A stretch of DNA of 53,855 nucleotides, from contig JAEYUN010000011.1 in NCBI GenBank assembly GCA_023432475.1, positions 1 to 53,855 on the forward strand. The letters are read 5' to 3'. Under the pieces are notes generated by a model. That model saw nothing but the letters and a program-made list of their open reading frames with translations. It ran no database searches and had not been told where the DNA came from. Shown one piece after another: positions 1 through 53,855 of this stretch (position 1 is the stretch's first letter; every line of letters begins with the position of its first letter). Source of the stretch: Candidatus Parcubacteria bacterium (GTDB lineage Bacteria > Patescibacteriota > Saccharimonadia > Saccharimonadales > Saccharimonadaceae). Position numbers and translations under genes: made by a program.

Positions 1-836
1 CCCTTGAACTCGGACTCAACTTCTTGGACGGTTTTGCCGCGCAGTAGCGCTAATATCTCCAACAGATTAGAAATGCCGGGTTGGCTAGTCTTGTCGTAGT
101 TGACGGACGCTTTGTCATCGGTGGTGGCGCGCATGATTTTTTTCTTGGCCTCGTCAGGGCTGTCGCTTAGGAAAATCACACCAGCGCCAGATTCATCGCT
201 TTTACTCATTTTCTTACTAGGTTCGAGTAGATCTTTGATACGCAGCCCTTGTTCGTTACCAAAAAACTCGTGTTGTTTTGTGACTGGTTCAGGCACAACG
301 AATAGTTCGCCGAATTTGCTGTTCATGCGTTCGGCGATATCGCGGGTAAACTCAAGGTGTTGAGTCTGGTCATCGCCAACCGGTACATACTTAGCACCAT
401 ATAGCAAAATATCTGCCGCCATGAGGACTGGATAGTTAAATAAGCCGGCACTAATCTGCTCGCTACCGACCTTACCCTGTCTATCCTTAAACTGCGTCAT
501 GCGCTCCAGTTGACCCATACCGGTGAAACAATCTAGTATCCATGTCATTTCACTGTGAGCTGGTACGAAACTTTGTCGGTATAGGTTAATACTGTCGTTA
601 TCAAACGGCAGCCCAGCGGCAGCGTAGACCCGTGCATTGTTTAGCACCGAGGCGTATAGCGGTTTGCCGTATTCGACCGGCGTAGTGAAGCTGTGCAGGT
701 CGGGGATGAACATATTGATTTGGTATTCACTCGCATGTTTTTTAGCCATATCGACAATTGGCAACATGGCACCAAAATAATTGCCAATATGCAGGTCATT
801 ATTTGCCCGTATTCCAGTTAAGATAACGTCTTTCAT
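1..836 (-). CDS. trpS: tryptophanyl-tRNA synthetase, N-terminal part (gene runs off the left window edge)
   Basis: Own translation from ATG at 836: MKDVILTGIRANNDLHIGNYFGAMLPIVDMAKKHASEYQINMFIPDLHSF...GDDQTQHLEFTRDIAERMN...KKMSKSDESGAG. Class-I HIGN and KMSKS motifs are present and the frame stays open to position 1. It is absent from the ORF track because it is open-ended. Confidence 0.85.
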   Translation of the reverse strand, partial: MKDVILTGIRANNDLHIGNYFGAMLPIVDMAKKHASEYQINMFIPDLHSFTTPVEYGKPLYASVLNNARVYAAAGLPFDNDSINLYRQSFVPAHSEMTWILDCFTGMGQLERMTQFKDRQGKVGSEQISAGLFNYPVLMAADILLYGAKYVPVGDDQTQHLEFTRDIAERMNSKFGELFVVPEPVTKQHEFFGNEQGLRIKDLLEPSKKMSKSDESGAGVIFLSDSPDEAKKKIMRATTDDKASVNYDKTSQPGISNLLEILALLRGKTVQEVESEFK

Positions 837-883
837 TAATGACTATTATAGCTCATAAATCGATAATTGAACTGTCACTAAAA

Positions 884-910
884 GAAAAGAACCCTGTAAG
901 AGTTCTTTTC
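884..910 (-). terminator. rho-independent terminator after rpsI
   Basis: GAAAAGAAC (884-892) pairs with GTTCTTTTC (902-910), a 9-bp stem. On the minus strand it is followed by TTTTAG. Confidence 0.7.
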
Positions 911-930
911 TGCAAGTTAGTCTTGAAGTC

Positions 931-1332
931 TTAGCGCTTCGAGAACTGTTCGCGCTTGCGAGCCGAACGCAGACCATACTTCTTGCGTTCTTTTTCGCGT
1001 GGATCGCGTTTGAAGTGACCGGCTTTTTTGAGCGAGGCTTTCATAGTTTCGTCCATTTCGCCGATTGCTTTGCTGATAGCCAGCTTGGCAGCGTCAACCT
1101 GACCGCTAGTACCACCACCTTTGATAACCAGGCTGACGTCAAATTCTTTTTGCTTACCGACAAGAGCTAGTGGGTCGGTTAGCTCGGCTAGTTGAGTAGT
1201 GTTGCCGTTGAAATATTCTTCAGCCGGTTTGCCGTTGACAACAATCGCCCCTTTGCCGCCGCTTAGGCGGGCGCGGGCGGTCGCTTCTTTGCGGCGGCCT
1301 AGACCGTAGAAATAGCTATTTGCTTTTGCCAT
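931..1332 (-). CDS. rpsI: 30S ribosomal protein S9
   Basis: MAKANSYFYGLGRRKEATARARL...KKYGLRSARKREQFSKR. Canonical S9 ends; lies directly after rplM. Confidence 0.97.
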   Translation of the reverse strand: MAKANSYFYGLGRRKEATARARLSGGKGAIVVNGKPAEEYFNGNTTQLAELTDPLALVGKQKEFDVSLVIKGGGTSGQVDAAKLAISKAIGEMDETMKASLKKAGHFKRDPREKERKKYGLRSARKREQFSKR

Positions 1333-1333
1333 A

Positions 1334-1765
1334 TTACTTTACCTCCAGTTTAACTGGCTTTTGGGCTTCGTGAGTATGCTCTGACCCTGCGAAAACACGC
1401 AGGCGAGCCAAACGCTCGGGAGCTAGTTTGTTCTTTGGAACCATACCGCGGACAGCTTTTTCGATAACCTTAGTGACATCGAGCTCACGAACTTCTTTAA
1501 GGCTGCGCGACTTGATGCCACCCGGGAAACCGCTGTGACGGTAATAGGTTTTGGCTTCTTCTTTGTTGCCGGTGACGATCAGTTTGGCGGCGTTGATAAC
1601 GATAACGTAGTCACCGTCGTCGACATGCGGCGTGAAAGTCGGCTTGTATTTGCCATTTAGACGAGTAGCGATAAAGCTAGCCAGGCGCCCCAGGGGAGCG
1701 TCGGAAGCGTCAACCAGTACCCATTTGCGGTCAATATCGGCAGATTTGAGTGAAAAAGTTTTCAT
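1334..1765 (-). CDS. rplM: 50S ribosomal protein L13
   Basis: MKTFSLKSADIDRKWVLVDASDAPLGRLAS...; L13 signature and the rplM-rpsI pair. Confidence 0.97.
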   Translation of the reverse strand: MKTFSLKSADIDRKWVLVDASDAPLGRLASFIATRLNGKYKPTFTPHVDDGDYVIVINAAKLIVTGNKEEAKTYYRHSGFPGGIKSRSLKEVRELDVTKVIEKAVRGMVPKNKLAPERLARLRVFAGSEHTHEAQKPVKLEVK

Positions 1766-1767
1766 GG

Positions 1768-2211
1768 TTATTTCTCCTCCGCTTTCTTGGCGGTCTTTTT
1801 AGGAGCTTCTTTCGGGGTGGCGGCGGGTTTGTCGGCTTCTTTGACGGCAGATATGTCGTCGACAAAGCTGATTTGGGCTAGCTGAGCATTGTCGCCGACG
1901 CGCAACTTGGTGCGCTTGATGCGCAAGTGACCGCTGGTGCGAACAGTTAACTTCGGTGCGATTTCGTCCACCAGTTTCTGAGCTGCGTCGATAGTCGACA
2001 GGCCGCCAATAACTTGACGACGGTTATGCAGGTCACCCTTTTTAGCTTTGGTGATGAGTCCTTCGACATAAGGCAAGACTTCTTTAGCTTTTGGCAAAGT
2101 CGTCTCGATAGTGCCGTAGGTCACCAAGCTAGTAGCCAAACCCTTGATAAGAGCCCGGCGAGGGCCAGCTTCGCGGCGGAATTTACGTCCTTTATATCCG
2201 TGTCGGTGCAT
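1768..2211 (-). CDS. rplQ: 50S ribosomal protein L17 with Lys/Ala/Pro-rich C-terminal tail
   Basis: MHRHGYKGRKFRREAGPRRALIKGLATSL...; follows rpoA as in the alpha operon. Confidence 0.96.
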   Translation of the reverse strand: MHRHGYKGRKFRREAGPRRALIKGLATSLVTYGTIETTLPKAKEVLPYVEGLITKAKKGDLHNRRQVIGGLSTIDAAQKLVDEIAPKLTVRTSGHLRIKRTKLRVGDNAQLAQISFVDDISAVKEADKPAATPKEAPKKTAKKAEEK

Positions 2212-2214
2212 AAA

Positions 2215-3138
2215 CTAGAACTCCATCTCCGCTAGGGCGTCCTTGACCTCGTCAAGCGCTTTGCTACCAAAGCCCTTCAGTTCACGCAAATCTGATTCAC
2301 TTAAAGTAACCAGGTCATTAATGGTGCGGATGTCGTTGTTAATAAGCGCGTTGGTAGTGCGAGCGCTGAGATTCAGCTCTTCGATAGGCATCATCAGCTT
2401 ATTAGCACTGTCACTATCGTTACCGACCAGGCTTGGAGCGGCTTCGATAGTGGTCGAGCCGGCCAGGGCCGTGTATTGGTTAACCAATATAGCGGCGGCT
2501 TCTTCGAAAGCGTCTTTTGGTGTCATCGAACCGTCGGTATCGATGGTGAGCAGCAGCTTGTCGAGGTTGGTGATTTGACCGACGCGGGTGTTTTCAACCT
2601 TGTAACGAACACGCTGAACCGGGCTGAAGAAAGCGTCAAGGGCAATCATATCACTGTGAATACGCTTGTTGCTGGATTCTTCAATAGTGCGGTAACCACG
2701 ACCGGTCTCAACGACCAGGTGGATTTTAACGCTAGCTTTAGGATCGTCGATAGTACAGATAACGGCTTCTGGGTTAATTACCTCAACGTCAGCCGTCAAC
2801 TTAATATCGCCAGCCGTAACTGCACCAGCACCTTTTTTCTCCAAAGTCAGCTCAACCGGTTCGTCACTAGCGGAACGCAAGTGAACCCCTTTGAGGTTTA
2901 GCATGATATCGACGACATCTTCTTTAACACCTTTAATAGTGGTGAATTCGTGGGTGACACCTTCAACGCGAAACGCAGTGAAAGCAGCACCAGCTATGCT
3001 AGACAGTAAGACGCGGCGAAGGCTATTGCCCAGTGTCATACCATATCCAGCGTGCAATGGTTCTACAACAAAGGTAGCACTGGTGGCATTGTGCTCGTCA
3101 ATGCGAGCGAGTGTTGGGTTGTGAATTGCTTGTGACAT
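2215..3138 (-). CDS. rpoA: DNA-directed RNA polymerase subunit alpha
   Basis: The ORF-track ORF is 2215..3174. I prefer the ATG at 3138 (MSQAIHNPTLARIDE...), which is preceded by AGGAAGG. The longer ORF would overlap the rpsD stop. The C-terminal domain ...NLSARTTNALINNDIRTINDL... is present. Confidence 0.93.
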   Translation of the reverse strand: MSQAIHNPTLARIDEHNATSATFVVEPLHAGYGMTLGNSLRRVLLSSIAGAAFTAFRVEGVTHEFTTIKGVKEDVVDIMLNLKGVHLRSASDEPVELTLEKKGAGAVTAGDIKLTADVEVINPEAVICTIDDPKASVKIHLVVETGRGYRTIEESSNKRIHSDMIALDAFFSPVQRVRYKVENTRVGQITNLDKLLLTIDTDGSMTPKDAFEEAAAILVNQYTALAGSTTIEAAPSLVGNDSDSANKLMMPIEELNLSARTTNALINNDIRTINDLVTLSESDLRELKGFGSKALDEVKDALAEMEF

Positions 3139-3154
3139 CTCTTTAGCCTTCCTT

Positions 3155-3772
3155 TTAGCGTGAGTAGTACTCAACGATTAGTTGTTCGTTAATATCCGCT
3201 TCGGCATCTGCACGAGTTGGCAGGCCGGTTATCGTGATAGTCATTTTTTTCGGGTCGCTCTTGAACCAGCCGAACGTCGGTTGGTTAGCGTCTTTAATAA
3301 CCTCATCTAGACCCGAGAAGTACCCGCTTTTAGTGCTTTTAGGACGAACTGTTAGCACGTCGCCAGCTTTTAGGCGAATTGACGGAATGTCGACGCGGCG
3401 GCCGTTCAACATAAAATGGCCGTGCCCAACCAGTTGGCGGGCAGCTCGTCGGCTCAGGGCAAACCCAGAGCGGTAAACGACATTGTCCAAGCGACGCTCG
3501 AGTAGTTGCAGCAGATTCTCGCCTGATTTGCCTTCCTGGCGGGTGGCTTCTTTCATAAGCAGGGAGAATTGTTTTTCCAGTAGGCCGTATAGACGACGAA
3601 CTTTCTGCTTTTCGCGTAACTGCTGGGCGTACATACTAACCTTACCTTGGCGGTCTCGGCTGTGTTGACCAGGTATACCGCTTTTGCGGGCCATGATTTT
3701 GTGCGCTTTAGGGTGTAGGGCGTAGCCCTCCCGACGACTTTGCTTAACAATAGGGTCGCGATCTCGTGCCAT
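3155..3772 (-). CDS. rpsD: 30S ribosomal protein S4
   Basis: MARDRDPIVKQSRREGYALHPKAHK... The start at 3772 abuts the rpsK stop (3774); the ORF-track extension to 3811 would overlap rpsK. Confidence 0.93.
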   Translation of the reverse strand: MARDRDPIVKQSRREGYALHPKAHKIMARKSGIPGQHSRDRQGKVSMYAQQLREKQKVRRLYGLLEKQFSLLMKEATRQEGKSGENLLQLLERRLDNVVYRSGFALSRRAARQLVGHGHFMLNGRRVDIPSIRLKAGDVLTVRPKSTKSGYFSGLDEVIKDANQPTFGWFKSDPKKMTITITGLPTRADAEADINEQLIVEYYSR

Positions 3773-3773
3773 A

Positions 3774-4184
3774 TTAGCCTCTCCTTGCCTTTGGTGGACG
3801 CGTGCCGCCATGTGGTATGCCGGTTACGTCTTTAATACTGTCGATAGCAATGTCAAAGCTCTGCATACTACGGATAGCAGCGTCGCGGCCTAGGCCAACG
3901 CCTTTAACGAAAACATCTACTTTGCTGAGGCCAAATTGACTTTTAGCGATTTCGGCGGCTTTTTCGCTGGCGACTTGCGCGGCATAAGCGGTGCCTTTTT
4001 TGCTACCCTTAAAACCACAGGCGCCAGCGCTAGATTGCGACAAAACATTACCTTTGGTATCTGTGAATGAAACGATCGTATTATTAAATGTTGCCAAGAT
4101 ATGCAACTGACCAGTCGGGACCGATCGGCGCTGCTTTTTCTTGGTCGTCGCTTTAGCGACTGGACTTGAAACTGTATCTGCCAT
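3774..4184 (-). CDS. rpsK: 30S ribosomal protein S11
   Basis: ...VPTGQLHILATFNNTIVSFTDTKGNVLSQSSAGACGFKGSKKGTAYAAQ...; canonical S11. Confidence 0.97.
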   Translation of the reverse strand: MADTVSSPVAKATTKKKQRRSVPTGQLHILATFNNTIVSFTDTKGNVLSQSSAGACGFKGSKKGTAYAAQVASEKAAEIAKSQFGLSKVDVFVKGVGLGRDAAIRSMQSFDIAIDSIKDVTGIPHGGTRPPKARRG

Positions 4185-4199
4185 ATATCAATCCTTATT

Positions 4200-4586
4200 T
4201 TAAGTCTTAGTTGCTGCCTTAGGTTGAGCGCCACCAACGGCAATACGTTTGCCACGGCGGGTACGGGCGTTGGTACGTGTGCGCTGCCCTCGACTAGGCA
4301 GGTTGTTTTTGTGGCGAACACCACGGTAACTCTGAATATCTTTCAAGCGTTTGATGTTATTGGCGACAACACGTTGCAGGTCACCCTCAACAACATAGTT
4401 AGCGTCCACTTCATCGCGTATAGCTTTGAGTTCGCCTTCAGTCAGGTCTTTGACGCGAGTAGTCGGATCGACTTGAGTGGCTTCCAATATGGCCGCCGAA
4501 TGTTTCGGACCGACGCCGTATATGTAAGTCAAGGCGACATGGACCTGCTTTTCGTTCGGAATATCAACGTTAGCAATACGGGCCAT
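4200..4586 (-). CDS. rpsM: 30S ribosomal protein S13
   Basis: [30 protein letters not shown]...; canonical S13. Confidence 0.97.
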
Positions 4587-4588
4587 AT

Positions 4589-4705
4589 TTAACCTTGCCT
4601 CTGCTTGTTCTTGGGTTTCTTTTTGTTGATGACATAGAGCCGCCCTTTGCGGCGGACAATAATATCATCGGGACTGATTTTTTTGACACTGGCTCGGACT
4701 TTCAC
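4589..4705 (-). CDS. rpmJ: 50S ribosomal protein L36 (GTG start, 38 aa)
   Basis: Not in the ORF track. Own translation of the minus strand: (V/M)[37 protein letters not shown], stop at 4589-4591. GGGGAGA lies upstream of the GTG at 4705. Sits in the expected slot between infA and rpsM. Confidence 0.9.
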
Positions 4706-4728
4706 GAGACGTATCTCCCCTAGTTAGT

Positions 4729-4977
4729 TTAATGATTTTGAGCGTTAGGCCGCTCATCCTTAAGTCGGAAGCTGATTCTGCCCTTTGTAAGATCGTAAGG
4801 GGTTAACTCGACTTCGACTTTATCGCCCGGCACCAACCGTATGTAGTGCTTGCGCATCTTCCCTGACACGTGAGCGATTATCATATGACCGTTCTCGAGT
4901 TCGACACGAAACTGAGCATTAGGCAGTGCTTCTACTACCTTACCCTGCAGTTTGATGACTTCCTTGTTTGCGGACAT
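4729..4977 (-). CDS. infA: translation initiation factor IF-1
   Basis: ...[64 protein letters not shown]...; S1-like IF-1. Confidence 0.96.
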
Positions 4978-5120
4978 AAGTTACAAACGTACATTGTACA
5001 TTAAAATTAACAGCGTGTAAACAGATAAGAGCAACTTTCTTCAAATTGCTTGAAGGACTTAGTTGAATTAGTACTATTTTACCATATTGGGCACTTTGTA
5101 AACAATAAATTAGTGCTGAG

Positions 5121-5166
5121 CTAATAAAGCGAACACCCGCCCCCTGACCAGCGGGAGCGGTGTCGC
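5121..5166 (-). terminator. GC-rich hairpin plus TTTATT downstream of the 107-aa gene
   Basis: Minus strand: GCGACACCGC...GCGGGTGTTCGC (10 bp with 2 bulges, plus an inner CCC/GGG pair), followed by TTTATTAG. Confidence 0.55.
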
Positions 5167-5179
5167 TCGACCGGTCCGG

Positions 5180-5503
5180 TCAGGTAGCGGGATTGATGTC
5201 GAGCACATAGCCTAAGCCGTGCTCGATGGCGATGGCAGGAAGCATCTTTTTGGCAAGCTTAGCGTGGTTTTTGGCGGACGCCAATCTCTCCTCACGCGTA
5301 AAGTTACCGTATTTCATGCCATCTTTCGTCATGGACCTCAGCCAGTTAGCTGCCTCTGACTCATGTCCACGGCGGATTGCTTCAATGACTCGAGGGTCGC
5401 TCACACGACCGTGCTCATCGGTAAACCACTGGTGAGCATGGAAGGTAACATCCCTCTTGAGAGCTTCTTGCTGAAGCCTCTCCAAACTCCAACGTTTAGC
5501 CAT
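5180..5503 (-). CDS. hypothetical protein, 107 aa (orphan gene in the slot where adk/map usually sit)
   Basis: Clean ORF MAKRWSLERLQQEALKRDVTFHAHQWFTDEHGRVSDPRVIEAIRRGHESEAANWL... I recognise no motif. It has its own promoter and terminator. Confidence 0.65.
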   Translation of the reverse strand: MAKRWSLERLQQEALKRDVTFHAHQWFTDEHGRVSDPRVIEAIRRGHESEAANWLRSMTKDGMKYGNFTREERLASAKNHAKLAKKMLPAIAIEHGLGYVLDINPAT

Positions 5504-5509
5504 ATAGAT

Positions 5510-5538
5510 ATTATATAATTTAATAAACGCGAAATCAA
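5510..5538 (-). promoter_or_regulatory. sigma70-type promoter TTGATT-17-TATAAT, 6 nt from the ATG (leaderless geometry)
   Basis: Minus strand reads TTGATT tcgcgtttattaaatta TATAAT atctat ATG. The -35 box (5533-5538) overlaps the secY stop codon (5535-5537). No SD is present. Confidence 0.6.
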
Positions 5539-6962
5539 TAGTTGTCGTACGTAACCATCAGGGCGCGAGAGTTGACTTGGCGCAGGGTTTCAATGGCTAC
5601 TGAGACCACGATAAGTAGTCCGGTACCGCCAATGGCTAAGTTGGCTGCGTTGATACCCATTTGGGCAAAGATATACTCGAAGGCGAATGGCAACACGGCA
5701 ATCAGACCAAGCGCCAAAGAACCAAACAACGTTAAGCGGTTAACTGTGGTTGAGAGATATTTCTCAGTTTGCGGTCCTGGGCGAATACCCTCTATGAAAC
5801 CGCCTTGTTTTTGCAGACTTTCACTGATCTCGCTACTGTTGAATACTATGCCGGTGTAAAAGTAAGTAAACAGCACCACCAAAAGGAAGTATGTCGCAGG
5901 ATATATAAAGACTGTCCAGTCGGTGTTTGTCAGGTAAGTCGTGGCAGTTGGAGTTTGGAACCAGTTAACCAAGTTTTCGCCCAGACTGACCATATTGGGA
6001 TTGTCCTGCATGGTACGCAATAATTGCCCGACAAAGGCCGGCAGAGCCAGAAAGGCGACGGCGAATATAACCGGTATTACCCCGGCAGTGATAATTTTGA
6101 CTGGCAGAATGCTCTTAACACCCGAGTAGGCCGTATTACCGTGAACACGTTTGGCGTAGTTGATAGTTATGATACGCTGAGCTTCATTAATCTTAACCAG
6201 CAAATATAACACCAGTAAGCCGACCGCCAAAATGCCAAGTATCACCCAGAAAGCCACAGCATTGACGGGAACCGTAAACCAGTTAAATACGTGCAACATG
6301 TCAGCCTCGCTGCCAACAGTAACTAGCGAGCTCCAGACAGTCGAAAAAGTACTCGGCAACTGGGCAATAATACCGGCGAAAATCAGTAACGAGATACCGT
6401 TACCAATACCCTTTTCTGTAATTAACTCCCCTAACCACATCATGATGACCGCACCAGCCGTCATAGCGGTAACGGAAAGTACCCACTCAAACGGCGAAGT
6501 AGCGTCGAGCACGGCGGTATTGCCGGCGAGAACGGTTTGTCTAATAATCATGATAAAAGCAATCGACTGGAGCACTGCTAGAGGTACCGTAATCATACGG
6601 GTCCACTGGTTGATTTTCCGACGGCCAGATTCACCGTCCTTGTGAAGCTCTTCTAGGCGGGGTATAGCTTTAGTCAACAGCTGAGTGATAACCGAAGCGG
6701 TTATATATGGGCTGAGACCTACTAAAACTATACTCAAGCTCGCCAAAGCGCCACCAGTAAGCAGGTTCATGAAGCCGCCCAGGTCAGTCGAGCCAATAGC
6801 GGTATCGATAATTTGGCGCAGCGTAGTCGGTTCGGCAAGAGGAACCGGAATCTGACTTAGAAAACGGAACACCACTACCAAGCCAAGTACCGTGCCGATG
6901 CGCTTTAGCATGTCACGGTTTTTCAACGAACGAAAAATGTTCTTCCAGTTCATAAAGTTCAA
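5535..6962 (-). CDS. secY: preprotein translocase subunit SecY
   Basis: 475-aa multi-TM protein ...GLSPYITASVITQLLTKAIPRLEELHKDGESGRRKINQWTR... The start is either TTG at 6962 or ATG at 6953. Confidence 0.95.
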   Translation of the reverse strand: MNFMNWKNIFRSLKNRDMLKRIGTVLGLVVVFRFLSQIPVPLAEPTTLRQIIDTAIGSTDLGGFMNLLTGGALASLSIVLVGLSPYITASVITQLLTKAIPRLEELHKDGESGRRKINQWTRMITVPLAVLQSIAFIMIIRQTVLAGNTAVLDATSPFEWVLSVTAMTAGAVIMMWLGELITEKGIGNGISLLIFAGIIAQLPSTFSTVWSSLVTVGSEADMLHVFNWFTVPVNAVAFWVILGILAVGLLVLYLLVKINEAQRIITINYAKRVHGNTAYSGVKSILPVKIITAGVIPVIFAVAFLALPAFVGQLLRTMQDNPNMVSLGENLVNWFQTPTATTYLTNTDWTVFIYPATYFLLVVLFTYFYTGIVFNSSEISESLQKQGGFIEGIRPGPQTEKYLSTTVNRLTLFGSLALGLIAVLPFAFEYIFAQMGINAANLAIGGTGLLIVVSVAIETLRQVNSRALMVTYDNY

Positions 6963-7026
6963 TAAGCCCTTCTTTTACTCATAATAGATTACCAGTTATT
7001 GCAGTGTTTTGTCCAGGGAGATGCTA

Positions 7027-7060
7027 TTAATAAAGCACTCCGCGAAGAGTGCCTTATTAA
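7027..7060 (-). terminator. long hairpin between rplO and secY
   Basis: TTAATAAaGCACTC cgcgaa GAGTGCcTTATTAA: 13 bp with one mismatch; the U-rich stretch lies inside the 3' arm. Confidence 0.5.
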
Positions 7061-7086
7061 TAAGTAGCCTTTTAAAAACCTTGAGC

Positions 7087-7590
7087 TTATTTTTCTGCAG
7101 CGTTTTTTTCGGCTTTATCGATCTTTTTCAGGTTTTGACTAGCTGGGAGCTCGGCAACCGGCACGCTCTCAAACTTACCGCCTGCTTTTTCTATCTGTTT
7201 GATAGCCCCGGTACTAGCAGACTGGACTTTTATGACAGCCTTGCCGCTATATTCACCGCGAGCGATAATCTTAACGGTATGATACGGCGTAGCTATCAAA
7301 CCGGCGTCGTATAGCTTGGTCGAGTCAATTGTAGCGCCTTTTACTTCGTTCAGTTGACCAGTGTATACTACTTGAGCCTTGGCTCGAAGACTACGAAAGC
7401 CACGCTTTTTCGGAATACGCTGAACCAATACGCCTTGGCCGCCCATGAAAGTAGAGCCAAACTTCTTACCAGTGCGTGAGCCTTGGCCTTTGGTGCCACG
7501 ACCGGCAGTTTTACCCTGACCGGCAGCTATACCACGCCCAACACGTTTGCGGCTCTTGTTAGCAGTAAGGTTTAATTCGTTGTACTTCAT
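7087..7590 (-). CDS. rplO: 50S ribosomal protein L15 (extended C-terminus)
   Basis: MKYNELNLTANKSRKRVGRGIAAGQGKTAGRGTKGQGSR...; canonical L15 N-terminus. Confidence 0.96.
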   Translation of the reverse strand: MKYNELNLTANKSRKRVGRGIAAGQGKTAGRGTKGQGSRTGKKFGSTFMGGQGVLVQRIPKKRGFRSLRAKAQVVYTGQLNEVKGATIDSTKLYDAGLIATPYHTVKIIARGEYSGKAVIKVQSASTGAIKQIEKAGGKFESVPVAELPASQNLKKIDKAEKNAAEK

Positions 7591-8240
7591 TATTTGTCCC
7601 CTTTGGCTGCAGCCGTTTTAGCTTTAGGGCTACTCGCAGCCGATTTTGTCTTCGGTGCTTTCTTCTCAGCTGTAACCCACTGATCCTTAGGAACTAGGCT
7701 TTTCAAAGCTTCGATGGTCGCATAAGCGATATTAACTTTGTTGGTACTACCGAGGGATTTTGAAAGCAAGTCAGTCAGCCCGGTAACGCCGACGACTGAA
7801 CGGACAACCCCGCCGGCGATAATACCGGTACCAGGAGCAGCTCGCTTTAGTAGGACGCGGGCACCATCTAGTTTAACTTCGACGTCATGAGGAATAGTTG
7901 CATTAACAATTGGAACCGTAATCATACTCTTCTTAGCTACTTCGGTGGCTTTAGCTACAGCCAACTGTACGTCAGAGCCTTTTGCGACACCGACACCAAC
8001 CTTATTTTTGCGGTCACCAACTACAACTAGAGCCTTGAAGCGGAAACGACGACCGCCTTTAACGACACGAGCGACACGGTCGATGGCAATAACGTTTTCT
8101 TCAAAAAGCTTTTCCTCGCGCGGCATATCACTTCTGCGTTGATCACGACGCGGACCACCACCACGGCGGTCATTACCGCGCTGCGGGCGAGCTGGCGCTG
8201 AGGCCGGAGCTTGAGCGGTTGTTTTTACATCTTCAGCCAT
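7590..8240 (-). CDS. rpsE: 30S ribosomal protein S5 (Arg/Gly/Pro-rich N-terminal and Lys/Ala-rich C-terminal extensions)
   Basis: Start chosen at ATG 8240 (MAEDVKTTAQ...), right after the rplR stop at 8242. The core is ...EENVIAIDRVARVVKGGRRFRFKALVVVGD... The gene overlaps rplO by 1 nt, so there is no room for rpmD. Confidence 0.93.
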   Translation of the reverse strand: MAEDVKTTAQAPASAPARPQRGNDRRGGGPRRDQRRSDMPREEKLFEENVIAIDRVARVVKGGRRFRFKALVVVGDRKNKVGVGVAKGSDVQLAVAKATEVAKKSMITVPIVNATIPHDVEVKLDGARVLLKRAAPGTGIIAGGVVRSVVGVTGLTDLLSKSLGSTNKVNIAYATIEALKSLVPKDQWVTAEKKAPKTKSAASSPKAKTAAAKGDK

Positions 8241-8241
8241 A

Positions 8242-8595
8242 TTAGAACTCCAATCCTTCCTTGCGAGCAGCATCAGCAAAAGCCTTGAGCCTGCCAGCAT
8301 ATTTACGTCCATTACGGTCAAAAACTACGGTAGTAATTTTGGCTTTTTTGGCTTTTTTGGCAATATCGTCGCCAACCTTGGCAGCTTTTTCACTCATGGT
8401 GCCGGTCATTTTTCTACCCACTGTAGTGGCACTAACCAGCGTGTGGCCAGTAACATCGTCGATAAGTTGTGCCGAAACATGCAAGTTAGAGATTGTTACA
8501 CTGAGGCGTGGGCGCTCAGCTGTGCCGCTAACGACCGAACGAACGCGGTTTTTGCGCAAGGAACGGCCAAGTAATTTTTTAGCTAGGTTATTCAT
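8242..8595 (-). CDS. rplR: 50S ribosomal protein L18
   Basis: ...RPRLSVTISNLHVSAQLIDDVTGHTLVSATT...VVFDRNGRKYAGRLKAFADAARKEGLEF. Confidence 0.97.
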   Translation of the reverse strand: MNNLAKKLLGRSLRKNRVRSVVSGTAERPRLSVTISNLHVSAQLIDDVTGHTLVSATTVGRKMTGTMSEKAAKVGDDIAKKAKKAKITTVVFDRNGRKYAGRLKAFADAARKEGLEF

Positions 8596-8598
8596 GGC

Positions 8599-9138
8599 TT
8601 ATTTACCTGTCTTTCCTGCCTTGCGAATAATAACTTCGTCGGCATATTTAATACCCTTACCCTTGTATGGTTCGGGTTTCTTAAGGCTACGGATCTCAGC
8701 TGCAACCTGACCAACTTGCTGCTTGGAAATACCGCTGACGGTAATCTCCATCTTGTTGACGGTTAGGTTAACACCTTCGGGAGCTTGGTATTTTACTGGG
8801 TGCGAGAAGCCAAGACTCATTTCAAGACTTTGACCGCCCCCGTTTACGCGGAAACCAACACCGTTGACTTCTAACTTCTTTTCGAAGCCTTTGGTCACGC
8901 CGATAACCATGTTATTGACAAGCGCGCGCATCAGACCATGCTGTGAGCGGGCAATTTTGCTGTCATCTTTTGGAGTGACAGTGAGAACGCCGTCCTTGAC
9001 CTCAACGTTGACGGCTGGCGTGATGAACTGCTTCAGTTCACCTTTGGGACCTTTGACAGTCACATCGCCAGAGTCAACCGTGATTGTCACACCGGACGGA
9101 ATCTCGATTGGTAGTTTTCCGATTCGACTCAGACTCAT
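8599..9138 (-). CDS. rplF: 50S ribosomal protein L6
   Basis: MSLSRIGKLPIEIPSGVTITVDSGDVTVKGPKGEL... Confidence 0.97.
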   Translation of the reverse strand: MSLSRIGKLPIEIPSGVTITVDSGDVTVKGPKGELKQFITPAVNVEVKDGVLTVTPKDDSKIARSQHGLMRALVNNMVIGVTKGFEKKLEVNGVGFRVNGGGQSLEMSLGFSHPVKYQAPEGVNLTVNKMEITVSGISKQQVGQVAAEIRSLKKPEPYKGKGIKYADEVIIRKAGKTGK

Positions 9139-9148
9139 ATTTACTCCT

Positions 9149-9550
9149 TTAATATACTTTCAGTAACAATTCGCCACCAAGGCGTTGTTTAATAGCTTCG
9201 ACGCCAGTCATAACACCTTTTGAAGTGCTGACCAGAATAACGCCACGGCCGTTTTTAATCTTTGGAATATCACTGGCGCCAGCATAAACACGACGACCTG
9301 GCTTGCTGACTCGTTCGATTTCACTAAAGACAGGAGCTTTACCGGCGTTATGAATAGTAATCACCAATTCATCTTGCGGTTCCGCTTTCTCAACTTTGAC
9401 GGCTTCTAGAAAACCGGTTCGAACTAGCTGTTCTGCTATGGTTTGTTTCAGCTTGCTGCTTGGGAGACGAACCTCATTCTTGCCAGCCATACTAGCGTTG
9501 CGAATGCGTGTCAGCATATCTGCGATAGGATCTGTAGATTGTAATGCCAT
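9149..9550 (-). CDS. rpsH: 30S ribosomal protein S8
   Basis: MALQSTDPIADMLTRIRNASMAGKNEVRLPSSKL... Confidence 0.97.
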   Translation of the reverse strand: MALQSTDPIADMLTRIRNASMAGKNEVRLPSSKLKQTIAEQLVRTGFLEAVKVEKAEPQDELVITIHNAGKAPVFSEIERVSKPGRRVYAGASDIPKIKNGRGVILVSTSKGVMTGVEAIKQRLGGELLLKVY

Positions 9551-9560
9551 ATGTTCTCCT

Positions 9561-9830
9561 TTACCAACTTGCTTTCGTTACGCCAGGTATTTCACCTTTC
9601 GATGCATGTTCGCGAAAAGCTAGGCGATCCATGCCGAAACGGCGCATATAACCACGAGGTCGACCAGACTCGGTACTGCGGTTTTTCCAACGAGTGGGAC
9701 TACTGTTCTTTGGCAGTAATTGCAGGCCTTCGGTGTCTCCGGCCCTTTTCAGCTCGGCGCGTTTGGCGGCATACTTCAAAATCATCCGCTGGCGCTTGGC
9801 GTCTTTTGCGATCATAGATTTCTTAGCCAT
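9561..9830 (-). CDS. rpsN: 30S ribosomal protein S14 (89 aa, no Cys zinc-ribbon motif)
   Basis: [28 protein letters not shown]...[26 protein letters not shown]. Confidence 0.96.
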
Positions 9831-10405
9831 TATTTATCTCCTTCTTTCTCAAACGGAATGCCAAACTTTTCTAAAAGCGGTCGGCTATGGGCTCGTTTTT
9901 CGGCGTCCATTACGAACGTGATCTGTAATCCGTGCAGGGTCTGAGTATCCTCAAAGTTAAGCTCTGGGAAGATTGACTGTTCCAAGATACCTAGGTTGTA
10001 GTTGCCGGCGCGGTCAAAACCTTTAGCCGGAGCACCGTGAAAATCACGAATCCGTGGCATAGCAACGTTGACTAGTCGATCCAAGAACTCGTACATCCGT
10101 TGACCGCGCAGTGTCACGCTGACGCCGACACGGTTCATACCTTTACGAATCTTGAAAGTTGCGATTGATTTTTTGGCCATACGATCAATTGGTTGTTGAC
10201 CAGTGATTTTACGTAAAGTGTTAACAACAACTTCATGGAAGTGTTTGTCATCTTTGTGCTTGCCGATACCAGAACTTATGACGATTTTCTGCAACTTCGG
10301 TACTTGATTGACGTTGTCTAATTCCAGCTCTTTAACCAGTTCGCCGACGAATTGGTCACGATAGAGAGCCTTAAGGCGTGGTTCGTATGTAGTTGTTTTA
10401 GCCAT
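9830..10405 (-). CDS. rplE: 50S ribosomal protein L5
   Basis: ...[40 protein letters not shown]... Confidence 0.97.
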
Positions 10406-10729
10406 TTAAGCGATCTCCTTTCCTGACTTCTTAGCGATACGGGTCTTTTTACCTTCTTTATTAAGCTTGTAACCGACTCGGCTGGTTTTGCTTTTAGCTT
10501 CGTCTACTACTAAAGCGACGTTACTGAGTGGCAAGCCTTTATGGACCTCTTTAGTGCCACCGCGCGGCTGTAAGCGATTAGGTCGGACATGACGCTTGAT
10601 TGAGCCAATGCCTTCGAGATAAACTACAGCCTTGTTGGCATCAGTACTTTCAACTTTGGCGACTTTGCCTTTGTGGCTTCCGGCTATGACTTTCACTAGG
10701 TCGCCTTTTTTAATACGGAGTGTAGACAT
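10406..10729 (-). CDS. rplX: 50S ribosomal protein L24
   Basis: MSTLRIKKGDLVKVIAGSHKGKVAKV...; KOW motif. Confidence 0.96.
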   Translation of the reverse strand: MSTLRIKKGDLVKVIAGSHKGKVAKVESTDANKAVVYLEGIGSIKRHVRPNRLQPRGGTKEVHKGLPLSNVALVVDEAKSKTSRVGYKLNKEGKKTRIAKKSGKEIA

Positions 10730-10730
10730 G

Positions 10731-11099
10731 TTAGAGTACCTCCGGTGCTAAGCTGATTATTTTGGCGTAACCAAGGTCACGCAGCTCGCGGGGAACAGGT
10801 CCGAAGACGCGAGTAGCACGTGGCTGCTTGCTATCGTCCACTATAACGGCGGCATTCTCATCGAAACAGATGGTGGAGCCGTCTTTGCGGCGAATCTTGT
10901 CGGTCGTACGAACGACGACGGCTTTAACTACTGATTTTTTCTTGACTGTACCGCTTGGGTTAGCGTCTTTAACTGTGGCGACGATAATATCGCCAACTCG
11001 GGCATAACGACGGCGAGTACCACCAAGTACGCGAATACAGAGAATCGACTTTGCACCACTATTATCAGCGACCTTTAGGCGTGATTCTTGTTGAATCAT
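10731..11099 (-). CDS. rplN: 50S ribosomal protein L14
   Basis: [44 protein letters not shown]... Confidence 0.98.
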
Positions 11100-11419
11100 A
11101 CTTCACCCTCCTCTTGGTTGGCCTCTTTTTTGTGCTCAAGCTCGGTGACGATCTCTTCTTCCTTAAGCTCAACTTGGGCGTGGCCGGCTTCGACAACACG
11201 GACTAATTTCCAGGTTTTGTTCTTGGAGAATGGACGAGATTCGACCAATTCGACAACGTCACCTTTCTTAGCCTGGTTATCTTCGTCATGCGCTGTATAT
11301 TTGCGAGTGACTGTGTATTGTTTGCCGTAGACGGGATGCGTCTCGCGGCTAGTTTGGGTCACGACGATGGTCTTGTCTTGAATATCAGACGTAACAACGC
11401 CGGTTAGTTTGACTGCCAT
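11096..11419 (-). CDS. rpsQ: 30S ribosomal protein S17 (acidic C-terminal extension)
   Basis: I prefer the ATG at 11419 ([12 protein letters not shown]...), 9 nt after AGGAGG. The ORF-track ATG at 11428 sits directly against the SD. Confidence 0.9.
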
Positions 11420-11420
11420 G

Positions 11421-11702
11421 TTAGGCATCCTCCTTTCCTGGGGCTAAACGTGCCTGCTCGACTATAACAGTTTGGATGCGGGCAATTAATTTCTTATAGG
11501 TGGATATGACATTCGGGTTCACTAGTTCACCGGCTGCCAGTGAACGTCGCGCGCTGGCTAGATCATCACGAACAGTCTTCAGGTCTGCAACCAAGGCTTT
11601 GATGTCTTTGTTGCGCAAGTCTTTAGTTTCGTAACTAACCTTAGTCGTTTTCACGCTAGCTTTTTTGTCAGCCACTTTGGTAGCTTTGGTTTCTTTAGCC
11701 AT
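11421..11702 (-). CDS. rpmC: 50S ribosomal protein L29 (Lys-rich N-terminal extension)
   Basis: ...LRNKDIKALVADLKTVRDDLASARRSLAAGELVNPNVISTYKKLIARIQT...; lies between rplP and rpsQ. Confidence 0.93.
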   Translation of the reverse strand: MAKETKATKVADKKASVKTTKVSYETKDLRNKDIKALVADLKTVRDDLASARRSLAAGELVNPNVISTYKKLIARIQTVIVEQARLAPGKEDA

Positions 11703-11703
11703 C

Positions 11704-12117
11704 TTAAGCTTCCTCCCTCATAATAAAGCGCGTCTTCACCGGTAACTTGTGTGCCGCTAGGCGCATAGCTTCGCGAGCAGTTACCTCATCGACACCCTTC
11801 ATCTCGAACATAACAGTACCGGTCTTAACTTTGGCAACGAAAAATTCTGGGTTACCTTTGCCGCTACCCATCTTAACGTCGAGCGGCTTTCTAGTGACTG
11901 GAGTGTGCGGGAAAATTCGAATCCAAATCTTACCACCGCGTTTAATGTAACGGGTCATGGCTTGACGAGCTGATTCTATCTGACGTGAAGTGATGCGTTC
12001 GTTACTCAAGCTTTGCAGACCGTAGTTACCAAAGGCTAAGTAGTTGGACCTAGTGGCGACGCCGTCGTTTTTGCCTTTACGAACCTTACGGAACTTGGTT
12101 TTCTTCGGTAGTAACAT
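11704..12117 (-). CDS. rplP: 50S ribosomal protein L16
   Basis: [35 protein letters not shown]... Confidence 0.98.
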
Positions 12118-12120
12118 GGC

Positions 12121-12750
12121 CTAGTTCCTCTCTCCCTTATAAATCCATACTTTGACACCAATAGTGCCTGCTGGGGTTTTAGCGGTAGCATTGTGGTAGT
12201 CGATGTCGGCTCGCAGAGTGTGGAGCGGCACCGAACCCTGGATCAATTTCTCGCGTCGACTCATTTCCGCACCGTTAAGACGACCGGCAACTTCGATACG
12301 AATCCCTTTAGCACCAGCATTCATGGTGTTCTGGGCCGACATTTTGGTGGCACGACGGAAGTTTATACGACGCTCTAACTGACGAGCGATGTTTTCAGCC
12401 ACGAGCTTGGCGGCTAATTCTGGGCGTTTAACTTCTTCGATATTGATACGTACAGGCATTTTGACAATTTTTTCAATGTCATCTTTAACTTCTTGAACAC
12501 CGGCACCACCGCGACCAATAACCACACCGGCTTTGCTGGTATGTATTGTTATGGTGACAAGGTTGGCGGAACGTTCAATCTCAATGCCATTGATAACTGC
12601 TCGAGTTTCGAAACGTTTCTCGACGGCTTTACGAATGGCGATGTCTTCTTGCAGCCATGCAACGTATTCTTTGCGTGTGGCAAACCAGCGAGAACGCCAG
12701 TTCTTGTTTACCTGCAAACGCATGCTTATAGGATTGACTTTTTGGCCCAT
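12121..12750 (-). CDS. rpsC: 30S ribosomal protein S3
   Basis: MGQKVNPISMRLQVNKNWRSRWFA...; KH domain GRGGAGVQEV. Confidence 0.98.
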   Translation of the reverse strand: MGQKVNPISMRLQVNKNWRSRWFATRKEYVAWLQEDIAIRKAVEKRFETRAVINGIEIERSANLVTITIHTSKAGVVIGRGGAGVQEVKDDIEKIVKMPVRINIEEVKRPELAAKLVAENIARQLERRINFRRATKMSAQNTMNAGAKGIRIEVAGRLNGAEMSRREKLIQGSVPLHTLRADIDYHNATAKTPAGTIGVKVWIYKGERN

Positions 12751-12751
12751 A

Positions 12752-13141
12752 TTATTTAACCTCTTCCTTCTTCACGCTGGCTTTCGGCGTCTTCTTCGGT
12801 TTAGCAGTGCCGGCGACGACTACGCGGACATTACTGCTCTTGCGTTGGAACGGTAAAGCGCGACCATGAGCAGCAGGGCGATAGCGTTTGAGACGTTCAC
12901 CCGCGGTAACTGCAATTGTTTGGATAATAAGGTCTTTTTCTTGCAGGCCATGGTTATTAGTAGCATTGCTACGAGCGCTTTCTATCACTTTAGCGATAGG
13001 CTTAGCGGCACGCTTGGGCGTATGCTCAAGTATAACCAGGGCTTCGGCAACCTTGCGACCACGTACCAGGCTGGCGACCAGGCTAACTTTGCGAGGGGCA
13101 AGACGAAGACCTTTGAGGTAAGCTATTGCTGTCTTGTCCAT
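12752..13141 (-). CDS. rplV: 50S ribosomal protein L22 (Lys-rich C-terminal tail)
   Basis: Start chosen at ATG 13141 (MDKTAIAYLKGLRLAPRKVSLV...), adjacent to the rpsS stop at 13143. The ORF-track extension to 13222 would overlap rpsS. Confidence 0.92.
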   Translation of the reverse strand: MDKTAIAYLKGLRLAPRKVSLVASLVRGRKVAEALVILEHTPKRAAKPIAKVIESARSNATNNHGLQEKDLIIQTIAVTAGERLKRYRPAAHGRALPFQRKSSNVRVVVAGTAKPKKTPKASVKKEEVK

Positions 13142-13142
13142 A

Positions 13143-13406
13143 CTACTTCGCCTTTCCGCCATGTTTACGGAATTTACGAGTCGGGCTAAACTCACCGAGT
13201 TTATGACCAACCATATTTTCACTTATATAAACCGGTACGTGCATTCGTCCGTTGTGGATAGCAATAGTGCGACCAACCATCTCGGGTGAGATAGTGCTGG
13301 CGCGTGCCCAGGTCTTGATAACAGTACGATCGTCTGAGCCGAGAGCCGCCACTTTTCTGGCAAGCTTGGCGTCAACGAACGGGCCTTTTTTGAGACTTCG
13401 GCTCAT
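13143..13406 (-). CDS. rpsS: 30S ribosomal protein S19
   Basis: [19 protein letters not shown]...[33 protein letters not shown]. Confidence 0.98.
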
Positions 13407-13407
13407 A

Positions 13408-14250
13408 TTAACCTCTCTTCCTCTTCGCGTCGTGGCGACTTCTTACAATCATATTATTAGTACTCTTGCGAGTGCGTGTTCGATAACCTAGCGTCAGTTG
13501 ACCCCATGGTGTCCGTGGCGCCTTGCCGGTGCCGTGACGACCACCGTCACCACCACCGTGGGGGTGATCAGCGGCGTTCATAACAACACCACGCACCGAC
13601 GGGCGAATGCCCATACGACGTTTACGGCCAGCCGAACCGATTTTGACATTTTGGTGTTGTTCATTACCGACCACACCTATAGTAGCCATGCACTCCAAAC
13701 GGAATTTACGAACTTCACCACTGGGCATACGGACAAGAGCATGGTCACCCTCTTTAGCCATTAACTGAGCTTTGGTGCCAGCTGATCGAACAGCTTGAGC
13801 GCCTTTACCGGGCTGAAGCTCAATAGCGTATACCTGAGTACCAGTCGGAATATTTGCAAGCGGCAGGCGGCTGTCAGGCTCGACGGGTGCCTTAGCACCG
13901 CTCTTAATCTTTGCACCGACAGACATACCTTTGCTGGCGATGATGTAGTGATAAAGGCCATGTTGGTCTTTAACGCGAGCGATCCTGGCAGAACGGTTAG
14001 GATCATATTCGATATGTTCAACTACGCCTTCAAAACCTTCACCGAGGTTGTGATTTACTAAGCGATAAAACTGCTTAACACCGGCGCCACGATGACGAGT
14101 TGTGATTCGCCCTTGGTTATTACGCCCGGCGGTTGATTTTTTGACTTTGACAAGACTCTTGACAGGCTTCTTGGTAGTGATATCCGAGAAATCCTGGCTG
14201 GTCATGCCGCGTCGGCCGTTAGTAGTTGGTTTGTATGCTTGAATAGCCAT
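13408..14250 (-). CDS. rplB: 50S ribosomal protein L2
   Basis: [21 protein letters not shown]...[28 protein letters not shown]. Confidence 0.98.
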
Positions 14251-14558
14251 TACTTCTTCTCCTCACTAGCTTCGTTCTCATTGAAAAGGTTCAATTTATG
14301 ACCCTCTTCTAGTCGAACATAGACTTTCTTGGTGTCGTGACGATTGGCCGTAACCGGCATCGCCCGCTTGCCGCGGCTCGATCGGACGGCTTTGCCTTTA
14401 GCGACAACAGGTCGGATATCAGCTACCTTAACTTGGTAGTCAGCTTCGATAGCCAGTCTAACTTCGGCTTTATTGGCGCTGGTTGGTACGGTGAAAACGT
14501 AGGTGCCGTTCTGAGCGCTTAAGTAAGCTTTCTCGGAAATCTTAGGAGTAACTATCAT
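14250..14558 (-). CDS. rplW: 50S ribosomal protein L23
   Basis: MIVTPKISEKAYLSAQNGTYVFTVPTSANKAEV...; lies between rplD and rplB. Confidence 0.95.
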   Translation of the reverse strand: MIVTPKISEKAYLSAQNGTYVFTVPTSANKAEVRLAIEADYQVKVADIRPVVAKGKAVRSSRGKRAMPVTANRHDTKKVYVRLEEGHKLNLFNENEASEEKK

Positions 14559-15160
14559 TATTTTGTCTCCTTTCCGAGCCAGTTCTTAACCGTCTCAAGT
14601 GCTGAATTTTCTATCAGTATAACGTCGGCGTTAAGCACATCGAAGACGTTTAGATAGTGGGCGCTCAACACTTTAATTTGGTTAATGTTGTTAGTCGCGC
14701 GGCGAACGTTTTCGTCTTTCGTGCTAACAACCAGCAACACGCGAGCCTCAGGATTAACCTTATGAGCTGTAAGTAAGGCGATTGCTTCCTTAGCTTTACC
14801 AGTCGTGGCGCTAAACTCGTCTATGACGGTCATTTTTTTAGCTTTGTTGGCTAGAGTCAAAGCTTGACGCAAAGCGACACGCTTCGAAACGACACTGAGC
14901 TTTTTAGTATAGTTTTGGTCACCTGTCGGACCGAAAGCGATGCCACCGCCACGCCAAATCGGATTGCGGGAGCTACCGAAGCGAGCACGCCCGGTACCTT
15001 TTTGCTTCCATGGTTTCTTACCGCCACCGCTAACTTCACCACGTTTTTTAGTCCTGGCTTGTGCACTGCGGGCGTTTGCTAAATAAGCATCGTAGGCAAC
15101 TTTCAGCAATTCATGATTGGTCACTTCTACATTGAAAATGTCTTTTGGTAGGTCGGCCAT
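14558..15160 (-). CDS. rplD: 50S ribosomal protein L4
   Basis: ...RGEVSGGGKKPWKQKGTGRARFGSSRNPIWRGGGIAFGP... Confidence 0.97.
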   Translation of the reverse strand: MADLPKDIFNVEVTNHELLKVAYDAYLANARSAQARTKKRGEVSGGGKKPWKQKGTGRARFGSSRNPIWRGGGIAFGPTGDQNYTKKLSVVSKRVALRQALTLANKAKKMTVIDEFSATTGKAKEAIALLTAHKVNPEARVLLVVSTKDENVRRATNNINQIKVLSAHYLNVFDVLNADVILIENSALETVKNWLGKETK

Positions 15161-15162
15161 AT

Positions 15163-15777
15163 TTATTTCTCCTCTCCGCGGATTCTCACCATGCCGCGAC
15201 GCGGACCTGGCACTGCGCCTTTTAGACCAATGACACCCTCTTTGGCGTCGACATACATAACAGTCAGATTTTTAACGGTAACTTGTTCATGGCCCATACG
15301 TCCAGCCATAGTCTTACCCTTGAAGACTTTCTGCGGATACATACTGCCGATTGAACCGACTTTGCGGGTATCGCCTTTACCACCATGAGTTTTGCGTTGA
15401 CGATTGTAGTTATGGCGTTTGATAGTACCGGCAAAACCCTTGCCCTTACTAACTCCAGTGACATCGACGTTGTCACCAATCGTAAACAGGCTGACGTCAA
15501 ATTGATCGCCAACCTTCATTTCATCCGAGTCACCGACTCGAACTTCTTGTAAATGTTTTGGTGTTATGCCGGCGTTTTTAACGTGGCCGGTCACGGCATT
15601 GCTCAGGTTCTTACCCTCACCATAACCTAGTTGCACCGCTGTGTAACCGTCTTTTTCGACGGTTTTCACCTGAGTCACGGTGACTGGGCCGGCTTTGACA
15701 AGCGTTACAGCAGTAGCTGCGCCGTCTTCGCCGAGGATTTGGGTCATACCAATTTTGGTACCGAGTAGGGTCTTCAT
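15163..15777 (-). CDS. rplC: 50S ribosomal protein L3
   Basis: Start chosen at ATG 15777 (MKTLLGTKIGMTQILGEDG...), after GGGAAAGGGA. The ORF-track start at 15795 is a GTG inside that SD-like stretch. Confidence 0.93.
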   Translation of the reverse strand: MKTLLGTKIGMTQILGEDGAATAVTLVKAGPVTVTQVKTVEKDGYTAVQLGYGEGKNLSNAVTGHVKNAGITPKHLQEVRVGDSDEMKVGDQFDVSLFTIGDNVDVTGVSKGKGFAGTIKRHNYNRQRKTHGGKGDTRKVGSIGSMYPQKVFKGKTMAGRMGHEQVTVKNLTVMYVDAKEGVIGLKGAVPGPRRGMVRIRGEEK

Positions 15778-15882
15778 GAGACGTCCCTTTCCCACTTAAA
15801 ATTCTTGGCAACTGGTGGTATCTGAACGTGCAGACCTGCCGATTTACCAAGAAACTTGATATTTCTTAAAAGTAACTGATTG

Positions 15883-15912
15883 ATTTTACCAAAGATACTA
15901 CCAGTTTGTCAA
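15883..15912 (-). promoter_or_regulatory. promoter TTGACA-18-TAAAAT for the rplC...rplO block
   Basis: Minus strand: TTGACA (15912-15907) aactggtagtatctttgg TAAAAT (15888-15883). This leaves a leader of about 100 nt before the rplC ATG. Confidence 0.6.
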
Positions 15913-15932
15913 CAGATATGACGCTGGAATTA

Positions 15933-16799
15933 TCACAACCTGGAGTAGGCAGCGCCAATTTGGGACTGCGTGGCACTTAAAGCCGTCTCAAAATCCTCAG
16001 CTGAAGCTCTAATATCTCCGTACGCGCCGGATAATTTATCCCTGGCACTAACAAAGCTAGCGCTGTCGCGTGCGTTAGTGGCAGCAACCAGTTCTATCCA
16101 TAAACCCCAAACAACCCGAACTCGGTTGCGTAGTAGTTCGTGAGTCGGCTGAAAAGATGGCGAAACACTCAGTGAACCAAGGCTATCATTTAACGCCTGC
16201 CAGTTGTCTCTCTGGGATGATAAGACTGCAAACCTATCGGGTACCGACTCAGTGATCGGTCCAAGCAGGGGCCCTAATTCCTCTAAATATGCGGTTTGAA
16301 ATTGTAAATCACTAAGGGCGGCTATAAAAGCTTCAACGCTGCTTCGATAAGCCGTGCAGTTGTCATAAGCTTGTTTAGAGCGCGGATATAAAGAGGCGAA
16401 ATTGTCTAAAAAACCCCCTGGACACAGTGATTTGCTGGAAGACTCAAATTTTTGAATGAACTCTCCAATCAACCGGGAACTAAGTTGAGGCTGTTTAAGC
16501 GCTGGGGCGATATCCTGCGTAACTATTTCCTGAACACGAGAACGTGTCGCGCTAACAGACGACTCGTATCCTAGACGCACAATTTCAAGTACCAGAAGCA
16601 TCAATAGTACAAGCGCAACCAAGCTTGTTATCAGCCAGCGCCAAGGCAACCGAATTTTTCTTCTCGAGCGATGTAGTGGCTGCGTTGGTGTTTTAGGCAA
16701 TGGCGCTCGGTCGACCACAGGCGTAAGTGACACTTCAGGCTTGGCGTCATCTTCGACTATCTGTTGATGGCCACGGCGATTAGTGAAAATCTCGCTCAT
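15933..16799 (-). CDS. hypothetical membrane-anchored protein, 288 aa (one TM, helical ectodomain)
   Basis: ...RRKIRLPWRWLITSLVALVLLMLLVLEIVRLGY... is followed by a long non-repetitive soluble region. The start overlaps the upstream 73-aa gene's stop (ATGA). Confidence 0.7.
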   Translation of the reverse strand: MSEIFTNRRGHQQIVEDDAKPEVSLTPVVDRAPLPKTPTQPLHRSRRKIRLPWRWLITSLVALVLLMLLVLEIVRLGYESSVSATRSRVQEIVTQDIAPALKQPQLSSRLIGEFIQKFESSSKSLCPGGFLDNFASLYPRSKQAYDNCTAYRSSVEAFIAALSDLQFQTAYLEELGPLLGPITESVPDRFAVLSSQRDNWQALNDSLGSLSVSPSFQPTHELLRNRVRVVWGLWIELVAATNARDSASFVSARDKLSGAYGDIRASAEDFETALSATQSQIGAAYSRL

Positions 16800-17017
16800 T
16801 CGGCAGCTCCGTTGAGCCAGATAGGCACCGCTACGTTGGGCACTTCAACCTGGCGGAGCAATTCAAGCGGTTGGTTCACTAAGGGTTGAAGGCATAAATC
16901 CATAGCCTCACAGGTTTTAACTCGCTCGGCACCAACCGCGCTAAAGCCTAGTAGTACAACCACTACTATAGCTGCAACACCGGCTATTGGTATGAAACGA
17001 GGAAAGCGCTGTTTCAT
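16796..17017 (-). CDS. hypothetical small membrane-anchored protein, 73 aa
   Basis: Start chosen at ATG 17017 (MKQRFPRFIPIAGVAAIVVVVLLGFSAVG...). The ORF-track start at 17077 would overlap the divergent vanY-like gene. Confidence 0.55.
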   Translation of the reverse strand: MKQRFPRFIPIAGVAAIVVVVLLGFSAVGAERVKTCEAMDLCLQPLVNQPLELLRQVEVPNVAVPIWLNGAAE

Positions 17018-17025
17018 ACTTCTAC

Positions 17026-17033
17026 TGTATACT
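17026..17033. promoter_or_regulatory. shared palindromic -10 (TGTATACT) for two divergent, apparently leaderless genes
   Basis: Plus strand: TATACT (17028-17033), 7 nt, then ATG 17041. Minus strand: TATACA (17031-17026), 8 nt, then ATG 17017. Only 23 nt separate the two start codons. Confidence 0.4.
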
Positions 17034-17040
17034 ACTAAGT

Positions 17041-17856
17041 ATGAAAAAACGAGTCGCGTTAATGGTTGTTTTAGCAACCGTAGTATGTGGCTTAGTCCTC
17101 ATCTATCTAATGGCTAAACCGGCCTTGGCTCCAAAGGTAAATCGTCAGCCGGAGCTGCTCCAAAATACCCCTAGAAAAATAACACTCACTCTACCTGGCG
17201 CTTCACCGATTGACGCTCCAGTAGAAGATTATAATCACCCTTCTAGCGTGTGGGTTGTCGTCAGTAAAGACCACCCGCTGAGCGAACAACAATACCGAGC
17301 TGACGATCTTCAGCTAATTACCTCCGTCAAGACACGCCCTGGTAAGTCAGCCGAGGAACGATCACTGCGAGCGGTTCTCGTAAAAGACCTTAATGATTTA
17401 TTTGCAGCCGCCCAACAGGCTGGTTATGACTTTATGATCAGTTCAGGGTACAGATCTTATAACACGCAGGCCAGTCTGTATAATAGTTATGTTGGTCGGT
17501 CTGGTGAAATGGTCGCAAATACATATAGCGCCAAGCCTGGCCAAAGCGAGCACCAAACCGGACTAGCCTTTGACATTCGTCTGTCTTCTGGCGCCTGCTA
17601 CCTGGATATTTGCTTTGGTGACATGCCGGCTGGCCGCTGGCTGGCCGAGGAAGCTACGAATTATGGCTTTATCATCCGCTACCCGGCTGACAAAACAGCT
17701 ATAACCAAGTATCAATATGAACCGTGGCACCTGCGGTACGTCGGCCAGTCCTTAGCCAAGGCTCTTAAAAAGAGTGGCTTAACTCTCGATGAAGCTCGTC
17801 CATATCTGCAACATGCCCGAGACGAACTTATTAAAGAAAACTTAATTAGTGAGTAA
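17041..17856 (+). CDS. D-alanyl-D-alanine carboxypeptidase, VanY / peptidase M15B family, membrane-anchored (copy 1)
   Basis: N-terminal TM segment, then SGYRSYNTQASLY...SEHQTGLAFDI...EPWHLRYVG, the Zn-binding H-x-x-x-x-x-x-D and (E/D)xWH motifs of VanY-type peptidases. Confidence 0.85.
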   Translation: MKKRVALMVVLATVVCGLVLIYLMAKPALAPKVNRQPELLQNTPRKITLTLPGASPIDAPVEDYNHPSSVWVVVSKDHPLSEQQYRADDLQLITSVKTRPGKSAEERSLRAVLVKDLNDLFAAAQQAGYDFMISSGYRSYNTQASLYNSYVGRSGEMVANTYSAKPGQSEHQTGLAFDIRLSSGACYLDICFGDMPAGRWLAEEATNYGFIIRYPADKTAITKYQYEPWHLRYVGQSLAKALKKSGLTLDEARPYLQHARDELIKENLISE

Positions 17857-17862
17857 GTTTTT

Positions 17863-18684
17863 ATGAAACCATATATTTATTCGAACCAACGCGCCCTCAA
17901 TCTACCAACTAAGTCTAGTTCTAAACCAAGATTAACTTGGCTAGTTTTGCTGTCCGGGGCTTTTTTGGTGTGGTTTTGGCCCACTAAAACGACGCTAGAA
18001 TATCAGTACGACGAAATCATGAAGGCTGCTAAGACTCAACCAAGCGTCGCTGCTCAAGCCGAAATCGGCAACCTAAAGATAAATATACCGGATTGGTCAT
18101 TTTTCAAAGACGGCGCCATCTGGAGTTTAGTCAACAAACAGGCTCAACTATCTAACCGATTTACGCCCGACCTGGTCGACTCGCCTATCGAGCACACTGG
18201 AAACAGCATGAAAGTTGCCGTGCAGATGTCTGGTAAACTAGAAGCCCTTCACCAAGCAGCTACCAGAGAAGGTGTTAGGTTAATGCTATCGAGTGCTTAT
18301 CGCTCGGCTAATGACCAACAGGCTATATACGACAGCTATTTACGTAGCCATGGACAGGCATACGTAAATGATTATGTCGCCCGCCCCGGAACCAGCGAGC
18401 ACCAGACTGGACTTGCGGTCGACATATCTAGTTATTCGTCGGCTTGCAAGGCGCAGGCATCCCAGTGCAGCCTGGACTTTAGTGCTATAAGCTGGCTCCG
18501 CAACAACGCGAGCAAGTTCGGCTTTATACAACGCTATCCAAGCGGCAAGCAGTCTATCACAGGCGTGGCTGGTGAGGCGTGGCATTACCGTTACGTCGGT
18601 ACTGAACTAGCAAAACTATTAACCAGCAGCAACCTCACCTTAGATGAGTTCGTTGCGCAAATCGCTCCAGGTTATGCTAAATAA
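17863..18684 (+). CDS. D-alanyl-D-alanine carboxypeptidase, VanY / peptidase M15B family, membrane-anchored (copy 2, tandem paralog)
   Basis: SAYRSANDQQAIY...SEHQTGLAVDI...EAWHYRYVG; same motif set and similar length to copy 1. Confidence 0.85.
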   Translation: MKPYIYSNQRALNLPTKSSSKPRLTWLVLLSGAFLVWFWPTKTTLEYQYDEIMKAAKTQPSVAAQAEIGNLKINIPDWSFFKDGAIWSLVNKQAQLSNRFTPDLVDSPIEHTGNSMKVAVQMSGKLEALHQAATREGVRLMLSSAYRSANDQQAIYDSYLRSHGQAYVNDYVARPGTSEHQTGLAVDISSYSSACKAQASQCSLDFSAISWLRNNASKFGFIQRYPSGKQSITGVAGEAWHYRYVGTELAKLLTSSNLTLDEFVAQIAPGYAK

Positions 18685-18734
18685 ATTCTCAACATACTCT
18701 GCTAGTTATACTAGAATTAAGTGATATGATATGT

Positions 18735-18742
18735 TGTAATAT
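18735..18742 (+). promoter_or_regulatory. -10 region TGTAATAT of the 92-aa orphan gene
   Basis: gtTGTAATATAgcTACACC closely resembles the -10 region of the orphan gene at 20042 (gtTGTAATATAagtatagTACACC). I found no good -35. Confidence 0.45.
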
Positions 18743-18755
18743 AGCTACACCTACC

Positions 18756-18777
18756 GTGAAGACACTTCTGTCTTCGC
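18756..18777 (+). promoter_or_regulatory. 5'-UTR stem-loop
   Basis: GtGAAGACA cttc TGTCTTCgC: a 7-9 bp stem with a 4-nt loop, about 12 nt upstream of the GAGAGGAGG SD. Confidence 0.4.
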
Positions 18778-18804
18778 ACATTCTTTCGAGAGGAGGTGGC
18801 AACA

Positions 18805-19083
18805 GTGCTAACAAAAGCGCGGCTGGAAGAGATTAGGAATCAGCTACTCAAAAACGCTCAGAGCCTCCCAAACGGCTCGAAGCGAGTTGAGTTCAACCTC
18901 GCTAAGGGAGAGATGCCTAGTCAGGGCAATCTCAAGGCACTTAGTGAAGCGCTCTACCCTCACGTCGGCGGCTACTGGCTGCAGACATTCCGTGTATCAC
19001 ACGTCAGAACCGATAAAGGGAGAGAGTACATCGAGCTGCTCATCAAGCATCGCGATCCGCCAGACGATCCCTACCCGGTCTGA
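18805..19083 (+). CDS. hypothetical protein, 92 aa (orphan)
   Basis: GTG at 18805 lies 8 nt after GAGAGGAGG. The ORF-track GTG at 18796 is inside the SD. Sequence (V)LTKARLEEIRNQLLKNAQSLPNGSKRVEFNLAKGEMPSQ...HRDPPDDPYPV; no recognised motif. Confidence 0.6.
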   Translation: MLTKARLEEIRNQLLKNAQSLPNGSKRVEFNLAKGEMPSQGNLKALSEALYPHVGGYWLQTFRVSHVRTDKGREYIELLIKHRDPPDDPYPV

Positions 19084-19086
19084 CTT

Positions 19087-19133
19087 ACCCGCACCCGCCT
19101 TACGTCGAGCCCGCCTCCGTAAGGAGTGCGGGT
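19087..19133. terminator. GC-rich hairpin between convergent genes
   Basis: ACCCGCAC..CCTTAC (19087-19103) pairs with GTAAGG.GTGCGGGT (19119-19133), followed by TTgacgTTTT. Confidence 0.6.
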
Positions 19134-19148
19134 TTGACGTTTTGGGGT

Positions 19149-19439
19149 CTAAATAACGATGCCAACTGGCAAGAAATAACTCAGCAATGTCATGATAATC
19201 AAAATAGCGTATTCTATCTTACGATCAACCTGCAGCTTATCCCTTGAAGCCAGGAGCAGACCCACGAAAAGACCGAGTGGAAAACCGTGGAAAACCAACG
19301 GGCCCAGCTGCAACGGAACACTAAATTTCAACCAGAACGCCCCAAGCATCATGTAGACAACAAGCTTTAAAAAATAGATCGAATCCGGCTCGCTCAGCAC
19401 TTGCCTAACCGAGCGTCGGCGTGTTTGTTTTTTAACCAT
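19149..19439 (-). CDS. hypothetical small membrane protein, 96 aa
   Basis: MVKKQTRRRSVRQVLSEPDSIYFLKLVVYMMLGAFWLKF...; 3 predicted hydrophobic helices by eye. Composition matches the host genes. Confidence 0.65.
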   Translation of the reverse strand: MVKKQTRRRSVRQVLSEPDSIYFLKLVVYMMLGAFWLKFSVPLQLGPLVFHGFPLGLFVGLLLASRDKLQVDRKIEYAILIIMTLLSYFLPVGIVI

Positions 19440-19446
19440 AAGCTTC

Positions 19447-19452
19447 AGTATA
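19447..19452 (-). promoter_or_regulatory. -10 box TATACT, 7 nt from the ATG of the 96-aa gene (leaderless geometry)
   Basis: Minus strand: TATACT gaagctt ATG(19439). No SD; AT-rich upstream. Confidence 0.4.
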
Positions 19453-19460
19453 ACAGATTA

Positions 19461-19493
19461 AATAAATAAAGCGACCACCCGTTCGGATGGCCG
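19461..19493 (-). terminator. rho-independent terminator directly after rpsJ (strand-specific)
   Basis: Minus-strand RNA CGGCCAUCCG aa CGGGUGGUCG forms 10 bp including two G-U pairs, followed by CUUUAUUUAUUU. On the plus strand the same positions are C-A mismatches. Confidence 0.75.
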
Positions 19494-19517
19494 TTCTATG
19501 TACACATTTATCGCTAT

Positions 19518-19838
19518 TTACATGCGAATTTCTGCATCACACCCAGCTGGCAAGCTGAGGTTTTGCAGGCTGTCGATAGTTTTTGGCGTCGCACCGATAA
19601 TATCTATCAGACGTTTGTGAACGCGCATCTCGAAAGCCTCACCGCCTTTTTTATAGACGTGCGGGCTCTTGACGACCGTGAAGGTACTACGACGGGTTGG
19701 TAGTGGAACCGGCCCGGCAATGCTAGCACCGGTGCGAAGCGCAGTATCGATAATTTGTTTAGCTGACTGGTCGATGACTTTGTGGTCATAGGCTTTAAGG
19801 CGAATTCGAATTCGCGGGGCTGCAGGTTGATCTGCCAT
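19518..19838 (-). CDS. rpsJ: 30S ribosomal protein S10
   Basis: [48 protein letters not shown]... Confidence 0.98.
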
Positions 19839-19935
19839 AACTAATAACTCCTAATTATTATGTTCCGTAACCTGTGCATGAACCGTATCGTCTCACGTCA
19901 CGCCCAGTTCTCGGAACGATTTATATACAGCAGCT

Positions 19936-19964
19936 AGCATACCAGAAAGCTCTTCGTTTGTAAA
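19936..19964 (-). promoter_or_regulatory. promoter TTTACA-17-TATGCT for rpsJ
   Basis: Minus strand: TTTACA (19964-19959) aacgaagagctttctgg TATGCT (19941-19936). The leader of about 95 nt contains GTTCCG...CGGAAC pairing. Confidence 0.5.
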
Positions 19965-19971
19965 TCTAGGA

Positions 19972-20000
19972 TTGACACTCCCGCTCCGCTGTGTTGTAAT
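19972..20000 (+). promoter_or_regulatory. promoter TTGACA-17-TGTAAT for the 79-aa orphan gene
   Basis: TTGACA (19972-19977), 17-nt spacer, TGTAAT (19995-20000). An AAGGAAGG SD lies 9 nt before ATG 20042. Confidence 0.65.
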
Positions 20001-20041
20001 ATAAGTATAGTACACCGCTATTTTAAGGAAGGTTTACTCGA

Positions 20042-20281
20042 ATGACAGCACCTGTCAGCCAGAAGTCACTCAATAAGGCCAAGGGTCAAATGATTGACAC
20101 CATCAAGAAGGGGTACAAGACCTACCTCCGGTTCGATGTCGACGGCACCGTCTCGCGCGCCCAGTGCGACAGAATCGAACACGAGGTTTTCCTCGCGACG
20201 AAGCTGGCCTTCAAGGTAGACTTCGAGGAGTTCCGCTACCCCTTGGCGACCCTCAGAGAGCTTGTTGCAAGAGAGCTCTAG
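20042..20281 (+). CDS. hypothetical protein, 79 aa (orphan, GC-rich)
   Basis: MTAPVSQKSLNKAKGQMIDTIKKGYKTYLRFDVDGTVSRAQCDRIEHEVF... All 8 Lys codons are AAG, whereas adjacent rpsJ uses AAA for 7 of 8. Good SD. Confidence 0.65.
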   Translation: MTAPVSQKSLNKAKGQMIDTIKKGYKTYLRFDVDGTVSRAQCDRIEHEVFLATKLAFKVDFEEFRYPLATLRELVAREL

Positions 20282-20294
20282 CCCCTCGCCCAAA

Positions 20295-20353
20295 CCCCGC
20301 CCTCGTAGAGTCGACTCATGAACTCCGTTCTGGTCCTCCGGGACCAGGCGGGG
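20295..20353 (+). terminator. nested GC-rich hairpin without U-tract after the 79-aa gene
   Basis: Outer stem CCCCGC (20295-20300) / GCGGGG (20348-20353). Inner stem CTGGTCC (20330-20336) / GGACCAG (20341-20347). Confidence 0.45.
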
Positions 20354-20368
20354 TTCGTCATATATAAC

Positions 20369-20400
20369 AAAAATACCCCTGGTTGACAGGGGTATTTTTT
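20369..20400. terminator. canonical bidirectional rho-independent terminator (tuf side)
   Basis: AAAAATACCCCTG gttga CAGGGGTATTTTT: a 13-bp stem flanked by A and T runs, 20 nt from the tuf stop. Confidence 0.85.
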
Positions 20401-20419
20401 AATAATCCTAGAAGTAGAA

Positions 20420-21601
20420 TTATTTGTTGATCTTGGTGACAACACCAGCACCAACCGTGCGGCCACCTTCGCGGATAGCAAAGTTCAAACCTTGCTCCAT
20501 AGCAATCGGAGCGAGCAACTTCACCTTAAAGGTAACTGTGTCACCTGGCATGACCATTTCTTTGTCAGCCGGTAGCTCGACTTCACCGGTCACGTCAGTA
20601 GTACGGAAGTAAAACTGTGGTTTATAACCTTTGAAGAATGGTGTGTGACGACCGCCCTCTTCTTTGGTAAGAACGTAAACTTCGGCGTCAAACTCAGTGT
20701 GAGGAGTGATACTGCCTGGTTTAGCGATAACCTGCCCACGCTCGATATCATCACGCTCAATGCCGCGTAGCAGAATACCAGCGTTGTCACCAGCCTGGCC
20801 TTGGTCAAGGTTCTTCTTGAAGGCTTCGATACCAGTAACGACTGATTTTTGGCTAGCACGAATACCGACAATTTCAACTTCATCGTTAATCTTGACGATA
20901 CCTTGCTCAATACGACCGGTAGCAACGGTGCCGCGACCCTTGATTGAGAAGACATCTTCAACTGGCATTAGGAATGCCTTGTCGAGGTCACGCTTTGGCT
21001 CTTCGACGTAGTCGTCCATAGCCTTAACGAGTTCCATGATGGCATCTTCGTATTTGGCATCACCTTCTAGAGCCTTGAGGGCTGAACCCTTGATGATCGG
21101 GCAGTCACGGTCAAAACCGTTTTTCTCCAGCAGGTCACGGACATCTTCCTCGACCAGCTCAACCAGCTCTTCATCGGCCATGTCCATCTTGTTTAGGAAG
21201 ACAAGAATCTTTGGCACGCCAACTTGGTGAGCCAGTAGAACGTGCTCGCGAGTCTGAGGCATTGGGCCGTCAGCAGCTGAGACCACCAAGATAGCACCAT
21301 CAACCTGAGCGGCACCGGTAATCATGTTTTTGACGTAGTCGGCGTGACCAGGCATGTCAACGTGAGCGTAGTGGCGTTTTTCGCTTTCATACTCCTGGTG
21401 AGAAGTGGCAATGGTAATACCACGAGCCTTCTCTTCTGGTGCGTTGTCGATTTGGTCGTAAGCGACAGGCTTGTTTACTTCACTTGGAAGCTTTTTAGCC
21501 AATACAGCCGTGATGGCTGCAGTCAAAGTGGTCTTACCGTGGTCGACGTGACCCATCGTACCAACATTGACGTGAGGCTTGCTTCGGTCAAAATCTGCCA
21601 T
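20420..21601 (-). CDS. tuf: elongation factor Tu
   Basis: [31 protein letters not shown]...[18 protein letters not shown]... Confidence 0.99.
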
Positions 21602-21674
21602 AATGTAGATTTTCTCCTATTGTTTAAGTTGTATTCATCGCGACGCGAGCAAACACGCCGCGCGCATAAGAACA

Positions 21675-21704
21675 ATTATAAGCGAAAATTACCTCTTTTG
21701 TAAA
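21675..21704 (-). promoter_or_regulatory. promoter TTTACA-18-TATAAT for tuf
   Basis: Minus strand: TTTACA (21704-21699) aaagaggtaattttcgct TATAAT (21680-21675). Confidence 0.6.
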
Positions 21705-21722
21705 GGGTTAGCTAGCGGCAGA

Positions 21723-23810
21723 TTATTTACTGCGACTAGCAATAATCTCAGTCGCCACATTTGGTGGAACTTCTTCGTACTGAGCCAGTTCCATAGTACT
21801 AGCAGCCCGGCCTTGGCTCATTGAGCGAATGTCGCCGGTGTAACCAAACATATTAGCTAGTGGGACGTAGGCTTTGATGAGTTTAGCACCGCCCATCAGG
21901 TCTTCCATAGCATCGATACGCCCCCGGCGGGAGTTAAGGTCGCCGATAATATCGCCCATGAAATCTTCAGGAGTCGTTACCTCAACATGCATAACTGGCT
22001 CAAGAATAACTGGCTTAGCTTGTGGAATACCGTTTTTGGTGGCCAATACACCGGCTAGCTTGAAGGCCAGCTCACTCGAGTCAACATCGTGATAGCTACC
22101 GTCGTGCAGTGTCGCTTTAACACCGATAACGGGATAGCCCGCCAAAATACCGCCCTGGAGCGTTTCGTCGATACCGGCTTTAACGGCTGGGCGGTATTCC
22201 TGCGGGACAACCCCACCCTTAATTTCATCAACGAATTCAAAGCCTTCGCCCGACTCGGTCGGTTCAAAGCGCACCCAGACATCACCGTACTGACCGCGAC
22301 CACCCGACTGCTTGGCGTGCTTGCCCTGGACATCGGACGTACCACGGATTGTTTCACGGAACGCGACTTGCGGTTCGCCGACATTGGCCTCAACCTTAAA
22401 TTCTCGTTTCATGCGATCCACTAAGATCTCGAGGTGAAGTTCACCCATACCAGACATGATAGTCTGGCCGGTTTCCTCATCGGTATGAATTCGGAAAGTC
22501 GGGTCCTCTTCGGCTAGACGCTGCAGGGCAACGCCCATCTTTTCCTGGTCGGCTTTAGATTTTGGCTCCACCGCAATAGATACCGGCGGCTCTTGGAAGG
22601 TGATGCCCTCAAGCGCAATTGGATGGGCTACGTCACAAAGAGTGGCGCCGGTGTAGGTACTCTTCAGCCCCACCACGGCGGCAATGTCGCCAGCACTAAT
22701 CTCATCTATATCTTCGCGCTTATCGGCATGCATACGCACAATCCGGCCGACACGCTCTTTCTCGCCTGAAGTTGTGTTGAGAACATAACTACCAGCCTTT
22801 AAGACGCCGCTGTAAACACGTACGAAAATTAGCTTACCGACGAATGGGTCGGTGGCAATCTTGAAAGCCAAAGCGCTCATTGGTTCGCTGGCATCTGGTT
22901 TGCGAGAGATATCGTCACCTGTCTTCGGGTTTTTACCCCAAATTTCCGAAATATCTAACGGACTAGGTAGGTAGTCTACCATTAGGTCAAGAACCTTCTC
23001 GACAATCACACCACGACCATCACCGCCCGTAACCAGGAAGAAATCACCAGCCAGAACACGTTTGCGCAGTGCGCTCTTTAGTTCTTCGACAGTTATAGAA
23101 TATTCACCTTCTTCCAAAAAGCGCATCATCAGTTCGTCATCGGCTTCTACCGCGTTCTCAACCAGTAGACTGCGGGCATTTTTGGCTTTTTCCAACATGT
23201 CGGCAGGGATCTCGCCAACTTGCAATTCGTGGTCATGATACTCATTATAGGTGTAGGCTTTCATGTCGACCAAGTCAACGACACCGCAAATATCTTTTTC
23301 GAAGCCAATCGGCAAATGAATCGGGAAAGCTTGACGTGTTAAGCGGTTATGGATACTCTCTAGCGACTTGTAAAAATCACCGCCAGTTTGATTGATCTTA
23401 TTAATAAAACAGATGCGCGGCACGCCGTACTTGTTAGCTTGACGCCAAACGGTCTCACTTTGCGCCTCAACACCCATCTTGCCGTCAAAAACCGTAACTG
23501 CGCCGTCTAGCACGCGCAAAGAGCGCTCGACTTCAGCCGTAAAGTCAATGTGACCTGGCGTATCTATAATGTTAATCTTGTGCTCTTTCCAGAAACAAGT
23601 CACAGCCGCCGAAGTAATGGTAATACCGCGCTCACGCTCCTGTTCCATCCAGTCAGTAGTAGTGTCACCACCGTGAACTTCTCCAATTTTATGGCTCATA
23701 CCGGTACGGTACAAGATGCCTTCGGTCGTAGTAGTTTTACCAGCATCAATATGTGCGATAATTCCGATATTACGGAACTTTTTCAAATCAGTTACTTTTG
23801 GTGTAGCCAT
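21723..23810 (-). CDS. fusA: elongation factor G
   Basis: ...[26 protein letters not shown]...[17 protein letters not shown]...; 695 aa. Confidence 0.99.
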
Positions 23811-23880
23811 AATATTAGCTTAGAATCTTCCTTTAATTTGTATAAATAATTGTGCCCACAGAAAATAAGGCTTTGGGTCT

Positions 23881-23909
23881 AGTATAACAGAGTTGAAAGC
23901 TTTCGTAAA
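23881..23909 (-). promoter_or_regulatory. promoter TTTACG-17-TATACT for fusA
   Basis: Minus strand: TTTACG (23909-23904) aaagctttcaactctgt TATACT (23886-23881). Confidence 0.55.
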
Positions 23910-23948
23910 TAATCCTCTCCGACAGCGCCCAATTAGCCCGACTGTTTG

Positions 23949-24671
23949 TTAGGCCGCAGCCGAAACGTTATCGATACTTGAGGGTTGGTGTTTACGAATA
24001 GCGGGATGTATTAAGTGGGTTTTGGAAAACCGCCTAACCTTGAGTAATGCAGCCAGAACCTTTTTAACTTCTTCTATATTCATGCCGCTAAGAACCTCGC
24101 GTCCCGGTAGTAGATTTAATTCAGGCTCTCGCATGCGTTCTATTTTGCGGCTTAAGGCATCTAGACAGAGAGAGTTAACGCGCCGAGTAATCGCATGTGG
24201 CGATAGTGGAAGATGCTCGTCGATAATAGCCTTTAACCGCTTTGCTTCTCCGACTTCATAGACTGCTTGGCGCATCACTTCTATCGAAGGTCTGCGTGGC
24301 AATTCAAATATAAAGTGAGAGAAGTTATGCATTTGACGTGGTAAGTTCACTTTAAGAAATGACAACCCTCTAAACGCGCTGCCGACATCGCCTTCATCTT
24401 TGAATCTGACAACCGTATAGTCGGCTTTTGGCGTGGCGAGATGATGTTCGTCAAAATCACCGGTCCATACATAATTTGCAGTTTTCATTTGGCCGAGAAG
24501 CCGCCCTATCATTATTTCAGGCCGCGGCATTCCAAACTCGTCTATCGGGGCGGTGAGTTTATTGTTCAATACCACTTTACCGTTCTGGTCGACATCGAGT
24601 ATATCTGTATGAGCATGAAGGGGCGCCAGGTTATGAAGGTTACGAATATATCGCAACCTTTCTTCCGTCAT
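23949..24671 (-). CDS. hypothetical protein, 240 aa, inserted between rpsG and fusA
   Basis: Clean ORF with host-like composition. Contains ...WTGDFDEHHLATPKADY...(about 30 aa)...VNLPRQMHNFSHFIF..., a spacing loosely reminiscent of an HNH/beta-beta-alpha-Me motif. This is my reading only, not a confirmed family. Confidence 0.7.
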   Translation of the reverse strand: MTEERLRYIRNLHNLAPLHAHTDILDVDQNGKVVLNNKLTAPIDEFGMPRPEIMIGRLLGQMKTANYVWTGDFDEHHLATPKADYTVVRFKDEGDVGSAFRGLSFLKVNLPRQMHNFSHFIFELPRRPSIEVMRQAVYEVGEAKRLKAIIDEHLPLSPHAITRRVNSLCLDALSRKIERMREPELNLLPGREVLSGMNIEEVKKVLAALLKVRRFSKTHLIHPAIRKHQPSSIDNVSAAA

Positions 24672-24725
24672 TTAGTACCCATACTCCGTTTTTGTTTTCA
24701 CCATTACCTTATTTTTACCATAAAC

Positions 24726-24750
24726 AAAAAGGGCCCGACAAGCCCTTTTT
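24726..24750. terminator. rho-independent terminator after rpsG
   Basis: AAAAAGGGC ccgacaa GCCCTTTTT. Confidence 0.75.
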
Positions 24751-24765
24751 ATAAATAACTAGTTA

Positions 24766-25245
24766 TTAGCCTCTAGCGAAATGGGCAAAGGCGCGGTTAG
24801 CCTCAGCCATACGGTGAGTATCTTCCTTCTTCTTGAAGGCGGCGCCGGTTTCATTGACGGCATCGACTATCTCAGCTGCTAGCCTTTGATTATAGGGCGT
24901 GCCTTTTCGCTCACGGGCGCTTTGGACTAGCCACATGTAGGCGTAGTGATGAGCCCGGTGACCTTGGACTGGAAATGGTATCTGGTAGTTAGCACCACCG
25001 ACACGTCGACTTTTAACTTCGAAATTCGGAGTGATATTTTTGAGAGCTTTTTCAAAAACTTCCAAAGGGTCTTCACTCTTCAGTTTGTTAGCGGCGATCT
25101 CAAGGGCGCTATAAACCGCTCGTTCGGCAACTAGTTTTTTACCGTCGAGCATGCTTTTGTTGATGAGTCGCTGAACTTGAGTCGACTGATATTTACGATC
25201 TGGCTGTAGTTGACGTTGCAGCTTTTTAGTAACTTTACGAGGCAT
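24766..25245 (-). CDS. rpsG: 30S ribosomal protein S7
   Basis: MPRKVTKKLQRQLQPDRKYQSTQVQRLINKSMLDGKK... Confidence 0.98.
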   Translation of the reverse strand: MPRKVTKKLQRQLQPDRKYQSTQVQRLINKSMLDGKKLVAERAVYSALEIAANKLKSEDPLEVFEKALKNITPNFEVKSRRVGGANYQIPFPVQGHRAHHYAYMWLVQSARERKGTPYNQRLAAEIVDAVNETGAAFKKKEDTHRMAEANRAFAHFARG

Positions 25246-25247
25246 GA

Positions 25248-25661
25248 TTATTTATCCCCTTTCTTGCTGCCGTATTTAGAACGGCCTTGTTTGCGGTTAT
25301 TGACTCCTTGCAAGTCAAGAGCACCGCGAACGATATGATAGCGCACGCCCGGTAAATCCGGGACGCGACCACCGCGCACCAATACGACGGCATGTTCCTG
25401 CAGGTTGTGACCTTCGCCACCGATATAAGCCCAAACTTCATGACCGTTAGTCAGGCGGACACGAGCAACCTTACGAAGAGCCGAGTTCGGCTTTTTCGGA
25501 GTCTTGGTTGTTACTTTGATACAAACGCCGCGCTTTAGTGGAGCGTCTTGATCGTAGTAGCGAGTTTTTAGCGCATTGTGAATACGACCGAGTGCCGGAG
25601 ATTTCGACTTTTTCTCCGCGGTCTTGCGGGGTTTGCGCACTAATTGGTTAATTGTTGGCAT
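25248..25661 (-). CDS. rpsL: 30S ribosomal protein S12
   Basis: [24 protein letters not shown]...[21 protein letters not shown]... Confidence 0.98.
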
Positions 25662-25776
25662 AAAACTCCTGTTTTAGTCCTTTACATAATAAAATTTCGC
25701 CGACACCATAGAGTTTTTGACTCATCAGGCATCAGTTCCAGTAGCAACAGCTACTTGGTGACTCCTTACTCTTGAA

Positions 25777-25808
25777 GTTTTATGAAGTGTACACTATTTT
25801 CATAAAAC
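25777..25808 (-). promoter_or_regulatory. 10-bp stem-loop in the long rpsL upstream region
   Basis: GTTTTATGAA gtgtacactatt TTCATAAAAC: perfect 10-bp arms with a 12-nt loop containing the palindrome GTGTACAC. Confidence 0.4.
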
Positions 25809-25860
25809 GATTGGCTAGAGTTAGGACTGAAACTCGCTAGTTATTGTAGCATAAGATTGA

Positions 25861-25917
25861 AAATAGCGAAAGCCCACCGAGGAGCATCACCGGAGCTGAG
25901 CTCAACGGTTGGCTTTC
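25861..25917 (-). terminator. hairpin plus short T-run after the 100-aa orphan gene
   Basis: Minus strand: GAAAGCCaACC (28-nt loop) GGTgGGCTTTC, then GCTATTTTC. Confidence 0.45.
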
Positions 25918-25931
25918 GGTGGACAAATTCG

Positions 25932-26234
25932 TCACTTGAGTGGAAGGCCTGTTGCCAACCACACTTGCCGGATGCGCTCGCCGATAACCCGTGCCATAGG
26001 GTGGGATATCACCCTGCCCTTTACCGGGTAAACGTAGAAGTTGTAGAAACCCTGCCGGTGATCATCAGCCCTAACCTCTACTCGGTCGACGACGTCGGCC
26101 ATGCGAACACGTAAGGTTTCGGCGACTCGCTGCATGCCTTCCAGGGTGACTTCCGGCACAATGTCAGCATACGGAGGCTTACGCTTGATTGTCATCTGCA
26201 CAAGCACCCGCTTCCCGTTGTATGTGACGTCCAT
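25932..26234 (-). CDS. hypothetical protein, 100 aa (orphan, GC-rich)
   Basis: MDVTYNGKRVLVQMTIKRKPPYADIVPEVTLEGMQRVAETLRVRMADVVDRVEVRADDHRQGFYNFYVYP... All 5 Lys codons are AAG. A GGGAG SD lies 5 nt before the ATG. Confidence 0.65.
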   Translation of the reverse strand: MDVTYNGKRVLVQMTIKRKPPYADIVPEVTLEGMQRVAETLRVRMADVVDRVEVRADDHRQGFYNFYVYPVKGRVISHPMARVIGERIRQVWLATGLPLK

Positions 26235-26274
26235 AAGAGCTCCCTTCGGGGTAGATTTGAGATCTTACATATAT

Positions 26275-26303
26275 ATTACATCATAGTTTGACTTAATATA
26301 CAA
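26275..26303 (-). promoter_or_regulatory. promoter TTGTAT-17-TGTAAT for the 100-aa orphan gene
   Basis: Minus strand: TTGTAT (26303-26298) attaagtcaaactatga TGTAAT (26280-26275), then ATA. The -35 overlaps the 3' arm of the rpoC terminator. Confidence 0.5.
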
Positions 26304-26330
26304 TACCACCCCGTGTGGAGTGGTATTGTA
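26299..26330 (-). terminator. hairpin after rpoC
   Basis: TACAATACCAC (26299-26309) pairs with GTGGTATTGTA (26320-26330): 11 bp, 10-nt loop. Confidence 0.6.
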
Positions 26331-26353
26331 GTGCGTAATTCCGAGCCAGAGTC

Positions 26354-29300
26354 TTAGGCGTCAAAATCTTCGTCTTCGACCAAGTCGGGAGCTGGCACAA
26401 GGTTGCGCGCGCCGGTACCGACTGGAATCTTCCGGCCGATAATGACGTTCTCTTTCAAGCCATAGAGACTATCGACACGGCCAGTCACGGCAGCATTGAT
26501 AAGCACCCTAGTAGTGTCTTGGAACGACGCGGCAGATAGGAAGCTATCGGACCAGATCGACACTTTAGTGATACCAAGCAGCAGTTGCGTGAATTGAGCC
26601 GGAGCTTTCCCGTCAGCCGTTAAGCTACGGTTCTCTTCAACAACCGACGCTTTGGAGACAATGTCGCCGGTTACGAATTGACTATCACCCGGTTCTTCGA
26701 TTTGAACGCGGCTAAACATCTGTCGAACGATGATCTCAAGGTGTTTAGCGTCGACACGCTCACCTTGAGCGGCGTAAATCCGCAGGATCTCGTTGATGAT
26801 ATAGCGCTGGGTCGCTTCGATGCCTTTTAGACGCATCAGGTCGTGCAAGTTGATTGAACCGTTGGTGAGGCGGTCGCCTGCTTCGACTTCGTCGCCATCG
26901 ACCACCATAAGTTGGCGATAGTTCGGAATCTCGTAGCGAATTGGCGTGTCGGTATTACCGGTAATAACCACTTCCTTATCCGTGACCTCAACGGTACCAT
27001 CGAATGGTGCAATGACCGGCATAGACTCGTCGTCATTACTGGCAATGACATCACCCGCTATTAGCTCAGTGCCACTTGCCACCCGAACGATTTGGCCTTC
27101 TAGTTTGAGGCGTTCAACACGGCCTTTTTTAGGTGTGACCTGTACAACATACTTGTCACCGTCTTCCCAAACCTGAACCAGTCCATTAACTTCAGTTAGG
27201 AACGCTTCACCCTTCGGGCTGCGAGCTTCCAGAAGCTCATCAACGCGGGGTAGACCCTGGGTAATATCACCAGCGCCGGCCGCACCACCTTTATGGAAGT
27301 TGGACAGAGTCAACTGAGTACCCGGTTCACCGATAGACTGAGCAGCGATAACGCCGACTGGCTGTGAGTCAGCTACTAACTGACCAGTTGCCAAGTCCAT
27401 ACCGTAACTCTTGCGCGGCACGCCGCGGAGTGCTACGGCCGAGATCACGCTCATGATCGTAACTTGGTCAATTTTCTCGTCGGCCTGGATAGCATCGGCA
27501 ATAGCTTGAGTTACCAAGTCGCCAGCTTTAGCGTAACCTGGGACGTCGCTCGCTAAGTAACGACCATACAAACGGGCACTAAAGTCCACCATGGTTTCTT
27601 CGGTTTCACGTCGGTAAATCGTGTAGCCTGTGTCGTCACCTTCTTCGTCCTCAACTGTGAAGACGTCTTGGCTGACGTCGACCAAGCGACGCGTTAGGTA
27701 GCCGGAGTCGGCAGTCTTAAGGGCTGTGTCAATCAAACCTTTGCGCGAAGCTCGAGTTGCCACGAAAGCCTCAAGTGTCGAAAGACCTTTTTTGAAGCTT
27801 GAACGAATCGGCAGCTCAATTTCGCGACCACTGGCATCAACGACCACGCCAATCATACCGGTAGCCCATTTGAGGTTACTTAGAGTACCACGAGCACCTG
27901 AACCCACCATGACGGCAATAGAAGTGTCTTCGTGTTGTAAGCGTTCTGCTAGAATTTCATCGACTTTTTTATCGACATTGCGCCAGGTCTCAATAGTTAA
28001 GTTACGGCGCTCGTCGTTAGTGATGAGACCATCTTCATATTGTGTAGAAATAGTCGCGGTGCGTTCGTCACCTTCGTCAATAGCTTTATCAACAAGTGGG
28101 ACATCGAAATAGTCGGTCATACCAGTTGAGACCGATGAAGACGTGGCGTATTTCAGTGCCAGATCCTTGATATCGTCGGCGCTTTGGGCTGTCTGCTCGC
28201 TACCATAACGCTCAAAAATTCGAGCCATTACCTTGGAGAGAGCTTTTTTAGTCATGACGTCTTCGATATATGGGAAATCTTCCGGCAGAACTTCGTTAAA
28301 TATCGCTCGGCCAAGTGTGGTAGTACGAACTTCCCCCTTAGTAAAGACACGAATCGGAGTCTGCAAGCGAATAACTTCACTTTGCTGGAACGCCAAAACC
28401 GCTTCGGCAACATTACTAAACGGACGGAGTTTATCGCTCTGAGCCAAAGGTTTAGCGTAGGTCAGGTAATAGCAACCGAGTACGATGTCCTGAGCAATAT
28501 TCAAGATTGGCGAACCATCTGCCGGTTTTAGTAAGTTGTTAGTGGCACTCATCAAGTCGCGGGCCTCAGCTTGAGCGGCATCGGACAGCGGCAAGTGAAC
28601 GGCCATCTGGTCGCCATCGAAGTCAGCGTTGAAACCTTTACAGACTAACGGGTGCAGCTGAATAGCTTGGCCTTCTATAAGCTTAGGCTGGAAAGCCTGG
28701 ATGCTCAAACGGTGGAGCGACGGTGCCCGGTTTAGAAGGACGTATTTGCCTTCAATAACCGAGTCAAGCGCATCCCAGACTGCCGTATCACCCGCTTCTA
28801 TTAGGCGAGTTGCACTACGGATATTGTGAGCAAACTCGTTCTCAAGCAGCCAGCTAATAACGAACGGCTTAAATAGTTCTAGAGCCATTTGTTTCGGCAA
28901 GCCACACTGATTTATCTTGAGTTCCGGACCGGCTACGATAACCGAACGACCAGAGTAGTCGACACGTTTACCGAGTAGGTTTTGACGGAAACGACCTTGT
29001 TTACCTTTCAGCATATCGCTCAGCGACTTGAGTTTGCGTCGACCGCCCACCGAGCTGACAGCCCGGCCGCCGCGTGCAGCTGAGTTGTCAATCAAAGCGT
29101 CGACAGCTTCTTGCAGCATACGCATCTCGTTGCGCCTGATAACTTCAGGGGCATTTAGGTCAAGCAACTTCTTTAGGCGGTTGTTGCGATTGATAACACG
29201 TCGGTATAGGTCATTAAGGTCTGAGGTAGCAAAACGACCACCTGTTAACTGAACCATCGGACGAAGATCCGGTGGGATGACTGGTAGAACCGTCATACAC

Positions 29301-30178
29301 ATGCTCTCCGGTTTAATACCGGCTCGTTCCATGCCTTCAAGCACCTTCAGGCGTTTCATGATCTTTTTCTTACGCTGGCCCTTGGCAGTTTCGGCTTCTT
29401 CAGTCAGTTCAGCGATAAGTTTGTGTAGATCTACTGCACGCAGCAATCGTTCGAGAGCTTCGCCGCCCATGCCGACTGCGATAATGTCAGCATATTCGTC
29501 AGGTAAGGCTCGATAGTCGTTCTCATTGATCAAAGCGTATTTGACCAGAGAATCAAGCTGGGCTTTTTTGGCTAAATAATTTTCCTCCAGCTCTTCCAGC
29601 TCACGCGTTTGTTCAGCGGCTAGCACCTTAATGTCGGCGCCTTCGACTTCGGCTGATTTTTCAAAGCGTATCTTGATAGCAGTTTTACCAGCTTCCATTT
29701 CGGCTTCTATATCGCTCAGGAACTGAGTCCGTTTTTCATCGTCCACACTCTCGACTATGTAACTAGCGAAGTAAGCTACTCGCTCGAGCATGCGAACTGG
29801 AATTCCAAGCAACAAGCCCATGGCGCTTGGCGTACCACGCATAAACCAGATATGCGCCACTGGAGCTGCCAGCTGAATGTGGCCCATTCGTTCGCGACGA
29901 ACGATACTCTTGGTGACAAGTTCGCCGTTTTTATCGACCGCCGCTTCGCGTGATCGTACGCCTTTTAGCTTGGCGTCATGCGGGTTGATGTCTTTGACTG
30001 GTCCGAAAATCCGTTCGCAGAACAAACCATCCCGTTCCGGTTTTTGAGTGCGATAGTTGATAGTCTCAGGCTTGGTGACCTCACCGTAACTCCATTTCAA
30101 GATGTCATCCGCACTGGCAACAGCCAAGCGAACAGCATCAAAATCGGCGATGTCGGTGTTTAGAATAGGACGTGGCAT
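26354..30178 (-). CDS. rpoC: DNA-directed RNA polymerase subunit beta'
   Basis: Start chosen at ATG 30178 ([26 protein letters not shown]...), 1 nt after the rpoB stop. [12 protein letters not shown] catalytic motif is present. 1274 aa. Confidence 0.97.
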
Positions 30179-30179
30179 C

Positions 30180-33100
30180 TTACGCCTCCTCACTTTCGTC
30201 TTCATCTTTATATTCTTCGGCTGTTTCAATACTCATGCCTTCTTCGAGTTCAATCTCGCCGAATTCATCGGCTTCGTCAGCCACAACAACTCCTTCGTCG
30301 TGATCATCGCTAGTGGCACTCTCGTCGACTATAACAATCTCGTCGGCTGGCACGCCGGAACCTTCGTTGTCGCTGAGCAAGACATGCTCGGCGTCAATAG
30401 TTTCACTGTCGTCAACCAAGTCGACGCGAAGGCCTAAGCCTTGCAGCTCTTTGACTAAGACGTTGAAACTTTCAGGAATTTTCGGACCGGTAATCTCTTC
30501 ATTCTTGATGATGGCTTCATAAGCCTTAGCTCGTCCGTAAACATCGTCCGACTTGATAGTAAGCATCTCTTGGAGAGTAGTAGCGGCTCCATAAGCTTCA
30601 AGGGCCCAGACCTCCATTTCACCGAAGCGTTGACCACCATTTTGGGCTTTACCACCAAGCGGCTGTTGGGTCACCATGGTGTACGGACCGGTTGAACGAG
30701 CATGGATTTTATCGGCGATCATGTGATGCAGTTTGATCATGTACATGTTACCGACAGCGGTTTTCTCTAAGAAAGCTTCACCAGTACGGCCGTCGTATAA
30801 CTGAACCTTACCGTCTTCTGGTAGGCCGGCTTTTTTGAGCTCACTGACAATTACATCGTTCGGCACGCCGTTAAATGGTGGTGTGGCGACTTTGTAGCCA
30901 AGCATACGAGCTGCCATACCTAGGTGGGTTTCAAACAACTGTCCCAAATTCATACGTGAAGGCACGCCAAGCGGGTTAAGGATAACATCTACCGGAGTAC
31001 CGTCGGCCATGAAAGGCATGTCAGCTTCAGGTAGGATTCGGGCGACTACACCCTTGTTACCGTGTCGGCCAGCCAGCTTATCACCGACAGCCACTTTACG
31101 GGTCTGGGCGACAAATATCTGAATTTGCATCAGGACACCAGCTTTGAGCTCATGACCGTTTTCACGGCTGAAAACCCGAACGCCGACGACCTTGCCGTAC
31201 TTACCGTTACCCATGCGCTGAGACGTATCGCGTACGTCTTTGGCTTTCTCGCCGAAGATAGCGCGGAGCAGTCGCTCCTCCGAGCTTAGTTCCTGCTCGC
31301 CCTTAGGAGTAATTTTACCAACCAAGACATCACCGGCTTTAACTTCAGCACCAACCCGCACAATACCGTCTTCGTCGAGGTGGCGCAGACTCTCTTCGCT
31401 GACATTCGGAATGTCACGGGTCACAATTTCCGGTCCAAGTTTGGTTTCACGAACTTCTACCATAAAGTCATCGATGTTAATGCTGGTCAGCTCGTCATCA
31501 CGGACCAAACGATCACTCAATATTATTGAGTCGTCCATGTTGTAACCGCCCCATGGCATGAAGGCGACTATCAGGTCGCGACCGAGGGCCAGTTCGCCAT
31601 CGGCAATAGACGCACCTTCAATCAGAATGTCGCCTTTTTTAACCTTGTCACCACGATTGACTTTGACTTTTTGGTTAATCGAACGGTCGTCGTTACTTTG
31701 TTCAAAGTGAACAACCGGGTAAATAACTATTTCTTTCGGTCCATATTTAACATGTACCTCGTCAGCATCGGCGCGCACAACCTCACCGGCAGCTTTAGCT
31801 ACTACCAACTGTGGGGTATTGCGAGCAATATCGGCCTCCACGCCGGTTCCGACAATTGGGCTAGTGGTTTTAACTAGCGGGACTGCCTGACGTTGCATGT
31901 TTGATCCGGTCAAGTTTCGGTCGATACGGTTTTTCTCGACAAAGGGCACCAGAGCGGCTGTCGTACCGATAACCTGCATTTTACTGGCGTCCATGTAAGT
32001 GACCTCGTCGGCATCGACTTCAGCCGGAAACAGGTTTTTACGAGCACTGACGCGATTTTCGGCAAAACTGCCGTTGTCTTTGACAGAGTTGCCAGCTTCG
32101 GCGATAACCTCACGAGCTTCTTGGGCAGCATCCATATAAACGACTTCGTCAGTCACTTTACCCTTAACTACTTTGCGGTAAGGCGCTTCGATAAAACCAT
32201 ACTCGTTGATACGTGCATAGCTAGCTAGGTTCAACACCAGGCCGATGTTACCACCTTCCGGCGTCTCAATGATGTCAATTCGGCCATAGTGTGTTGGGTG
32301 AGCATCACGGACTTCAAACCCGGCGCGTTCACGGCTGAGTCCGCCAGGACCCATCGAGTTGAGACGACGTTTATGCGAAAGTTCAGATAACGGGTTTGTT
32401 TGGTCCATAAACTGACTGAGTTGAGAGCTAGCGAAGAACTCGCGCACGGCTGCTACCACTGGACGAGCATTGATCAGCTGGCCGGGAGTAACGTGCTCGA
32501 TATCACTGACACTCATACGGTCTTTAGTATTGCGGTCCATACGCAGCATACCGATACGGAACTGGCGACTAACCAATTCGCCAACCAGTTTGATACGACG
32601 GTTATGTAGAGCGTCGATATCATCGGGTGCTTCTTGTGTGTTGTTCAGACGAATAATTTCACGAACAATGGCGATTAAATCGTCGATTCGCATAACGCGG
32701 TTCTCGGCGGTATTTGGCACTTCCATACCAAGCCGTTGATTGACTTTGTAACGGCCAACCCGGCTAATATCGAATCGTTTGAAGTCAAAGAACATCCGCT
32801 CAATCATGGTACGGGCATTTTCAACCGTCACCAGGTCACCTGGGCGCAGACGGCGATAGACTTCAACAAGCGCTTCGTTAGTACCGCTTGTCGGGTCTTT
32901 TTCAAGGGTGGCATCTATGTATTTAACGTCGCCATTATCGATGTCGTGGAAAAGTTCTTTGATGGCTTTGTCACTACCGTGACCAAATGCACGTAGTAGA
33001 GTGGTGACAGCAATTTTGCGACGTCGGTCAATCTTGACATAGATAGCACCATTGACAGCAGTTTCGAACTCCAACCAAGCACCGCGCCCTGGTATTAGTT

Positions 33101-33578
33101 TGGCACCGTAGTAATTGCGGCCGTTGTGGTTATCGGCCGTAAAGAAGATACCGGCACTACGAATCAACTGGCTGACGACGACGCGCTCGGCACCATTAAT
33201 TACAAAAGTGCCACGTTCAGTCATCCATGGATAGTCACCCAGGTAGATTTCCTGCTCTTTGACTTCACCGGTAACTTTGTTGGTAAGCTCCACCGTCGCC
33301 TTAAGCGGCGCATCATAGCTGATATTATTTTCTCGAGCATAAACTTCGCTGGTTTTAGGATCTTCGAACCGGTAATCTTTAAACCGAAGTTCAAGTTTCT
33401 GTCCGGTATAATCCTCAATCGGGTTAATTTCGGCAAAAATCTCGCCGAGCCCGCTTGCCACAAACTCTTTCCATGATTCGAGTTGGTGACCGATCAAGTT
33501 TGGCAGGTCAAGAACGTGGTCTTCTTTGGTAAAATACACGCGCTTGCCGGCTTGCTGCTTGACATTGCTTGTAGCCAT
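30180..33578 (-). CDS. rpoB: DNA-directed RNA polymerase subunit beta (with an acidic C-terminal tail of about 70 aa)
   Basis: Start chosen at ATG 33578 (MATSNVKQQAGKRVYFTKEDHV...), after TAGGAGGCTAC. The conserved core is present. The tail is ...DDSETIDAEHVLLSDNEGSG...EEYKDEDESEEA. Confidence 0.97.
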   Translation of the reverse strand: MATSNVKQQAGKRVYFTKEDHVLDLPNLIGHQLESWKEFVASGLGEIFAEINPIEDYTGQKLELRFKDYRFEDPKTSEVYARENNISYDAPLKATVELTNKVTGEVKEQEIYLGDYPWMTERGTFVINGAERVVVSQLIRSAGIFFTADNHNGRNYYGAKLIPGRGAWLEFETAVNGAIYVKIDRRRKIAVTTLLRAFGHGSDKAIKELFHDIDNGDVKYIDATLEKDPTSGTNEALVEVYRRLRPGDLVTVENARTMIERMFFDFKRFDISRVGRYKVNQRLGMEVPNTAENRVMRIDDLIAIVREIIRLNNTQEAPDDIDALHNRRIKLVGELVSRQFRIGMLRMDRNTKDRMSVSDIEHVTPGQLINARPVVAAVREFFASSQLSQFMDQTNPLSELSHKRRLNSMGPGGLSRERAGFEVRDAHPTHYGRIDIIETPEGGNIGLVLNLASYARINEYGFIEAPYRKVVKGKVTDEVVYMDAAQEAREVIAEAGNSVKDNGSFAENRVSARKNLFPAEVDADEVTYMDASKMQVIGTTAALVPFVEKNRIDRNLTGSNMQRQAVPLVKTTSPIVGTGVEADIARNTPQLVVAKAAGEVVRADADEVHVKYGPKEIVIYPVVHFEQSNDDRSINQKVKVNRGDKVKKGDILIEGASIADGELALGRDLIVAFMPWGGYNMDDSIILSDRLVRDDELTSINIDDFMVEVRETKLGPEIVTRDIPNVSEESLRHLDEDGIVRVGAEVKAGDVLVGKITPKGEQELSSEERLLRAIFGEKAKDVRDTSQRMGNGKYGKVVGVRVFSRENGHELKAGVLMQIQIFVAQTRKVAVGDKLAGRHGNKGVVARILPEADMPFMADGTPVDVILNPLGVPSRMNLGQLFETHLGMAARMLGYKVATPPFNGVPNDVIVSELKKAGLPEDGKVQLYDGRTGEAFLEKTAVGNMYMIKLHHMIADKIHARSTGPYTMVTQQPLGGKAQNGGQRFGEMEVWALEAYGAATTLQEMLTIKSDDVYGRAKAYEAIIKNEEITGPKIPESFNVLVKELQGLGLRVDLVDDSETIDAEHVLLSDNEGSGVPADEIVIVDESATSDDHDEGVVVADEADEFGEIELEEGMSIETAEEYKDEDESEEA

Positions 33579-33629
33579 GTAGCCTCCTAAGCTGGTTTCT
33601 AGCTTAAATAGAGCTCTGATAGCGGTGGA

Positions 33630-33647
33630 GGTATATGCGCATATACC
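33630..33647. repeat. perfect 18-bp palindrome GGTATATGCGCATATACC in the rpoB leader
   Basis: Read directly from the sequence; it lies 52 nt upstream of the rpoB ATG (33578). Confidence 0.9.
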
Positions 33648-33794
33648 CACACATCAGTTTAAACATCTATTTTCAGCCTTTAGTGATATTCGTCTGGCGC
33701 CGAAGTTCACTAGGGGTGGCTCTGCAACGCAAAAACGCCTCGCCAATAGCGTGCGTCGACAGTGAGCCAGCCTATACAATCTTCATTAATTACT

Positions 33795-33823
33795 ACTCTA
33801 GTGGCTGGTCTAAATTATGTCAA
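33795..33823 (-). promoter_or_regulatory. candidate rpoB promoter TTGACA-17-TAGAGT (a second TTGACA lies 25 bp upstream at 33843-33848)
   Basis: Minus strand: TTGACA (33823-33818) taatttagaccagccac TAGAGT (33800-33795). This implies a 5' UTR of about 210 nt. Confidence 0.45.
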
Positions 33824-33858
33824 GTATTTATAGCTTAAATGTTGTCAAATTAAAACAG

Positions 33859-33917
33859 GCTCCTGCAGTATACTCCGGTCATCGCCTCGCGATGCCATCT
33901 CTATATACTACAGGAGC
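33859..33917 (-). terminator. nested hairpin after the two-gene orphan module
   Basis: Outer arms GCTCCTGcAGTATA (33859-33872) / TATACTaCAGGAGC (33904-33917), 13 of 14 bp. Inner stem CATCGC ctc GCGATG (33880-33894). On the minus strand it is followed by CTGTTTTAATTT. Confidence 0.6.
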
Positions 33918-33937
33918 TTTCTCCCTACCCCTCAGGT

Positions 33938-34051
33938 TCAGTCGTAGTCGATCATCGGCGGGAACTCGTCGCTTCTGTCGAACTTGAACTTCAGCCACAA
34001 CCACGGGTGCCGCCACCACGTCGGCGTCGGCGTGATTTCAGGACCATACAT
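33938..34051 (-). CDS. hypothetical Trp-rich micro-protein, 37 aa
   Basis: Not in the ORF track. Own translation: MYGPEITPTPTWWRHPWLWLKFKFDRSDEFPPMIDYD. A strong GGGAGGAG SD lies 7 nt upstream of ATG 34051, and the gene starts 25 nt after the upstream gene's stop. Confidence 0.55.
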   Translation of the reverse strand: MYGPEITPTPTWWRHPWLWLKFKFDRSDEFPPMIDYD

Positions 34052-34076
34052 CTGATAACTCCTCCCAGAGCCGTCC

Positions 34077-34304
34077 CTACGCCTCGTCTTGATACCCTTC
34101 TTTGGGCAGGCGGCGATGGCCGTGACGCACCACGGACCACGCCTTGTAGACCCCGTAACGCCACATCATGGGCAGCTTTTTGTAAAGCTTGCGTCCCAGA
34201 ACGGCTAGGGCATCCCAGAGAACACTCCGGGCTATTAGTGTCCCGTCCTTCTTGCGCAGCTGGGCTGCGACATCACGGAACGTGACTTCACTTGAATTAT
34301 TCAA
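34077..34304 (-). CDS. hypothetical basic protein, about 75 aa (orphan, GC-rich)
   Basis: TTG at 34304 lies 4 nt after GGGAGG. The ORF-track start at 34337 is also TTG but has no SD. Sequence (L/M)NNSSEVTFRDVAAQLRKKDGTLIARSVLWDALAVLGRKLYKKLPMMWRYGVYKAW... Confidence 0.5.
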   Translation of the reverse strand: MNNSSEVTFRDVAAQLRKKDGTLIARSVLWDALAVLGRKLYKKLPMMWRYGVYKAWSVVRHGHRRLPKEGYQDEA

Positions 34305-34399
34305 ACGTCCTCCCAAGCTCGAGTGACCGTGATCCAAAAACCGATAACCCGTTTATGCGAGCCATCGACCTTTCTAGGTAAATATTATAACACTTATAG

Positions 34400-34990
34400 C
34401 TACTTTAAGCTAGAGATAACCTTATCGGCGATGCCATAACTAACGGCTTCTTTTGCATCCATCCAAAAGTCACGCTCCATGTCGGTTTTTACTTTGGAAG
34501 GCTTTTGACCGGTAGCTCTAGCCATAATATCTATAAGAACTTCTTTGGTACGAACTGATTCACGAAGGCTAATTTCTTGATCGGTAACCTGGCCGCGCGT
34601 CCCCCCATGGGGTTGATGCATCATAACGCGTGAGTTGGGCAGGACGAATCGCTTGCCTTTAGCACCGCTGGCTAGAAGTACCGCCCCAAAACTTGCCTGT
34701 AGACCAATACCATAAGTAGCAACGTCAGGCTTGATAAAATTCATCGTATCAAAAATAGCTAACCCGTCATAAACACTGCCGCCCGGGCTGTTAATATAAA
34801 GTGCAATGTCCTTCTTCGGGTCTTCATAGGCTAGGTGTAATAGCTGAGCCACCACAATATTAGCGGTGTGTTCGTTGACTTCTTCGCCGAGAAATATAAT
34901 CCGTTCTTTCAAGAGTCTGGAATATATATCAAAAGCCCGTTCGCCGTCGTAATTCTTTTCAATAACTGTCGGTACCAAATAGTTCTTCAT
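34400..34990 (-). CDS. clpP: ATP-dependent Clp protease proteolytic subunit
   Basis: ...[22 protein letters not shown]...[18 protein letters not shown]...MMHQPHGG...; Ser-His-Asp ClpP core; GGAGG SD. Confidence 0.98.
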
Positions 34991-35019
34991 GATGATCCTC
35001 CGTGAGTTGATCTAATTGT

Positions 35020-35056
35020 AAATCAAAATTAGCACTCATGCAAGTTGAGTGCTAAT
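35020..35056 (-). terminator. canonical rho-independent terminator just upstream of clpP
   Basis: Minus strand: AGCACTCA acttgca TGAGTGCT (8-11 bp), followed by AATTTTGATTT. Confidence 0.7.
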
Positions 35057-35073
35057 AATTGTGCCTATGGGAA

Positions 35074-35096
35074 GCGCCCGCCGTAACGGCGAGCGC
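35074..35096 (-). terminator. GC-rich hairpin without U-tract after the 67-aa TM gene
   Basis: GCGCcCGCCG taa CGGCGaGCGC. Confidence 0.45.
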
Positions 35097-35107
35097 TGAC
35101 ACCCGGT

Positions 35108-35311
35108 TCAGTGACGTATTGGGCGGCGAACGCCGCGAAGCTCTCGGAGGATTAACCAGATGCCAATCCCGATTATGAGCGCTAGAGCAACCAGCCCGAA
35201 CACGTTGACCATTTGGGGGAGACTCAGGCTCCCCAACCAGGTCCAAACCCTCGGCGCATGCTGAGCTAGCGCCAAGATCATTAGAACGGCCAAGAAAGCC
35301 TTGAATTTCAC
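35108..35311 (-). CDS. small membrane protein, 67 aa, 2 hydrophobic helices (GTG start)
   Basis: (V/M)KFKAFLAVLMILALAQHAPRVWTWLGSLSLPQMVNVFGLVALALIIGIGIWLILRELRGVRRPIRH. A GGGAGA SD is present, downstream of a consensus promoter. Confidence 0.6.
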   Translation of the reverse strand: MKFKAFLAVLMILALAQHAPRVWTWLGSLSLPQMVNVFGLVALALIIGIGIWLILRELRGVRRPIRH

Positions 35312-35348
35312 CTTTTCTCCCTATGTCGAGGAACGAGTGTACTTTTCT

Positions 35349-35377
35349 AGTATAGCATAAGTACTTTGTGTTGTCAA
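35349..35377 (-). promoter_or_regulatory. consensus promoter TTGACA-17-TATACT
   Basis: Minus strand: TTGACA (35377-35372) acacaaagtacttatgc TATACT (35354-35349) agaaaa GTACAC. Confidence 0.7.
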
Positions 35378-35387
35378 TATATGGTGA

Positions 35388-35410
35388 GCGCCCCGGAAAT
35401 TCCGAGGCGC
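35388..35410 (-). terminator. GC-rich hairpin after the 84/86-aa TM gene pair
   Basis: GCGCCcCGG aaatt CCGaGGCGC on the plus strand (8 of 9 bp); no U-tract. Confidence 0.4.
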
Positions 35411-35424
35411 TTGACACCCGTACT

Positions 35425-35685
35425 TCAAAGTTGCTTGAGGTCACGGCGGCGACCAGCCTCCAGAGCCACATATACGGTGGCGATCAGACTGGCGTTCAAC
35501 AAGACAGACACAGTCCCTGCTCTGTCTGGTTCAGGAACCCAGGCTGTTACCACGATCGGCCAACCTAGAGCCATCACAGCGACCAGCCAGGCGACGGTAT
35601 AAATGCGGTGCTTAACCGCAAACCATACAGCCGCGAGACAGACCAGCGTCGGGCTAGCGTAATACGCCAGCAGCGACAGAGTCAT
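35425..35685 (-). CDS. small membrane protein, 86 aa, about 3 hydrophobic helices
   Basis: MTLSLLAYYASPTLVCLAAVWFAVKHRIYTVAWLVAVMALGWPIVVTAWVPEPDRAGTVSVLLNASLIATVYVALEAGRRR... Its ATG overlaps the upstream gene's stop (ATGA). Confidence 0.6.
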   Translation of the reverse strand: MTLSLLAYYASPTLVCLAAVWFAVKHRIYTVAWLVAVMALGWPIVVTAWVPEPDRAGTVSVLLNASLIATVYVALEAGRRRDLKQL

Positions 35686-35933
35686 GATGGATCCTCCCTA
35701 GTCTTCCTGCCAGCACGCCCAGCCATGACCAGCAGAGCTACAAGACAGCACGCGATAGCGACTGCTGTCAGATTCTGCCAGGATCGACCCACGAGCAGCC
35801 CGATGAGCAGGAATGCATCCAGCAGGCTACGCTGGAAGAGATTCAGCACGACAGCGAACGCAATCGCCGACGTAGACCACCTGATCAGGTTGGTCTTGTT
35901 TCTTTCGACGAACGCGTGGTAGCGCTTGTACAT
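35682..35933 (-). CDS. small membrane protein, 83 aa, 2 hydrophobic helices
   Basis: ATG at 35933 lies 5 nt after GGAAGGAG. Sequence MYKRYHAFVERNKTNLIRWSTSAIAFAVVLNLFQRSLLDAFLLIGLLVGRSWQNLTAVAIACCLVALLVMAGRAGRK... Confidence 0.6.
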   Translation of the reverse strand: MYKRYHAFVERNKTNLIRWSTSAIAFAVVLNLFQRSLLDAFLLIGLLVGRSWQNLTAVAIACCLVALLVMAGRAGRKTREDPS

Positions 35934-35986
35934 CACTTCTCCTTCCAGGAGATTGGCTGATTTTTTAGGTACAGGTGTACTTTTTT

Positions 35987-36015
35987 ATTATAGCACGGTT
36001 GGCGTTATTTGTCAA
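35987..36015 (-). promoter_or_regulatory. consensus promoter TTGACA-17-TATAAT
   Basis: Minus strand: TTGACA (36015-36010) aataacgccaaccgtgc TATAAT (35992-35987) aaaaaa GTACAC. Confidence 0.75.
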
Positions 36016-36095
36016 TCTATTAACCAGATTTTAGAAGGGTTGCGCCCGCCAGTCCGAAGACTGGCGGGTAGCGTTACCGAGGCGGTTTAACTTGA

Positions 36096-36341
36096 CTAGG
36101 TAATAGTTTCGAGCTTCTTGAGTGTTCGCCAGAAGGCGAAGATGAAGATGACGAGAACAATCATCACACCTATCACCCACTGGGCCCCCGCCCAAGCTAT
36201 TACCGCAACCACTCCCACTGGGAATGATGAAAGCCCGAGGACAAAACGAGCCCTCCCGTCAGCCGTCAAGTATGTCAGAAGCAGTAGTATGAATGCTACT
36301 GCACTTGTCAGGACGGCTAATACCAACCAAGCAGCGACCAT
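36096..36341 (-). CDS. small membrane protein, 81 aa, 2-3 hydrophobic helices
   Basis: MVAAWLVLAVLTSAVAFILLLLTYLTADGRARFVLGLSSFPVGVVAVIAWAGAQWVIGVMIVLVIFIFAFWRTLKKLETIT. A GAGAGGA SD lies 8 nt upstream. Confidence 0.6.
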   Translation of the reverse strand: MVAAWLVLAVLTSAVAFILLLLTYLTADGRARFVLGLSSFPVGVVAVIAWAGAQWVIGVMIVLVIFIFAFWRTLKKLETIT

Positions 36342-36399
36342 GTCAAAATTCCTCTCGGCGACGTCGATGTCGCATAGAACTACGGTAAACGCACTTTTT

Positions 36400-36428
36400 A
36401 CTATAGTCGTTTAGGATAACCGCTGCAA
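36400..36428 (-). promoter_or_regulatory. promoter TTGCAG-17-TATAGT, 3 nt downstream of the tig stop
   Basis: Minus strand: TTGCAG (36428-36423) cggttatcctaaacgac TATAGT (36405-36400). Confidence 0.55.
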
Positions 36429-36431
36429 ACC

Positions 36432-37706
36432 TTAACTGTTTAGTTCAACCAGTCTAGCCAGAGTTTTTTCAGTAATAACGCGGTTAGCCAGGTCGCGGCG
36501 GGCATCTGGCGCATCGAGTTGTTCTTTCATATTAGGATACTGGGCTAGCATTTCAGCGTGACGAGCATCGAGTTCGTCGCGGCTAACATCTATATTTTCA
36601 ACTTTAGATAGTTCAGCTAAGACCAAGCCTGACTGTACCCGGCGAACTGCTGCCGGTTTGAATTCTTTTTCGCTCAGCTCGTCTTCGTCCTTATAGCCCA
36701 TTTGTTCGATGTATTGTTCGGCGCTCATGCCACGGTACATCAAGTTTTGACGGAAATCTTGTTCAACACTTCTTATTTGGTCATCAACTAGTATGTCGGG
36801 TACTGGCACATGTGAAGCTTTGACGAGCGCACCTAGCAGATCATCTTTAAACTTTTCGTCGGCTTGACGCTCATTTTGGGCAGTTAGTTCCCGCTCGATA
36901 TCCTCGGTCAATGCTTTTAGACTCTCGAATGGTCCAACTTTGGCTGCCATAGCGTCGTTCACTTCAGGTACGGTAACCTGCTGGACTTTTTTAATAGTCA
37001 CCTCGAAAACGACTGCTTGACCTTTGAGGTGTTCAGCGTGGTAATCTTTCGGAAATTTCAACGGTACTTCAAATTTATCACCTGGTTTATGACCCACAAT
37101 AGCTTCTTCAAAACCCGGTATGAACGTGTTCGAGCCAAGGGTCAGGTCATAGTCGCTTGCCGTGCCACCCTCAAAAACCTCATCGTTTTTCTTGCCGATA
37201 AAGTCAATTGTTACTTCGTCACCATTCTCGGCCGCTCTTTTAACTTCTTTTTTCTCAGCTAGGTTTTTCTGCAGACGCTCAATAACTTCGTCAATGTCGG
37301 CTTTTTCAACTTTTTTTAGCTCGCGCTTGACCTTAAGATGTTTATAATCACCCAGTCTAATGTCAGGTATGATGTCAATAACAGCTTCGAATTCCAGTTC
37401 GGTATAGGGTACAAATTTCTTAACGTCGATCTTAGGCTGGTCAAGGACGCGCAGGGATTCGATGGCAATAATTTCGTTTAATGCTGCGTTGATGGCATGC
37501 TCAGCAACTTCGTTGGCGAGCAAGTTAGGGTCGAGGTTTTTTTCAGCGACATTGGCCGGTACTTTACCTTTACGAAAACCGGACACTTTAATGTCGCGCG
37601 CCAAATGCTTGAGGCCAGTAACTTTAGCTTCTTGTAAGTCTTCAGGACTTGTCGCAACCGTGACACTCACGGACGAGTCGGATAATTTTTTGAGGGTATG
37701 TTTCAT
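36432..37706 (-). CDS. tig: trigger factor
   Basis: 424 aa. ...VSGFRKGKVPANVAEK... at the N-terminus, an FKBP-type middle region (...FIPGFEEAIVGHKPGDKFEV...), and a helical C-terminal domain. Confidence 0.93.
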   Translation of the reverse strand: MKHTLKKLSDSSVSVTVATSPEDLQEAKVTGLKHLARDIKVSGFRKGKVPANVAEKNLDPNLLANEVAEHAINAALNEIIAIESLRVLDQPKIDVKKFVPYTELEFEAVIDIIPDIRLGDYKHLKVKRELKKVEKADIDEVIERLQKNLAEKKEVKRAAENGDEVTIDFIGKKNDEVFEGGTASDYDLTLGSNTFIPGFEEAIVGHKPGDKFEVPLKFPKDYHAEHLKGQAVVFEVTIKKVQQVTVPEVNDAMAAKVGPFESLKALTEDIERELTAQNERQADEKFKDDLLGALVKASHVPVPDILVDDQIRSVEQDFRQNLMYRGMSAEQYIEQMGYKDEDELSEKEFKPAAVRRVQSGLVLAELSKVENIDVSRDELDARHAEMLAQYPNMKEQLDAPDARRDLANRVITEKTLARLVELNS

Positions 37707-37750
37707 AGCTGACCTATTGTAACAGATGAAGCTGGTTGTTGGTAGAAAGC

Positions 37751-39070
37751 CTAGAAGTCGTCTGGAGATTTACGCCGATAATCTTGGATAGTGGTGATAA
37801 TTCTCTCTAAACCAGCTTCAGTCTCCGCCTCGGTCTGGATGTCTTTGAGGCGATAAACTTCTTCAGCAGCTTCTTTTTCGCCAATAAAGAGCAGGTAAGG
37901 TATTTTCATTTTTACAGCAGCTTTGATCTGTTTATCGACTTTGCGACCTGTTATATCGACAGCCACCTTGACGCCTTCGGCACGTAGGTCATATGCGACT
38001 TTTTCAGCATGTTTCATGACATCACCGAGCACCACCACATAAACGTCAGTGGTCGAACCGAGTTCCGGTACTAAATCGTGAGCTCGAAGAAACTCCTCAG
38101 TCGTAGTCGCTCCCGGAGCCACCCCCACTACCGGCATAGACTCGCCACCGAACAGAGTAACCAAACCATCATAACGACCTCCGCCGAACATTGCCCGGTT
38201 ATTGTCAGGATGGTTATCAAATACCTCAAATACCATTCCGGTGTAATAGTCCAGGCCGCGCATGAGCGTAATGTCAAAGCGGGCGTTAGTAATGCCCGAT
38301 TCACCCAAAAGGGTAAATAACCTTTGAATTTCGCGGACAGCTTCGCTGTCGAGAATCTCCTGGGGGAGTTCGGCCATAGTAGTAGCGCTGACCAGTTTGG
38401 CTATCTTGCGTAATCCCTCCTGAACGTATTCAGGTTCAAATATCTCACTAGCCTGGTCGCGAAATTGCTCGTTGCTTATCTTGCCGCGTTTATCGAACAG
38501 TTTAATCATTAGCTGAGACTGAACAGCGTCAAGGCGTAAATACTGCGCCATCATAAAGTTGATTAGGTTACGGTTGTTGATACGTATGGTGTACATGTCA
38601 CGTTTAGCGCCAAAAGCCTGCATAACAGCGTCGCTAACACGGATAACTTCGGCATCAGCCACTGGACCCTCGACGCCAAACATATCGACGTTCAGCTGCC
38701 AAAACTCACGTTCGCGACCTTTTTGCGGTCTCTCATAGCGCATAAAATTGGCAATCGAATAAAGTCGTGCTGGCATGCCGAGTTCTTGCTGGCGAGCCGC
38801 CACCATACGAGCTATGCTAGGAGTCATTTCTGGTCGGATCGCGACATTACGCCCACCGCGATCGGTAAACTGATAAGTCTGTTCGTTGACTATTTCCTGC
38901 CCTGATTTGGCGGCATATATTTCCAACGGCTCTAAAAGCGGAGCGCCGTATTCTTCGTAGCCAAACCTCTCAACCACCAAACGCCAGGTCTCAAAGATGT
39001 AGTTTTGCAACCGCTTGTCGGCCGGATAATAGTCGCGTGCACCTTTGTAGCTTTGGGTGGAAAGATTCAT
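37751..39070 (-). CDS. hisS: histidyl-tRNA synthetase
   Basis: ...YKGARDYYPADKRLQNYIFETWRLVVERFGYEEYGAPLLE...RYERPQKGREREFWQLNVD...GGGRYDGL...; class-II motifs. Confidence 0.95.
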   Translation of the reverse strand: MNLSTQSYKGARDYYPADKRLQNYIFETWRLVVERFGYEEYGAPLLEPLEIYAAKSGQEIVNEQTYQFTDRGGRNVAIRPEMTPSIARMVAARQQELGMPARLYSIANFMRYERPQKGREREFWQLNVDMFGVEGPVADAEVIRVSDAVMQAFGAKRDMYTIRINNRNLINFMMAQYLRLDAVQSQLMIKLFDKRGKISNEQFRDQASEIFEPEYVQEGLRKIAKLVSATTMAELPQEILDSEAVREIQRLFTLLGESGITNARFDITLMRGLDYYTGMVFEVFDNHPDNNRAMFGGGRYDGLVTLFGGESMPVVGVAPGATTTEEFLRAHDLVPELGSTTDVYVVVLGDVMKHAEKVAYDLRAEGVKVAVDITGRKVDKQIKAAVKMKIPYLLFIGEKEAAEEVYRLKDIQTEAETEAGLERIITTIQDYRRKSPDDF

Positions 39071-39078
39071 CAGATGTT

Positions 39079-39107
39079 ATTGTTGCATCTTTACCTCGAG
39101 ATTGCAA
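39079..39107 (-). promoter_or_regulatory. promoter TTGCAA-17-AACAAT, 8 nt from the hisS ATG (leaderless geometry)
   Basis: Minus strand: TTGCAA tctcgaggtaaagatgc AACAAT aacatctg ATG(39070). Confidence 0.4.
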
Positions 39108-39117
39108 GGAAAAGCAG

Positions 39118-39657
39118 TTATGTTTTAGGACGGATTTTTAACCACTGATACATGGCGATTCCGGCAGCTACACCAACGTTCAAGCTGCGGGTACTACCAA
39201 GCTGTTCTATATATCTAATCTCGTCGCTCAGCCTTAATAGTTCTTGAGATATACCATTAGCCTCTGAACCAAATACAAGCACGCAGTTAAGTGGGAAGTC
39301 AGATTGCGAGAGCGGTTTTGAGTCGACGTTGTTTTCAATTGCCACAATAAGCCGACCTGTCTTCTTCATCTCGTCGACAAACTCTTGAACGCTTGGGTAA
39401 TAGTGAACATGCAAGTATTTGTCGGTCATCATGGCGCCACGCTTATTCCACTGACGGCGGCCGATAATATGAACATGACGTACGCCAAAAGCATTGGCCG
39501 ACCGGACAATTGTACCCATGTTATAGTCGCGTTCAATATTTTCTACGGCAATATGTAGCCCAACGCCACACCTGTCTAGCTCCTCGACGATCTTTTGGTG
39601 CGGCCAACCTTTGAATTTGTCCACCACATTGCGGCTGTCTTCCATGCTGTATATCAT
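39118..39657 (-). CDS. SpoU/TrmH-family RNA 2'-O-methyltransferase
   Basis: ...NMGTIVRSANAFGV...VFGSEANGISQELL...IEQLGSTRSLNVGVAAGIAMYQW...; SPOUT knot motifs. The start is uncertain: ATG at 39657 is preferred, because the ORF-track start at 39729 would leave only 16 nt before the divergent tRNA. Confidence 0.8.
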   Translation of the reverse strand: MIYSMEDSRNVVDKFKGWPHQKIVEELDRCGVGLHIAVENIERDYNMGTIVRSANAFGVRHVHIIGRRQWNKRGAMMTDKYLHVHYYPSVQEFVDEMKKTGRLIVAIENNVDSKPLSQSDFPLNCVLVFGSEANGISQELLRLSDEIRYIEQLGSTRSLNVGVAAGIAMYQWLKIRPKT

Positions 39658-39745
39658 AAACCACCAAAGATAATAACTATAGTCAGCCTTCTCTTGGCGA
39701 CAAGAGTTTGTTACAATGTACGTGCTCAATCCCTAATAATCACGT

Positions 39746-39830
39746 GCGGCGGTGGCGGAATTGGTAGACGCGCTAGCCTTAGGAGCTAGTACCGCAAGGT
39801 GTGGAGGTTCAAGTCCTCTCCGCCGCACCA
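39746..39830 (+). tRNA. tRNA-Leu (anticodon UAG), long variable arm, CCA encoded
   Basis: GCGGCGG acceptor paired with CCGCCGC+ACCA. Anticodon stem CTAGC/GCTAG with loop CTTAGGA. Variable arm TACCGCAAGGTGT. T-arm GGAGG TTCAAGT CCTCT. Confidence 0.9.
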
Positions 39831-39871
39831 CAAAGAGAAAACCGGACATACTGTGTCCGATTTTCTCTTTG
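39831..39871. terminator. long bidirectional hairpin between tRNA-Leu and the convergent 389-aa gene
   Basis: CAAAGAGAAAAcCGGACA tactg TGTCCGaTTTTCTCTTTG: 17 bp with one mismatch. Confidence 0.8.
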
Positions 39872-39879
39872 TGTAAACT

Positions 39880-41049
39880 TTACTCACCCGTGATAGGCGT
39901 CCCTGTTTCGTGCCAAACATTACCTGAGCGTGTACTTCCGGGGCTAGCGCCATAGAAAATCAGCGCTTGTAGACTTCCACACTGCGGTGCATAAACTGTA
40001 GAGAAACGATTATTAAGGATTTTGATGTTGTTTATGAGGTGGCCAAAAGCGGCTAGGTTTGGGTCACTTATATCCGCTCGAACACAGATCGATCCACCCG
40101 CCACGACGTTATTTTGGAAAGTATAGTTCGATACCGCCCAATAGTCATGGTAAAGGTTAGCCGACGACGAACACTGCGACCCCGCACATATAAATGTATT
40201 CCCACTGACGGTGTAGTTATTGCCGCCATGTGTACTGATAGCTGAACGATGTGAAGACGCAGTCGTGTACTGAGCATAAATATAGCTATTCGTAACTTCC
40301 ATGTTACCACCGACATAATCAAGATTAAGCTCGCCACTGCATACGCCGTCGGTTGTCGTGGTCGAACAGGGGTCACTACCCATCAGCATACCGCGCCCGA
40401 CGTTTTCAATTTTGACGTGATCAAAACGATGTACCCCAGTTTTCGGATGACAACGTTGATAGACGCCCCAATCCGTCTCGCCAACCGCGCTGTAATCGAT
40501 AGTGGTATATTCAACATTCAAACCGACCGGGCAAGCCGGCGAGGTATGCAGATTTTGGAAGTTGCGTCCGATATCAACTATGTACGTCACGGGTGACGTC
40601 GGCGCAATCTTGACGTCACGCACTGTCACATTATCATGATTAATCCGTAGCGTACCTTGAATACATAGATTCTCAATCACCTGACCATTGCTAGAGGTTG
40701 AAAATGTCCCGACATGAGTCGACGTACAAGCCTGACGAGCACCGGTATTACACGAGTTAGCGTAACCGACTAAGTTAGGTAATTGATAGCCGCCTGGCCC
40801 GACAGTTTCACAAGTATCGTTATTGGTAAATTTAATAGCTTGACCGCCCGAAGCAGAAGCGTCATTGACCAAGTTGGCATTCGTTGTCCGACTACCTGAC
40901 TCTGCTTGCAAACTAGAGGGTGAGGCTGCGTTGATATTGAGCGCAACGAAGAACCAAACACTAATCCCTAGTAAAATAGCTACTCCCCCGACATATACCC
41001 AAGGATTTTTGATATTAAGACGTTTTAAGAAGTTCCGTTTATGGGTCAT
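39880..41049 (-). CDS. exported/anchored protein, 389 aa, probable right-handed parallel beta-helix fold
   Basis: N-terminal signal/anchor ...NPWVYVGGVAILLGISVWFFVALNINAAS..., then repeated short beta-strand units rich in N/G/T/V (..NHDNVTVRDVKIA.., ..GNTFICAGSQC.., ..FQNNVVAGGSICV.., ..IKILNNRFS..). The fold call is inference. Confidence 0.7.
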   Translation of the reverse strand: MTHKRNFLKRLNIKNPWVYVGGVAILLGISVWFFVALNINAASPSSLQAESGSRTTNANLVNDASASGGQAIKFTNNDTCETVGPGGYQLPNLVGYANSCNTGARQACTSTHVGTFSTSSNGQVIENLCIQGTLRINHDNVTVRDVKIAPTSPVTYIVDIGRNFQNLHTSPACPVGLNVEYTTIDYSAVGETDWGVYQRCHPKTGVHRFDHVKIENVGRGMLMGSDPCSTTTTDGVCSGELNLDYVGGNMEVTNSYIYAQYTTASSHRSAISTHGGNNYTVSGNTFICAGSQCSSSANLYHDYWAVSNYTFQNNVVAGGSICVRADISDPNLAAFGHLINNIKILNNRFSTVYAPQCGSLQALIFYGASPGSTRSGNVWHETGTPITGE

Positions 41050-41095
41050 ACTCTGCTTTCCCTTAACCTGTAAACGTATACCATGATAATACTTA

Positions 41096-41123
41096 ATACT
41101 AACACAAGGCCTATTGTGGTCAA
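41096..41123 (-). promoter_or_regulatory. promoter TTGACC-16-TAGTAT for the 389-aa gene
   Basis: Minus strand: TTGACC (41123-41118) acaataggccttgtgt TAGTAT (41101-41096). An AAGGGAAAG SD follows. Confidence 0.55.
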
Positions 41124-41144
41124 GCTAAAAGAAAAACGCCAAAA

Positions 41145-41684
41145 TTAGGCGCTAAGACGGTAGAAGGCCAGCGCCGCGTCTCCGTAACTACGATTGTCCA
41201 CCACAACAACTCCATTAACGGTCGGCGCTGACTCCCTACCTGGATATGATAGTACCATAAGCCCGTTCGGTTTTAAATACTTCGCTAGACGTGAAACTGT
41301 GGATAACTGCATATCATGATACGGCGGGTCAGCCAGGATAAAATCAAACTGTTTGTCGTCGGACGTTTCATCCCAAGCTGTCACAGTTGAACGTACTAGT
41401 TTAGCCGTCTCGCCAACCCTTAAGTTGGCGATATTTTGAGTAATAATATTCTGAGCCAGTTTGTCTTTTTCTATAAATAGTACGCTCTTAGCCCCGCGAC
41501 TAAGTGCCTCAAAGCCGAGCGCGCCGCTACCAGCAAAAGCATCGAGTACGACGGCATCAGTTAAATCACCTACGATATTAAACAGCGAGCCCCTCACCCG
41601 TTCTCCCATAGGATGAGTTCGCCGGCCACTGGGCGCAGCAATGGTTCGCCCACCAAGTTTTCCGGCAATTATCCGTAGGTTCAC
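41145..41684 (-). CDS. rsmD: 16S rRNA (guanine966-N2)-methyltransferase RsmD family
   Basis: GTG at 41684 overlaps the upstream stop (GTGA), with GAAAGG 6 nt upstream. Sequence (V)NLRIIAGKLGGRTIAAPSGRRTHPMGERVRGSLFNIVG...VLDAFAGSGALGFEALSRGA...ILADPPY. Confidence 0.88.
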   Translation of the reverse strand: MNLRIIAGKLGGRTIAAPSGRRTHPMGERVRGSLFNIVGDLTDAVVLDAFAGSGALGFEALSRGAKSVLFIEKDKLAQNIITQNIANLRVGETAKLVRSTVTAWDETSDDKQFDFILADPPYHDMQLSTVSRLAKYLKPNGLMVLSYPGRESAPTVNGVVVVDNRSYGDAALAFYRLSA

Positions 41685-42505
41685 GACAGACCTTTCTTCT
41701 GGAGCGCCCGCCAATAACATTCGTACCATGCGAGAATAACCATCCGAATAATGATCGGTGCCAGGGTCGTCCGAGTCATAGCCGCCATACGACTGGTCCA
41801 GCCTTTTTTTAAGAATTGATCATACATTTTAAGACTGGCTATTTCGTGCAGAGCTTCCAAAAACAGGGGCTCAAAACCATGATTCTTTAGTCTTATGATG
41901 TCATTGCCAGATGGACCAGCCCCTTCGAAACCAAGCGGTGTGATAGTCGAAGCTACACCAATCTCAAAATGAAAATGTGTTGACATAACCCCCTTAGCAC
42001 CCCAATATTCCCAGTTATTCCTGATAAACTGCTTGGTCGAACCGCCTCCTGGCATGACAATCTTACTTTTCACGCTGGTTCTAGTCGTAATATCCTCACC
42101 ACGCAACCTTTCCAGTTCTTCCTCAAACGGCTCGTGGTGAGCAGGAGTTAAACCATCAACCACTGCATGAGCCAACCAAGCAGCCTCAAAAGCCGCTCGA
42201 ACTTGGTCATTTTCAATAAGTGCTTTCGTTAGATTTTCCCGGTGATTCGATATATCGTCCAACAACGCCCGGTCTTCTGGATCTCGGGGGTCGATAAAAT
42301 GCCACGGCTCATCGCGGCCGGGACTTTTACGCTTGACGCCGTCAGGACCGTTGAGACCCTCAAAGTGCAGAATATCTTTAGTATTCGGGAATTTTAATGA
42401 CCGTTTGAGTAAAGGTTTAAGCAGTCGATGCGCCACCCGGTCGATTTTTTGGTGTGCACCCATAACCAACCCGGACTTAGTCCTAATAGTTGTACCCGAA
42501 TACAT
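41681..42505 (-). CDS. zinc-dependent phospholipase C-like family protein (tentative)
   Basis: ...EPWHFIDPRDPED... and ...AAWLAHAVVDGLTPAHH... resemble the HF(Y)DP and HY(L)xDxxxPxH zinc-ligand motifs of Zn-dependent PLC-type enzymes. Family membership is inferred from these motifs only. Confidence 0.6.
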   Translation of the reverse strand: MYSGTTIRTKSGLVMGAHQKIDRVAHRLLKPLLKRSLKFPNTKDILHFEGLNGPDGVKRKSPGRDEPWHFIDPRDPEDRALLDDISNHRENLTKALIENDQVRAAFEAAWLAHAVVDGLTPAHHEPFEEELERLRGEDITTRTSVKSKIVMPGGGSTKQFIRNNWEYWGAKGVMSTHFHFEIGVASTITPLGFEGAGPSGNDIIRLKNHGFEPLFLEALHEIASLKMYDQFLKKGWTSRMAAMTRTTLAPIIIRMVILAWYECYWRALQKKGLS

Positions 42506-42612
42506 AAATTTAGCTTCGCTTAATAGGACAAACCTAAGGTTTTTCCTACCTTAGCGGTGTCGCGGAATAAATCCGTCGACTCCGGCTTGGCTTTTCCTTT
42601 CTGGTATTAACA

Positions 42613-44640
42613 TTAATTTAGACTGGTCAGTCTGCGGTATTTTTGAATCTGTTGCCATAACTCAGTATATTGTAGCAAATCAACCCCGTCTTCCCGCAGC
42701 TGTTTAGTTGTGCGTCGCACCCGCGCCATCAAACGACTATCGCTGAGGCGGGCAAAGTTAAGGTTTAACTCGCCATGCTGGGCTCGGCCATAAATCTCTC
42801 CCGGGCCACGCAGCTCAAGGTCTTTTTCTGCCAGATAAAAGCCGTCATTCGACTTTTCCAGCTCGCGTAGACGCCGACTCGGTGCATCGGAAGTCGAAGT
42901 TATCAAATAACAATAACTCTGCAGGGCACTGCGCCCGACCCGTCCACGTAGTTGATGAAGTTGAGCCAAGCCGAACCGCTCAGCCCCTTCAATAAGTATG
43001 ACCGTGGCATTCGGTACATCGACCCCAACTTCCACCACGGTCGTACTCACCAATATATCTATATCGCCAGCTGCGAAATCCTGCATGACGGCTGTTTTTT
43101 CTTCGCTTTTAAGCTTGCCGTGCAGGAGCCCCAGGCGATATTCTTTAAAAACCGACGCCTTCAAACGTTTCAACTCGGCAGTGACACTAGCTAGTTCATC
43201 GACACCCTCTTCTATCCTGGGACAAATTACATAGACTTGCCTGCCCGCAACAATCTGTTGCTCAACTGCGGCATACATTTGGGCCCGTGAATTCGGCGAC
43301 ACAATATGTGTTTTTATAGGCAAACGATTCTTTGGTTTTTCGCCCAGTAATGATATATCTAGTTCGCCGTAAACAGTCAGTTGTAAACTGCGTGGGATAG
43401 GTGTTGCCGTCATAGCCAGTAAGTGAGGCATCTTATCGCTTTTTTGCAAAAGCTTCTGCCTTTGTTCAACGCCGAAACGGTGCTGCTCATCTATAACCAC
43501 GAAACCAAGTCGCGCGAAACTAACCTTGTCCTCCAACAGGGCGTGAGTACCTACCACCACGTCTATTACACCCTCGGCGATGCGACTATATAGTTCTCGT
43601 TTAGCACTTAGCTTAACCGAACCGGTAAGCAAGCCGACCGATACTTCAAAAGGAGATAGTAACTTGGTTAGTGTTTCGGCGTGCTGGCGGGCCAATAGTT
43701 CGGTCGGGGCCATAAACGCTGACTGAAACCCGGCCCGGTGGGCAATGTACGATACCAACCCTGCCACCACGGTTTTGCCGGAACCAACATCACCCTGCAG
43801 CAGCCGGTTCATTGGCTGACCGGCCGCTAAGTTTTGAATAGCCTCCCACGCCGCTATTCTTTGTGCCGATGTCAGCTCAAACGGCAAACGCCGCACAAAA
43901 GCCTGAGCGTCAGTGGCCGAAAACTCAATAGCGTGAGCATCTAGTGACTCGTTATCTTCACGGTTTAGGGTCGAAGCCAGCATGAGAGCTAACATCTCCT
44001 CAAAAGCCATCCGTTCTTTAGCTCGTTCCAGTTCTTCGACACTTTCGGGAAAATGCAGAGTGTGCACCGCGTCCGGATAGCTCATCAGTTTTTCGCGCCT
44101 TAACAAATCATCCGGAAGGGTTTCCGGCAGCGCAAGCATCAACGGTCGCAGTTCAAATAAAATCTTACGCAGCGTCACCGACTTTAGCTCGCCGGTTTGA
44201 CGGTAGACCGGCACGATTCGTCCGCCGCTGGCAGCTTCACGCTGTGCTAGCTCGACGCTTGGATTAGTCAACTGATACCGACCACGCTGCAGGCCAAACT
44301 CACCAGAGACCAAAAACTCAGCACTCTGTCTAAGTTGAGCTACCCGGTAACTCTGATTAAACCAAACCACCGCCACTTTGCCGGTTTTATCAACCAAAGT
44401 TGCCTCTGTTATGTTCATGCCACGTCGCACCCGACGTGACGAAACGTTTTCAAAACGCCCTTCGAGGCTGACTTTACCTGGTTTGAGTGCTGCCACTGTT
44501 GTAATGTTGGAATAATCCTCGTAGGTTCTTGGAAAAAATCTAAGCAAATCACCCACGGTTTTTAGCCCCGCCGAACGTAACAGGTCGGCGGTTTTGGGCC
44601 CGACGCCTTTGACCTGTTCGATAAGAGTGGATGGCTCCAT
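42613..44640 (-). CDS. recG: ATP-dependent DNA helicase RecG
   Basis: 675 aa. Wedge domain plus helicase motifs ...LLQGDVGSGKTVVA..., ...VVIDEQHRFGV..., ...AMTATPIPRSL..., ...QLHQLRGRVGR... Confidence 0.95.
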   Translation of the reverse strand: MEPSTLIEQVKGVGPKTADLLRSAGLKTVGDLLRFFPRTYEDYSNITTVAALKPGKVSLEGRFENVSSRRVRRGMNITEATLVDKTGKVAVVWFNQSYRVAQLRQSAEFLVSGEFGLQRGRYQLTNPSVELAQREAASGGRIVPVYRQTGELKSVTLRKILFELRPLMLALPETLPDDLLRREKLMSYPDAVHTLHFPESVEELERAKERMAFEEMLALMLASTLNREDNESLDAHAIEFSATDAQAFVRRLPFELTSAQRIAAWEAIQNLAAGQPMNRLLQGDVGSGKTVVAGLVSYIAHRAGFQSAFMAPTELLARQHAETLTKLLSPFEVSVGLLTGSVKLSAKRELYSRIAEGVIDVVVGTHALLEDKVSFARLGFVVIDEQHRFGVEQRQKLLQKSDKMPHLLAMTATPIPRSLQLTVYGELDISLLGEKPKNRLPIKTHIVSPNSRAQMYAAVEQQIVAGRQVYVICPRIEEGVDELASVTAELKRLKASVFKEYRLGLLHGKLKSEEKTAVMQDFAAGDIDILVSTTVVEVGVDVPNATVILIEGAERFGLAQLHQLRGRVGRSALQSYCYLITSTSDAPSRRLRELEKSNDGFYLAEKDLELRGPGEIYGRAQHGELNLNFARLSDSRLMARVRRTTKQLREDGVDLLQYTELWQQIQKYRRLTSLN

Positions 44641-44647
44641 GACGAAT

Positions 44648-45850
44648 CTACCGTACTAGAACGAAACTATTCTTGCCTTTTTTAATCAGGCTACGACTTG
44701 GTAAATCACATTCCCCACTGACCTTTTTGCCGTTAACTGAAATCGCGCCGCCGTCAAGCAGCCGACGGGCTTCGCCGTTGCTACTAACTAGGCCGGAAGT
44801 AACCAGAGCATTAATGAGGCTACCGGAAGCGGATACGGGAATTTCTTGGGCTAGCATGTCAATTTCCTCATCGAGCAATTGCTCGAAAGGTGTGTCGCCA
44901 AACAGTGCGGCGGTTACGTTGCGTGCCTGTTCAGCCCTAGCACCACCGTGCACCAGTTTAGTCACGTCATATGCTAGGTATTTCTGGGCTGTTCGCTCGC
45001 CTGGATTCGAACTGAACTCGGCCATCAGTTGGTCATATTTAGCGGGGTCTATATCAGTAAATATCTTCAAAAGCTCGCCAACAGTCGCATCGTCAACATT
45101 CAACCAGAATTGGTAGAATTTATACGGGCTGGTCATGTCTGGGTCAAGCCAGACGGCATTGCCTTCGCTTTTGCCAAACTTTTTACCGTTAGAATCTACT
45201 ATGAGCGGTACCGTCCAGACATGAGCCTCGGCATTTTCTAGTTTTTTTATCATTTGGGCGCCCGAGAGCATGTTACCCCATTGGTCGGATCCGCCAATTT
45301 GCAGCGTTGCGCCTTTTTCGCGGTAGAGATGCAAGAAATCATAGCCTTGAATAAGCGAGTAACTAAACTCGGCATAACTTATGCCGCTGGCACCCTCACC
45401 TATACGCGCTTGTACAAATTCGCGGTCGAGTAACTGTGTCATGGAGAAATGCTTGCCGATATCGCGTAGGAAATCTAAATAGCCAATGTTCTTAAACCAA
45501 TCGTAATTATCAACTAGCTCAAACGCCTCACCTGCGAGAAGTTTTTTGTATTGCTCGGCGATATTTGCCTTGTTGGTAGCAACTTCATCAAGTGACTTAA
45601 GCTCGCGCTCTGCGTCTTCCTTTGGGTCGCCGACCATGCCGGTGGCACCGCCGACTAATACTATTGCCCTGTGCCCATGGGCAATCAGGTGCCTCACCAG
45701 GCATACCGTAGCGAGATTGCCAATATGCATGCTGGCCGCACTTGGGTCGACCCCTAAATAAAATGTCCGCGGTTCATTAATACCGCTCGGATCGGCGAAA
45801 GTAGTTTGGTTAACGAAGCCTCGCCAGATGAGTTCTTCAGAAATTGTCAT
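44648..45850 (-). CDS. tyrS: tyrosyl-tRNA synthetase
   Basis: ...FYLGVDPSAASMHIGNLATV...GGSDQWGNM...KFGKSEGNAVWLD...; C-terminal S4-like domain. Confidence 0.95.
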   Translation of the reverse strand: MTISEELIWRGFVNQTTFADPSGINEPRTFYLGVDPSAASMHIGNLATVCLVRHLIAHGHRAIVLVGGATGMVGDPKEDAERELKSLDEVATNKANIAEQYKKLLAGEAFELVDNYDWFKNIGYLDFLRDIGKHFSMTQLLDREFVQARIGEGASGISYAEFSYSLIQGYDFLHLYREKGATLQIGGSDQWGNMLSGAQMIKKLENAEAHVWTVPLIVDSNGKKFGKSEGNAVWLDPDMTSPYKFYQFWLNVDDATVGELLKIFTDIDPAKYDQLMAEFSSNPGERTAQKYLAYDVTKLVHGGARAEQARNVTAALFGDTPFEQLLDEEIDMLAQEIPVSASGSLINALVTSGLVSSNGEARRLLDGGAISVNGKKVSGECDLPSRSLIKKGKNSFVLVR

Positions 45851-45906
45851 ATTGCTTACAATTGTACAGTATTTGTTTTGTCTTCACAGCATGAGCACTT
45901 TGTTGT

Positions 45907-45915
45907 GCTATAATT
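45907..45915 (+). promoter_or_regulatory. extended -10 promoter TGcTATAAT for the PBP gene
   Basis: TGCTATAAT matches TGnTATAAT. A GGAAAAGGGG SD precedes ATG 45956. Confidence 0.55.
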
Positions 45916-45955
45916 TAAGCTGAAAATGCGAGCACTAAGGAAAAGGGGTTAGTCG

Positions 45956-48586
45956 ATGAAAAAGCGTTCAGGCAAGAGTTTGAGTTTGTACTCGAATCTG
46001 TCAAATCGCCACAAGGCCAATCGTGATTACAAAGCCCGTCGCAAAGCTGAGTATTTGGCCAGTTTACCAAAGCATCCTGTGAAGCGGATTTTATACCGGA
46101 TGCACCCTAAAAGATTCTTCACTTATTGGTTTAGCCGCGAAGGTTTGATTATGGCCGGTAAAATAGCCGGTATCGGTATAGCTATTGTTGTTTTGCTTAT
46201 TGGGGTACTGTTTGTGTACTATCGCCGCGAACTTGATGCTATAAAACCTGACGAGATTAGCAAACGAGTTCAGTCTACCGTCACTAAGTACTATGACCGT
46301 AACGGTGTACTCCTATGGGAAGATAAAGGTGACGGCAATTACAAGTTAGTAGTCAAGTCAGACGAAATCTCGCAAAATATGAAAAACGCCACAGTGGCGA
46401 TTGAAGATAAGGATTTTTACAAACATGGCGGTTTCAGTCTAAGTGGTATTATCCGGGCTGCCTGGTCAAACTTAACCGGTAGTGGCACCACCCAAGGCGG
46501 ATCCACCCTAACCCAGCAGCTTATTAAACAGGTTTTCTTCGCCGACGAAGCTAGCGACAGGGGCATAACTGGCGTACCACGCAAGATAAAAGAAGTTATT
46601 CTCTCTATCCAAGTGGAGAGTATGTATGACAAAGATCAGATATTAACTATGTACCTTAACGAATCGCCTTACGGCGGTCGTCGTAATGGTGTGGAATCCG
46701 CCGCCAAGACCTATTTTGAAAAATCCGCTAAGGACCTTAGTCTAGCGGAATCGGCTTTGTTGGCTGCCATACCTCAAAATCCATCGTATTATAATCCAGC
46801 TAATCTGGAGAATACCGGTGGACGCGAAGCTTTGCTAGCACGTAAAGACACCGTGCTTGATTACATGGCCGAGCAAGGCTATATCAGCAAAGACCAGGCT
46901 GAGGAAGCTAAAAAAGTAGCTATTCTCGATGCCGTTAAACCAGAATCCGACCAGCTACGCGACTCCAAAGCCCCGCACTTTGTCCAAATGGTCAAGTCCG
47001 AACTGCAAACCAAACTTGGCGCCAAAACCGTTGGTGACGGGGGTCTAACGGTTAAGACCACTCTCGACTGGGGTGCTCAGCAGGTTGTCGATCAAGCTAT
47101 TGACGCCTTATTCGCCAGCAACGCTCCAGCTGCTAACCGCTTCAGTAACGGCGCTTCAACCATGATTGACGCACAAACCGGGCAGATACTGGCTATGCGT
47201 GGCAGTCGAGACTTTTACTACCCTGGCTTCGGCGCATATAACGCCGCTACGACGTATATACAACCGGGTTCCACTATCAAACCGCTGGTTTATTCAGCTT
47301 TGCTTAAGGGGAATTACGGTGCCGGTTCAATTATTGCCGACGACCCTATTCCGCAGTCAATTTATCGAACCGATACCGGGCAGTCGGTTCAGAACTTCGA
47401 CAACAGATTCCAGGGAGCTATATCATTGCGCTCGGCTCTCGCCCAGTCGCGCAACATACCGGCTATCAAAGCCATGTATATCGCTGGTCGAGATCAAACC
47501 CTTGATACTATTCACGAGATGGGTAACTTAAGCTACTGCACGCTGGGTGTTGAAACTTCAGTAGGGCTATCGGCTGCAATTGGCGGTTGTACCACCAAGC
47601 AGGTTGAACATGCCAATGCTTTTGCTACCATTGCCCGCATGGGCGTTTATAAACCAGTAGCCAGCATATTGGAAGTGCGAAACGCTCAAAGCCAAGTGAT
47701 CGACCAATGGAAAGACTCATCGAAACAAGTTCTTGACCCGCAAATCGCCTATGAAATTGCCGATATTTTAAGCGACAACAATGCTCGGGCTCCCGCTTTT
47801 GGTAGTAACTCAGTTGGTTTCCTGCCCGGCGATGGCGTTAAAATAGCGGGTAAGACCGGCACGTCCAATATTGGCGCTACCGGTGATGCCAATAACTTCT
47901 GGTTTGTCAGTTTTAGCCCTAAAGTAGTACTGGCTACCTGGGTGGGCAACAACGACCCAAAAATCCCTCTACGAGGCTTCTCCACCGCCCTAGGGCCGAC
48001 AAACCGCAAAATTATGCATGACGTCCATATTAATGTTTTTGCTAAAGATGGTAGCTGGAAACCGAACGACTGGTTTACTCAGCCAGCTGGGCTGCAGCGG
48101 CTAAGTATTAACGGACGAAACGACTTCTACCCTTCCTGGTACAACAAAGCTAATGCCTCAAAAGAAGAAAAGATAGTCTTTGACAAAGTCTCCAAGAAGC
48201 GGGCCACCGACTGTACACCGGCCGCTGCGCGTATCGAAGTTGGTTTGCAGGCAGTCGAAGACCCTGTGACTAAGAAAAAATCCTATATATCAACCAACGG
48301 CTACAACCCCAACGAGTCCGATACTTTACATAATTGTGCTGATGTTAAGCCGCACATTAATAATGTTCAGGTTCAAAACAATAAGGTGATCGTGAACGTG
48401 ACCATGGGCACCCATGCTCTACAGAGCATTACTCTGACAAGTGATGGTAACACTGTCGCAACTCTGAGCGTCAGCACTAGCGGTACCTACGATATACCCT
48501 ACAACAGCACAAACGGCCAGACAATCACCGCTATTGTAACTGACGTCGCACTATATAGCAGCCCGCCCCTCAGCGACACCAACTAG
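45956..48586 (+). CDS. bifunctional class A penicillin-binding protein (GT51 transglycosylase + transpeptidase) with an extra C-terminal beta-rich domain
   Basis: TM anchor. GT51 motifs ...AIEDKDFYKHGG..., ...GGSTLTQQL... Transpeptidase motifs STIKP, SRN, KTGTS. About 150 extra C-terminal residues. Confidence 0.93.
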   Translation: MKKRSGKSLSLYSNLSNRHKANRDYKARRKAEYLASLPKHPVKRILYRMHPKRFFTYWFSREGLIMAGKIAGIGIAIVVLLIGVLFVYYRRELDAIKPDEISKRVQSTVTKYYDRNGVLLWEDKGDGNYKLVVKSDEISQNMKNATVAIEDKDFYKHGGFSLSGIIRAAWSNLTGSGTTQGGSTLTQQLIKQVFFADEASDRGITGVPRKIKEVILSIQVESMYDKDQILTMYLNESPYGGRRNGVESAAKTYFEKSAKDLSLAESALLAAIPQNPSYYNPANLENTGGREALLARKDTVLDYMAEQGYISKDQAEEAKKVAILDAVKPESDQLRDSKAPHFVQMVKSELQTKLGAKTVGDGGLTVKTTLDWGAQQVVDQAIDALFASNAPAANRFSNGASTMIDAQTGQILAMRGSRDFYYPGFGAYNAATTYIQPGSTIKPLVYSALLKGNYGAGSIIADDPIPQSIYRTDTGQSVQNFDNRFQGAISLRSALAQSRNIPAIKAMYIAGRDQTLDTIHEMGNLSYCTLGVETSVGLSAAIGGCTTKQVEHANAFATIARMGVYKPVASILEVRNAQSQVIDQWKDSSKQVLDPQIAYEIADILSDNNARAPAFGSNSVGFLPGDGVKIAGKTGTSNIGATGDANNFWFVSFSPKVVLATWVGNNDPKIPLRGFSTALGPTNRKIMHDVHINVFAKDGSWKPNDWFTQPAGLQRLSINGRNDFYPSWYNKANASKEEKIVFDKVSKKRATDCTPAAARIEVGLQAVEDPVTKKKSYISTNGYNPNESDTLHNCADVKPHINNVQVQNNKVIVNVTMGTHALQSITLTSDGNTVATLSVSTSGTYDIPYNSTNGQTITAIVTDVALYSSPPLSDTN

Positions 48587-48627
48587 ACATTAGACACTAA
48601 AAGTGGAGCTATGGTCACGTAGTAACC

Positions 48628-49449
48628 TTACTTGTTTGCTAGGTCGACGAGTTTGTCTTCGGGATTGCGTGATTGGCTGCGCGGCGCTCGACGCCTAGTC
48701 TGACGCTGAGTAGGTGGGTTCATGAGACGAGAAGTTTTGACGGCTTGCGTAGCCTTGTTTGCTGGCGTTAAGTTATGTTTAGCAAATAGCATCTTGCCGG
48801 CAGCCGTCTGTAATACCCTAGTTGCTTCGACTATTATGGTCTGCCCTATAAAACCGCTAGCTTTATCGACTACCACCATAGTGCCGTCGTCTAGATAACC
48901 AACCGCTTGGTGAGAATCTTGCCCTACTTGAACCAGTTTTACTTCCAACTCTTCACCCGGTAGATAAAGGACGCGTAGTGAATGTGCTAATTCATTGATA
49001 TTTATCACCTTGACAGCTTGTACCCTGGCTGATTTATTGAGATTATAGTCAATCGTACAAAGCTTGGCCCCCCACAGTTTCGACAACTTAATAAGCTGTT
49101 CATCGACACCATGTGAATCGGTCTTGCCATCTTCAACTACCCTTAACTCAACACCTTCGAGCGACTGTAGCTGTTCAATCATATCCAGGCCAAAACGGGC
49201 ACGTTCACGTTTATCATGGTCAGCTTTGTCGGCCATAAACTGTAGCTCCCGTACCACGCTATTGGGTACTATGAGCGGCGCACTGAGAAGGCCAGAACGA
49301 GCAATCGGCAAAATCCGCCCGTCTATTAGCACGCTAGTATCAAGTATTACGCTGTCTTTTTCAACTTTATTTGGCTTGATGGATTTGAGAGTCAGGTAAG
49401 TTGTTTCACCAAACACGCCGAGCGTTACAAGTAATGTTAGTAGATCCAT
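48628..49449 (-). CDS. PIN/TRAM domain protein (YacL-like)
   Basis: N-terminal TM segment, PIN-like ...VILDTSVLIDGRI..., and C-terminal TRAM-like ...GEELEVKLVQVGQDSHQAVGYLDDGTMVVVD... It lies next to radA, as in Firmicutes. Confidence 0.8.
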   Translation of the reverse strand: MDLLTLLVTLGVFGETTYLTLKSIKPNKVEKDSVILDTSVLIDGRILPIARSGLLSAPLIVPNSVVRELQFMADKADHDKRERARFGLDMIEQLQSLEGVELRVVEDGKTDSHGVDEQLIKLSKLWGAKLCTIDYNLNKSARVQAVKVININELAHSLRVLYLPGEELEVKLVQVGQDSHQAVGYLDDGTMVVVDKASGFIGQTIIVEATRVLQTAAGKMLFAKHNLTPANKATQAVKTSRLMNPPTQRQTRRRAPRSQSRNPEDKLVDLANK

Positions 49450-49480
49450 ATTTTTGATTAATTCCTTTTTATAAATAAAA

Positions 49481-50830
49481 TTATGCTTTTAGGTAAGTGT
49501 TGAGCGCTTCGCGTAAATCGGTTACAGGTTTTATGAAGCTATCGCGCGGCTTAGTTGACGGCGCGATCGCCCCAACAAAGCCCAGTTTTTTTGCTTCTTT
49601 GGTTCGACGGCTGCTCGCACTGACACTGCGTACTTCACCCGACAGTCCGATCTCGCCAAAAACGACTAATTTCTCGTCTAATTTTCGTTGAGCAGCCGCT
49701 GACGCAATTGCCATACATATCGCTAAATCAGCCGCTGGGTCTTGAAGACGCAGTCCGCCCACAACATTAATGAATATATCGCTCTCACCCAACTTTAACT
49801 TAGTGCGTCGCTCGAGAACAGCTATAAGTACATTGAGTCGGTTGATGTCAAAGCCAGAAGCTGTCCGTTTCGGGTAGCCAAAGTGGGTCGGGTTAACTAG
49901 GGCTTGAATCTCAACCAAAAGCGGCCGGTTACCTTCCATGGTTGCCAAAATAACCGAACCATCTTCCTGACCACGTTCGGCCAGTAATTGAGCTGATGGG
50001 TTTTCAACATGTTTTAAGCCCTCTTCCGCCATCTCAAATAACGCCACATCGGCGGTCGAGCCATAACGATTCTTAGCGGCCCTGAGCAGCTTGAAACCGC
50101 CGTAGCGGTCACCTTCAAACTGGAGAACAACATCGACCAAGTGTTCTAAGACTTTCGGACCGGCTATACTGCCTTCTTTTGTGACATGCCCAACTAGTAC
50201 GACTGCAGTATTGGTCGCTTTGGCGGCTCTGATGATAACATTGGCCGAATTAGTGATTTGACTGACGGTACCAGGAGCTGAGGCTATTTCGGCCATAGAC
50301 ATCGTCTGCATCGAGTCTACCACAACCAGGCTGTAGGCACCGGTTTTTATAGTAGAAGCTATGTCATCGGCACTAGTGCTGGTTGCTAAGGCTAATTGCT
50401 CCGGGATCTCCTGGGATAGCCTATCACCACGCATTTTAACTTGGCTGGCTGATTCTTCACCGCTAACATATAACACTGGAGACTTACGGCCAACATGGAG
50501 GGCAATTTGCATTAGCAAAGTACTCTTACCAACACCTGGTTCGCCCGCCAGCAATATAACTCCCCCTGGCATTAAACCAGCGCCAAGCACGTCATCAACC
50601 TCATTAAAACCAGAAGATAAGCGGGTTGAAGTCGCCTCTACTTTTACGCTCGTAAAGGTTTCGGCTCGCAGCGGTCGTCCGCTTGATCGTTCAACAATAG
50701 CCTTTTTTTCTGCTGTAACAGCTTCTTCTACCAAACTATTCCATTCACCGCAATTCTCACAGCGCCCGCTCCATTTCGGATAGCGAGTCCCGCACTGCTG
50801 ACAAACGTACTGATGTTTAGCTTTGGCCAT
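49481..50830 (-). CDS. radA: DNA repair protein RadA/Sms
   Basis: MAKAKHQYVCQQCGTRYPKWSGRCENCGEWNS... zinc finger, GEPGVGKSTLL Walker A, KNRYG motif, Lon-like C-terminus. Confidence 0.96.
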   Translation of the reverse strand: MAKAKHQYVCQQCGTRYPKWSGRCENCGEWNSLVEEAVTAEKKAIVERSSGRPLRAETFTSVKVEATSTRLSSGFNEVDDVLGAGLMPGGVILLAGEPGVGKSTLLMQIALHVGRKSPVLYVSGEESASQVKMRGDRLSQEIPEQLALATSTSADDIASTIKTGAYSLVVVDSMQTMSMAEIASAPGTVSQITNSANVIIRAAKATNTAVVLVGHVTKEGSIAGPKVLEHLVDVVLQFEGDRYGGFKLLRAAKNRYGSTADVALFEMAEEGLKHVENPSAQLLAERGQEDGSVILATMEGNRPLLVEIQALVNPTHFGYPKRTASGFDINRLNVLIAVLERRTKLKLGESDIFINVVGGLRLQDPAADLAICMAIASAAAQRKLDEKLVVFGEIGLSGEVRSVSASSRRTKEAKKLGFVGAIAPSTKPRDSFIKPVTDLREALNTYLKA

Positions 50831-51865
50831 TTATAAATTCGGGGTTGGAGATAATTTGCTATTGATGCTTTCGTTCAGACCTTCGACTGCTAAATTGAGA
50901 GCCTCTAACTCGGCCTTCTTATCATTATACGTGTCAATCGCTCGGTTAATAGCATCTCTTTCACTCTGCAGCGCTGCTATGCGCCGTTCGAGCCGAGTCT
51001 TTCTGGCATTAAACTCTACTGTAGTTGCGACACCAGACTGGTTCCAGGCGTTAAATGCGGCAATGTCCGAGTTTATCTGCGCCAGATCCTTGGTGTAGAC
51101 AGTCTGACGAGCCGCCACGTCGGCCGCTATAGCATTAAGCTCAGTTACTAACCTAGTTTGGCTATTCTTCAGGTCGGTAAAAACTTTTTCGTATTTATTC
51201 TTTAGCCCTACCACAACTTGTCGGTCGACAAAATAATTTGAATAGTATGACTCGAGCTCGGCAGGCAAGCTAGCTACTTCGGTACCAAAGATCGAGTGCA
51301 GCTCGTTGACGACAGCGTTTGGTTCGGTTTTCTTGTAGCGCTCAATCAAATCTACCAAACGTGGTTCGGTAATAGTCTTTGCCAGAGCCAGCAGTTGGCT
51401 GTCTACTTGACTACGCTTCTTCTCATCAAGTCTATCGTAAGCAGCGTGCAACATCTCATGAGCGGTTGTCACCTCGACAATACCATTCAGCCGTTCGTCA
51501 GTTACCTTAAAAATATATATATGTTTTTCAGGTAACCGATAGCATCCCAGTACGACGGTTTGTTCGTTTTGCAACGAACCACAAGCTTGGTTAAAAGTGT
51601 TGTTGTTGACTATCGCAGCTCGAGAGGCGTATAAATAAAATTTTCCAGTATCGCTTAAACTAGCTCGCTCCACTGTTTGATTCAACTCTGAGGAAGGCTC
51701 AAATGCCCAAACCGAGAGTTGATCAAGAATCGGTTGTCGATAGGTAAACAGCAGTGCTGCTGAGATAAGTAGCAACAAGGACCACACGCCCGCCCACCAT
51801 AGCCGCCAATGATGATTGCTCGGTTGGTGTTGGCTATGGTCGTTAGTTTGAGCTGCTTGTGACAT
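50831..51865 (-). CDS. membrane-anchored protein with HExxH motif and C-terminal coiled coil, 344 aa
   Basis: TM ...WRLWWAGVWSLLLLISAALLF..., ...VEVTTAHEMLHAAYDRL... (HExxH), and a heptad-like C-terminal region of about 120 aa. The start overlaps the clpC stop (TAATG) and the stop abuts the radA ATG. Confidence 0.75.
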   Translation of the reverse strand: MSQAAQTNDHSQHQPSNHHWRLWWAGVWSLLLLISAALLFTYRQPILDQLSVWAFEPSSELNQTVERASLSDTGKFYLYASRAAIVNNNTFNQACGSLQNEQTVVLGCYRLPEKHIYIFKVTDERLNGIVEVTTAHEMLHAAYDRLDEKKRSQVDSQLLALAKTITEPRLVDLIERYKKTEPNAVVNELHSIFGTEVASLPAELESYYSNYFVDRQVVVGLKNKYEKVFTDLKNSQTRLVTELNAIAADVAARQTVYTKDLAQINSDIAAFNAWNQSGVATTVEFNARKTRLERRIAALQSERDAINRAIDTYNDKKAELEALNLAVEGLNESINSKLSPTPNL

Positions 51866-53855
51866 TATGATTTAGTTATTTTACCTTCGTGCGTGACGGT
51901 TATTTCTATTTTACCGCGGCGTAACCCCACGACCAAAATGTCGCCTTTTTCCCAAGAATTATCCAATAGACCTTCCGCAATCGCATGCTCGACCTCGTTT
52001 TGAATCACTTGTCGCAGAGGACGAGCGCCTTTATGTTCATCGTAACCTTTTGCAATCAACCAGCGTTTAGCTCTCGGTTCTACGACCAGTCCGAATCCCT
52101 TGTGTTGTAAACGCAGACGGACGTCATCAATCAGTAAATCAAAAATTTTACCAACCTTGTCGCCTGTCAAAGCATGGAAGACTACTATGTCATCAAACCG
52201 CGCGATTAATTCCGGTCTCATCAGATCACCCAAAGCCTCTTTGGCTATAACCTCAGTTTCGGCGTGTACCGCTTCAAGTTCTCCTTTATTTTTAGTGCCT
52301 GTTGCGAAGCCCAGGGAGGCTTCTTTTTGCATACGCTCAGCCCCTAAATTGCTAGTAAGAATAATAATGGTGTTAGTAAAGTCGACTCGACGACCTTTGG
52401 CGTCACTAATATATCCATCTTCCAAAACTTGCAATAACAGTTGGAAGACATCGCGGTGCGCTTTTTCGATCTCGTCAAATAGCACTACACTGTATGGTTG
52501 GCGGCGAATCTTGTCAGTCAGCTGACCACCATCCTCGTAGCCGACATACCCCGCAGGTGCACCCAAAAGTCTTGAAGCTGTATGGCGCTCCGAAAATTCA
52601 CTCATATCAATTTTGACAAGAGCATGGTCACTACCAAAAACCTCCCTGGCTAAAACCCGAGCCAGCTCAGTTTTACCAACTCCAGTCGGGCCCATGAATA
52701 CAAATGAGCCTATCGGTCGCTTACCTGAAGCGATTCCGGAACGACTACGACGGATTGCCCTAGCAACAGTAGCTAAGGCCTGTTCTTGACCGATAACATA
52801 TTTACCTAGTACACTTTCCAGTTTTTTATACGAATCGGCCTCGGTTTTCTTCAGTTGCATAACCGGAACACCACTCATTTCAGCCACAGCCTTAGCGACT
52901 GTGGCGCTATCAAGCGTAACAGTTTTGGCCGTTTTAGCCTTTTGATCAATCTTTTCTTGCAACCGTGTCATGCGCATCTTATAGAGAGCCGCTTTTTCAT
53001 AGTCTTCGTTCAAAACGGCGTCTTCCATTTTGTCATTGAGAGAACGTAATTCCTTCATGTATTCACGTTGTTTAGGCGGCGTTTTGGAATATTTGACATG
53101 AAGTAGCGCTGACGCCTCATCGAGGACGTCGAGAGCTTTGTCGGGCATAAAGCGGTCAGATATATATCGTTCGGCCATATAAGCAATTTCGTCGATAAGT
53201 TCATCCGAAATCGTTACTCGATGATGTTGCTCGTAGTGTGGTTTTAGGCCCTTTAGTATAGCCTTAGTGTCAGCCATGCTTGGCTCGGGAACGATGATCG
53301 GCTGTAAGCGCCGCTCGAAAGCAGCATCTTTTTCAATATGCTTACGATACTCGTCTAGGGTGGTAGCGCCTATCATGCGAATTTTACCCCGGGCCAGGCC
53401 GGGCTTGAGGATATTGGCCGCATCCATAGAACCCTCAGCGGCGCCCGTACCTATTATCAAATGCATCTCATCGATAAAAAGTATCAAATTCTTATCATGA
53501 GTTGCCTCCTCTATGACAGCCTTGAGGCGTTGCTCAAATTCACCGCGATATTTTGTTCCGGCAATAAGGGCGGGCATATCAAGTAGCACGATTCGCTTAT
53601 CAAGCAAGTGACTAGGTACGTCTTCGTTGACAATTTTAGCAGCTAACCCTTCAACAATAGCCGTCTTACCTACCCCAGGTTCGCCAATCAAAATAGGGTT
53701 ATTCTTGGTGCGTCGACTAAGTACGGTTATCATACGCGCAATCTGTTTTTCTCGGCCAATCACAGGGTCTAACTCACCCTTGCGAGCCGCGGAGGTAATA
53801 TCGTGTCCGTATTTGTCGAGCGCCGTACGCTGACGCTTACGTTGCGTAACTGTGC
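51865..53855 (-). CDS. clpC: ATP-dependent Clp protease ATP-binding subunit ClpC (C-terminal ~660 aa; the N-terminus lies beyond the right window edge)
   Basis: The frame stays open upstream of the ORF-track start: ...[33 protein letters not shown]... Two AAA+ modules ([16 protein letters not shown]). The short middle domain with ...[14 protein letters not shown]... (UVR-like) favours ClpC over ClpB. Confidence 0.92.

Follow-up and report, generated by a model that had tools for sequence, protein, structure and literature searches.

In an uncultured bacterium of the Saccharibacteria (TM7), six gaps between the operons for ribosomal proteins and RNA polymerase contain small ORFs, at all the positions claimed for them in the preliminary description. 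They are eleven genuine small protein-coding genes, in what are predicted to be eight transcription units, and were likely inherited vertically within a restricted lineage. The features are given below in their order along the window (the whole stretch of 53,855 nucleotides that was analysed).

5180-5503, minus strand: gene A, an ORF in the secY–infA gap for a soluble, all-helical protein of 107 aa.
18805-19083, plus strand: gene B, GTG start, soluble alpha/beta protein of 92 aa, downstream of VanY.
19149-19439, minus strand: gene B2, 96 aa with three hydrophobic segments, adjoining rpsJ and outside the GC-rich set.
19972-20003, plus strand: promoter of C, TTGACA, a 19-nt spacer and TGTTGTAATATA.
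20042-20281, plus strand: gene C, soluble protein of 79 aa, convergent with tuf.
20318-20399, no strand assigned: GC-rich U-less hairpin after C (20318-20357), followed by a terminator (20369-20399).
25932-26234, minus strand: gene D, soluble alpha/beta protein of 100 aa, in the rpoC–rpsL gap.
33938-34051, minus strand: gene E37, Trp-rich microprotein of 37 aa, second cistron after E, with the SD GGGAGGAG.
34077-34304, minus strand: gene E, TTG start, basic soluble protein of 75 aa, directly after clpP, with the SD GGGAGGA.
35108-35311, minus strand: gene F1, membrane protein of 67 aa, promoter at 35349-35377 (TTGACA-17-TATACT with TG).
35425-35936, minus strand: genes F3 (84 aa, 35682-35936) and F2 (86 aa, 35425-35685), both for membrane proteins and sharing an ATGA overlap.
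36096-36341, minus strand: gene F4, membrane protein of 81 aa, directly after tig, with the SD GAGAGGAA.

Five of the products (A-E) are soluble, one (E37) is a microprotein and four (F1-F4) are small membrane proteins of 67-86 aa with two to three hydrophobic segments each. The earlier statement that the ORFs carry no recognisable motif was upheld, as Pfam, PHROGs, NCBIfam and PADLOC gave no match above any library threshold. Gene calling in the public contigs has overlooked F1 and E37 and, in two of these contigs, has put C on the wrong strand. The proposed frames display the pattern GC1 > GC2 < GC3.

Inspection of the flanking signals supports the prediction that the transcription units are autonomous, each equipped with a promoter, an SD or a leaderless start, and a terminator hairpin. 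The -10 string TGTAATATA, described earlier as common to three cassettes, indeed occurs three times against 0.34 expected, a number reached in 1 of 100 shuffles, and the motif common to the cassettes extends to TRTGWTGTAATATA. It is part of the signals of B (promoter motif 18730-18743, SD GAGGAGG), D (26267-26285, TATGATGTAATATA; SD GAAGGGAG) and C, whose promoter lies back to back with that of rpsJ (19964-19936, minus strand). The promoter of E reads TGtTATAAT (34384-34392), that of F3 is a perfect TTGACA-17-TATAAT with TG (35987-36015), and that of F1 matches at 11 of 12 positions. An SD, strong and correctly spaced, lies upstream of B, C, D, E, E37 and F1-F4, and of ten of the eleven genes overall. 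F2, which overlaps F3 by ATGA, is promoterless, and the promoter candidate of F4 (36400-36429) is weak. Since A lacks an SD and its TATAAT (5510-5515) ends 6 nt before the ATG at 5503, it is probably leaderless.

Strong hairpins were recorded at all eight 3' flanks (z −4.0 to −5.4), including those of A (5136-5191, z −4.7), B (about 19102-19140), C (z −5.4), D (25867-25918) and E37 (33859-33917, z −5.2, then UUUUAAUUU). Most units had been said to end in a GC-rich hairpin that lacks a U-tract; this is so at C, F1 (35073-35097), F2 (35387-35411) and F4 (36045-36068), but partial U-tracts are present at A, B, D and E37. The two separate canonical terminators proposed beside tuf and clpP were located at 20369-20399, where an A/T-flanked, bidirectional structure is common to C and tuf, and at 35028-35056, beyond the hairpin of F1.

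The composition of the small genes was compared with that of 54 host genes of the 54-kb window, given the amino-acid content. The spot counts reported earlier (37/60, 37/60 and 28/60 G+C) are exact, and so are the lysine codons (AAG in 8/8 for C and 5/5 for D, AAA in 7/8 for rpsJ); the codon composition of the small genes does differ from that of the host. A significant excess of GC3 is seen in C (z 5.4, GC3 0.77, the strongest of the set), E37 (4.2), D (3.5) and F3 (3.5), a moderate one in F1 (2.7), B (2.6) and E (2.5), and a weak one in F2 (2.0), A (1.9) and the nearly host-like F4 (1.2). In about 10,000-13,500 host windows of equal length, the GC3 observed for C, D, E37 and F3 was never reached. 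Within the gaps, GC content is 50-57% in the ORFs and 38-46% outside them, and the GC3 excess ends at the ORF borders. B2 is host-like (GC3 z 0.9); with 51-70% aa identity in L007-L013 and L025 and 37% in L027, it is a membrane protein conserved more widely across the lineage than the neighbouring GC-rich genes.

A co-occurring sister species, with about 80-87% nucleotide identity in housekeeping genes, carries A, C, D, E, E37, F2 (N-terminal part only), F3 and F4 at the same positions. The small genes with sister orthologues are under purifying selection, as evident from the dN/dS values of A (0.18, 83% aa identity), C (0.14, 81%, in L018, where the gene caller overlooked it), D (0.19, about 58-59%; P0019, in the same gap), F3 (0.25, 83%) and F4 (0.40, 87.5%). 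E is 84% identical to P0176, which also lies between clpP and rpoB, with 17 synonymous and 16 non-synonymous changes and an invariant core; E37 retains 36/37 residues (6 synonymous changes, 1 non-synonymous), and the F2 N-terminus is 88% identical. F1, which the sister contig does not reach, has the weakest support of all. The B orthologue P0017 (82%), from another sample, is likewise downstream of a VanY gene. All strains at 99-100% identity carry the genes at unchanged positions, and presence/absence polymorphism was seen neither among strains nor between the two species.

Nucleotide identity to the sister species is 0.86-0.94 for A, E, E37, F2, F3 and F4 as compared to 0.79-0.82 for secY, clpP, tig and hisS. 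A recombination tract of 99-100% identity is not seen, and the dS of A, F3 and F4 is below that of their neighbours. For most of the small genes, nucleotide conservation is no lower than that of the housekeeping neighbours, which argues against ongoing amelioration. GC3 remains high in both species (here and in the sister, about 0.78 and 0.70 for C, about 0.84-0.86 and 0.76 for E37, 0.68 and 0.65 for F3). Synonymous divergence below that of the neighbours and a lasting high GC3 would not be expected from the simple amelioration of old imports, and weigh against the explanation preferred below. They hint that selection acts on the nucleotide sequence as such, or that genes pass between the two species, which occur together.

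Outside this pair of species, relatives are few. The 90% clusters of the small proteins have 1-3 members, and a search of 1.84 billion representative proteins gave no more than two relatives for each of B-E: B matches P0017 and P0022 (44%), D one protein besides its own cluster representative, and C and E only themselves; a scan of genome contigs gave no relative of C. B, C and D show no relationship to each other. A has about 28 relatives at 30-69% identity, and its AF2 model is confident (pLDDT 95.8; about 78 for the modelled segment of B), with neither a fold nor a sequence match in the PDB. It belongs to an undescribed family with a single named member, a protein of a CPR bacterium of candidate division WWE3. 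Since this family occurs in other genomic contexts, at least A would have been imported or relocated.

The order hisS-tig-clpP-rpoB-rpoC-rpsL-rpsG-fusA-tuf-rpsJ is kept in the relatives L025 and L027, and in L021 and L026 as far as their loci reach. The tig–clpP gap measures 75 nt in L025, 106 in L027, 711 in L026, 1094 in L021 and 1441 here, and the rpoC–rpsL gap 99-1620 nt. L025 and L027 genuinely lack the F cluster and D (gaps of 75-261 nt). L021 holds positional analogues of the F and E units, including an ATGA-coupled pair like F3/F2, whose similarity is marginal (E about 0.005-0.03, the search space being very small). An insert of 2.6 kb with a RadC-like ORF, as read from the sequence, lies between fusA and tuf in L026. 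As the junctions are differently filled or empty, they gain and lose small genes at genus-to-family depth, in a comparison of few relatives polarised informally.

These observations are most likely explained by taxonomically restricted accessory genes of one genus-level lineage of Saccharibacteria. The genes would have been inherited vertically since before the split of the two sampled species and maintained by selection on the proteins. Each unit, with its extended -10 promoter, strong SD (or leaderless start, for A) and GC-rich stem-loop end, would be framed by the terminator of a core operon on one side and the promoter of the following operon on the other. Operon junctions may be the sites where a self-contained extra gene fits without breaking co-transcription, and so their contents would turn over in distant relatives while the operons stay. 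As to the origin, we infer, as the preferred reading, that the genes were captured long ago from a gene pool moderately richer in GC and afterwards retained their GC-rich codons. The GC3 of 0.6-0.8 roughly suggests a donor of about 55-60% GC rather than a typical actinobacterium of 65-72%. As a best guess at function, F1-F4 would serve the envelope or contact with the host, and the soluble proteins would act as regulators or adaptors.

A native origin, by which the genes are de novo or very fast-evolving orphans whose GC3 results from mRNA selection (structure or stability) or GC-biased gene conversion, is rather unlikely, though the best placed of the alternatives. It would account for the low dS of A, F3 and F4, the raised nucleotide identity of E37 and the high GC3 kept in both species, and short recombination tracts are common at the locus. 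Divergence such as that of D (58%, against 94% for rpoC) would make homologues undetectable one genus away, and L021 has same-place units of the same architecture. However, the AT-rich non-ORF parts of the gaps do not offer GC-rich raw material, the absence of the F cluster and D in L025 and L027 is real, and A belongs to a wider family.

The preliminary description had read the units as foreign genes with promoters of their own, taken up repeatedly in the manner of morons, and had speculated on a high-GC source in an actinobacterial host or phage; such acquisition, taken as fairly recent, now seems improbable. In its favour, Saccharibacteria live on Actinobacteria and so have a donor close by; the units are autonomous and atypical, GC3-rich, in codon usage, junction contents (including the L026 insert) differ between genera, and two relatives are fusions of the A domain with a phage gp30.3/NADAR domain, one of them clustering with a WWE3 protein. 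Against it, the genes are shared with the sister species under purifying selection, their presence is invariant among strains, and they are not recent. An actinobacterial or phage source was not borne out: B-E have no actinobacterial homologue among the 1.84 billion representatives, no phage context was found, searches by PHROGs, phage tblastn, IMG/VR and PADLOC (defence) gave no match, the GC3 seems well under that typical of Actinobacteria, and B, C and D are mutually unrelated. The reported lack of integrases, transposases and flanking direct repeats was confirmed, and prophage genes are also absent.

That the ORFs are not genes, reflecting low stop-codon density over structured RNAs or operon leaders, is very improbable: several segments do have long ORFs on either strand, strong local RNA structure adjoins them and conserved leaders exist upstream of rpsJ and rpoB, but no gap has an Rfam match even at E <= 1, the synonymous excess is frame-specific with dN/dS well below 1, strong SDs are correctly spaced, the fold of A is confident, and antisense frames are broken in other strains (in L005, a 13-nt deletion removes the start of the ORF antisense to C and spares C, and the ORF antisense to D gains a stop while D has 8 synonymous and 5 non-synonymous changes).

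When compared with known systems, the lineage-restricted genes resemble ORFans in being short, nearly free of homologues outside a narrow lineage, odd in composition, placed between conserved operons and faster in protein evolution than their neighbours, as D illustrates beside rpoC. Classical ORFans are AT-richer than the genome and often linked to prophages, whereas these genes are GC3-richer, not phage-linked and mostly conserved in DNA at least as well as the flanking core genes. The units share with phage morons the promoter, ORF and terminator arrangement, the position between genes of conserved order and a composition unlike the flanks, but the flanks here are ribosomal, RNA-polymerase and chaperone genes, with no phage or prophage, no PHROG or phage match and no polymorphism among close relatives. 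The small membrane proteins and microproteins that intergenic regions of E. coli and other bacteria are known to encode are like F1-F4 and E37 in size class, in having their own SDs and in being easily missed, although F1-F4 and E37 have no sequence relationship to any described family. A is also linked to the Phage_30_3/NADAR proteins (PF08010, PF08719): the C-terminal residues (about 100) of P0036 and P0049, whose N-terminal halves match PF08010 above its cutoff, align with the whole of A (E about 1e-6 to 1e-3), whereas A itself is a stand-alone domain without the enzyme part, for which Pfam has no model and the PDB no matching fold.

The minus strand of the window, whose GC content is 48.6%, carries the alpha/spc/S10/str/rpoBC super-locus, followed by clpP, tig and hisS. 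Small ORFs had been claimed in six gaps of this locus by the preliminary description, and every ORF listed there has been recovered, as follows.

Gene A: 5180-5503, minus strand, ORF flanked by secY and infA
Gene B: 18805-19083, plus strand, ORF flanked by VanY and rpsJ
Gene C: 20042-20281, plus strand, ORF flanked by rpsJ and tuf
Gene D: 25932-26234, minus strand, ORF flanked by rpoC and rpsL
Gene E37: 33938-34051, minus strand, ORF flanked by clpP and rpoB
Gene E: 34077-34304, minus strand, ORF flanked by clpP and rpoB
Genes F1-F4: within 35108-36341, minus strand, ORFs flanked by tig and clpP

Scaffolds 99.8-100% identical to the window are found in the ENA metagenome assemblies LEMO22-1 (SAMN17062672, SAMN17062673) and in several Logan assemblies; the species is apparently missing among GTDB representatives. 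Among named proteins, those nearest to the trigger factor of the window carry the annotation 'Candidatus Saccharibacteria bacterium', which places the host in the uncultured TM7 (Saccharibacteria). In the public contigs, C is annotated on the wrong strand in two, and F1, E37 and rpmJ are uncalled; the small genes at this locus illustrate the extent of omissions in current annotation. The rpmJ gene (ribosomal protein L36; 4589-4705, minus strand) encodes 38 aa from a GTG start between infA and rpsM, and the corresponding segment of the sister species, a co-occurring close relative, is 96.5% identical. A distance of 3.7 kb separates rpsJ from rplC, and the insert (15933-19439) contains two VanY-type peptidases, B, the membrane-protein gene B2 (19149-19439, minus strand) and two Pfam-less genes (288 and 73-93 aa). 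Since VanY and B2 likewise lie between rplC and rpsJ in loci L007-L013 and L025, with a PGA_cap gene in some, the split S10 operon is a trait of the lineage.

The coding status of the small ORFs has been examined against the sister species, whose housekeeping genes display 79-87% DNA identity to the window. Orthologues of the small genes occupy matching positions on its contigs (L015, L018/L019, L023/L024, L105).

Small genes of the window compared with their sister-species orthologues
A: 83% amino acid identity, dN/dS 0.18
C: 81% amino acid identity, dN/dS 0.14
D: 58% amino acid identity, dN/dS 0.19
E: 84% amino acid identity, 17 synonymous and 16 non-synonymous changes, invariant core
E37: 36 of 37 residues identical, 6 synonymous changes and 1 non-synonymous change
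F2: 88% amino acid identity, N-terminal part only
F3: 83% amino acid identity, dN/dS 0.25
F4: 87% amino acid identity, dN/dS 0.40

An orthologue of B (82%), from a different sample, is likewise located 3' of a VanY gene. In strain L005, D carries 8 synonymous and 5 non-synonymous changes relative to the window, and a stop has arisen in its antisense ORF; in the same strain, a 13-nt deletion right 3' of the C stop takes out the start of the antisense ORF favoured by the gene caller. These comparisons indicate that nearly all of the small ORFs are genes, with support for each except F1, before which the sister contig ends. A structured RNA or ribosomal-protein leader in their place is very unlikely, as Rfam gives no family over the gaps either at the gathering threshold or at E <= 1, and the substitutions are frame-dependent.

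Scaffold L001 matches the window except for 36 differences, 24 of which fall within 300 nt (35419-35719) that cover F2 and the end of F3. F2 shows 9 synonymous and 7 non-synonymous changes, and five synonymous differences are clustered in 55 nt of rpoC (28613-28667). Both clusters look like short recombination tracts.

Recent acquisition, with presence-absence polymorphism in close relatives, is not supported by the distribution of the units, as every unit is present in all near-identical strains, and all are present in the sister species wherever a contig covers them. Most units are at least as conserved in DNA as their neighbours: identity to the sister is 0.86-0.94 for A, E, E37, F2, F3 and F4, as compared to 0.79-0.82 for secY, clpP, tig and hisS. 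The exceptions are C (0.81), slightly below tuf (0.87), and D (0.60), far below its neighbours. No tract at 99-100% identity to the sister, which would mark very recent exchange, has been found.

Differences in the gaps appear only in relatives whose RpoC amino acid identity is at or below about 87%. Four further Saccharibacteria loci have been compared, with rpoC identities to the window of 87.5% (L021), 82% (L025), 72% (L026) and 66% (L027). The order hisS-tig-clpP-rpoB-rpoC-rpsL-rpsG-fusA-tuf-rpsJ is complete in L025 and L027, and is the same as far as tuf in L026 and rpoC in L021, where the respective loci end.

Lengths (nt) of three gaps in the window and in four related loci
tig/clpP: window 1441, L021 1094, L025 75, L026 711, L027 106
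rpoC/rpsL: window 692, L025 261, L026 1620, L027 99; in L021, no rpsL within 344 nt after rpoC
clpP/rpoB: window 821, L021 755, L025 729, L026 532, L027 1051

The view that genes are gained and lost at the junctions is borne out at this greater depth, at which both the lengths and the contents of the gaps differ. The clpP/rpoB gap measures 530-1050 nt in every relative examined, with ORFs that are unrelated between genomes. In L021, the tig/clpP gap contains three membrane-protein ORFs, one pair of which overlaps by ATGA like F3 and F2, and a two-cistron unit lies 3' of clpP. The similarity of these positional analogues to the F and E units is marginal (E 0.005-0.03 in a tiny search space) and is at most suggestive of orthology. 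As D is 58% and RpoC 94% identical in the sister, undetected homologues one genus away are expected even for true orthologues; the gaps of 75-261 nt in L025 and L027 show genuine absence. A 96-aa ORF in the tuf/rpsJ gap of L008, which resembles C by eye, is not supported as its relative (BLASTP E = 0.12, in another region).

Further variation is seen elsewhere in the locus. A 240-aa gene of host-like composition without a Pfam match (23949-24671, minus strand), absent from the preliminary description, lies between rpsG and fusA; its place is taken by a non-homologous 201-aa gene in the sister contig L018, and it is absent in L025, which makes it the clearest replacement polymorphism in the locus. 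Scans of genome contigs with this gene and with C have revealed no relative. L026 carries a 2.6-kb insertion between fusA and tuf (20210-22819), including GC3-rich ORFs (GC3, GC at third codon positions) and an ORF judged RadC-like from a reading of its sequence, and further insertions of 1.6-1.8 kb at rpoC/rpsL and rpsG/fusA.

The string TGTAATATA occurs three times, at the same positions as reported earlier, against 0.34 expected, and the motif common to the promoters of B, C and D extends to 14 nt, TRTGWTGTAATATA. F3 and F1 are preceded by perfect or near-perfect TTGACA-17-TATAAT with an upstream TG, and a promoter-like TGtTATAAT stands directly 3' of the clpP stop for E. Each unit had been described as having its own promoter and a ribosome-binding site (SD), and most units as ending in a GC-rich hairpin without a U-tract. 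A strong SD precedes 10 of 11 genes, all eight 3' flanks form structures far more stable than those of shuffled controls (z -4.0 to -5.4), and the U-tract is absent after C, F1, F2 and F4. The two canonical terminators described earlier are present, 3' of C and of F1. A is probably leaderless, because it has no SD and only 6 nt separate its TATAAT from the ATG. B2 has a similar leaderless look, with TGTTATACT, 8 nt and an ATG without an SD, as for A (5504-5515); starts of this type may be widespread in the organism. Translation of F2 is predicted to be coupled to that of F3 via their ATGA overlap.

The promoters of F1 (35329-35377) and F3 (35967-36015) have ATTGACAA...TGCTATAMTARAAAAGTACAC in common, comprising the -35, the extended -10 and the initial 12 nt of the transcript. 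Similarly, the hairpins of F1 and F2 (35073-35097 and 35387-35411) display the same flanks, GGGUGUCA-GCGC ... GCGCU-CCAUA, around different stems, a flank motif that is not a dispersed repeat within the window. This suggests that expression modules have been duplicated around unrelated ORFs. Paralogy of B, C and D, considered in view of their shared promoter motif, is rejected by hhalign probabilities of 0.2-1%, and all-versus-all BLASTP among the small proteins has given no match and no paralogues.

Conserved non-coding segments also accompany two of the host genes. The 5' leader of rpsJ (19839-19935) is 89-96% identical across species as compared to 82-87% for the rpsJ coding sequence, contains an inverted repeat (19862-19881 / 19898-19917) and has no Rfam match; it is a candidate S10-operon regulatory leader. 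Upstream of rpoB, a segment (33700-33860) that covers the promoter and the first part of a leader of roughly 220 nt shows 95-98% identity to the sister, a value much higher than in the coding DNA around it.

The compositional difference noted in the preliminary description has been evaluated by recount, which reproduces exactly the 60-nt spot counts (37, 37 and 28 G+C) and the lysine codons (AAG 8/8 in C and 5/5 in D, AAA 7/8 in rpsJ). GC3 has also been scored against codon usage in 54 host genes, given the amino-acid composition of each small gene. The clear outliers are C (z 5.4), E37 (4.2), D (3.5) and F3 (3.5), whose GC3 is unmatched by any same-length window in any host gene; F1 (2.7), B (2.6), E (2.5) and F2 (2.0) are moderate, and A (1.9) and F4 (1.2) weak. 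A composition unlike that of the host is seen in B, C, D, E, E37, F1 and F3 (z 2.5-5.4); the signal is weak in A, F2 and F4. The GC excess is confined to the ORFs, with 50-57% GC inside as compared to 38-46% in the rest of the gaps.

Database searches agree with the earlier statement that the proteins have no recognised motif, since none has a match above any library threshold in Pfam, PHROGs, NCBIfam or PADLOC. With A, B, C, D and E as queries, a complete HMMER search across 1.84 billion representative proteins gave self-matches only for C and E, one relative beyond its own cluster representative for D, two for B and about 28, down to 30% identity, for A. The 90%-identity clusters of the small proteins hold 1-3 sequences each. 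The proposed actinobacterial or phage source is not supported, as no donor homologue is found among these representatives, and PHROGs, tblastn against 50,697 phage genomes and IMG/VR scans with C and D yield nothing. The earlier report of no integrase, transposase or direct repeats agrees with a by-eye reading of the window's ORF list, in which no integrase or transposase was noticed, and with a repeat search, in which the only repeats detected are the shared promoter motifs. A literature search on Saccharibacteria, HGT and GC content has brought up nothing relevant to these genes.

A clearly has a wider family, whose members occur in other genomic surroundings. The AF2 model of A is all-helical (pLDDT 95.8) and has no Foldseek match with E < 1, and its profile finds nothing meaningful among PDB sequences. 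In P0036 and P0049 (292-299 aa), the A domain lies at the C-terminus of a protein whose N-terminus is Phage_30_3 (PF08010)/NADAR, above the Pfam cutoff; in L108, a stand-alone member lies beside a LexA-like repressor gene and Wzy and EEP genes. One of the two fusion proteins falls into a cluster with a protein from candidate division WWE3; the only named member of the family is accordingly from a CPR bacterium, not an actinobacterium. The family represents an undescribed domain with a confident predicted fold and no solved relative, sometimes fused to a gp30.3/NADAR enzyme domain. A model of C, D, E and B joined in a single chain predicts, with moderate confidence, two-layer alpha/beta domains for B (pLDDT about 78) and for D (about 70), with generic ferredoxin-like or ACT-like Foldseek matches only (E >= 0.016); C and E remained below 60. 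Each of the proteins F1-F4 and B2 contains two or three hydrophobic stretches.

These observations identify the units as small autonomous genes of distinct composition, placed at operon junctions whose content changes between genera and families. Within the present lineage the genes are old, have been passed on vertically and are maintained by selection, and there is no trace of phage, mobile-element or actinobacterial ancestry. The idea of repeated acquisition of foreign promoter-bearing genes consequently stands as regards autonomy, composition and deep junction turnover, and falls as regards recency and such ancestry. A possible old import is favoured by the distinct compositional class of the genes, by the AT-rich non-coding DNA of the gaps, which is poor raw material for GC-rich genes, and by the wider family of A in other contexts. 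Against simple import followed by amelioration, GC3 is high in both species and the synonymous divergence of A, F3 and F4 is below that of their neighbours, a pattern suggestive of biased gene conversion or of selection acting at the nucleotide level. As a rough estimate, GC3 of 0.6-0.8 points to a donor of about 55-60% GC, not a typical actinobacterium.

A more elaborate scheme, to which we give little credence, is that the super-locus junctions capture self-contained micro-gene cassettes from a GC-richer pool and then keep them. Such a pool might lie in the actinobacterial host, in its phages or in other Patescibacteria; the cassettes would use a few promoter/terminator modules over again (that of B, C and D, that of F1 and F3, and the related hairpins of F1 and F2) and would be retained as host-interaction or translation/transcription-associated factors, and nucleotide-level selection would explain the lasting high GC3 and low synonymous divergence.

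Saccharibacteria genomes are tiny, and not much in them should be dispensable; eleven small genes that are conserved and separately promoted, in the most conserved chromosomal locus, are therefore reasonable candidates for lineage-specific biology, envelope or host-attachment proteins and small regulators being candidate roles. The most concrete leads are the domain family of A, which is undescribed, and E37, a conserved microprotein of 37 aa.

Among known classes, morons share with these units an autonomous promoter and terminator, recognised here at the sequence level as promoter-like sites, SDs and 3' hairpins. Morons lie inside a phage or prophage and are present in one genome and absent in close relatives, whereas the present units are flanked by secY/infA, VanY/rpsJ, rpsJ/tuf, rpoC/rpsL, clpP/rpoB and tig/clpP and are shared by close relatives. 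Islets of horizontal transfer are resembled in the host-unlike composition and codon usage of B, C, D, E, E37, F1 and F3, and not in donor-lineage homologues (B-E have 0-2 close relatives each, and the A family is named only from WWE3) or in mobility genes, flanking direct repeats or a tRNA target, the only tRNA in the window being at 39746. ORFans are the closer likeness, with purifying selection evident from the dN/dS of A, C, D, F3 and F4, the changes in E37 and the core of E, and with homologues confined to a narrow lineage for B, C, D and E, though not for A. The most fitting label for the units is that of small accessory genes with a restricted taxonomic range; as a general phenomenon, small genes that are confined to one lineage, differ in composition and lie at operon borders are already familiar.

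Follow-up and report, generated by a model that had tools for sequence, protein, structure and literature searches.

The 1.4-kb spacer between tig and clpP in this Saccharibacteria genome probably holds three mini-operons of orphan small membrane proteins that occupy an old, variable slot of one subclade rather than a mobile insertion, with the CIRCE element at the end of the spacer belonging to clpP. The spacer lies within a stretch of 53,855 nucleotides that was analyzed as a whole (the window). It is organized as three promoter-to-hairpin units that carry gene A, genes B and C, and gene D, respectively. All four genes, as well as tig and clpP, are encoded on the minus strand.

36432–37706, minus strand: tig, the upstream flank (Trigger_N, FKBP_C and Trigger_C domains)
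36096–36341, minus strand: gene A, 81 aa, three transmembrane (TM) helices, predicted N-out/C-in, basic tail RTLKKLETIT (from the ORF list and hydropathy)
35682–35933, minus strand: gene B, 83 aa from ATG, basic N-terminus, two (possibly three) TM helices, basic tail
35425–35685, minus strand: gene C, 86 aa, three TM helices, predicted N-out/C-in
35108–35311, minus strand: gene D, 67 aa, GTG start, basic tail
34400–34990, minus strand: clpP, the downstream flank (PF00574)

Coding status of the spacer ORFs

Saccharibacteria are episymbionts with reduced genomes, and the majority of their lineage-specific genes are uncharacterized. An earlier note on this DNA had described four ORFs for small hydrophobic proteins of 81, 83, 86, and 67 aa, grouped into three units that include one coupled pair. 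This description agrees with the ORF list, in which the stop codon of B and the ATG of C overlap as ATGA. Hydropathy likewise bears out the proposed build of each protein, which is two to three hydrophobic helices followed by a basic C-terminal tail. Shine-Dalgarno motifs precede all four ORFs. A GTG one codon upstream is an alternative start for B and would yield a protein of 84 aa. In D, a signal-peptide-like or TM helix at the N-terminus is followed by one more TM helix. The motif VLNLFQRxLLDA is conserved in B, and WxGSLSLP is conserved in D. On its opposite strand, the island contains ORFs of 98–104 aa.

In the automatic gene calls shown, D is either uncalled or displaced by an overlapping ORF of 139 aa. 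This 139-aa ORF (35052–35471, from one annotation) was rejected because it covers the C hairpin, the D promoter, and D itself in another frame. It is also broken in the related genome L166 by a 41-nt insertion.

The ratio of nonsynonymous to synonymous change was used to examine coding signal. Relative to L164, a member of the sister lineage, and to L161, omega is 0.15–0.5 for the small ORFs and is below 1 in every comparison. By gene, the values are 0.40 for A (versus L164), 0.21–0.25 for B, and 0.15–0.23 for C. Ratios of 0.15–0.5 indicate that the ORFs are protein-coding. In the comparison of the window with L166, both rpoB and the small genes are synonymously saturated (pS 0.67–0.78). Nevertheless, the small ORFs are still open in L166, with indels that are in-frame only, 41%–48% identity, and z scores of 15–23. 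At this equal divergence, dN is 0.47–0.66 for the small genes versus 0.02 for rpoB, and nonsynonymous evolution of the small proteins proceeds at ∼25 times the rpoB rate. The four products are lineage-specific orphan proteins that are under purifying selection, yet are very fast-evolving.

Searches with profiles and structures gave no family assignment. Comparison of A–D with Pfam, PHROGs, NCBIfam, and PADLOC profiles returned sub-threshold noise only. The sole Pfam match to a holin profile was Phage_holin_2_3 to D (E 0.21, 12 bits, cut-off 28.8), the PHROGs scan of A–D gave nothing with E below 0.6, and the PADLOC scan of A, B, C, D, and a 75-aa neighbor gave no matches at E up to 1. Sequence searches of the PDB yielded nothing, the best hit being CD47 at E 0.71. 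AlphaFold predicts C as a three-helix bundle (pLDDT 82), which is confident but generic, and the matches to this model in a Foldseek search of the PDB were limited to MIT-domain-like bundles, all with E above 1. The model of B is one long helix (pTM 0.41) and is uninformative. 

Protein searches with A and B gave matches limited to same-species and sister-lineage copies, and a search with D gave no match. Comparison of A–D with each other revealed no detectable paralogy. If the ORFs were not genes at all, then the spacer would be noncoding DNA, either regulatory or structured, and its composition would yield hydrophobic ORFs as a by-product. The lack of database families for A–D, the poor showing of D in gene calls and protein searches, and the presence of antisense ORFs of 98–104 aa all fit this idea. 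However, frames, starts, Shine-Dalgarno motifs, and the ATGA overlap are kept in L164 and L166 despite synonymous saturation, indels are in frame, and omega is 0.15–0.5. The omega and L166 comparisons effectively refute a noncoding spacer, which we regard as exceedingly improbable.

Promoters, hairpins and the CIRCE element

The units are delimited by the following elements.

36400–36429, minus strand: promoter of unit 1, TTTGCA-18-TATAGT, 9/12 consensus positions, beginning 2–3 nt past the tig stop
36045–36068, minus strand: hairpin closing unit 1, 10-bp stem, no U-tract, −26.6 kcal/mol, z −3.95
35987–36015, minus strand: promoter of unit 2, TTGACA-17-TATAAT, 12/12, with an extended −10 TG
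35387–35411, minus strand: hairpin closing unit 2, GC-rich, no U-tract, −25.7 kcal/mol, z −6.1
35349–35377, minus strand: promoter of unit 3, TTGACA-17-TATACT, 11/12, with TG
35073–35097, minus strand: hairpin closing unit 3, GC-rich, no U-tract

All three promoters had been called textbook examples. This is apt for those of B/C and D, whereas the first matches only nine of the 12 positions, and scores ∼8/12 in the form in which it was originally spelled. Its −35 box does start hard by the tig stop, as had been noted. Promoter-like sites are no more numerous here than in shuffled sequences (4 versus 4.5), but their quality stands out. The B/C and D promoters are the two top σ70 matches in the whole 53.9-kb window, and they match the consensus at least as well as do the sites that precede a ribosomal-protein operon and the probable gene for EF-Tu (both identities assumed). 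Judged by these consensus matches, A–D are probably highly expressed.

Several of these elements are shared between units or with relatives. A −10/leader module of 21–29 nt (TGCTATAMTNNAAAAGTACAC) is common to the unit 2 and unit 3 promoters, and the repeated parts comprise the promoter–leader modules of B/C and D and also the hairpin flanks. The unit 3 promoter and its 5′ leader GTACACTCGTTCCT are kept in L166. Promoters equivalent to that of unit 1 abut or overlap the tig stop in L008, L009, L010, and L011. The three unit-closing hairpins (−24 to −27 kcal/mol) account for three of the four GC-rich hairpins of this kind in the window. The unit 2 hairpin is near-identical in L166 despite synonymous saturation, the unit 3 hairpin is kept there with stem and loop changes, and the L011 spacer carries a hairpin that resembles the one closing unit 1 (CCCGCCAG...GGCGGG). 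Each unit would then be an autonomous mini-operon, with a near-consensus σ70 promoter, a Shine-Dalgarno motif, one or two ORFs for small integral-membrane proteins, and a GC-rich hairpin that lacks a U-tract.

CIRCE elements and their repressor HrcA control the class I heat-shock genes groESL and dnaK, and in some streptococci also clpP. An element of this type is present at the clpP-proximal end of the spacer.

35029–35055, minus strand: CIRCE operator, TTAGCACTC-AACTTGCAT-GAGTGCTAA, which the earlier note took for a terminator
35015–35043, minus strand: putative clpP promoter read from the sequence, TTGCAT (in the CIRCE loop)-17-TACAAT

The operator has no mismatches to the CIRCE consensus TTAGCACTC-N9-GAGTGCTAA, as quoted in PMC3842655. 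It is the sole match in the window even when three mismatches are allowed, with a shuffle expectation of 0.04. The clpP ATG follows 38 bp downstream, and the element overlaps the putative clpP promoter, which is missing from the output of the consensus scan because its −35 box matches at only three of six positions. The same layout of CIRCE and clpP promoter is present in L166, L001, and L011. An identical, perfect CIRCE precedes clpP in L001, L003, L005, L009, L011, and L166, and another directly follows tig on L081, where the contig stops short of clpP. The element is found before clpP with or without small genes, including in relatives with a tig–clpP gap of 88 bp.

By its match and its conservation, 35029–35055 is thus predicted to be the CIRCE/HrcA operator of clpP. 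Since the element is found upstream of clpP irrespective of the small genes, it belongs to clpP and is not a stranded terminator of tig. The AT-flanked hairpin that had been described as a terminator is real (35028–35056), but its identity is different, and it consequently gives no evidence of insertion. In a terminator pattern scan, 35020–35056 forms 11 pairs, only four of them G-C, followed by TTTTGATTT (−15.1 kcal/mol). The CIRCE together with the clpP promoter spacer would fully explain the sequence of this TTAGCACTC-N9-GAGTGCTAA hairpin.

The element resembles known CIRCE/HrcA systems in its exact match, its overlap with the promoter of a proteostasis gene, and its conserved position in relatives. 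It differs in residing before clpP rather than groE or dnaK, and in a host that belongs to Saccharibacteria. A literature search for HrcA in Saccharibacteria found no report, and no hrcA gene was seen in the window, HrcA being absent from the ten neighboring proteins scanned there, with genome coverage here amounting to 54 kb. The clpP promoter would be heat-shock-regulated via CIRCE/HrcA, independently of the small genes. If so, the perfect CIRCE on clpP in this clade predicts that the HrcA regulon includes the Clp protease.

Distribution, exchange and composition of the block

In many relatives, tig and clpP are separated by only 11–93 bp, and outgroup gaps are 11–77 bp except in L097 (451 bp). 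Several relatives with gaps of 11–93 bp lack the small genes. On a tig tree, the genomes with spacer genes form one Saccharimonadaceae subclade, in which L003, L004, and L006 are nested without such ORFs; the outgroup spacers also lack them. A scan of metagenomes with tig found no relative nearer than the GTDB set.

Within the subclade, the sister lineage L164/L165 has the order tig-A-B-C, and A and B are 88% and 84% identical in amino acid sequence to their L164 orthologs. L166 has the order B-C-D-CIRCE-clpP. Its B is 48% identical (z 19), its homolog of C (P0005) is 41%–42% identical over the full length, and its ATG-started ortholog of D is 43% identical (z 22.9). In a search of all representatives with C, P0005 was the one useful distant homolog, and the other candidate, P0004, was rejected as a repeat-protein artifact. 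A homolog of A is present in the GTDB species representative L001 as an 85-aa ORF (z 6.4, 0/300 shuffles). The L001 spacer also contains a GTGA-coupled ORF pair behind a 12/12 promoter, that of L011 has an 11/12 promoter at the tig stop and an ATGA-coupled ORF pair, and those of L005, L009, and L010 have one TM ORF each. Synteny thus cuts both ways for the picture of an acquired island: The genes are absent from several relatives, but orthologs or analogs sit at the same site in L164/L165, L166, L001, and the subclade.

Homology of B–D to the analogs is harder to trace. When B, C, and D were compared with the small ORFs of L001, L011, L005, L009, and L010, z was below 3 in nearly all pairs. 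When the spacer ORFs of relatives were searched for remote homology to A–D with tblastn, blastp, and small HMMs, the results were convincing only for A and the 85-aa ORF of L001, and were only suggestive of homology between B or D and one 68-aa ORF of L001. Because homology of B–D to the analogs is undetectable, the recurrence of the same kind of gene in the same slot could reflect independent gains and not descent.

The block is unusually close to the sister lineage. Relative to L164, pS is 0.21 for A, B, and C together (95% CI 0.15–0.27), compared with 0.66 for tig (0.58–0.72) and 0.79 for hisS. The tig–A spacer is identical at 88 of 90 positions, and a tract of 94%–98% identity reaches from ∼90 nt before the end of tig through the spacer into A, of which it covers the 5′ half. 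Both independent sister-lineage assemblies break within gene C, as expected where two co-assembled genomes become near-identical. A divergent tract of 670 bp is also present on one same-species contig. Of the 31 differences between L161 and the window over 12.2 kb, 29 fall inside 35419–36091, whereas the 81 SNPs of L162 are evenly spread. The L161 cluster could be a metagenome-assembly mosaic of coexisting strains, which even so would imply allelic diversity at the locus.

These patterns do appear to show exchange of the block between co-occurring lineages, although constraint at the codon or nucleotide level could account for part of the low synonymous divergence from L164. That nucleotide-level selection (GC3 codon bias together with promoter and hairpin constraint) accounts for the similarity to L164 in place of recombination seems unlikely. 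The GC3 of the small genes is indeed skewed, and promoters, leaders, and hairpins are conserved even in L166. However, a threefold to fourfold drop in pS with nonoverlapping confidence intervals is too large for codon bias here, and the same genes are saturated against L166. Furthermore, the tract of 94%–98% identity continues alike through coding and spacer DNA from the end of tig into the first half of A, and the two sister-lineage assemblies each break inside C. In the probable reading, the tig–clpP slot acquires and loses genes, duplicates them as modules, and exchanges them through homologous recombination, with the conserved tig and clpP flanks probably serving as anchors.

The earlier note called the spacer a GC-rich island. 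It is indeed GC-rich (53.2% versus 48.6% for the window), and its synonymous sites are distinct, with GC3 of 0.57–0.68 in A–D and 0.43–0.51 in the flanking genes (0.10–0.20 higher). GC3 is 0.55 in SecY, also a membrane protein (identity assumed). Equivalent genes in six of seven relatives (L164, L166, L001, L011, L009, and L010, but not L005) also have high GC3, which suggests a property of this gene class more than a signature of recent import. Repeated import from higher-GC donors would also fit.

The earlier note proposed that the block had been inserted between tig and the original terminator of tig. In its full form, this would be a recent foreign, GC-rich island that carries holin-like, exclusion, immunity, or toxin genes. 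Gaps of 11–93 bp in many relatives and the GC3 contrast with the flanks would fit, as would the fact that the block is much closer to the co-occurring sister lineage than its flanks are, and so moves between lineages. In contrast, the supposed terminator is the CIRCE of clpP, found in relatives with and without small genes; orthologs or analogs fill the same slot across the subclade; and high GC3 is common to them in six of the seven relatives. Hallmarks of mobile elements are also missing. The 1.4 kb contain no integrase or transposase, only the four small TM ORFs, and no direct repeat bracketing 35057–36431 and no att site were found. The locus neighbors are hisS, tig, clpP, and rpoB. Matches were absent when the island was compared with phages and plasmids by blastn, when viral contigs were scanned with an alignment of C, and in the PHROG and PADLOC searches. 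The insertion claim is weakened by these points, and a recent foreign island is very unlikely. Correction of the reading as an inserted island plus stranded terminator is the chief practical value of this analysis; neither the small genes nor the clpP CIRCE overturns current understanding.

Possible roles of the small membrane proteins

The most likely function of A–D is that of abundant accessory proteins in the cytoplasmic membrane or envelope. The basic N-terminus of B would be cytoplasmic and followed by two TM helices, and D would consist of a signal-like helix and one TM helix. The translational coupling of B and C makes it probable that the two are produced together and act as a heteromer. 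The rapid turnover of these proteins would reflect interaction with a varying partner, such as the host surface, phages, or neighboring cells.

Small accessory proteins such as AcrZ, KdpF, CydX, MgtS, and SecG-like subunits are similar in size class and in their presumed role as membrane subunits or modulators, and the coupled B/C pair suggests a defined complex. However, A–D have no sequence or structural link to any of these proteins and are not beside a transporter or respiratory operon. Phage holins and CidA/LrgA are also small, with two to three TM helices and a charged C-terminal tail. However, A–D have no significant family match and no endolysin or phage context (the surroundings are housekeeping core), their promoters look constitutive, and the genes hold a syntenic position between core genes. 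Type I toxins (Hok, TisB, Fst, and Ibs) share small hydrophobic products, intergenic slots, strong promoters, and stable hairpins. Those toxins are <60 aa with a single TM helix, whereas A–D are 67–86 aa with two to three. Moreover, a consensus promoter scan of the opposite strand of the island found no promoter-like site, no antisense promoter or RNA was detected at the locus, and the pair is a coupled operon.

A role in conflict, with A–D as immunity or exclusion factors or as membrane toxins with a protector (for example, B/C) that have been diversified by phages or competitors, is unlikely. It would draw on the small multi-TM architecture with basic tails, the dN of 0.47–0.66 versus 0.02 for rpoB at the same divergence, the replacement of alleles inside the species, the exchange from lineage to lineage, and the difference in gene content between relatives. 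On the other hand, every comparison gave an omega below 1, the neighborhood has no gene for a toxin, bacteriocin, endolysin, or defense function, no antisense promoter was found, and PADLOC and PHROGs gave no matches. Consensus, apparently unregulated promoters are hard to square with a lethal pore-former, and such a role is less likely for A–D. In this reading, the genes may have resided at the locus for long and still serve in conflict. The holin, immunity, exclusion, or toxin roles suggested in the earlier note find no support in Pfam, PHROGs, NCBIfam, PADLOC, the PDB, or the surrounding genes.

Compared with accessory membrane components, a more far-reaching proposal is that the spacer is a dedicated hypervariable cassette site of the subclade, in which very strongly transcribed small membrane proteins, swapped by recombination among co-occurring episymbiont lineages, set strain-specific surface interactions. 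The locus resembles capsule and O-antigen loci in having conserved flanks (tig and clpP) with content that differs between close relatives, and in carrying imported tracts whose divergence between lineages is lower than in the flanks. It differs from them in being tiny (0.3–1.4 kb) and in encoding orphan membrane peptides instead of biosynthetic enzymes. We consider a cassette site improbable. If this proposal is true, then the interactions might include host range, kin or phage exclusion, or immunity, and the proteins would be recognition or conflict determinants of a new class in ultra-small bacteria. The top promoters in 54 kb, the evolutionary rate of ∼25 times that of rpoB, and the exchange between lineages together make the locus, which offers four new orphan families, a reasonable candidate for abundant episymbiont membrane proteins.

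Small genes between tig and clpP

The window is a segment of a Saccharibacteria genome; the best relatives of its tig protein are found in Candidatus Saccharibacteria/Saccharimonadaceae MAGs (57–73% identity). Gene order on the minus strand is hisS, tig, four small ORFs (A–D), clpP, a 75-aa ORF and rpoB.

Features of the tig–rpoB interval
36432–37706, minus strand: tig
36096–36341, minus strand: gene A, 81 aa
35682–35933, minus strand: gene B, 83 aa
35425–35685, minus strand: gene C, 86 aa; its ATG start overlaps the stop codon of B (ATGA)
35108–35311, minus strand: gene D, 67 aa; GTG start
34400–34990, minus strand: clpP
34077–34304, minus strand: basic, non-membrane 75-aa orphan ORF between clpP and rpoB

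Each of A–D is preceded by a Shine–Dalgarno motif and, as the earlier note described, encodes a protein of 2–3 hydrophobic helices that ends in a basic tail, as judged by hydropathy. The positive-inside rule predicts 3-TM proteins (N-out/C-in) for A and C, a probable 2-TM protein with a strongly basic N-terminus for B and, for D, one TM behind a first helix that resembles a signal peptide (…LALA/QH). An AlphaFold model of C contains three helices (residues 2–25, 29–49 and 55–85; pLDDT 82). Elsewhere in the window, just one small hydrophobic ORF is intergenic (96 aa; 19149–19439, minus strand; GRAVY 0.74).

The sister lineage (L164 and L165, from the same samples) has the order tig-A-B-C, with amino-acid identities of 88% for A and 84% for B and ω values of 0.23–0.40 for the small genes. 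In a more distant relative, L166, synonymous sites are saturated and amino-acid identity is 97% for rpoB and 84% for clpP. Its order is B(partial)-C-D-CIRCE-clpP, and identity to the window is 48% for B, 41% for C and 43% for D (shuffle z-scores 15–23), with in-frame indels; D begins with ATG rather than GTG. These comparisons show that A–D are real genes. The small proteins evolve fast, with dN of 0.47–0.66 between the window and L166 versus 0.019 for rpoB and 0.116 for clpP.

The textbook promoter claimed for every unit holds for B/C (TTGACA-17-TATAAT, 12/12) and D (TTGACA-17-TATACT, 11/12), both with an extended −10 TG. A scan of the whole window ranks these two highest among its sigma-70 matches; they fit at least as well as the 11/12 sites 5′ of a ribosomal-protein operon and of a gene that probably encodes EF-Tu (identities that we assume). 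The promoter of A reaches only 9/12, although it does start right after the tig stop (2–3 nt). A 10-bp GC-rich hairpin (−24 to −27 kcal/mol) that lacks a U-tract closes each unit, and three of the four such hairpins in 53.9 kb are within the 1.4-kb block. The remaining strong hairpin (39829–39873, 19-bp stem) directly follows tRNA-Leu (39746–39830, plus strand).

Repeats are seen both in the promoter/leader modules of B/C and D (TGCTATAMTNNAAAAGTACAC) and in the hairpin flanks, which points to modular duplication. Relative to the window, L166 carries a 41-nt AT-rich insertion (500–540) between the post-C hairpin and the D promoter. This hairpin, this promoter and the leader 5′ of D, GTACACTCGTTCCT, are otherwise almost unaltered despite saturated synonymous sites, suggesting that the leader is functional.

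A CIRCE element at clpP

The earlier note called the AT-flanked hairpin near clpP a terminator, and saw its position as consistent with insertion of the block between tig and the original tig terminator. The hairpin (35029–35055) reads TTAGCACTC-AACTTGCAT-GAGTGCTAA and fits, without a mismatch, the CIRCE consensus TTAGCACTC-N9-GAGTGCTAA (as quoted in PMC3842655), the binding site of the heat-shock repressor HrcA. The loop and right arm of the element overlap a promoter-like TTGCAT-17-TACAAT, situated 25 nt 5′ of the clpP ATG, and this layout is conserved in relatives. Perfect CIRCE elements precede clpP in L001, L003, L005, L009, L011 and L166. L003 is informative because its tig and clpP are just 88 bp apart. 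Together, these data indicate that the hairpin is a predicted CIRCE operator belonging to clpP; it is uninformative on any insertion parting tig from its terminator. The L081 contig, which stops short of clpP, also has a perfect CIRCE just 3′ of tig, and L004 (1557–1593) carries a variant 5′ of clpP, CTAGCACTC-N9-GAGTGCTAG, in which both outer positions are changed in a compensatory manner.

Origin and exchange of the locus

The length of the tig–clpP spacer in relatives is anywhere between 11 bp and 1.44 kb, and occupied spacers fall within one subclade on the tig tree.

Contents of tig–clpP spacers
Window, L164: A–D block (tig-A-B-C in L164)
L011: ATGA-coupled TM pair (78+93 aa) behind an 11/12 promoter at the tig stop
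L001: homologue of A (z 6.4), followed by a GTGA-coupled pair (68+83 aa) behind a 12/12 promoter
L005, L009, L010: a single TM ORF each
L007: 43-aa ORF
L008: 254 bp, promoter-like site at the tig stop, no convincing TM ORF
L003, L004, L006 (nested in the occupied subclade): no such ORFs

In the outgroup, tig and clpP are adjacent except in L097 (gap 451 bp). Shuffle comparisons detect no homology of A–D to these spacer ORFs other than between A and the L001 ORF; therefore, common ancestry of the entire set is inferred from position and architecture.

Comparison with phages, plasmids and viral contigs revealed no similarity, and the block lacks mobility genes and bracketing repeats. Its GC content is indeed raised (53.2% versus 48.6% for the window), with ordinary intergenic parts (47.9%) and GC3 of 0.57–0.68 in A–D versus 0.43–0.51 in neighbours. 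The same GC3 excess is present in matching small genes of L164, L166, L001, L011, L009 and L010, not L005, and in the 75-aa gene 3′ of clpP. Its persistence across lineages with saturated synonymous sites argues against a signature of recent import, and may instead reflect a class effect or a bias associated with recombination. What the earlier note observed holds; the reading of an inserted island plus a stranded terminator is largely wrong.

Relative to L164, hisS and tig are ∼80% identical in nucleotides (pS 0.79 and 0.66; tig 95% CI 0.58–0.72). Identity climbs to 94–98% over a stretch comprising the final ∼90 nt of tig, the tig–A spacer and the 5′ half of A, and remains at 82–92% onward to the contig end, with a pS of 0.21 (0.15–0.27) for A+B+C. 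L161, of the same species, differs from the window at 31 sites in 12.2 kb, 29 of which fall in 35419–36091 (the spacer between A and B, the 3′ end of B, and C; ω for C, 0.23); the 81 SNPs of L162, also of this species, are evenly distributed. The low pS and the clustered sites thus indicate exchange by homologous recombination, with the caveat that metagenome assemblies can be strain mosaics. What emerges from these comparisons is a lineage-specific, recombining, orphan small-membrane-protein locus of modest interest, adjoining a clpP gene under predicted CIRCE control.

The independent L164 and L165 assemblies both end ∼120 nt into C, as expected if the assembly graph collapses at a stretch that two co-occurring genomes share almost unchanged. 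A second variable spot lies 2 kb from the block (L164 1168–3513 versus window 37751–41049): in L164 a NUDIX gene separates hisS from the SpoU methylase gene, and this lineage lacks the 389-aa hypothetical gene (window 39880–41049) and the tRNA-Leu region.

Possible functions and the clpP–rpoB spacer

Family and structure searches gave no lead for A–D. We favour abundant accessory membrane or envelope proteins, of which B and C may act as a heteromer, and which would vary because a partner with which they interact is itself variable; a role in immunity or exclusion is a credible alternative. There are three reasons to think a holin or a lethal toxin unlikely: the promoters are consensus and apparently unregulated, the genes are under purifying selection and core housekeeping genes surround them.

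The 75-aa ORF (GC3 0.66, like A–D) has no family matches; at the same position L166 has a 72-aa counterpart (31% identical), followed by a 36-aa TM ORF. The clpP–rpoB spacer (33650–34400; 750 bp) reaches 57% GC at 33900–34350, and TTGACA-17-TAGAGT at 33823 probably drives rpoB. Among relatives, this spacer varies from ∼170 to 2900 bp.
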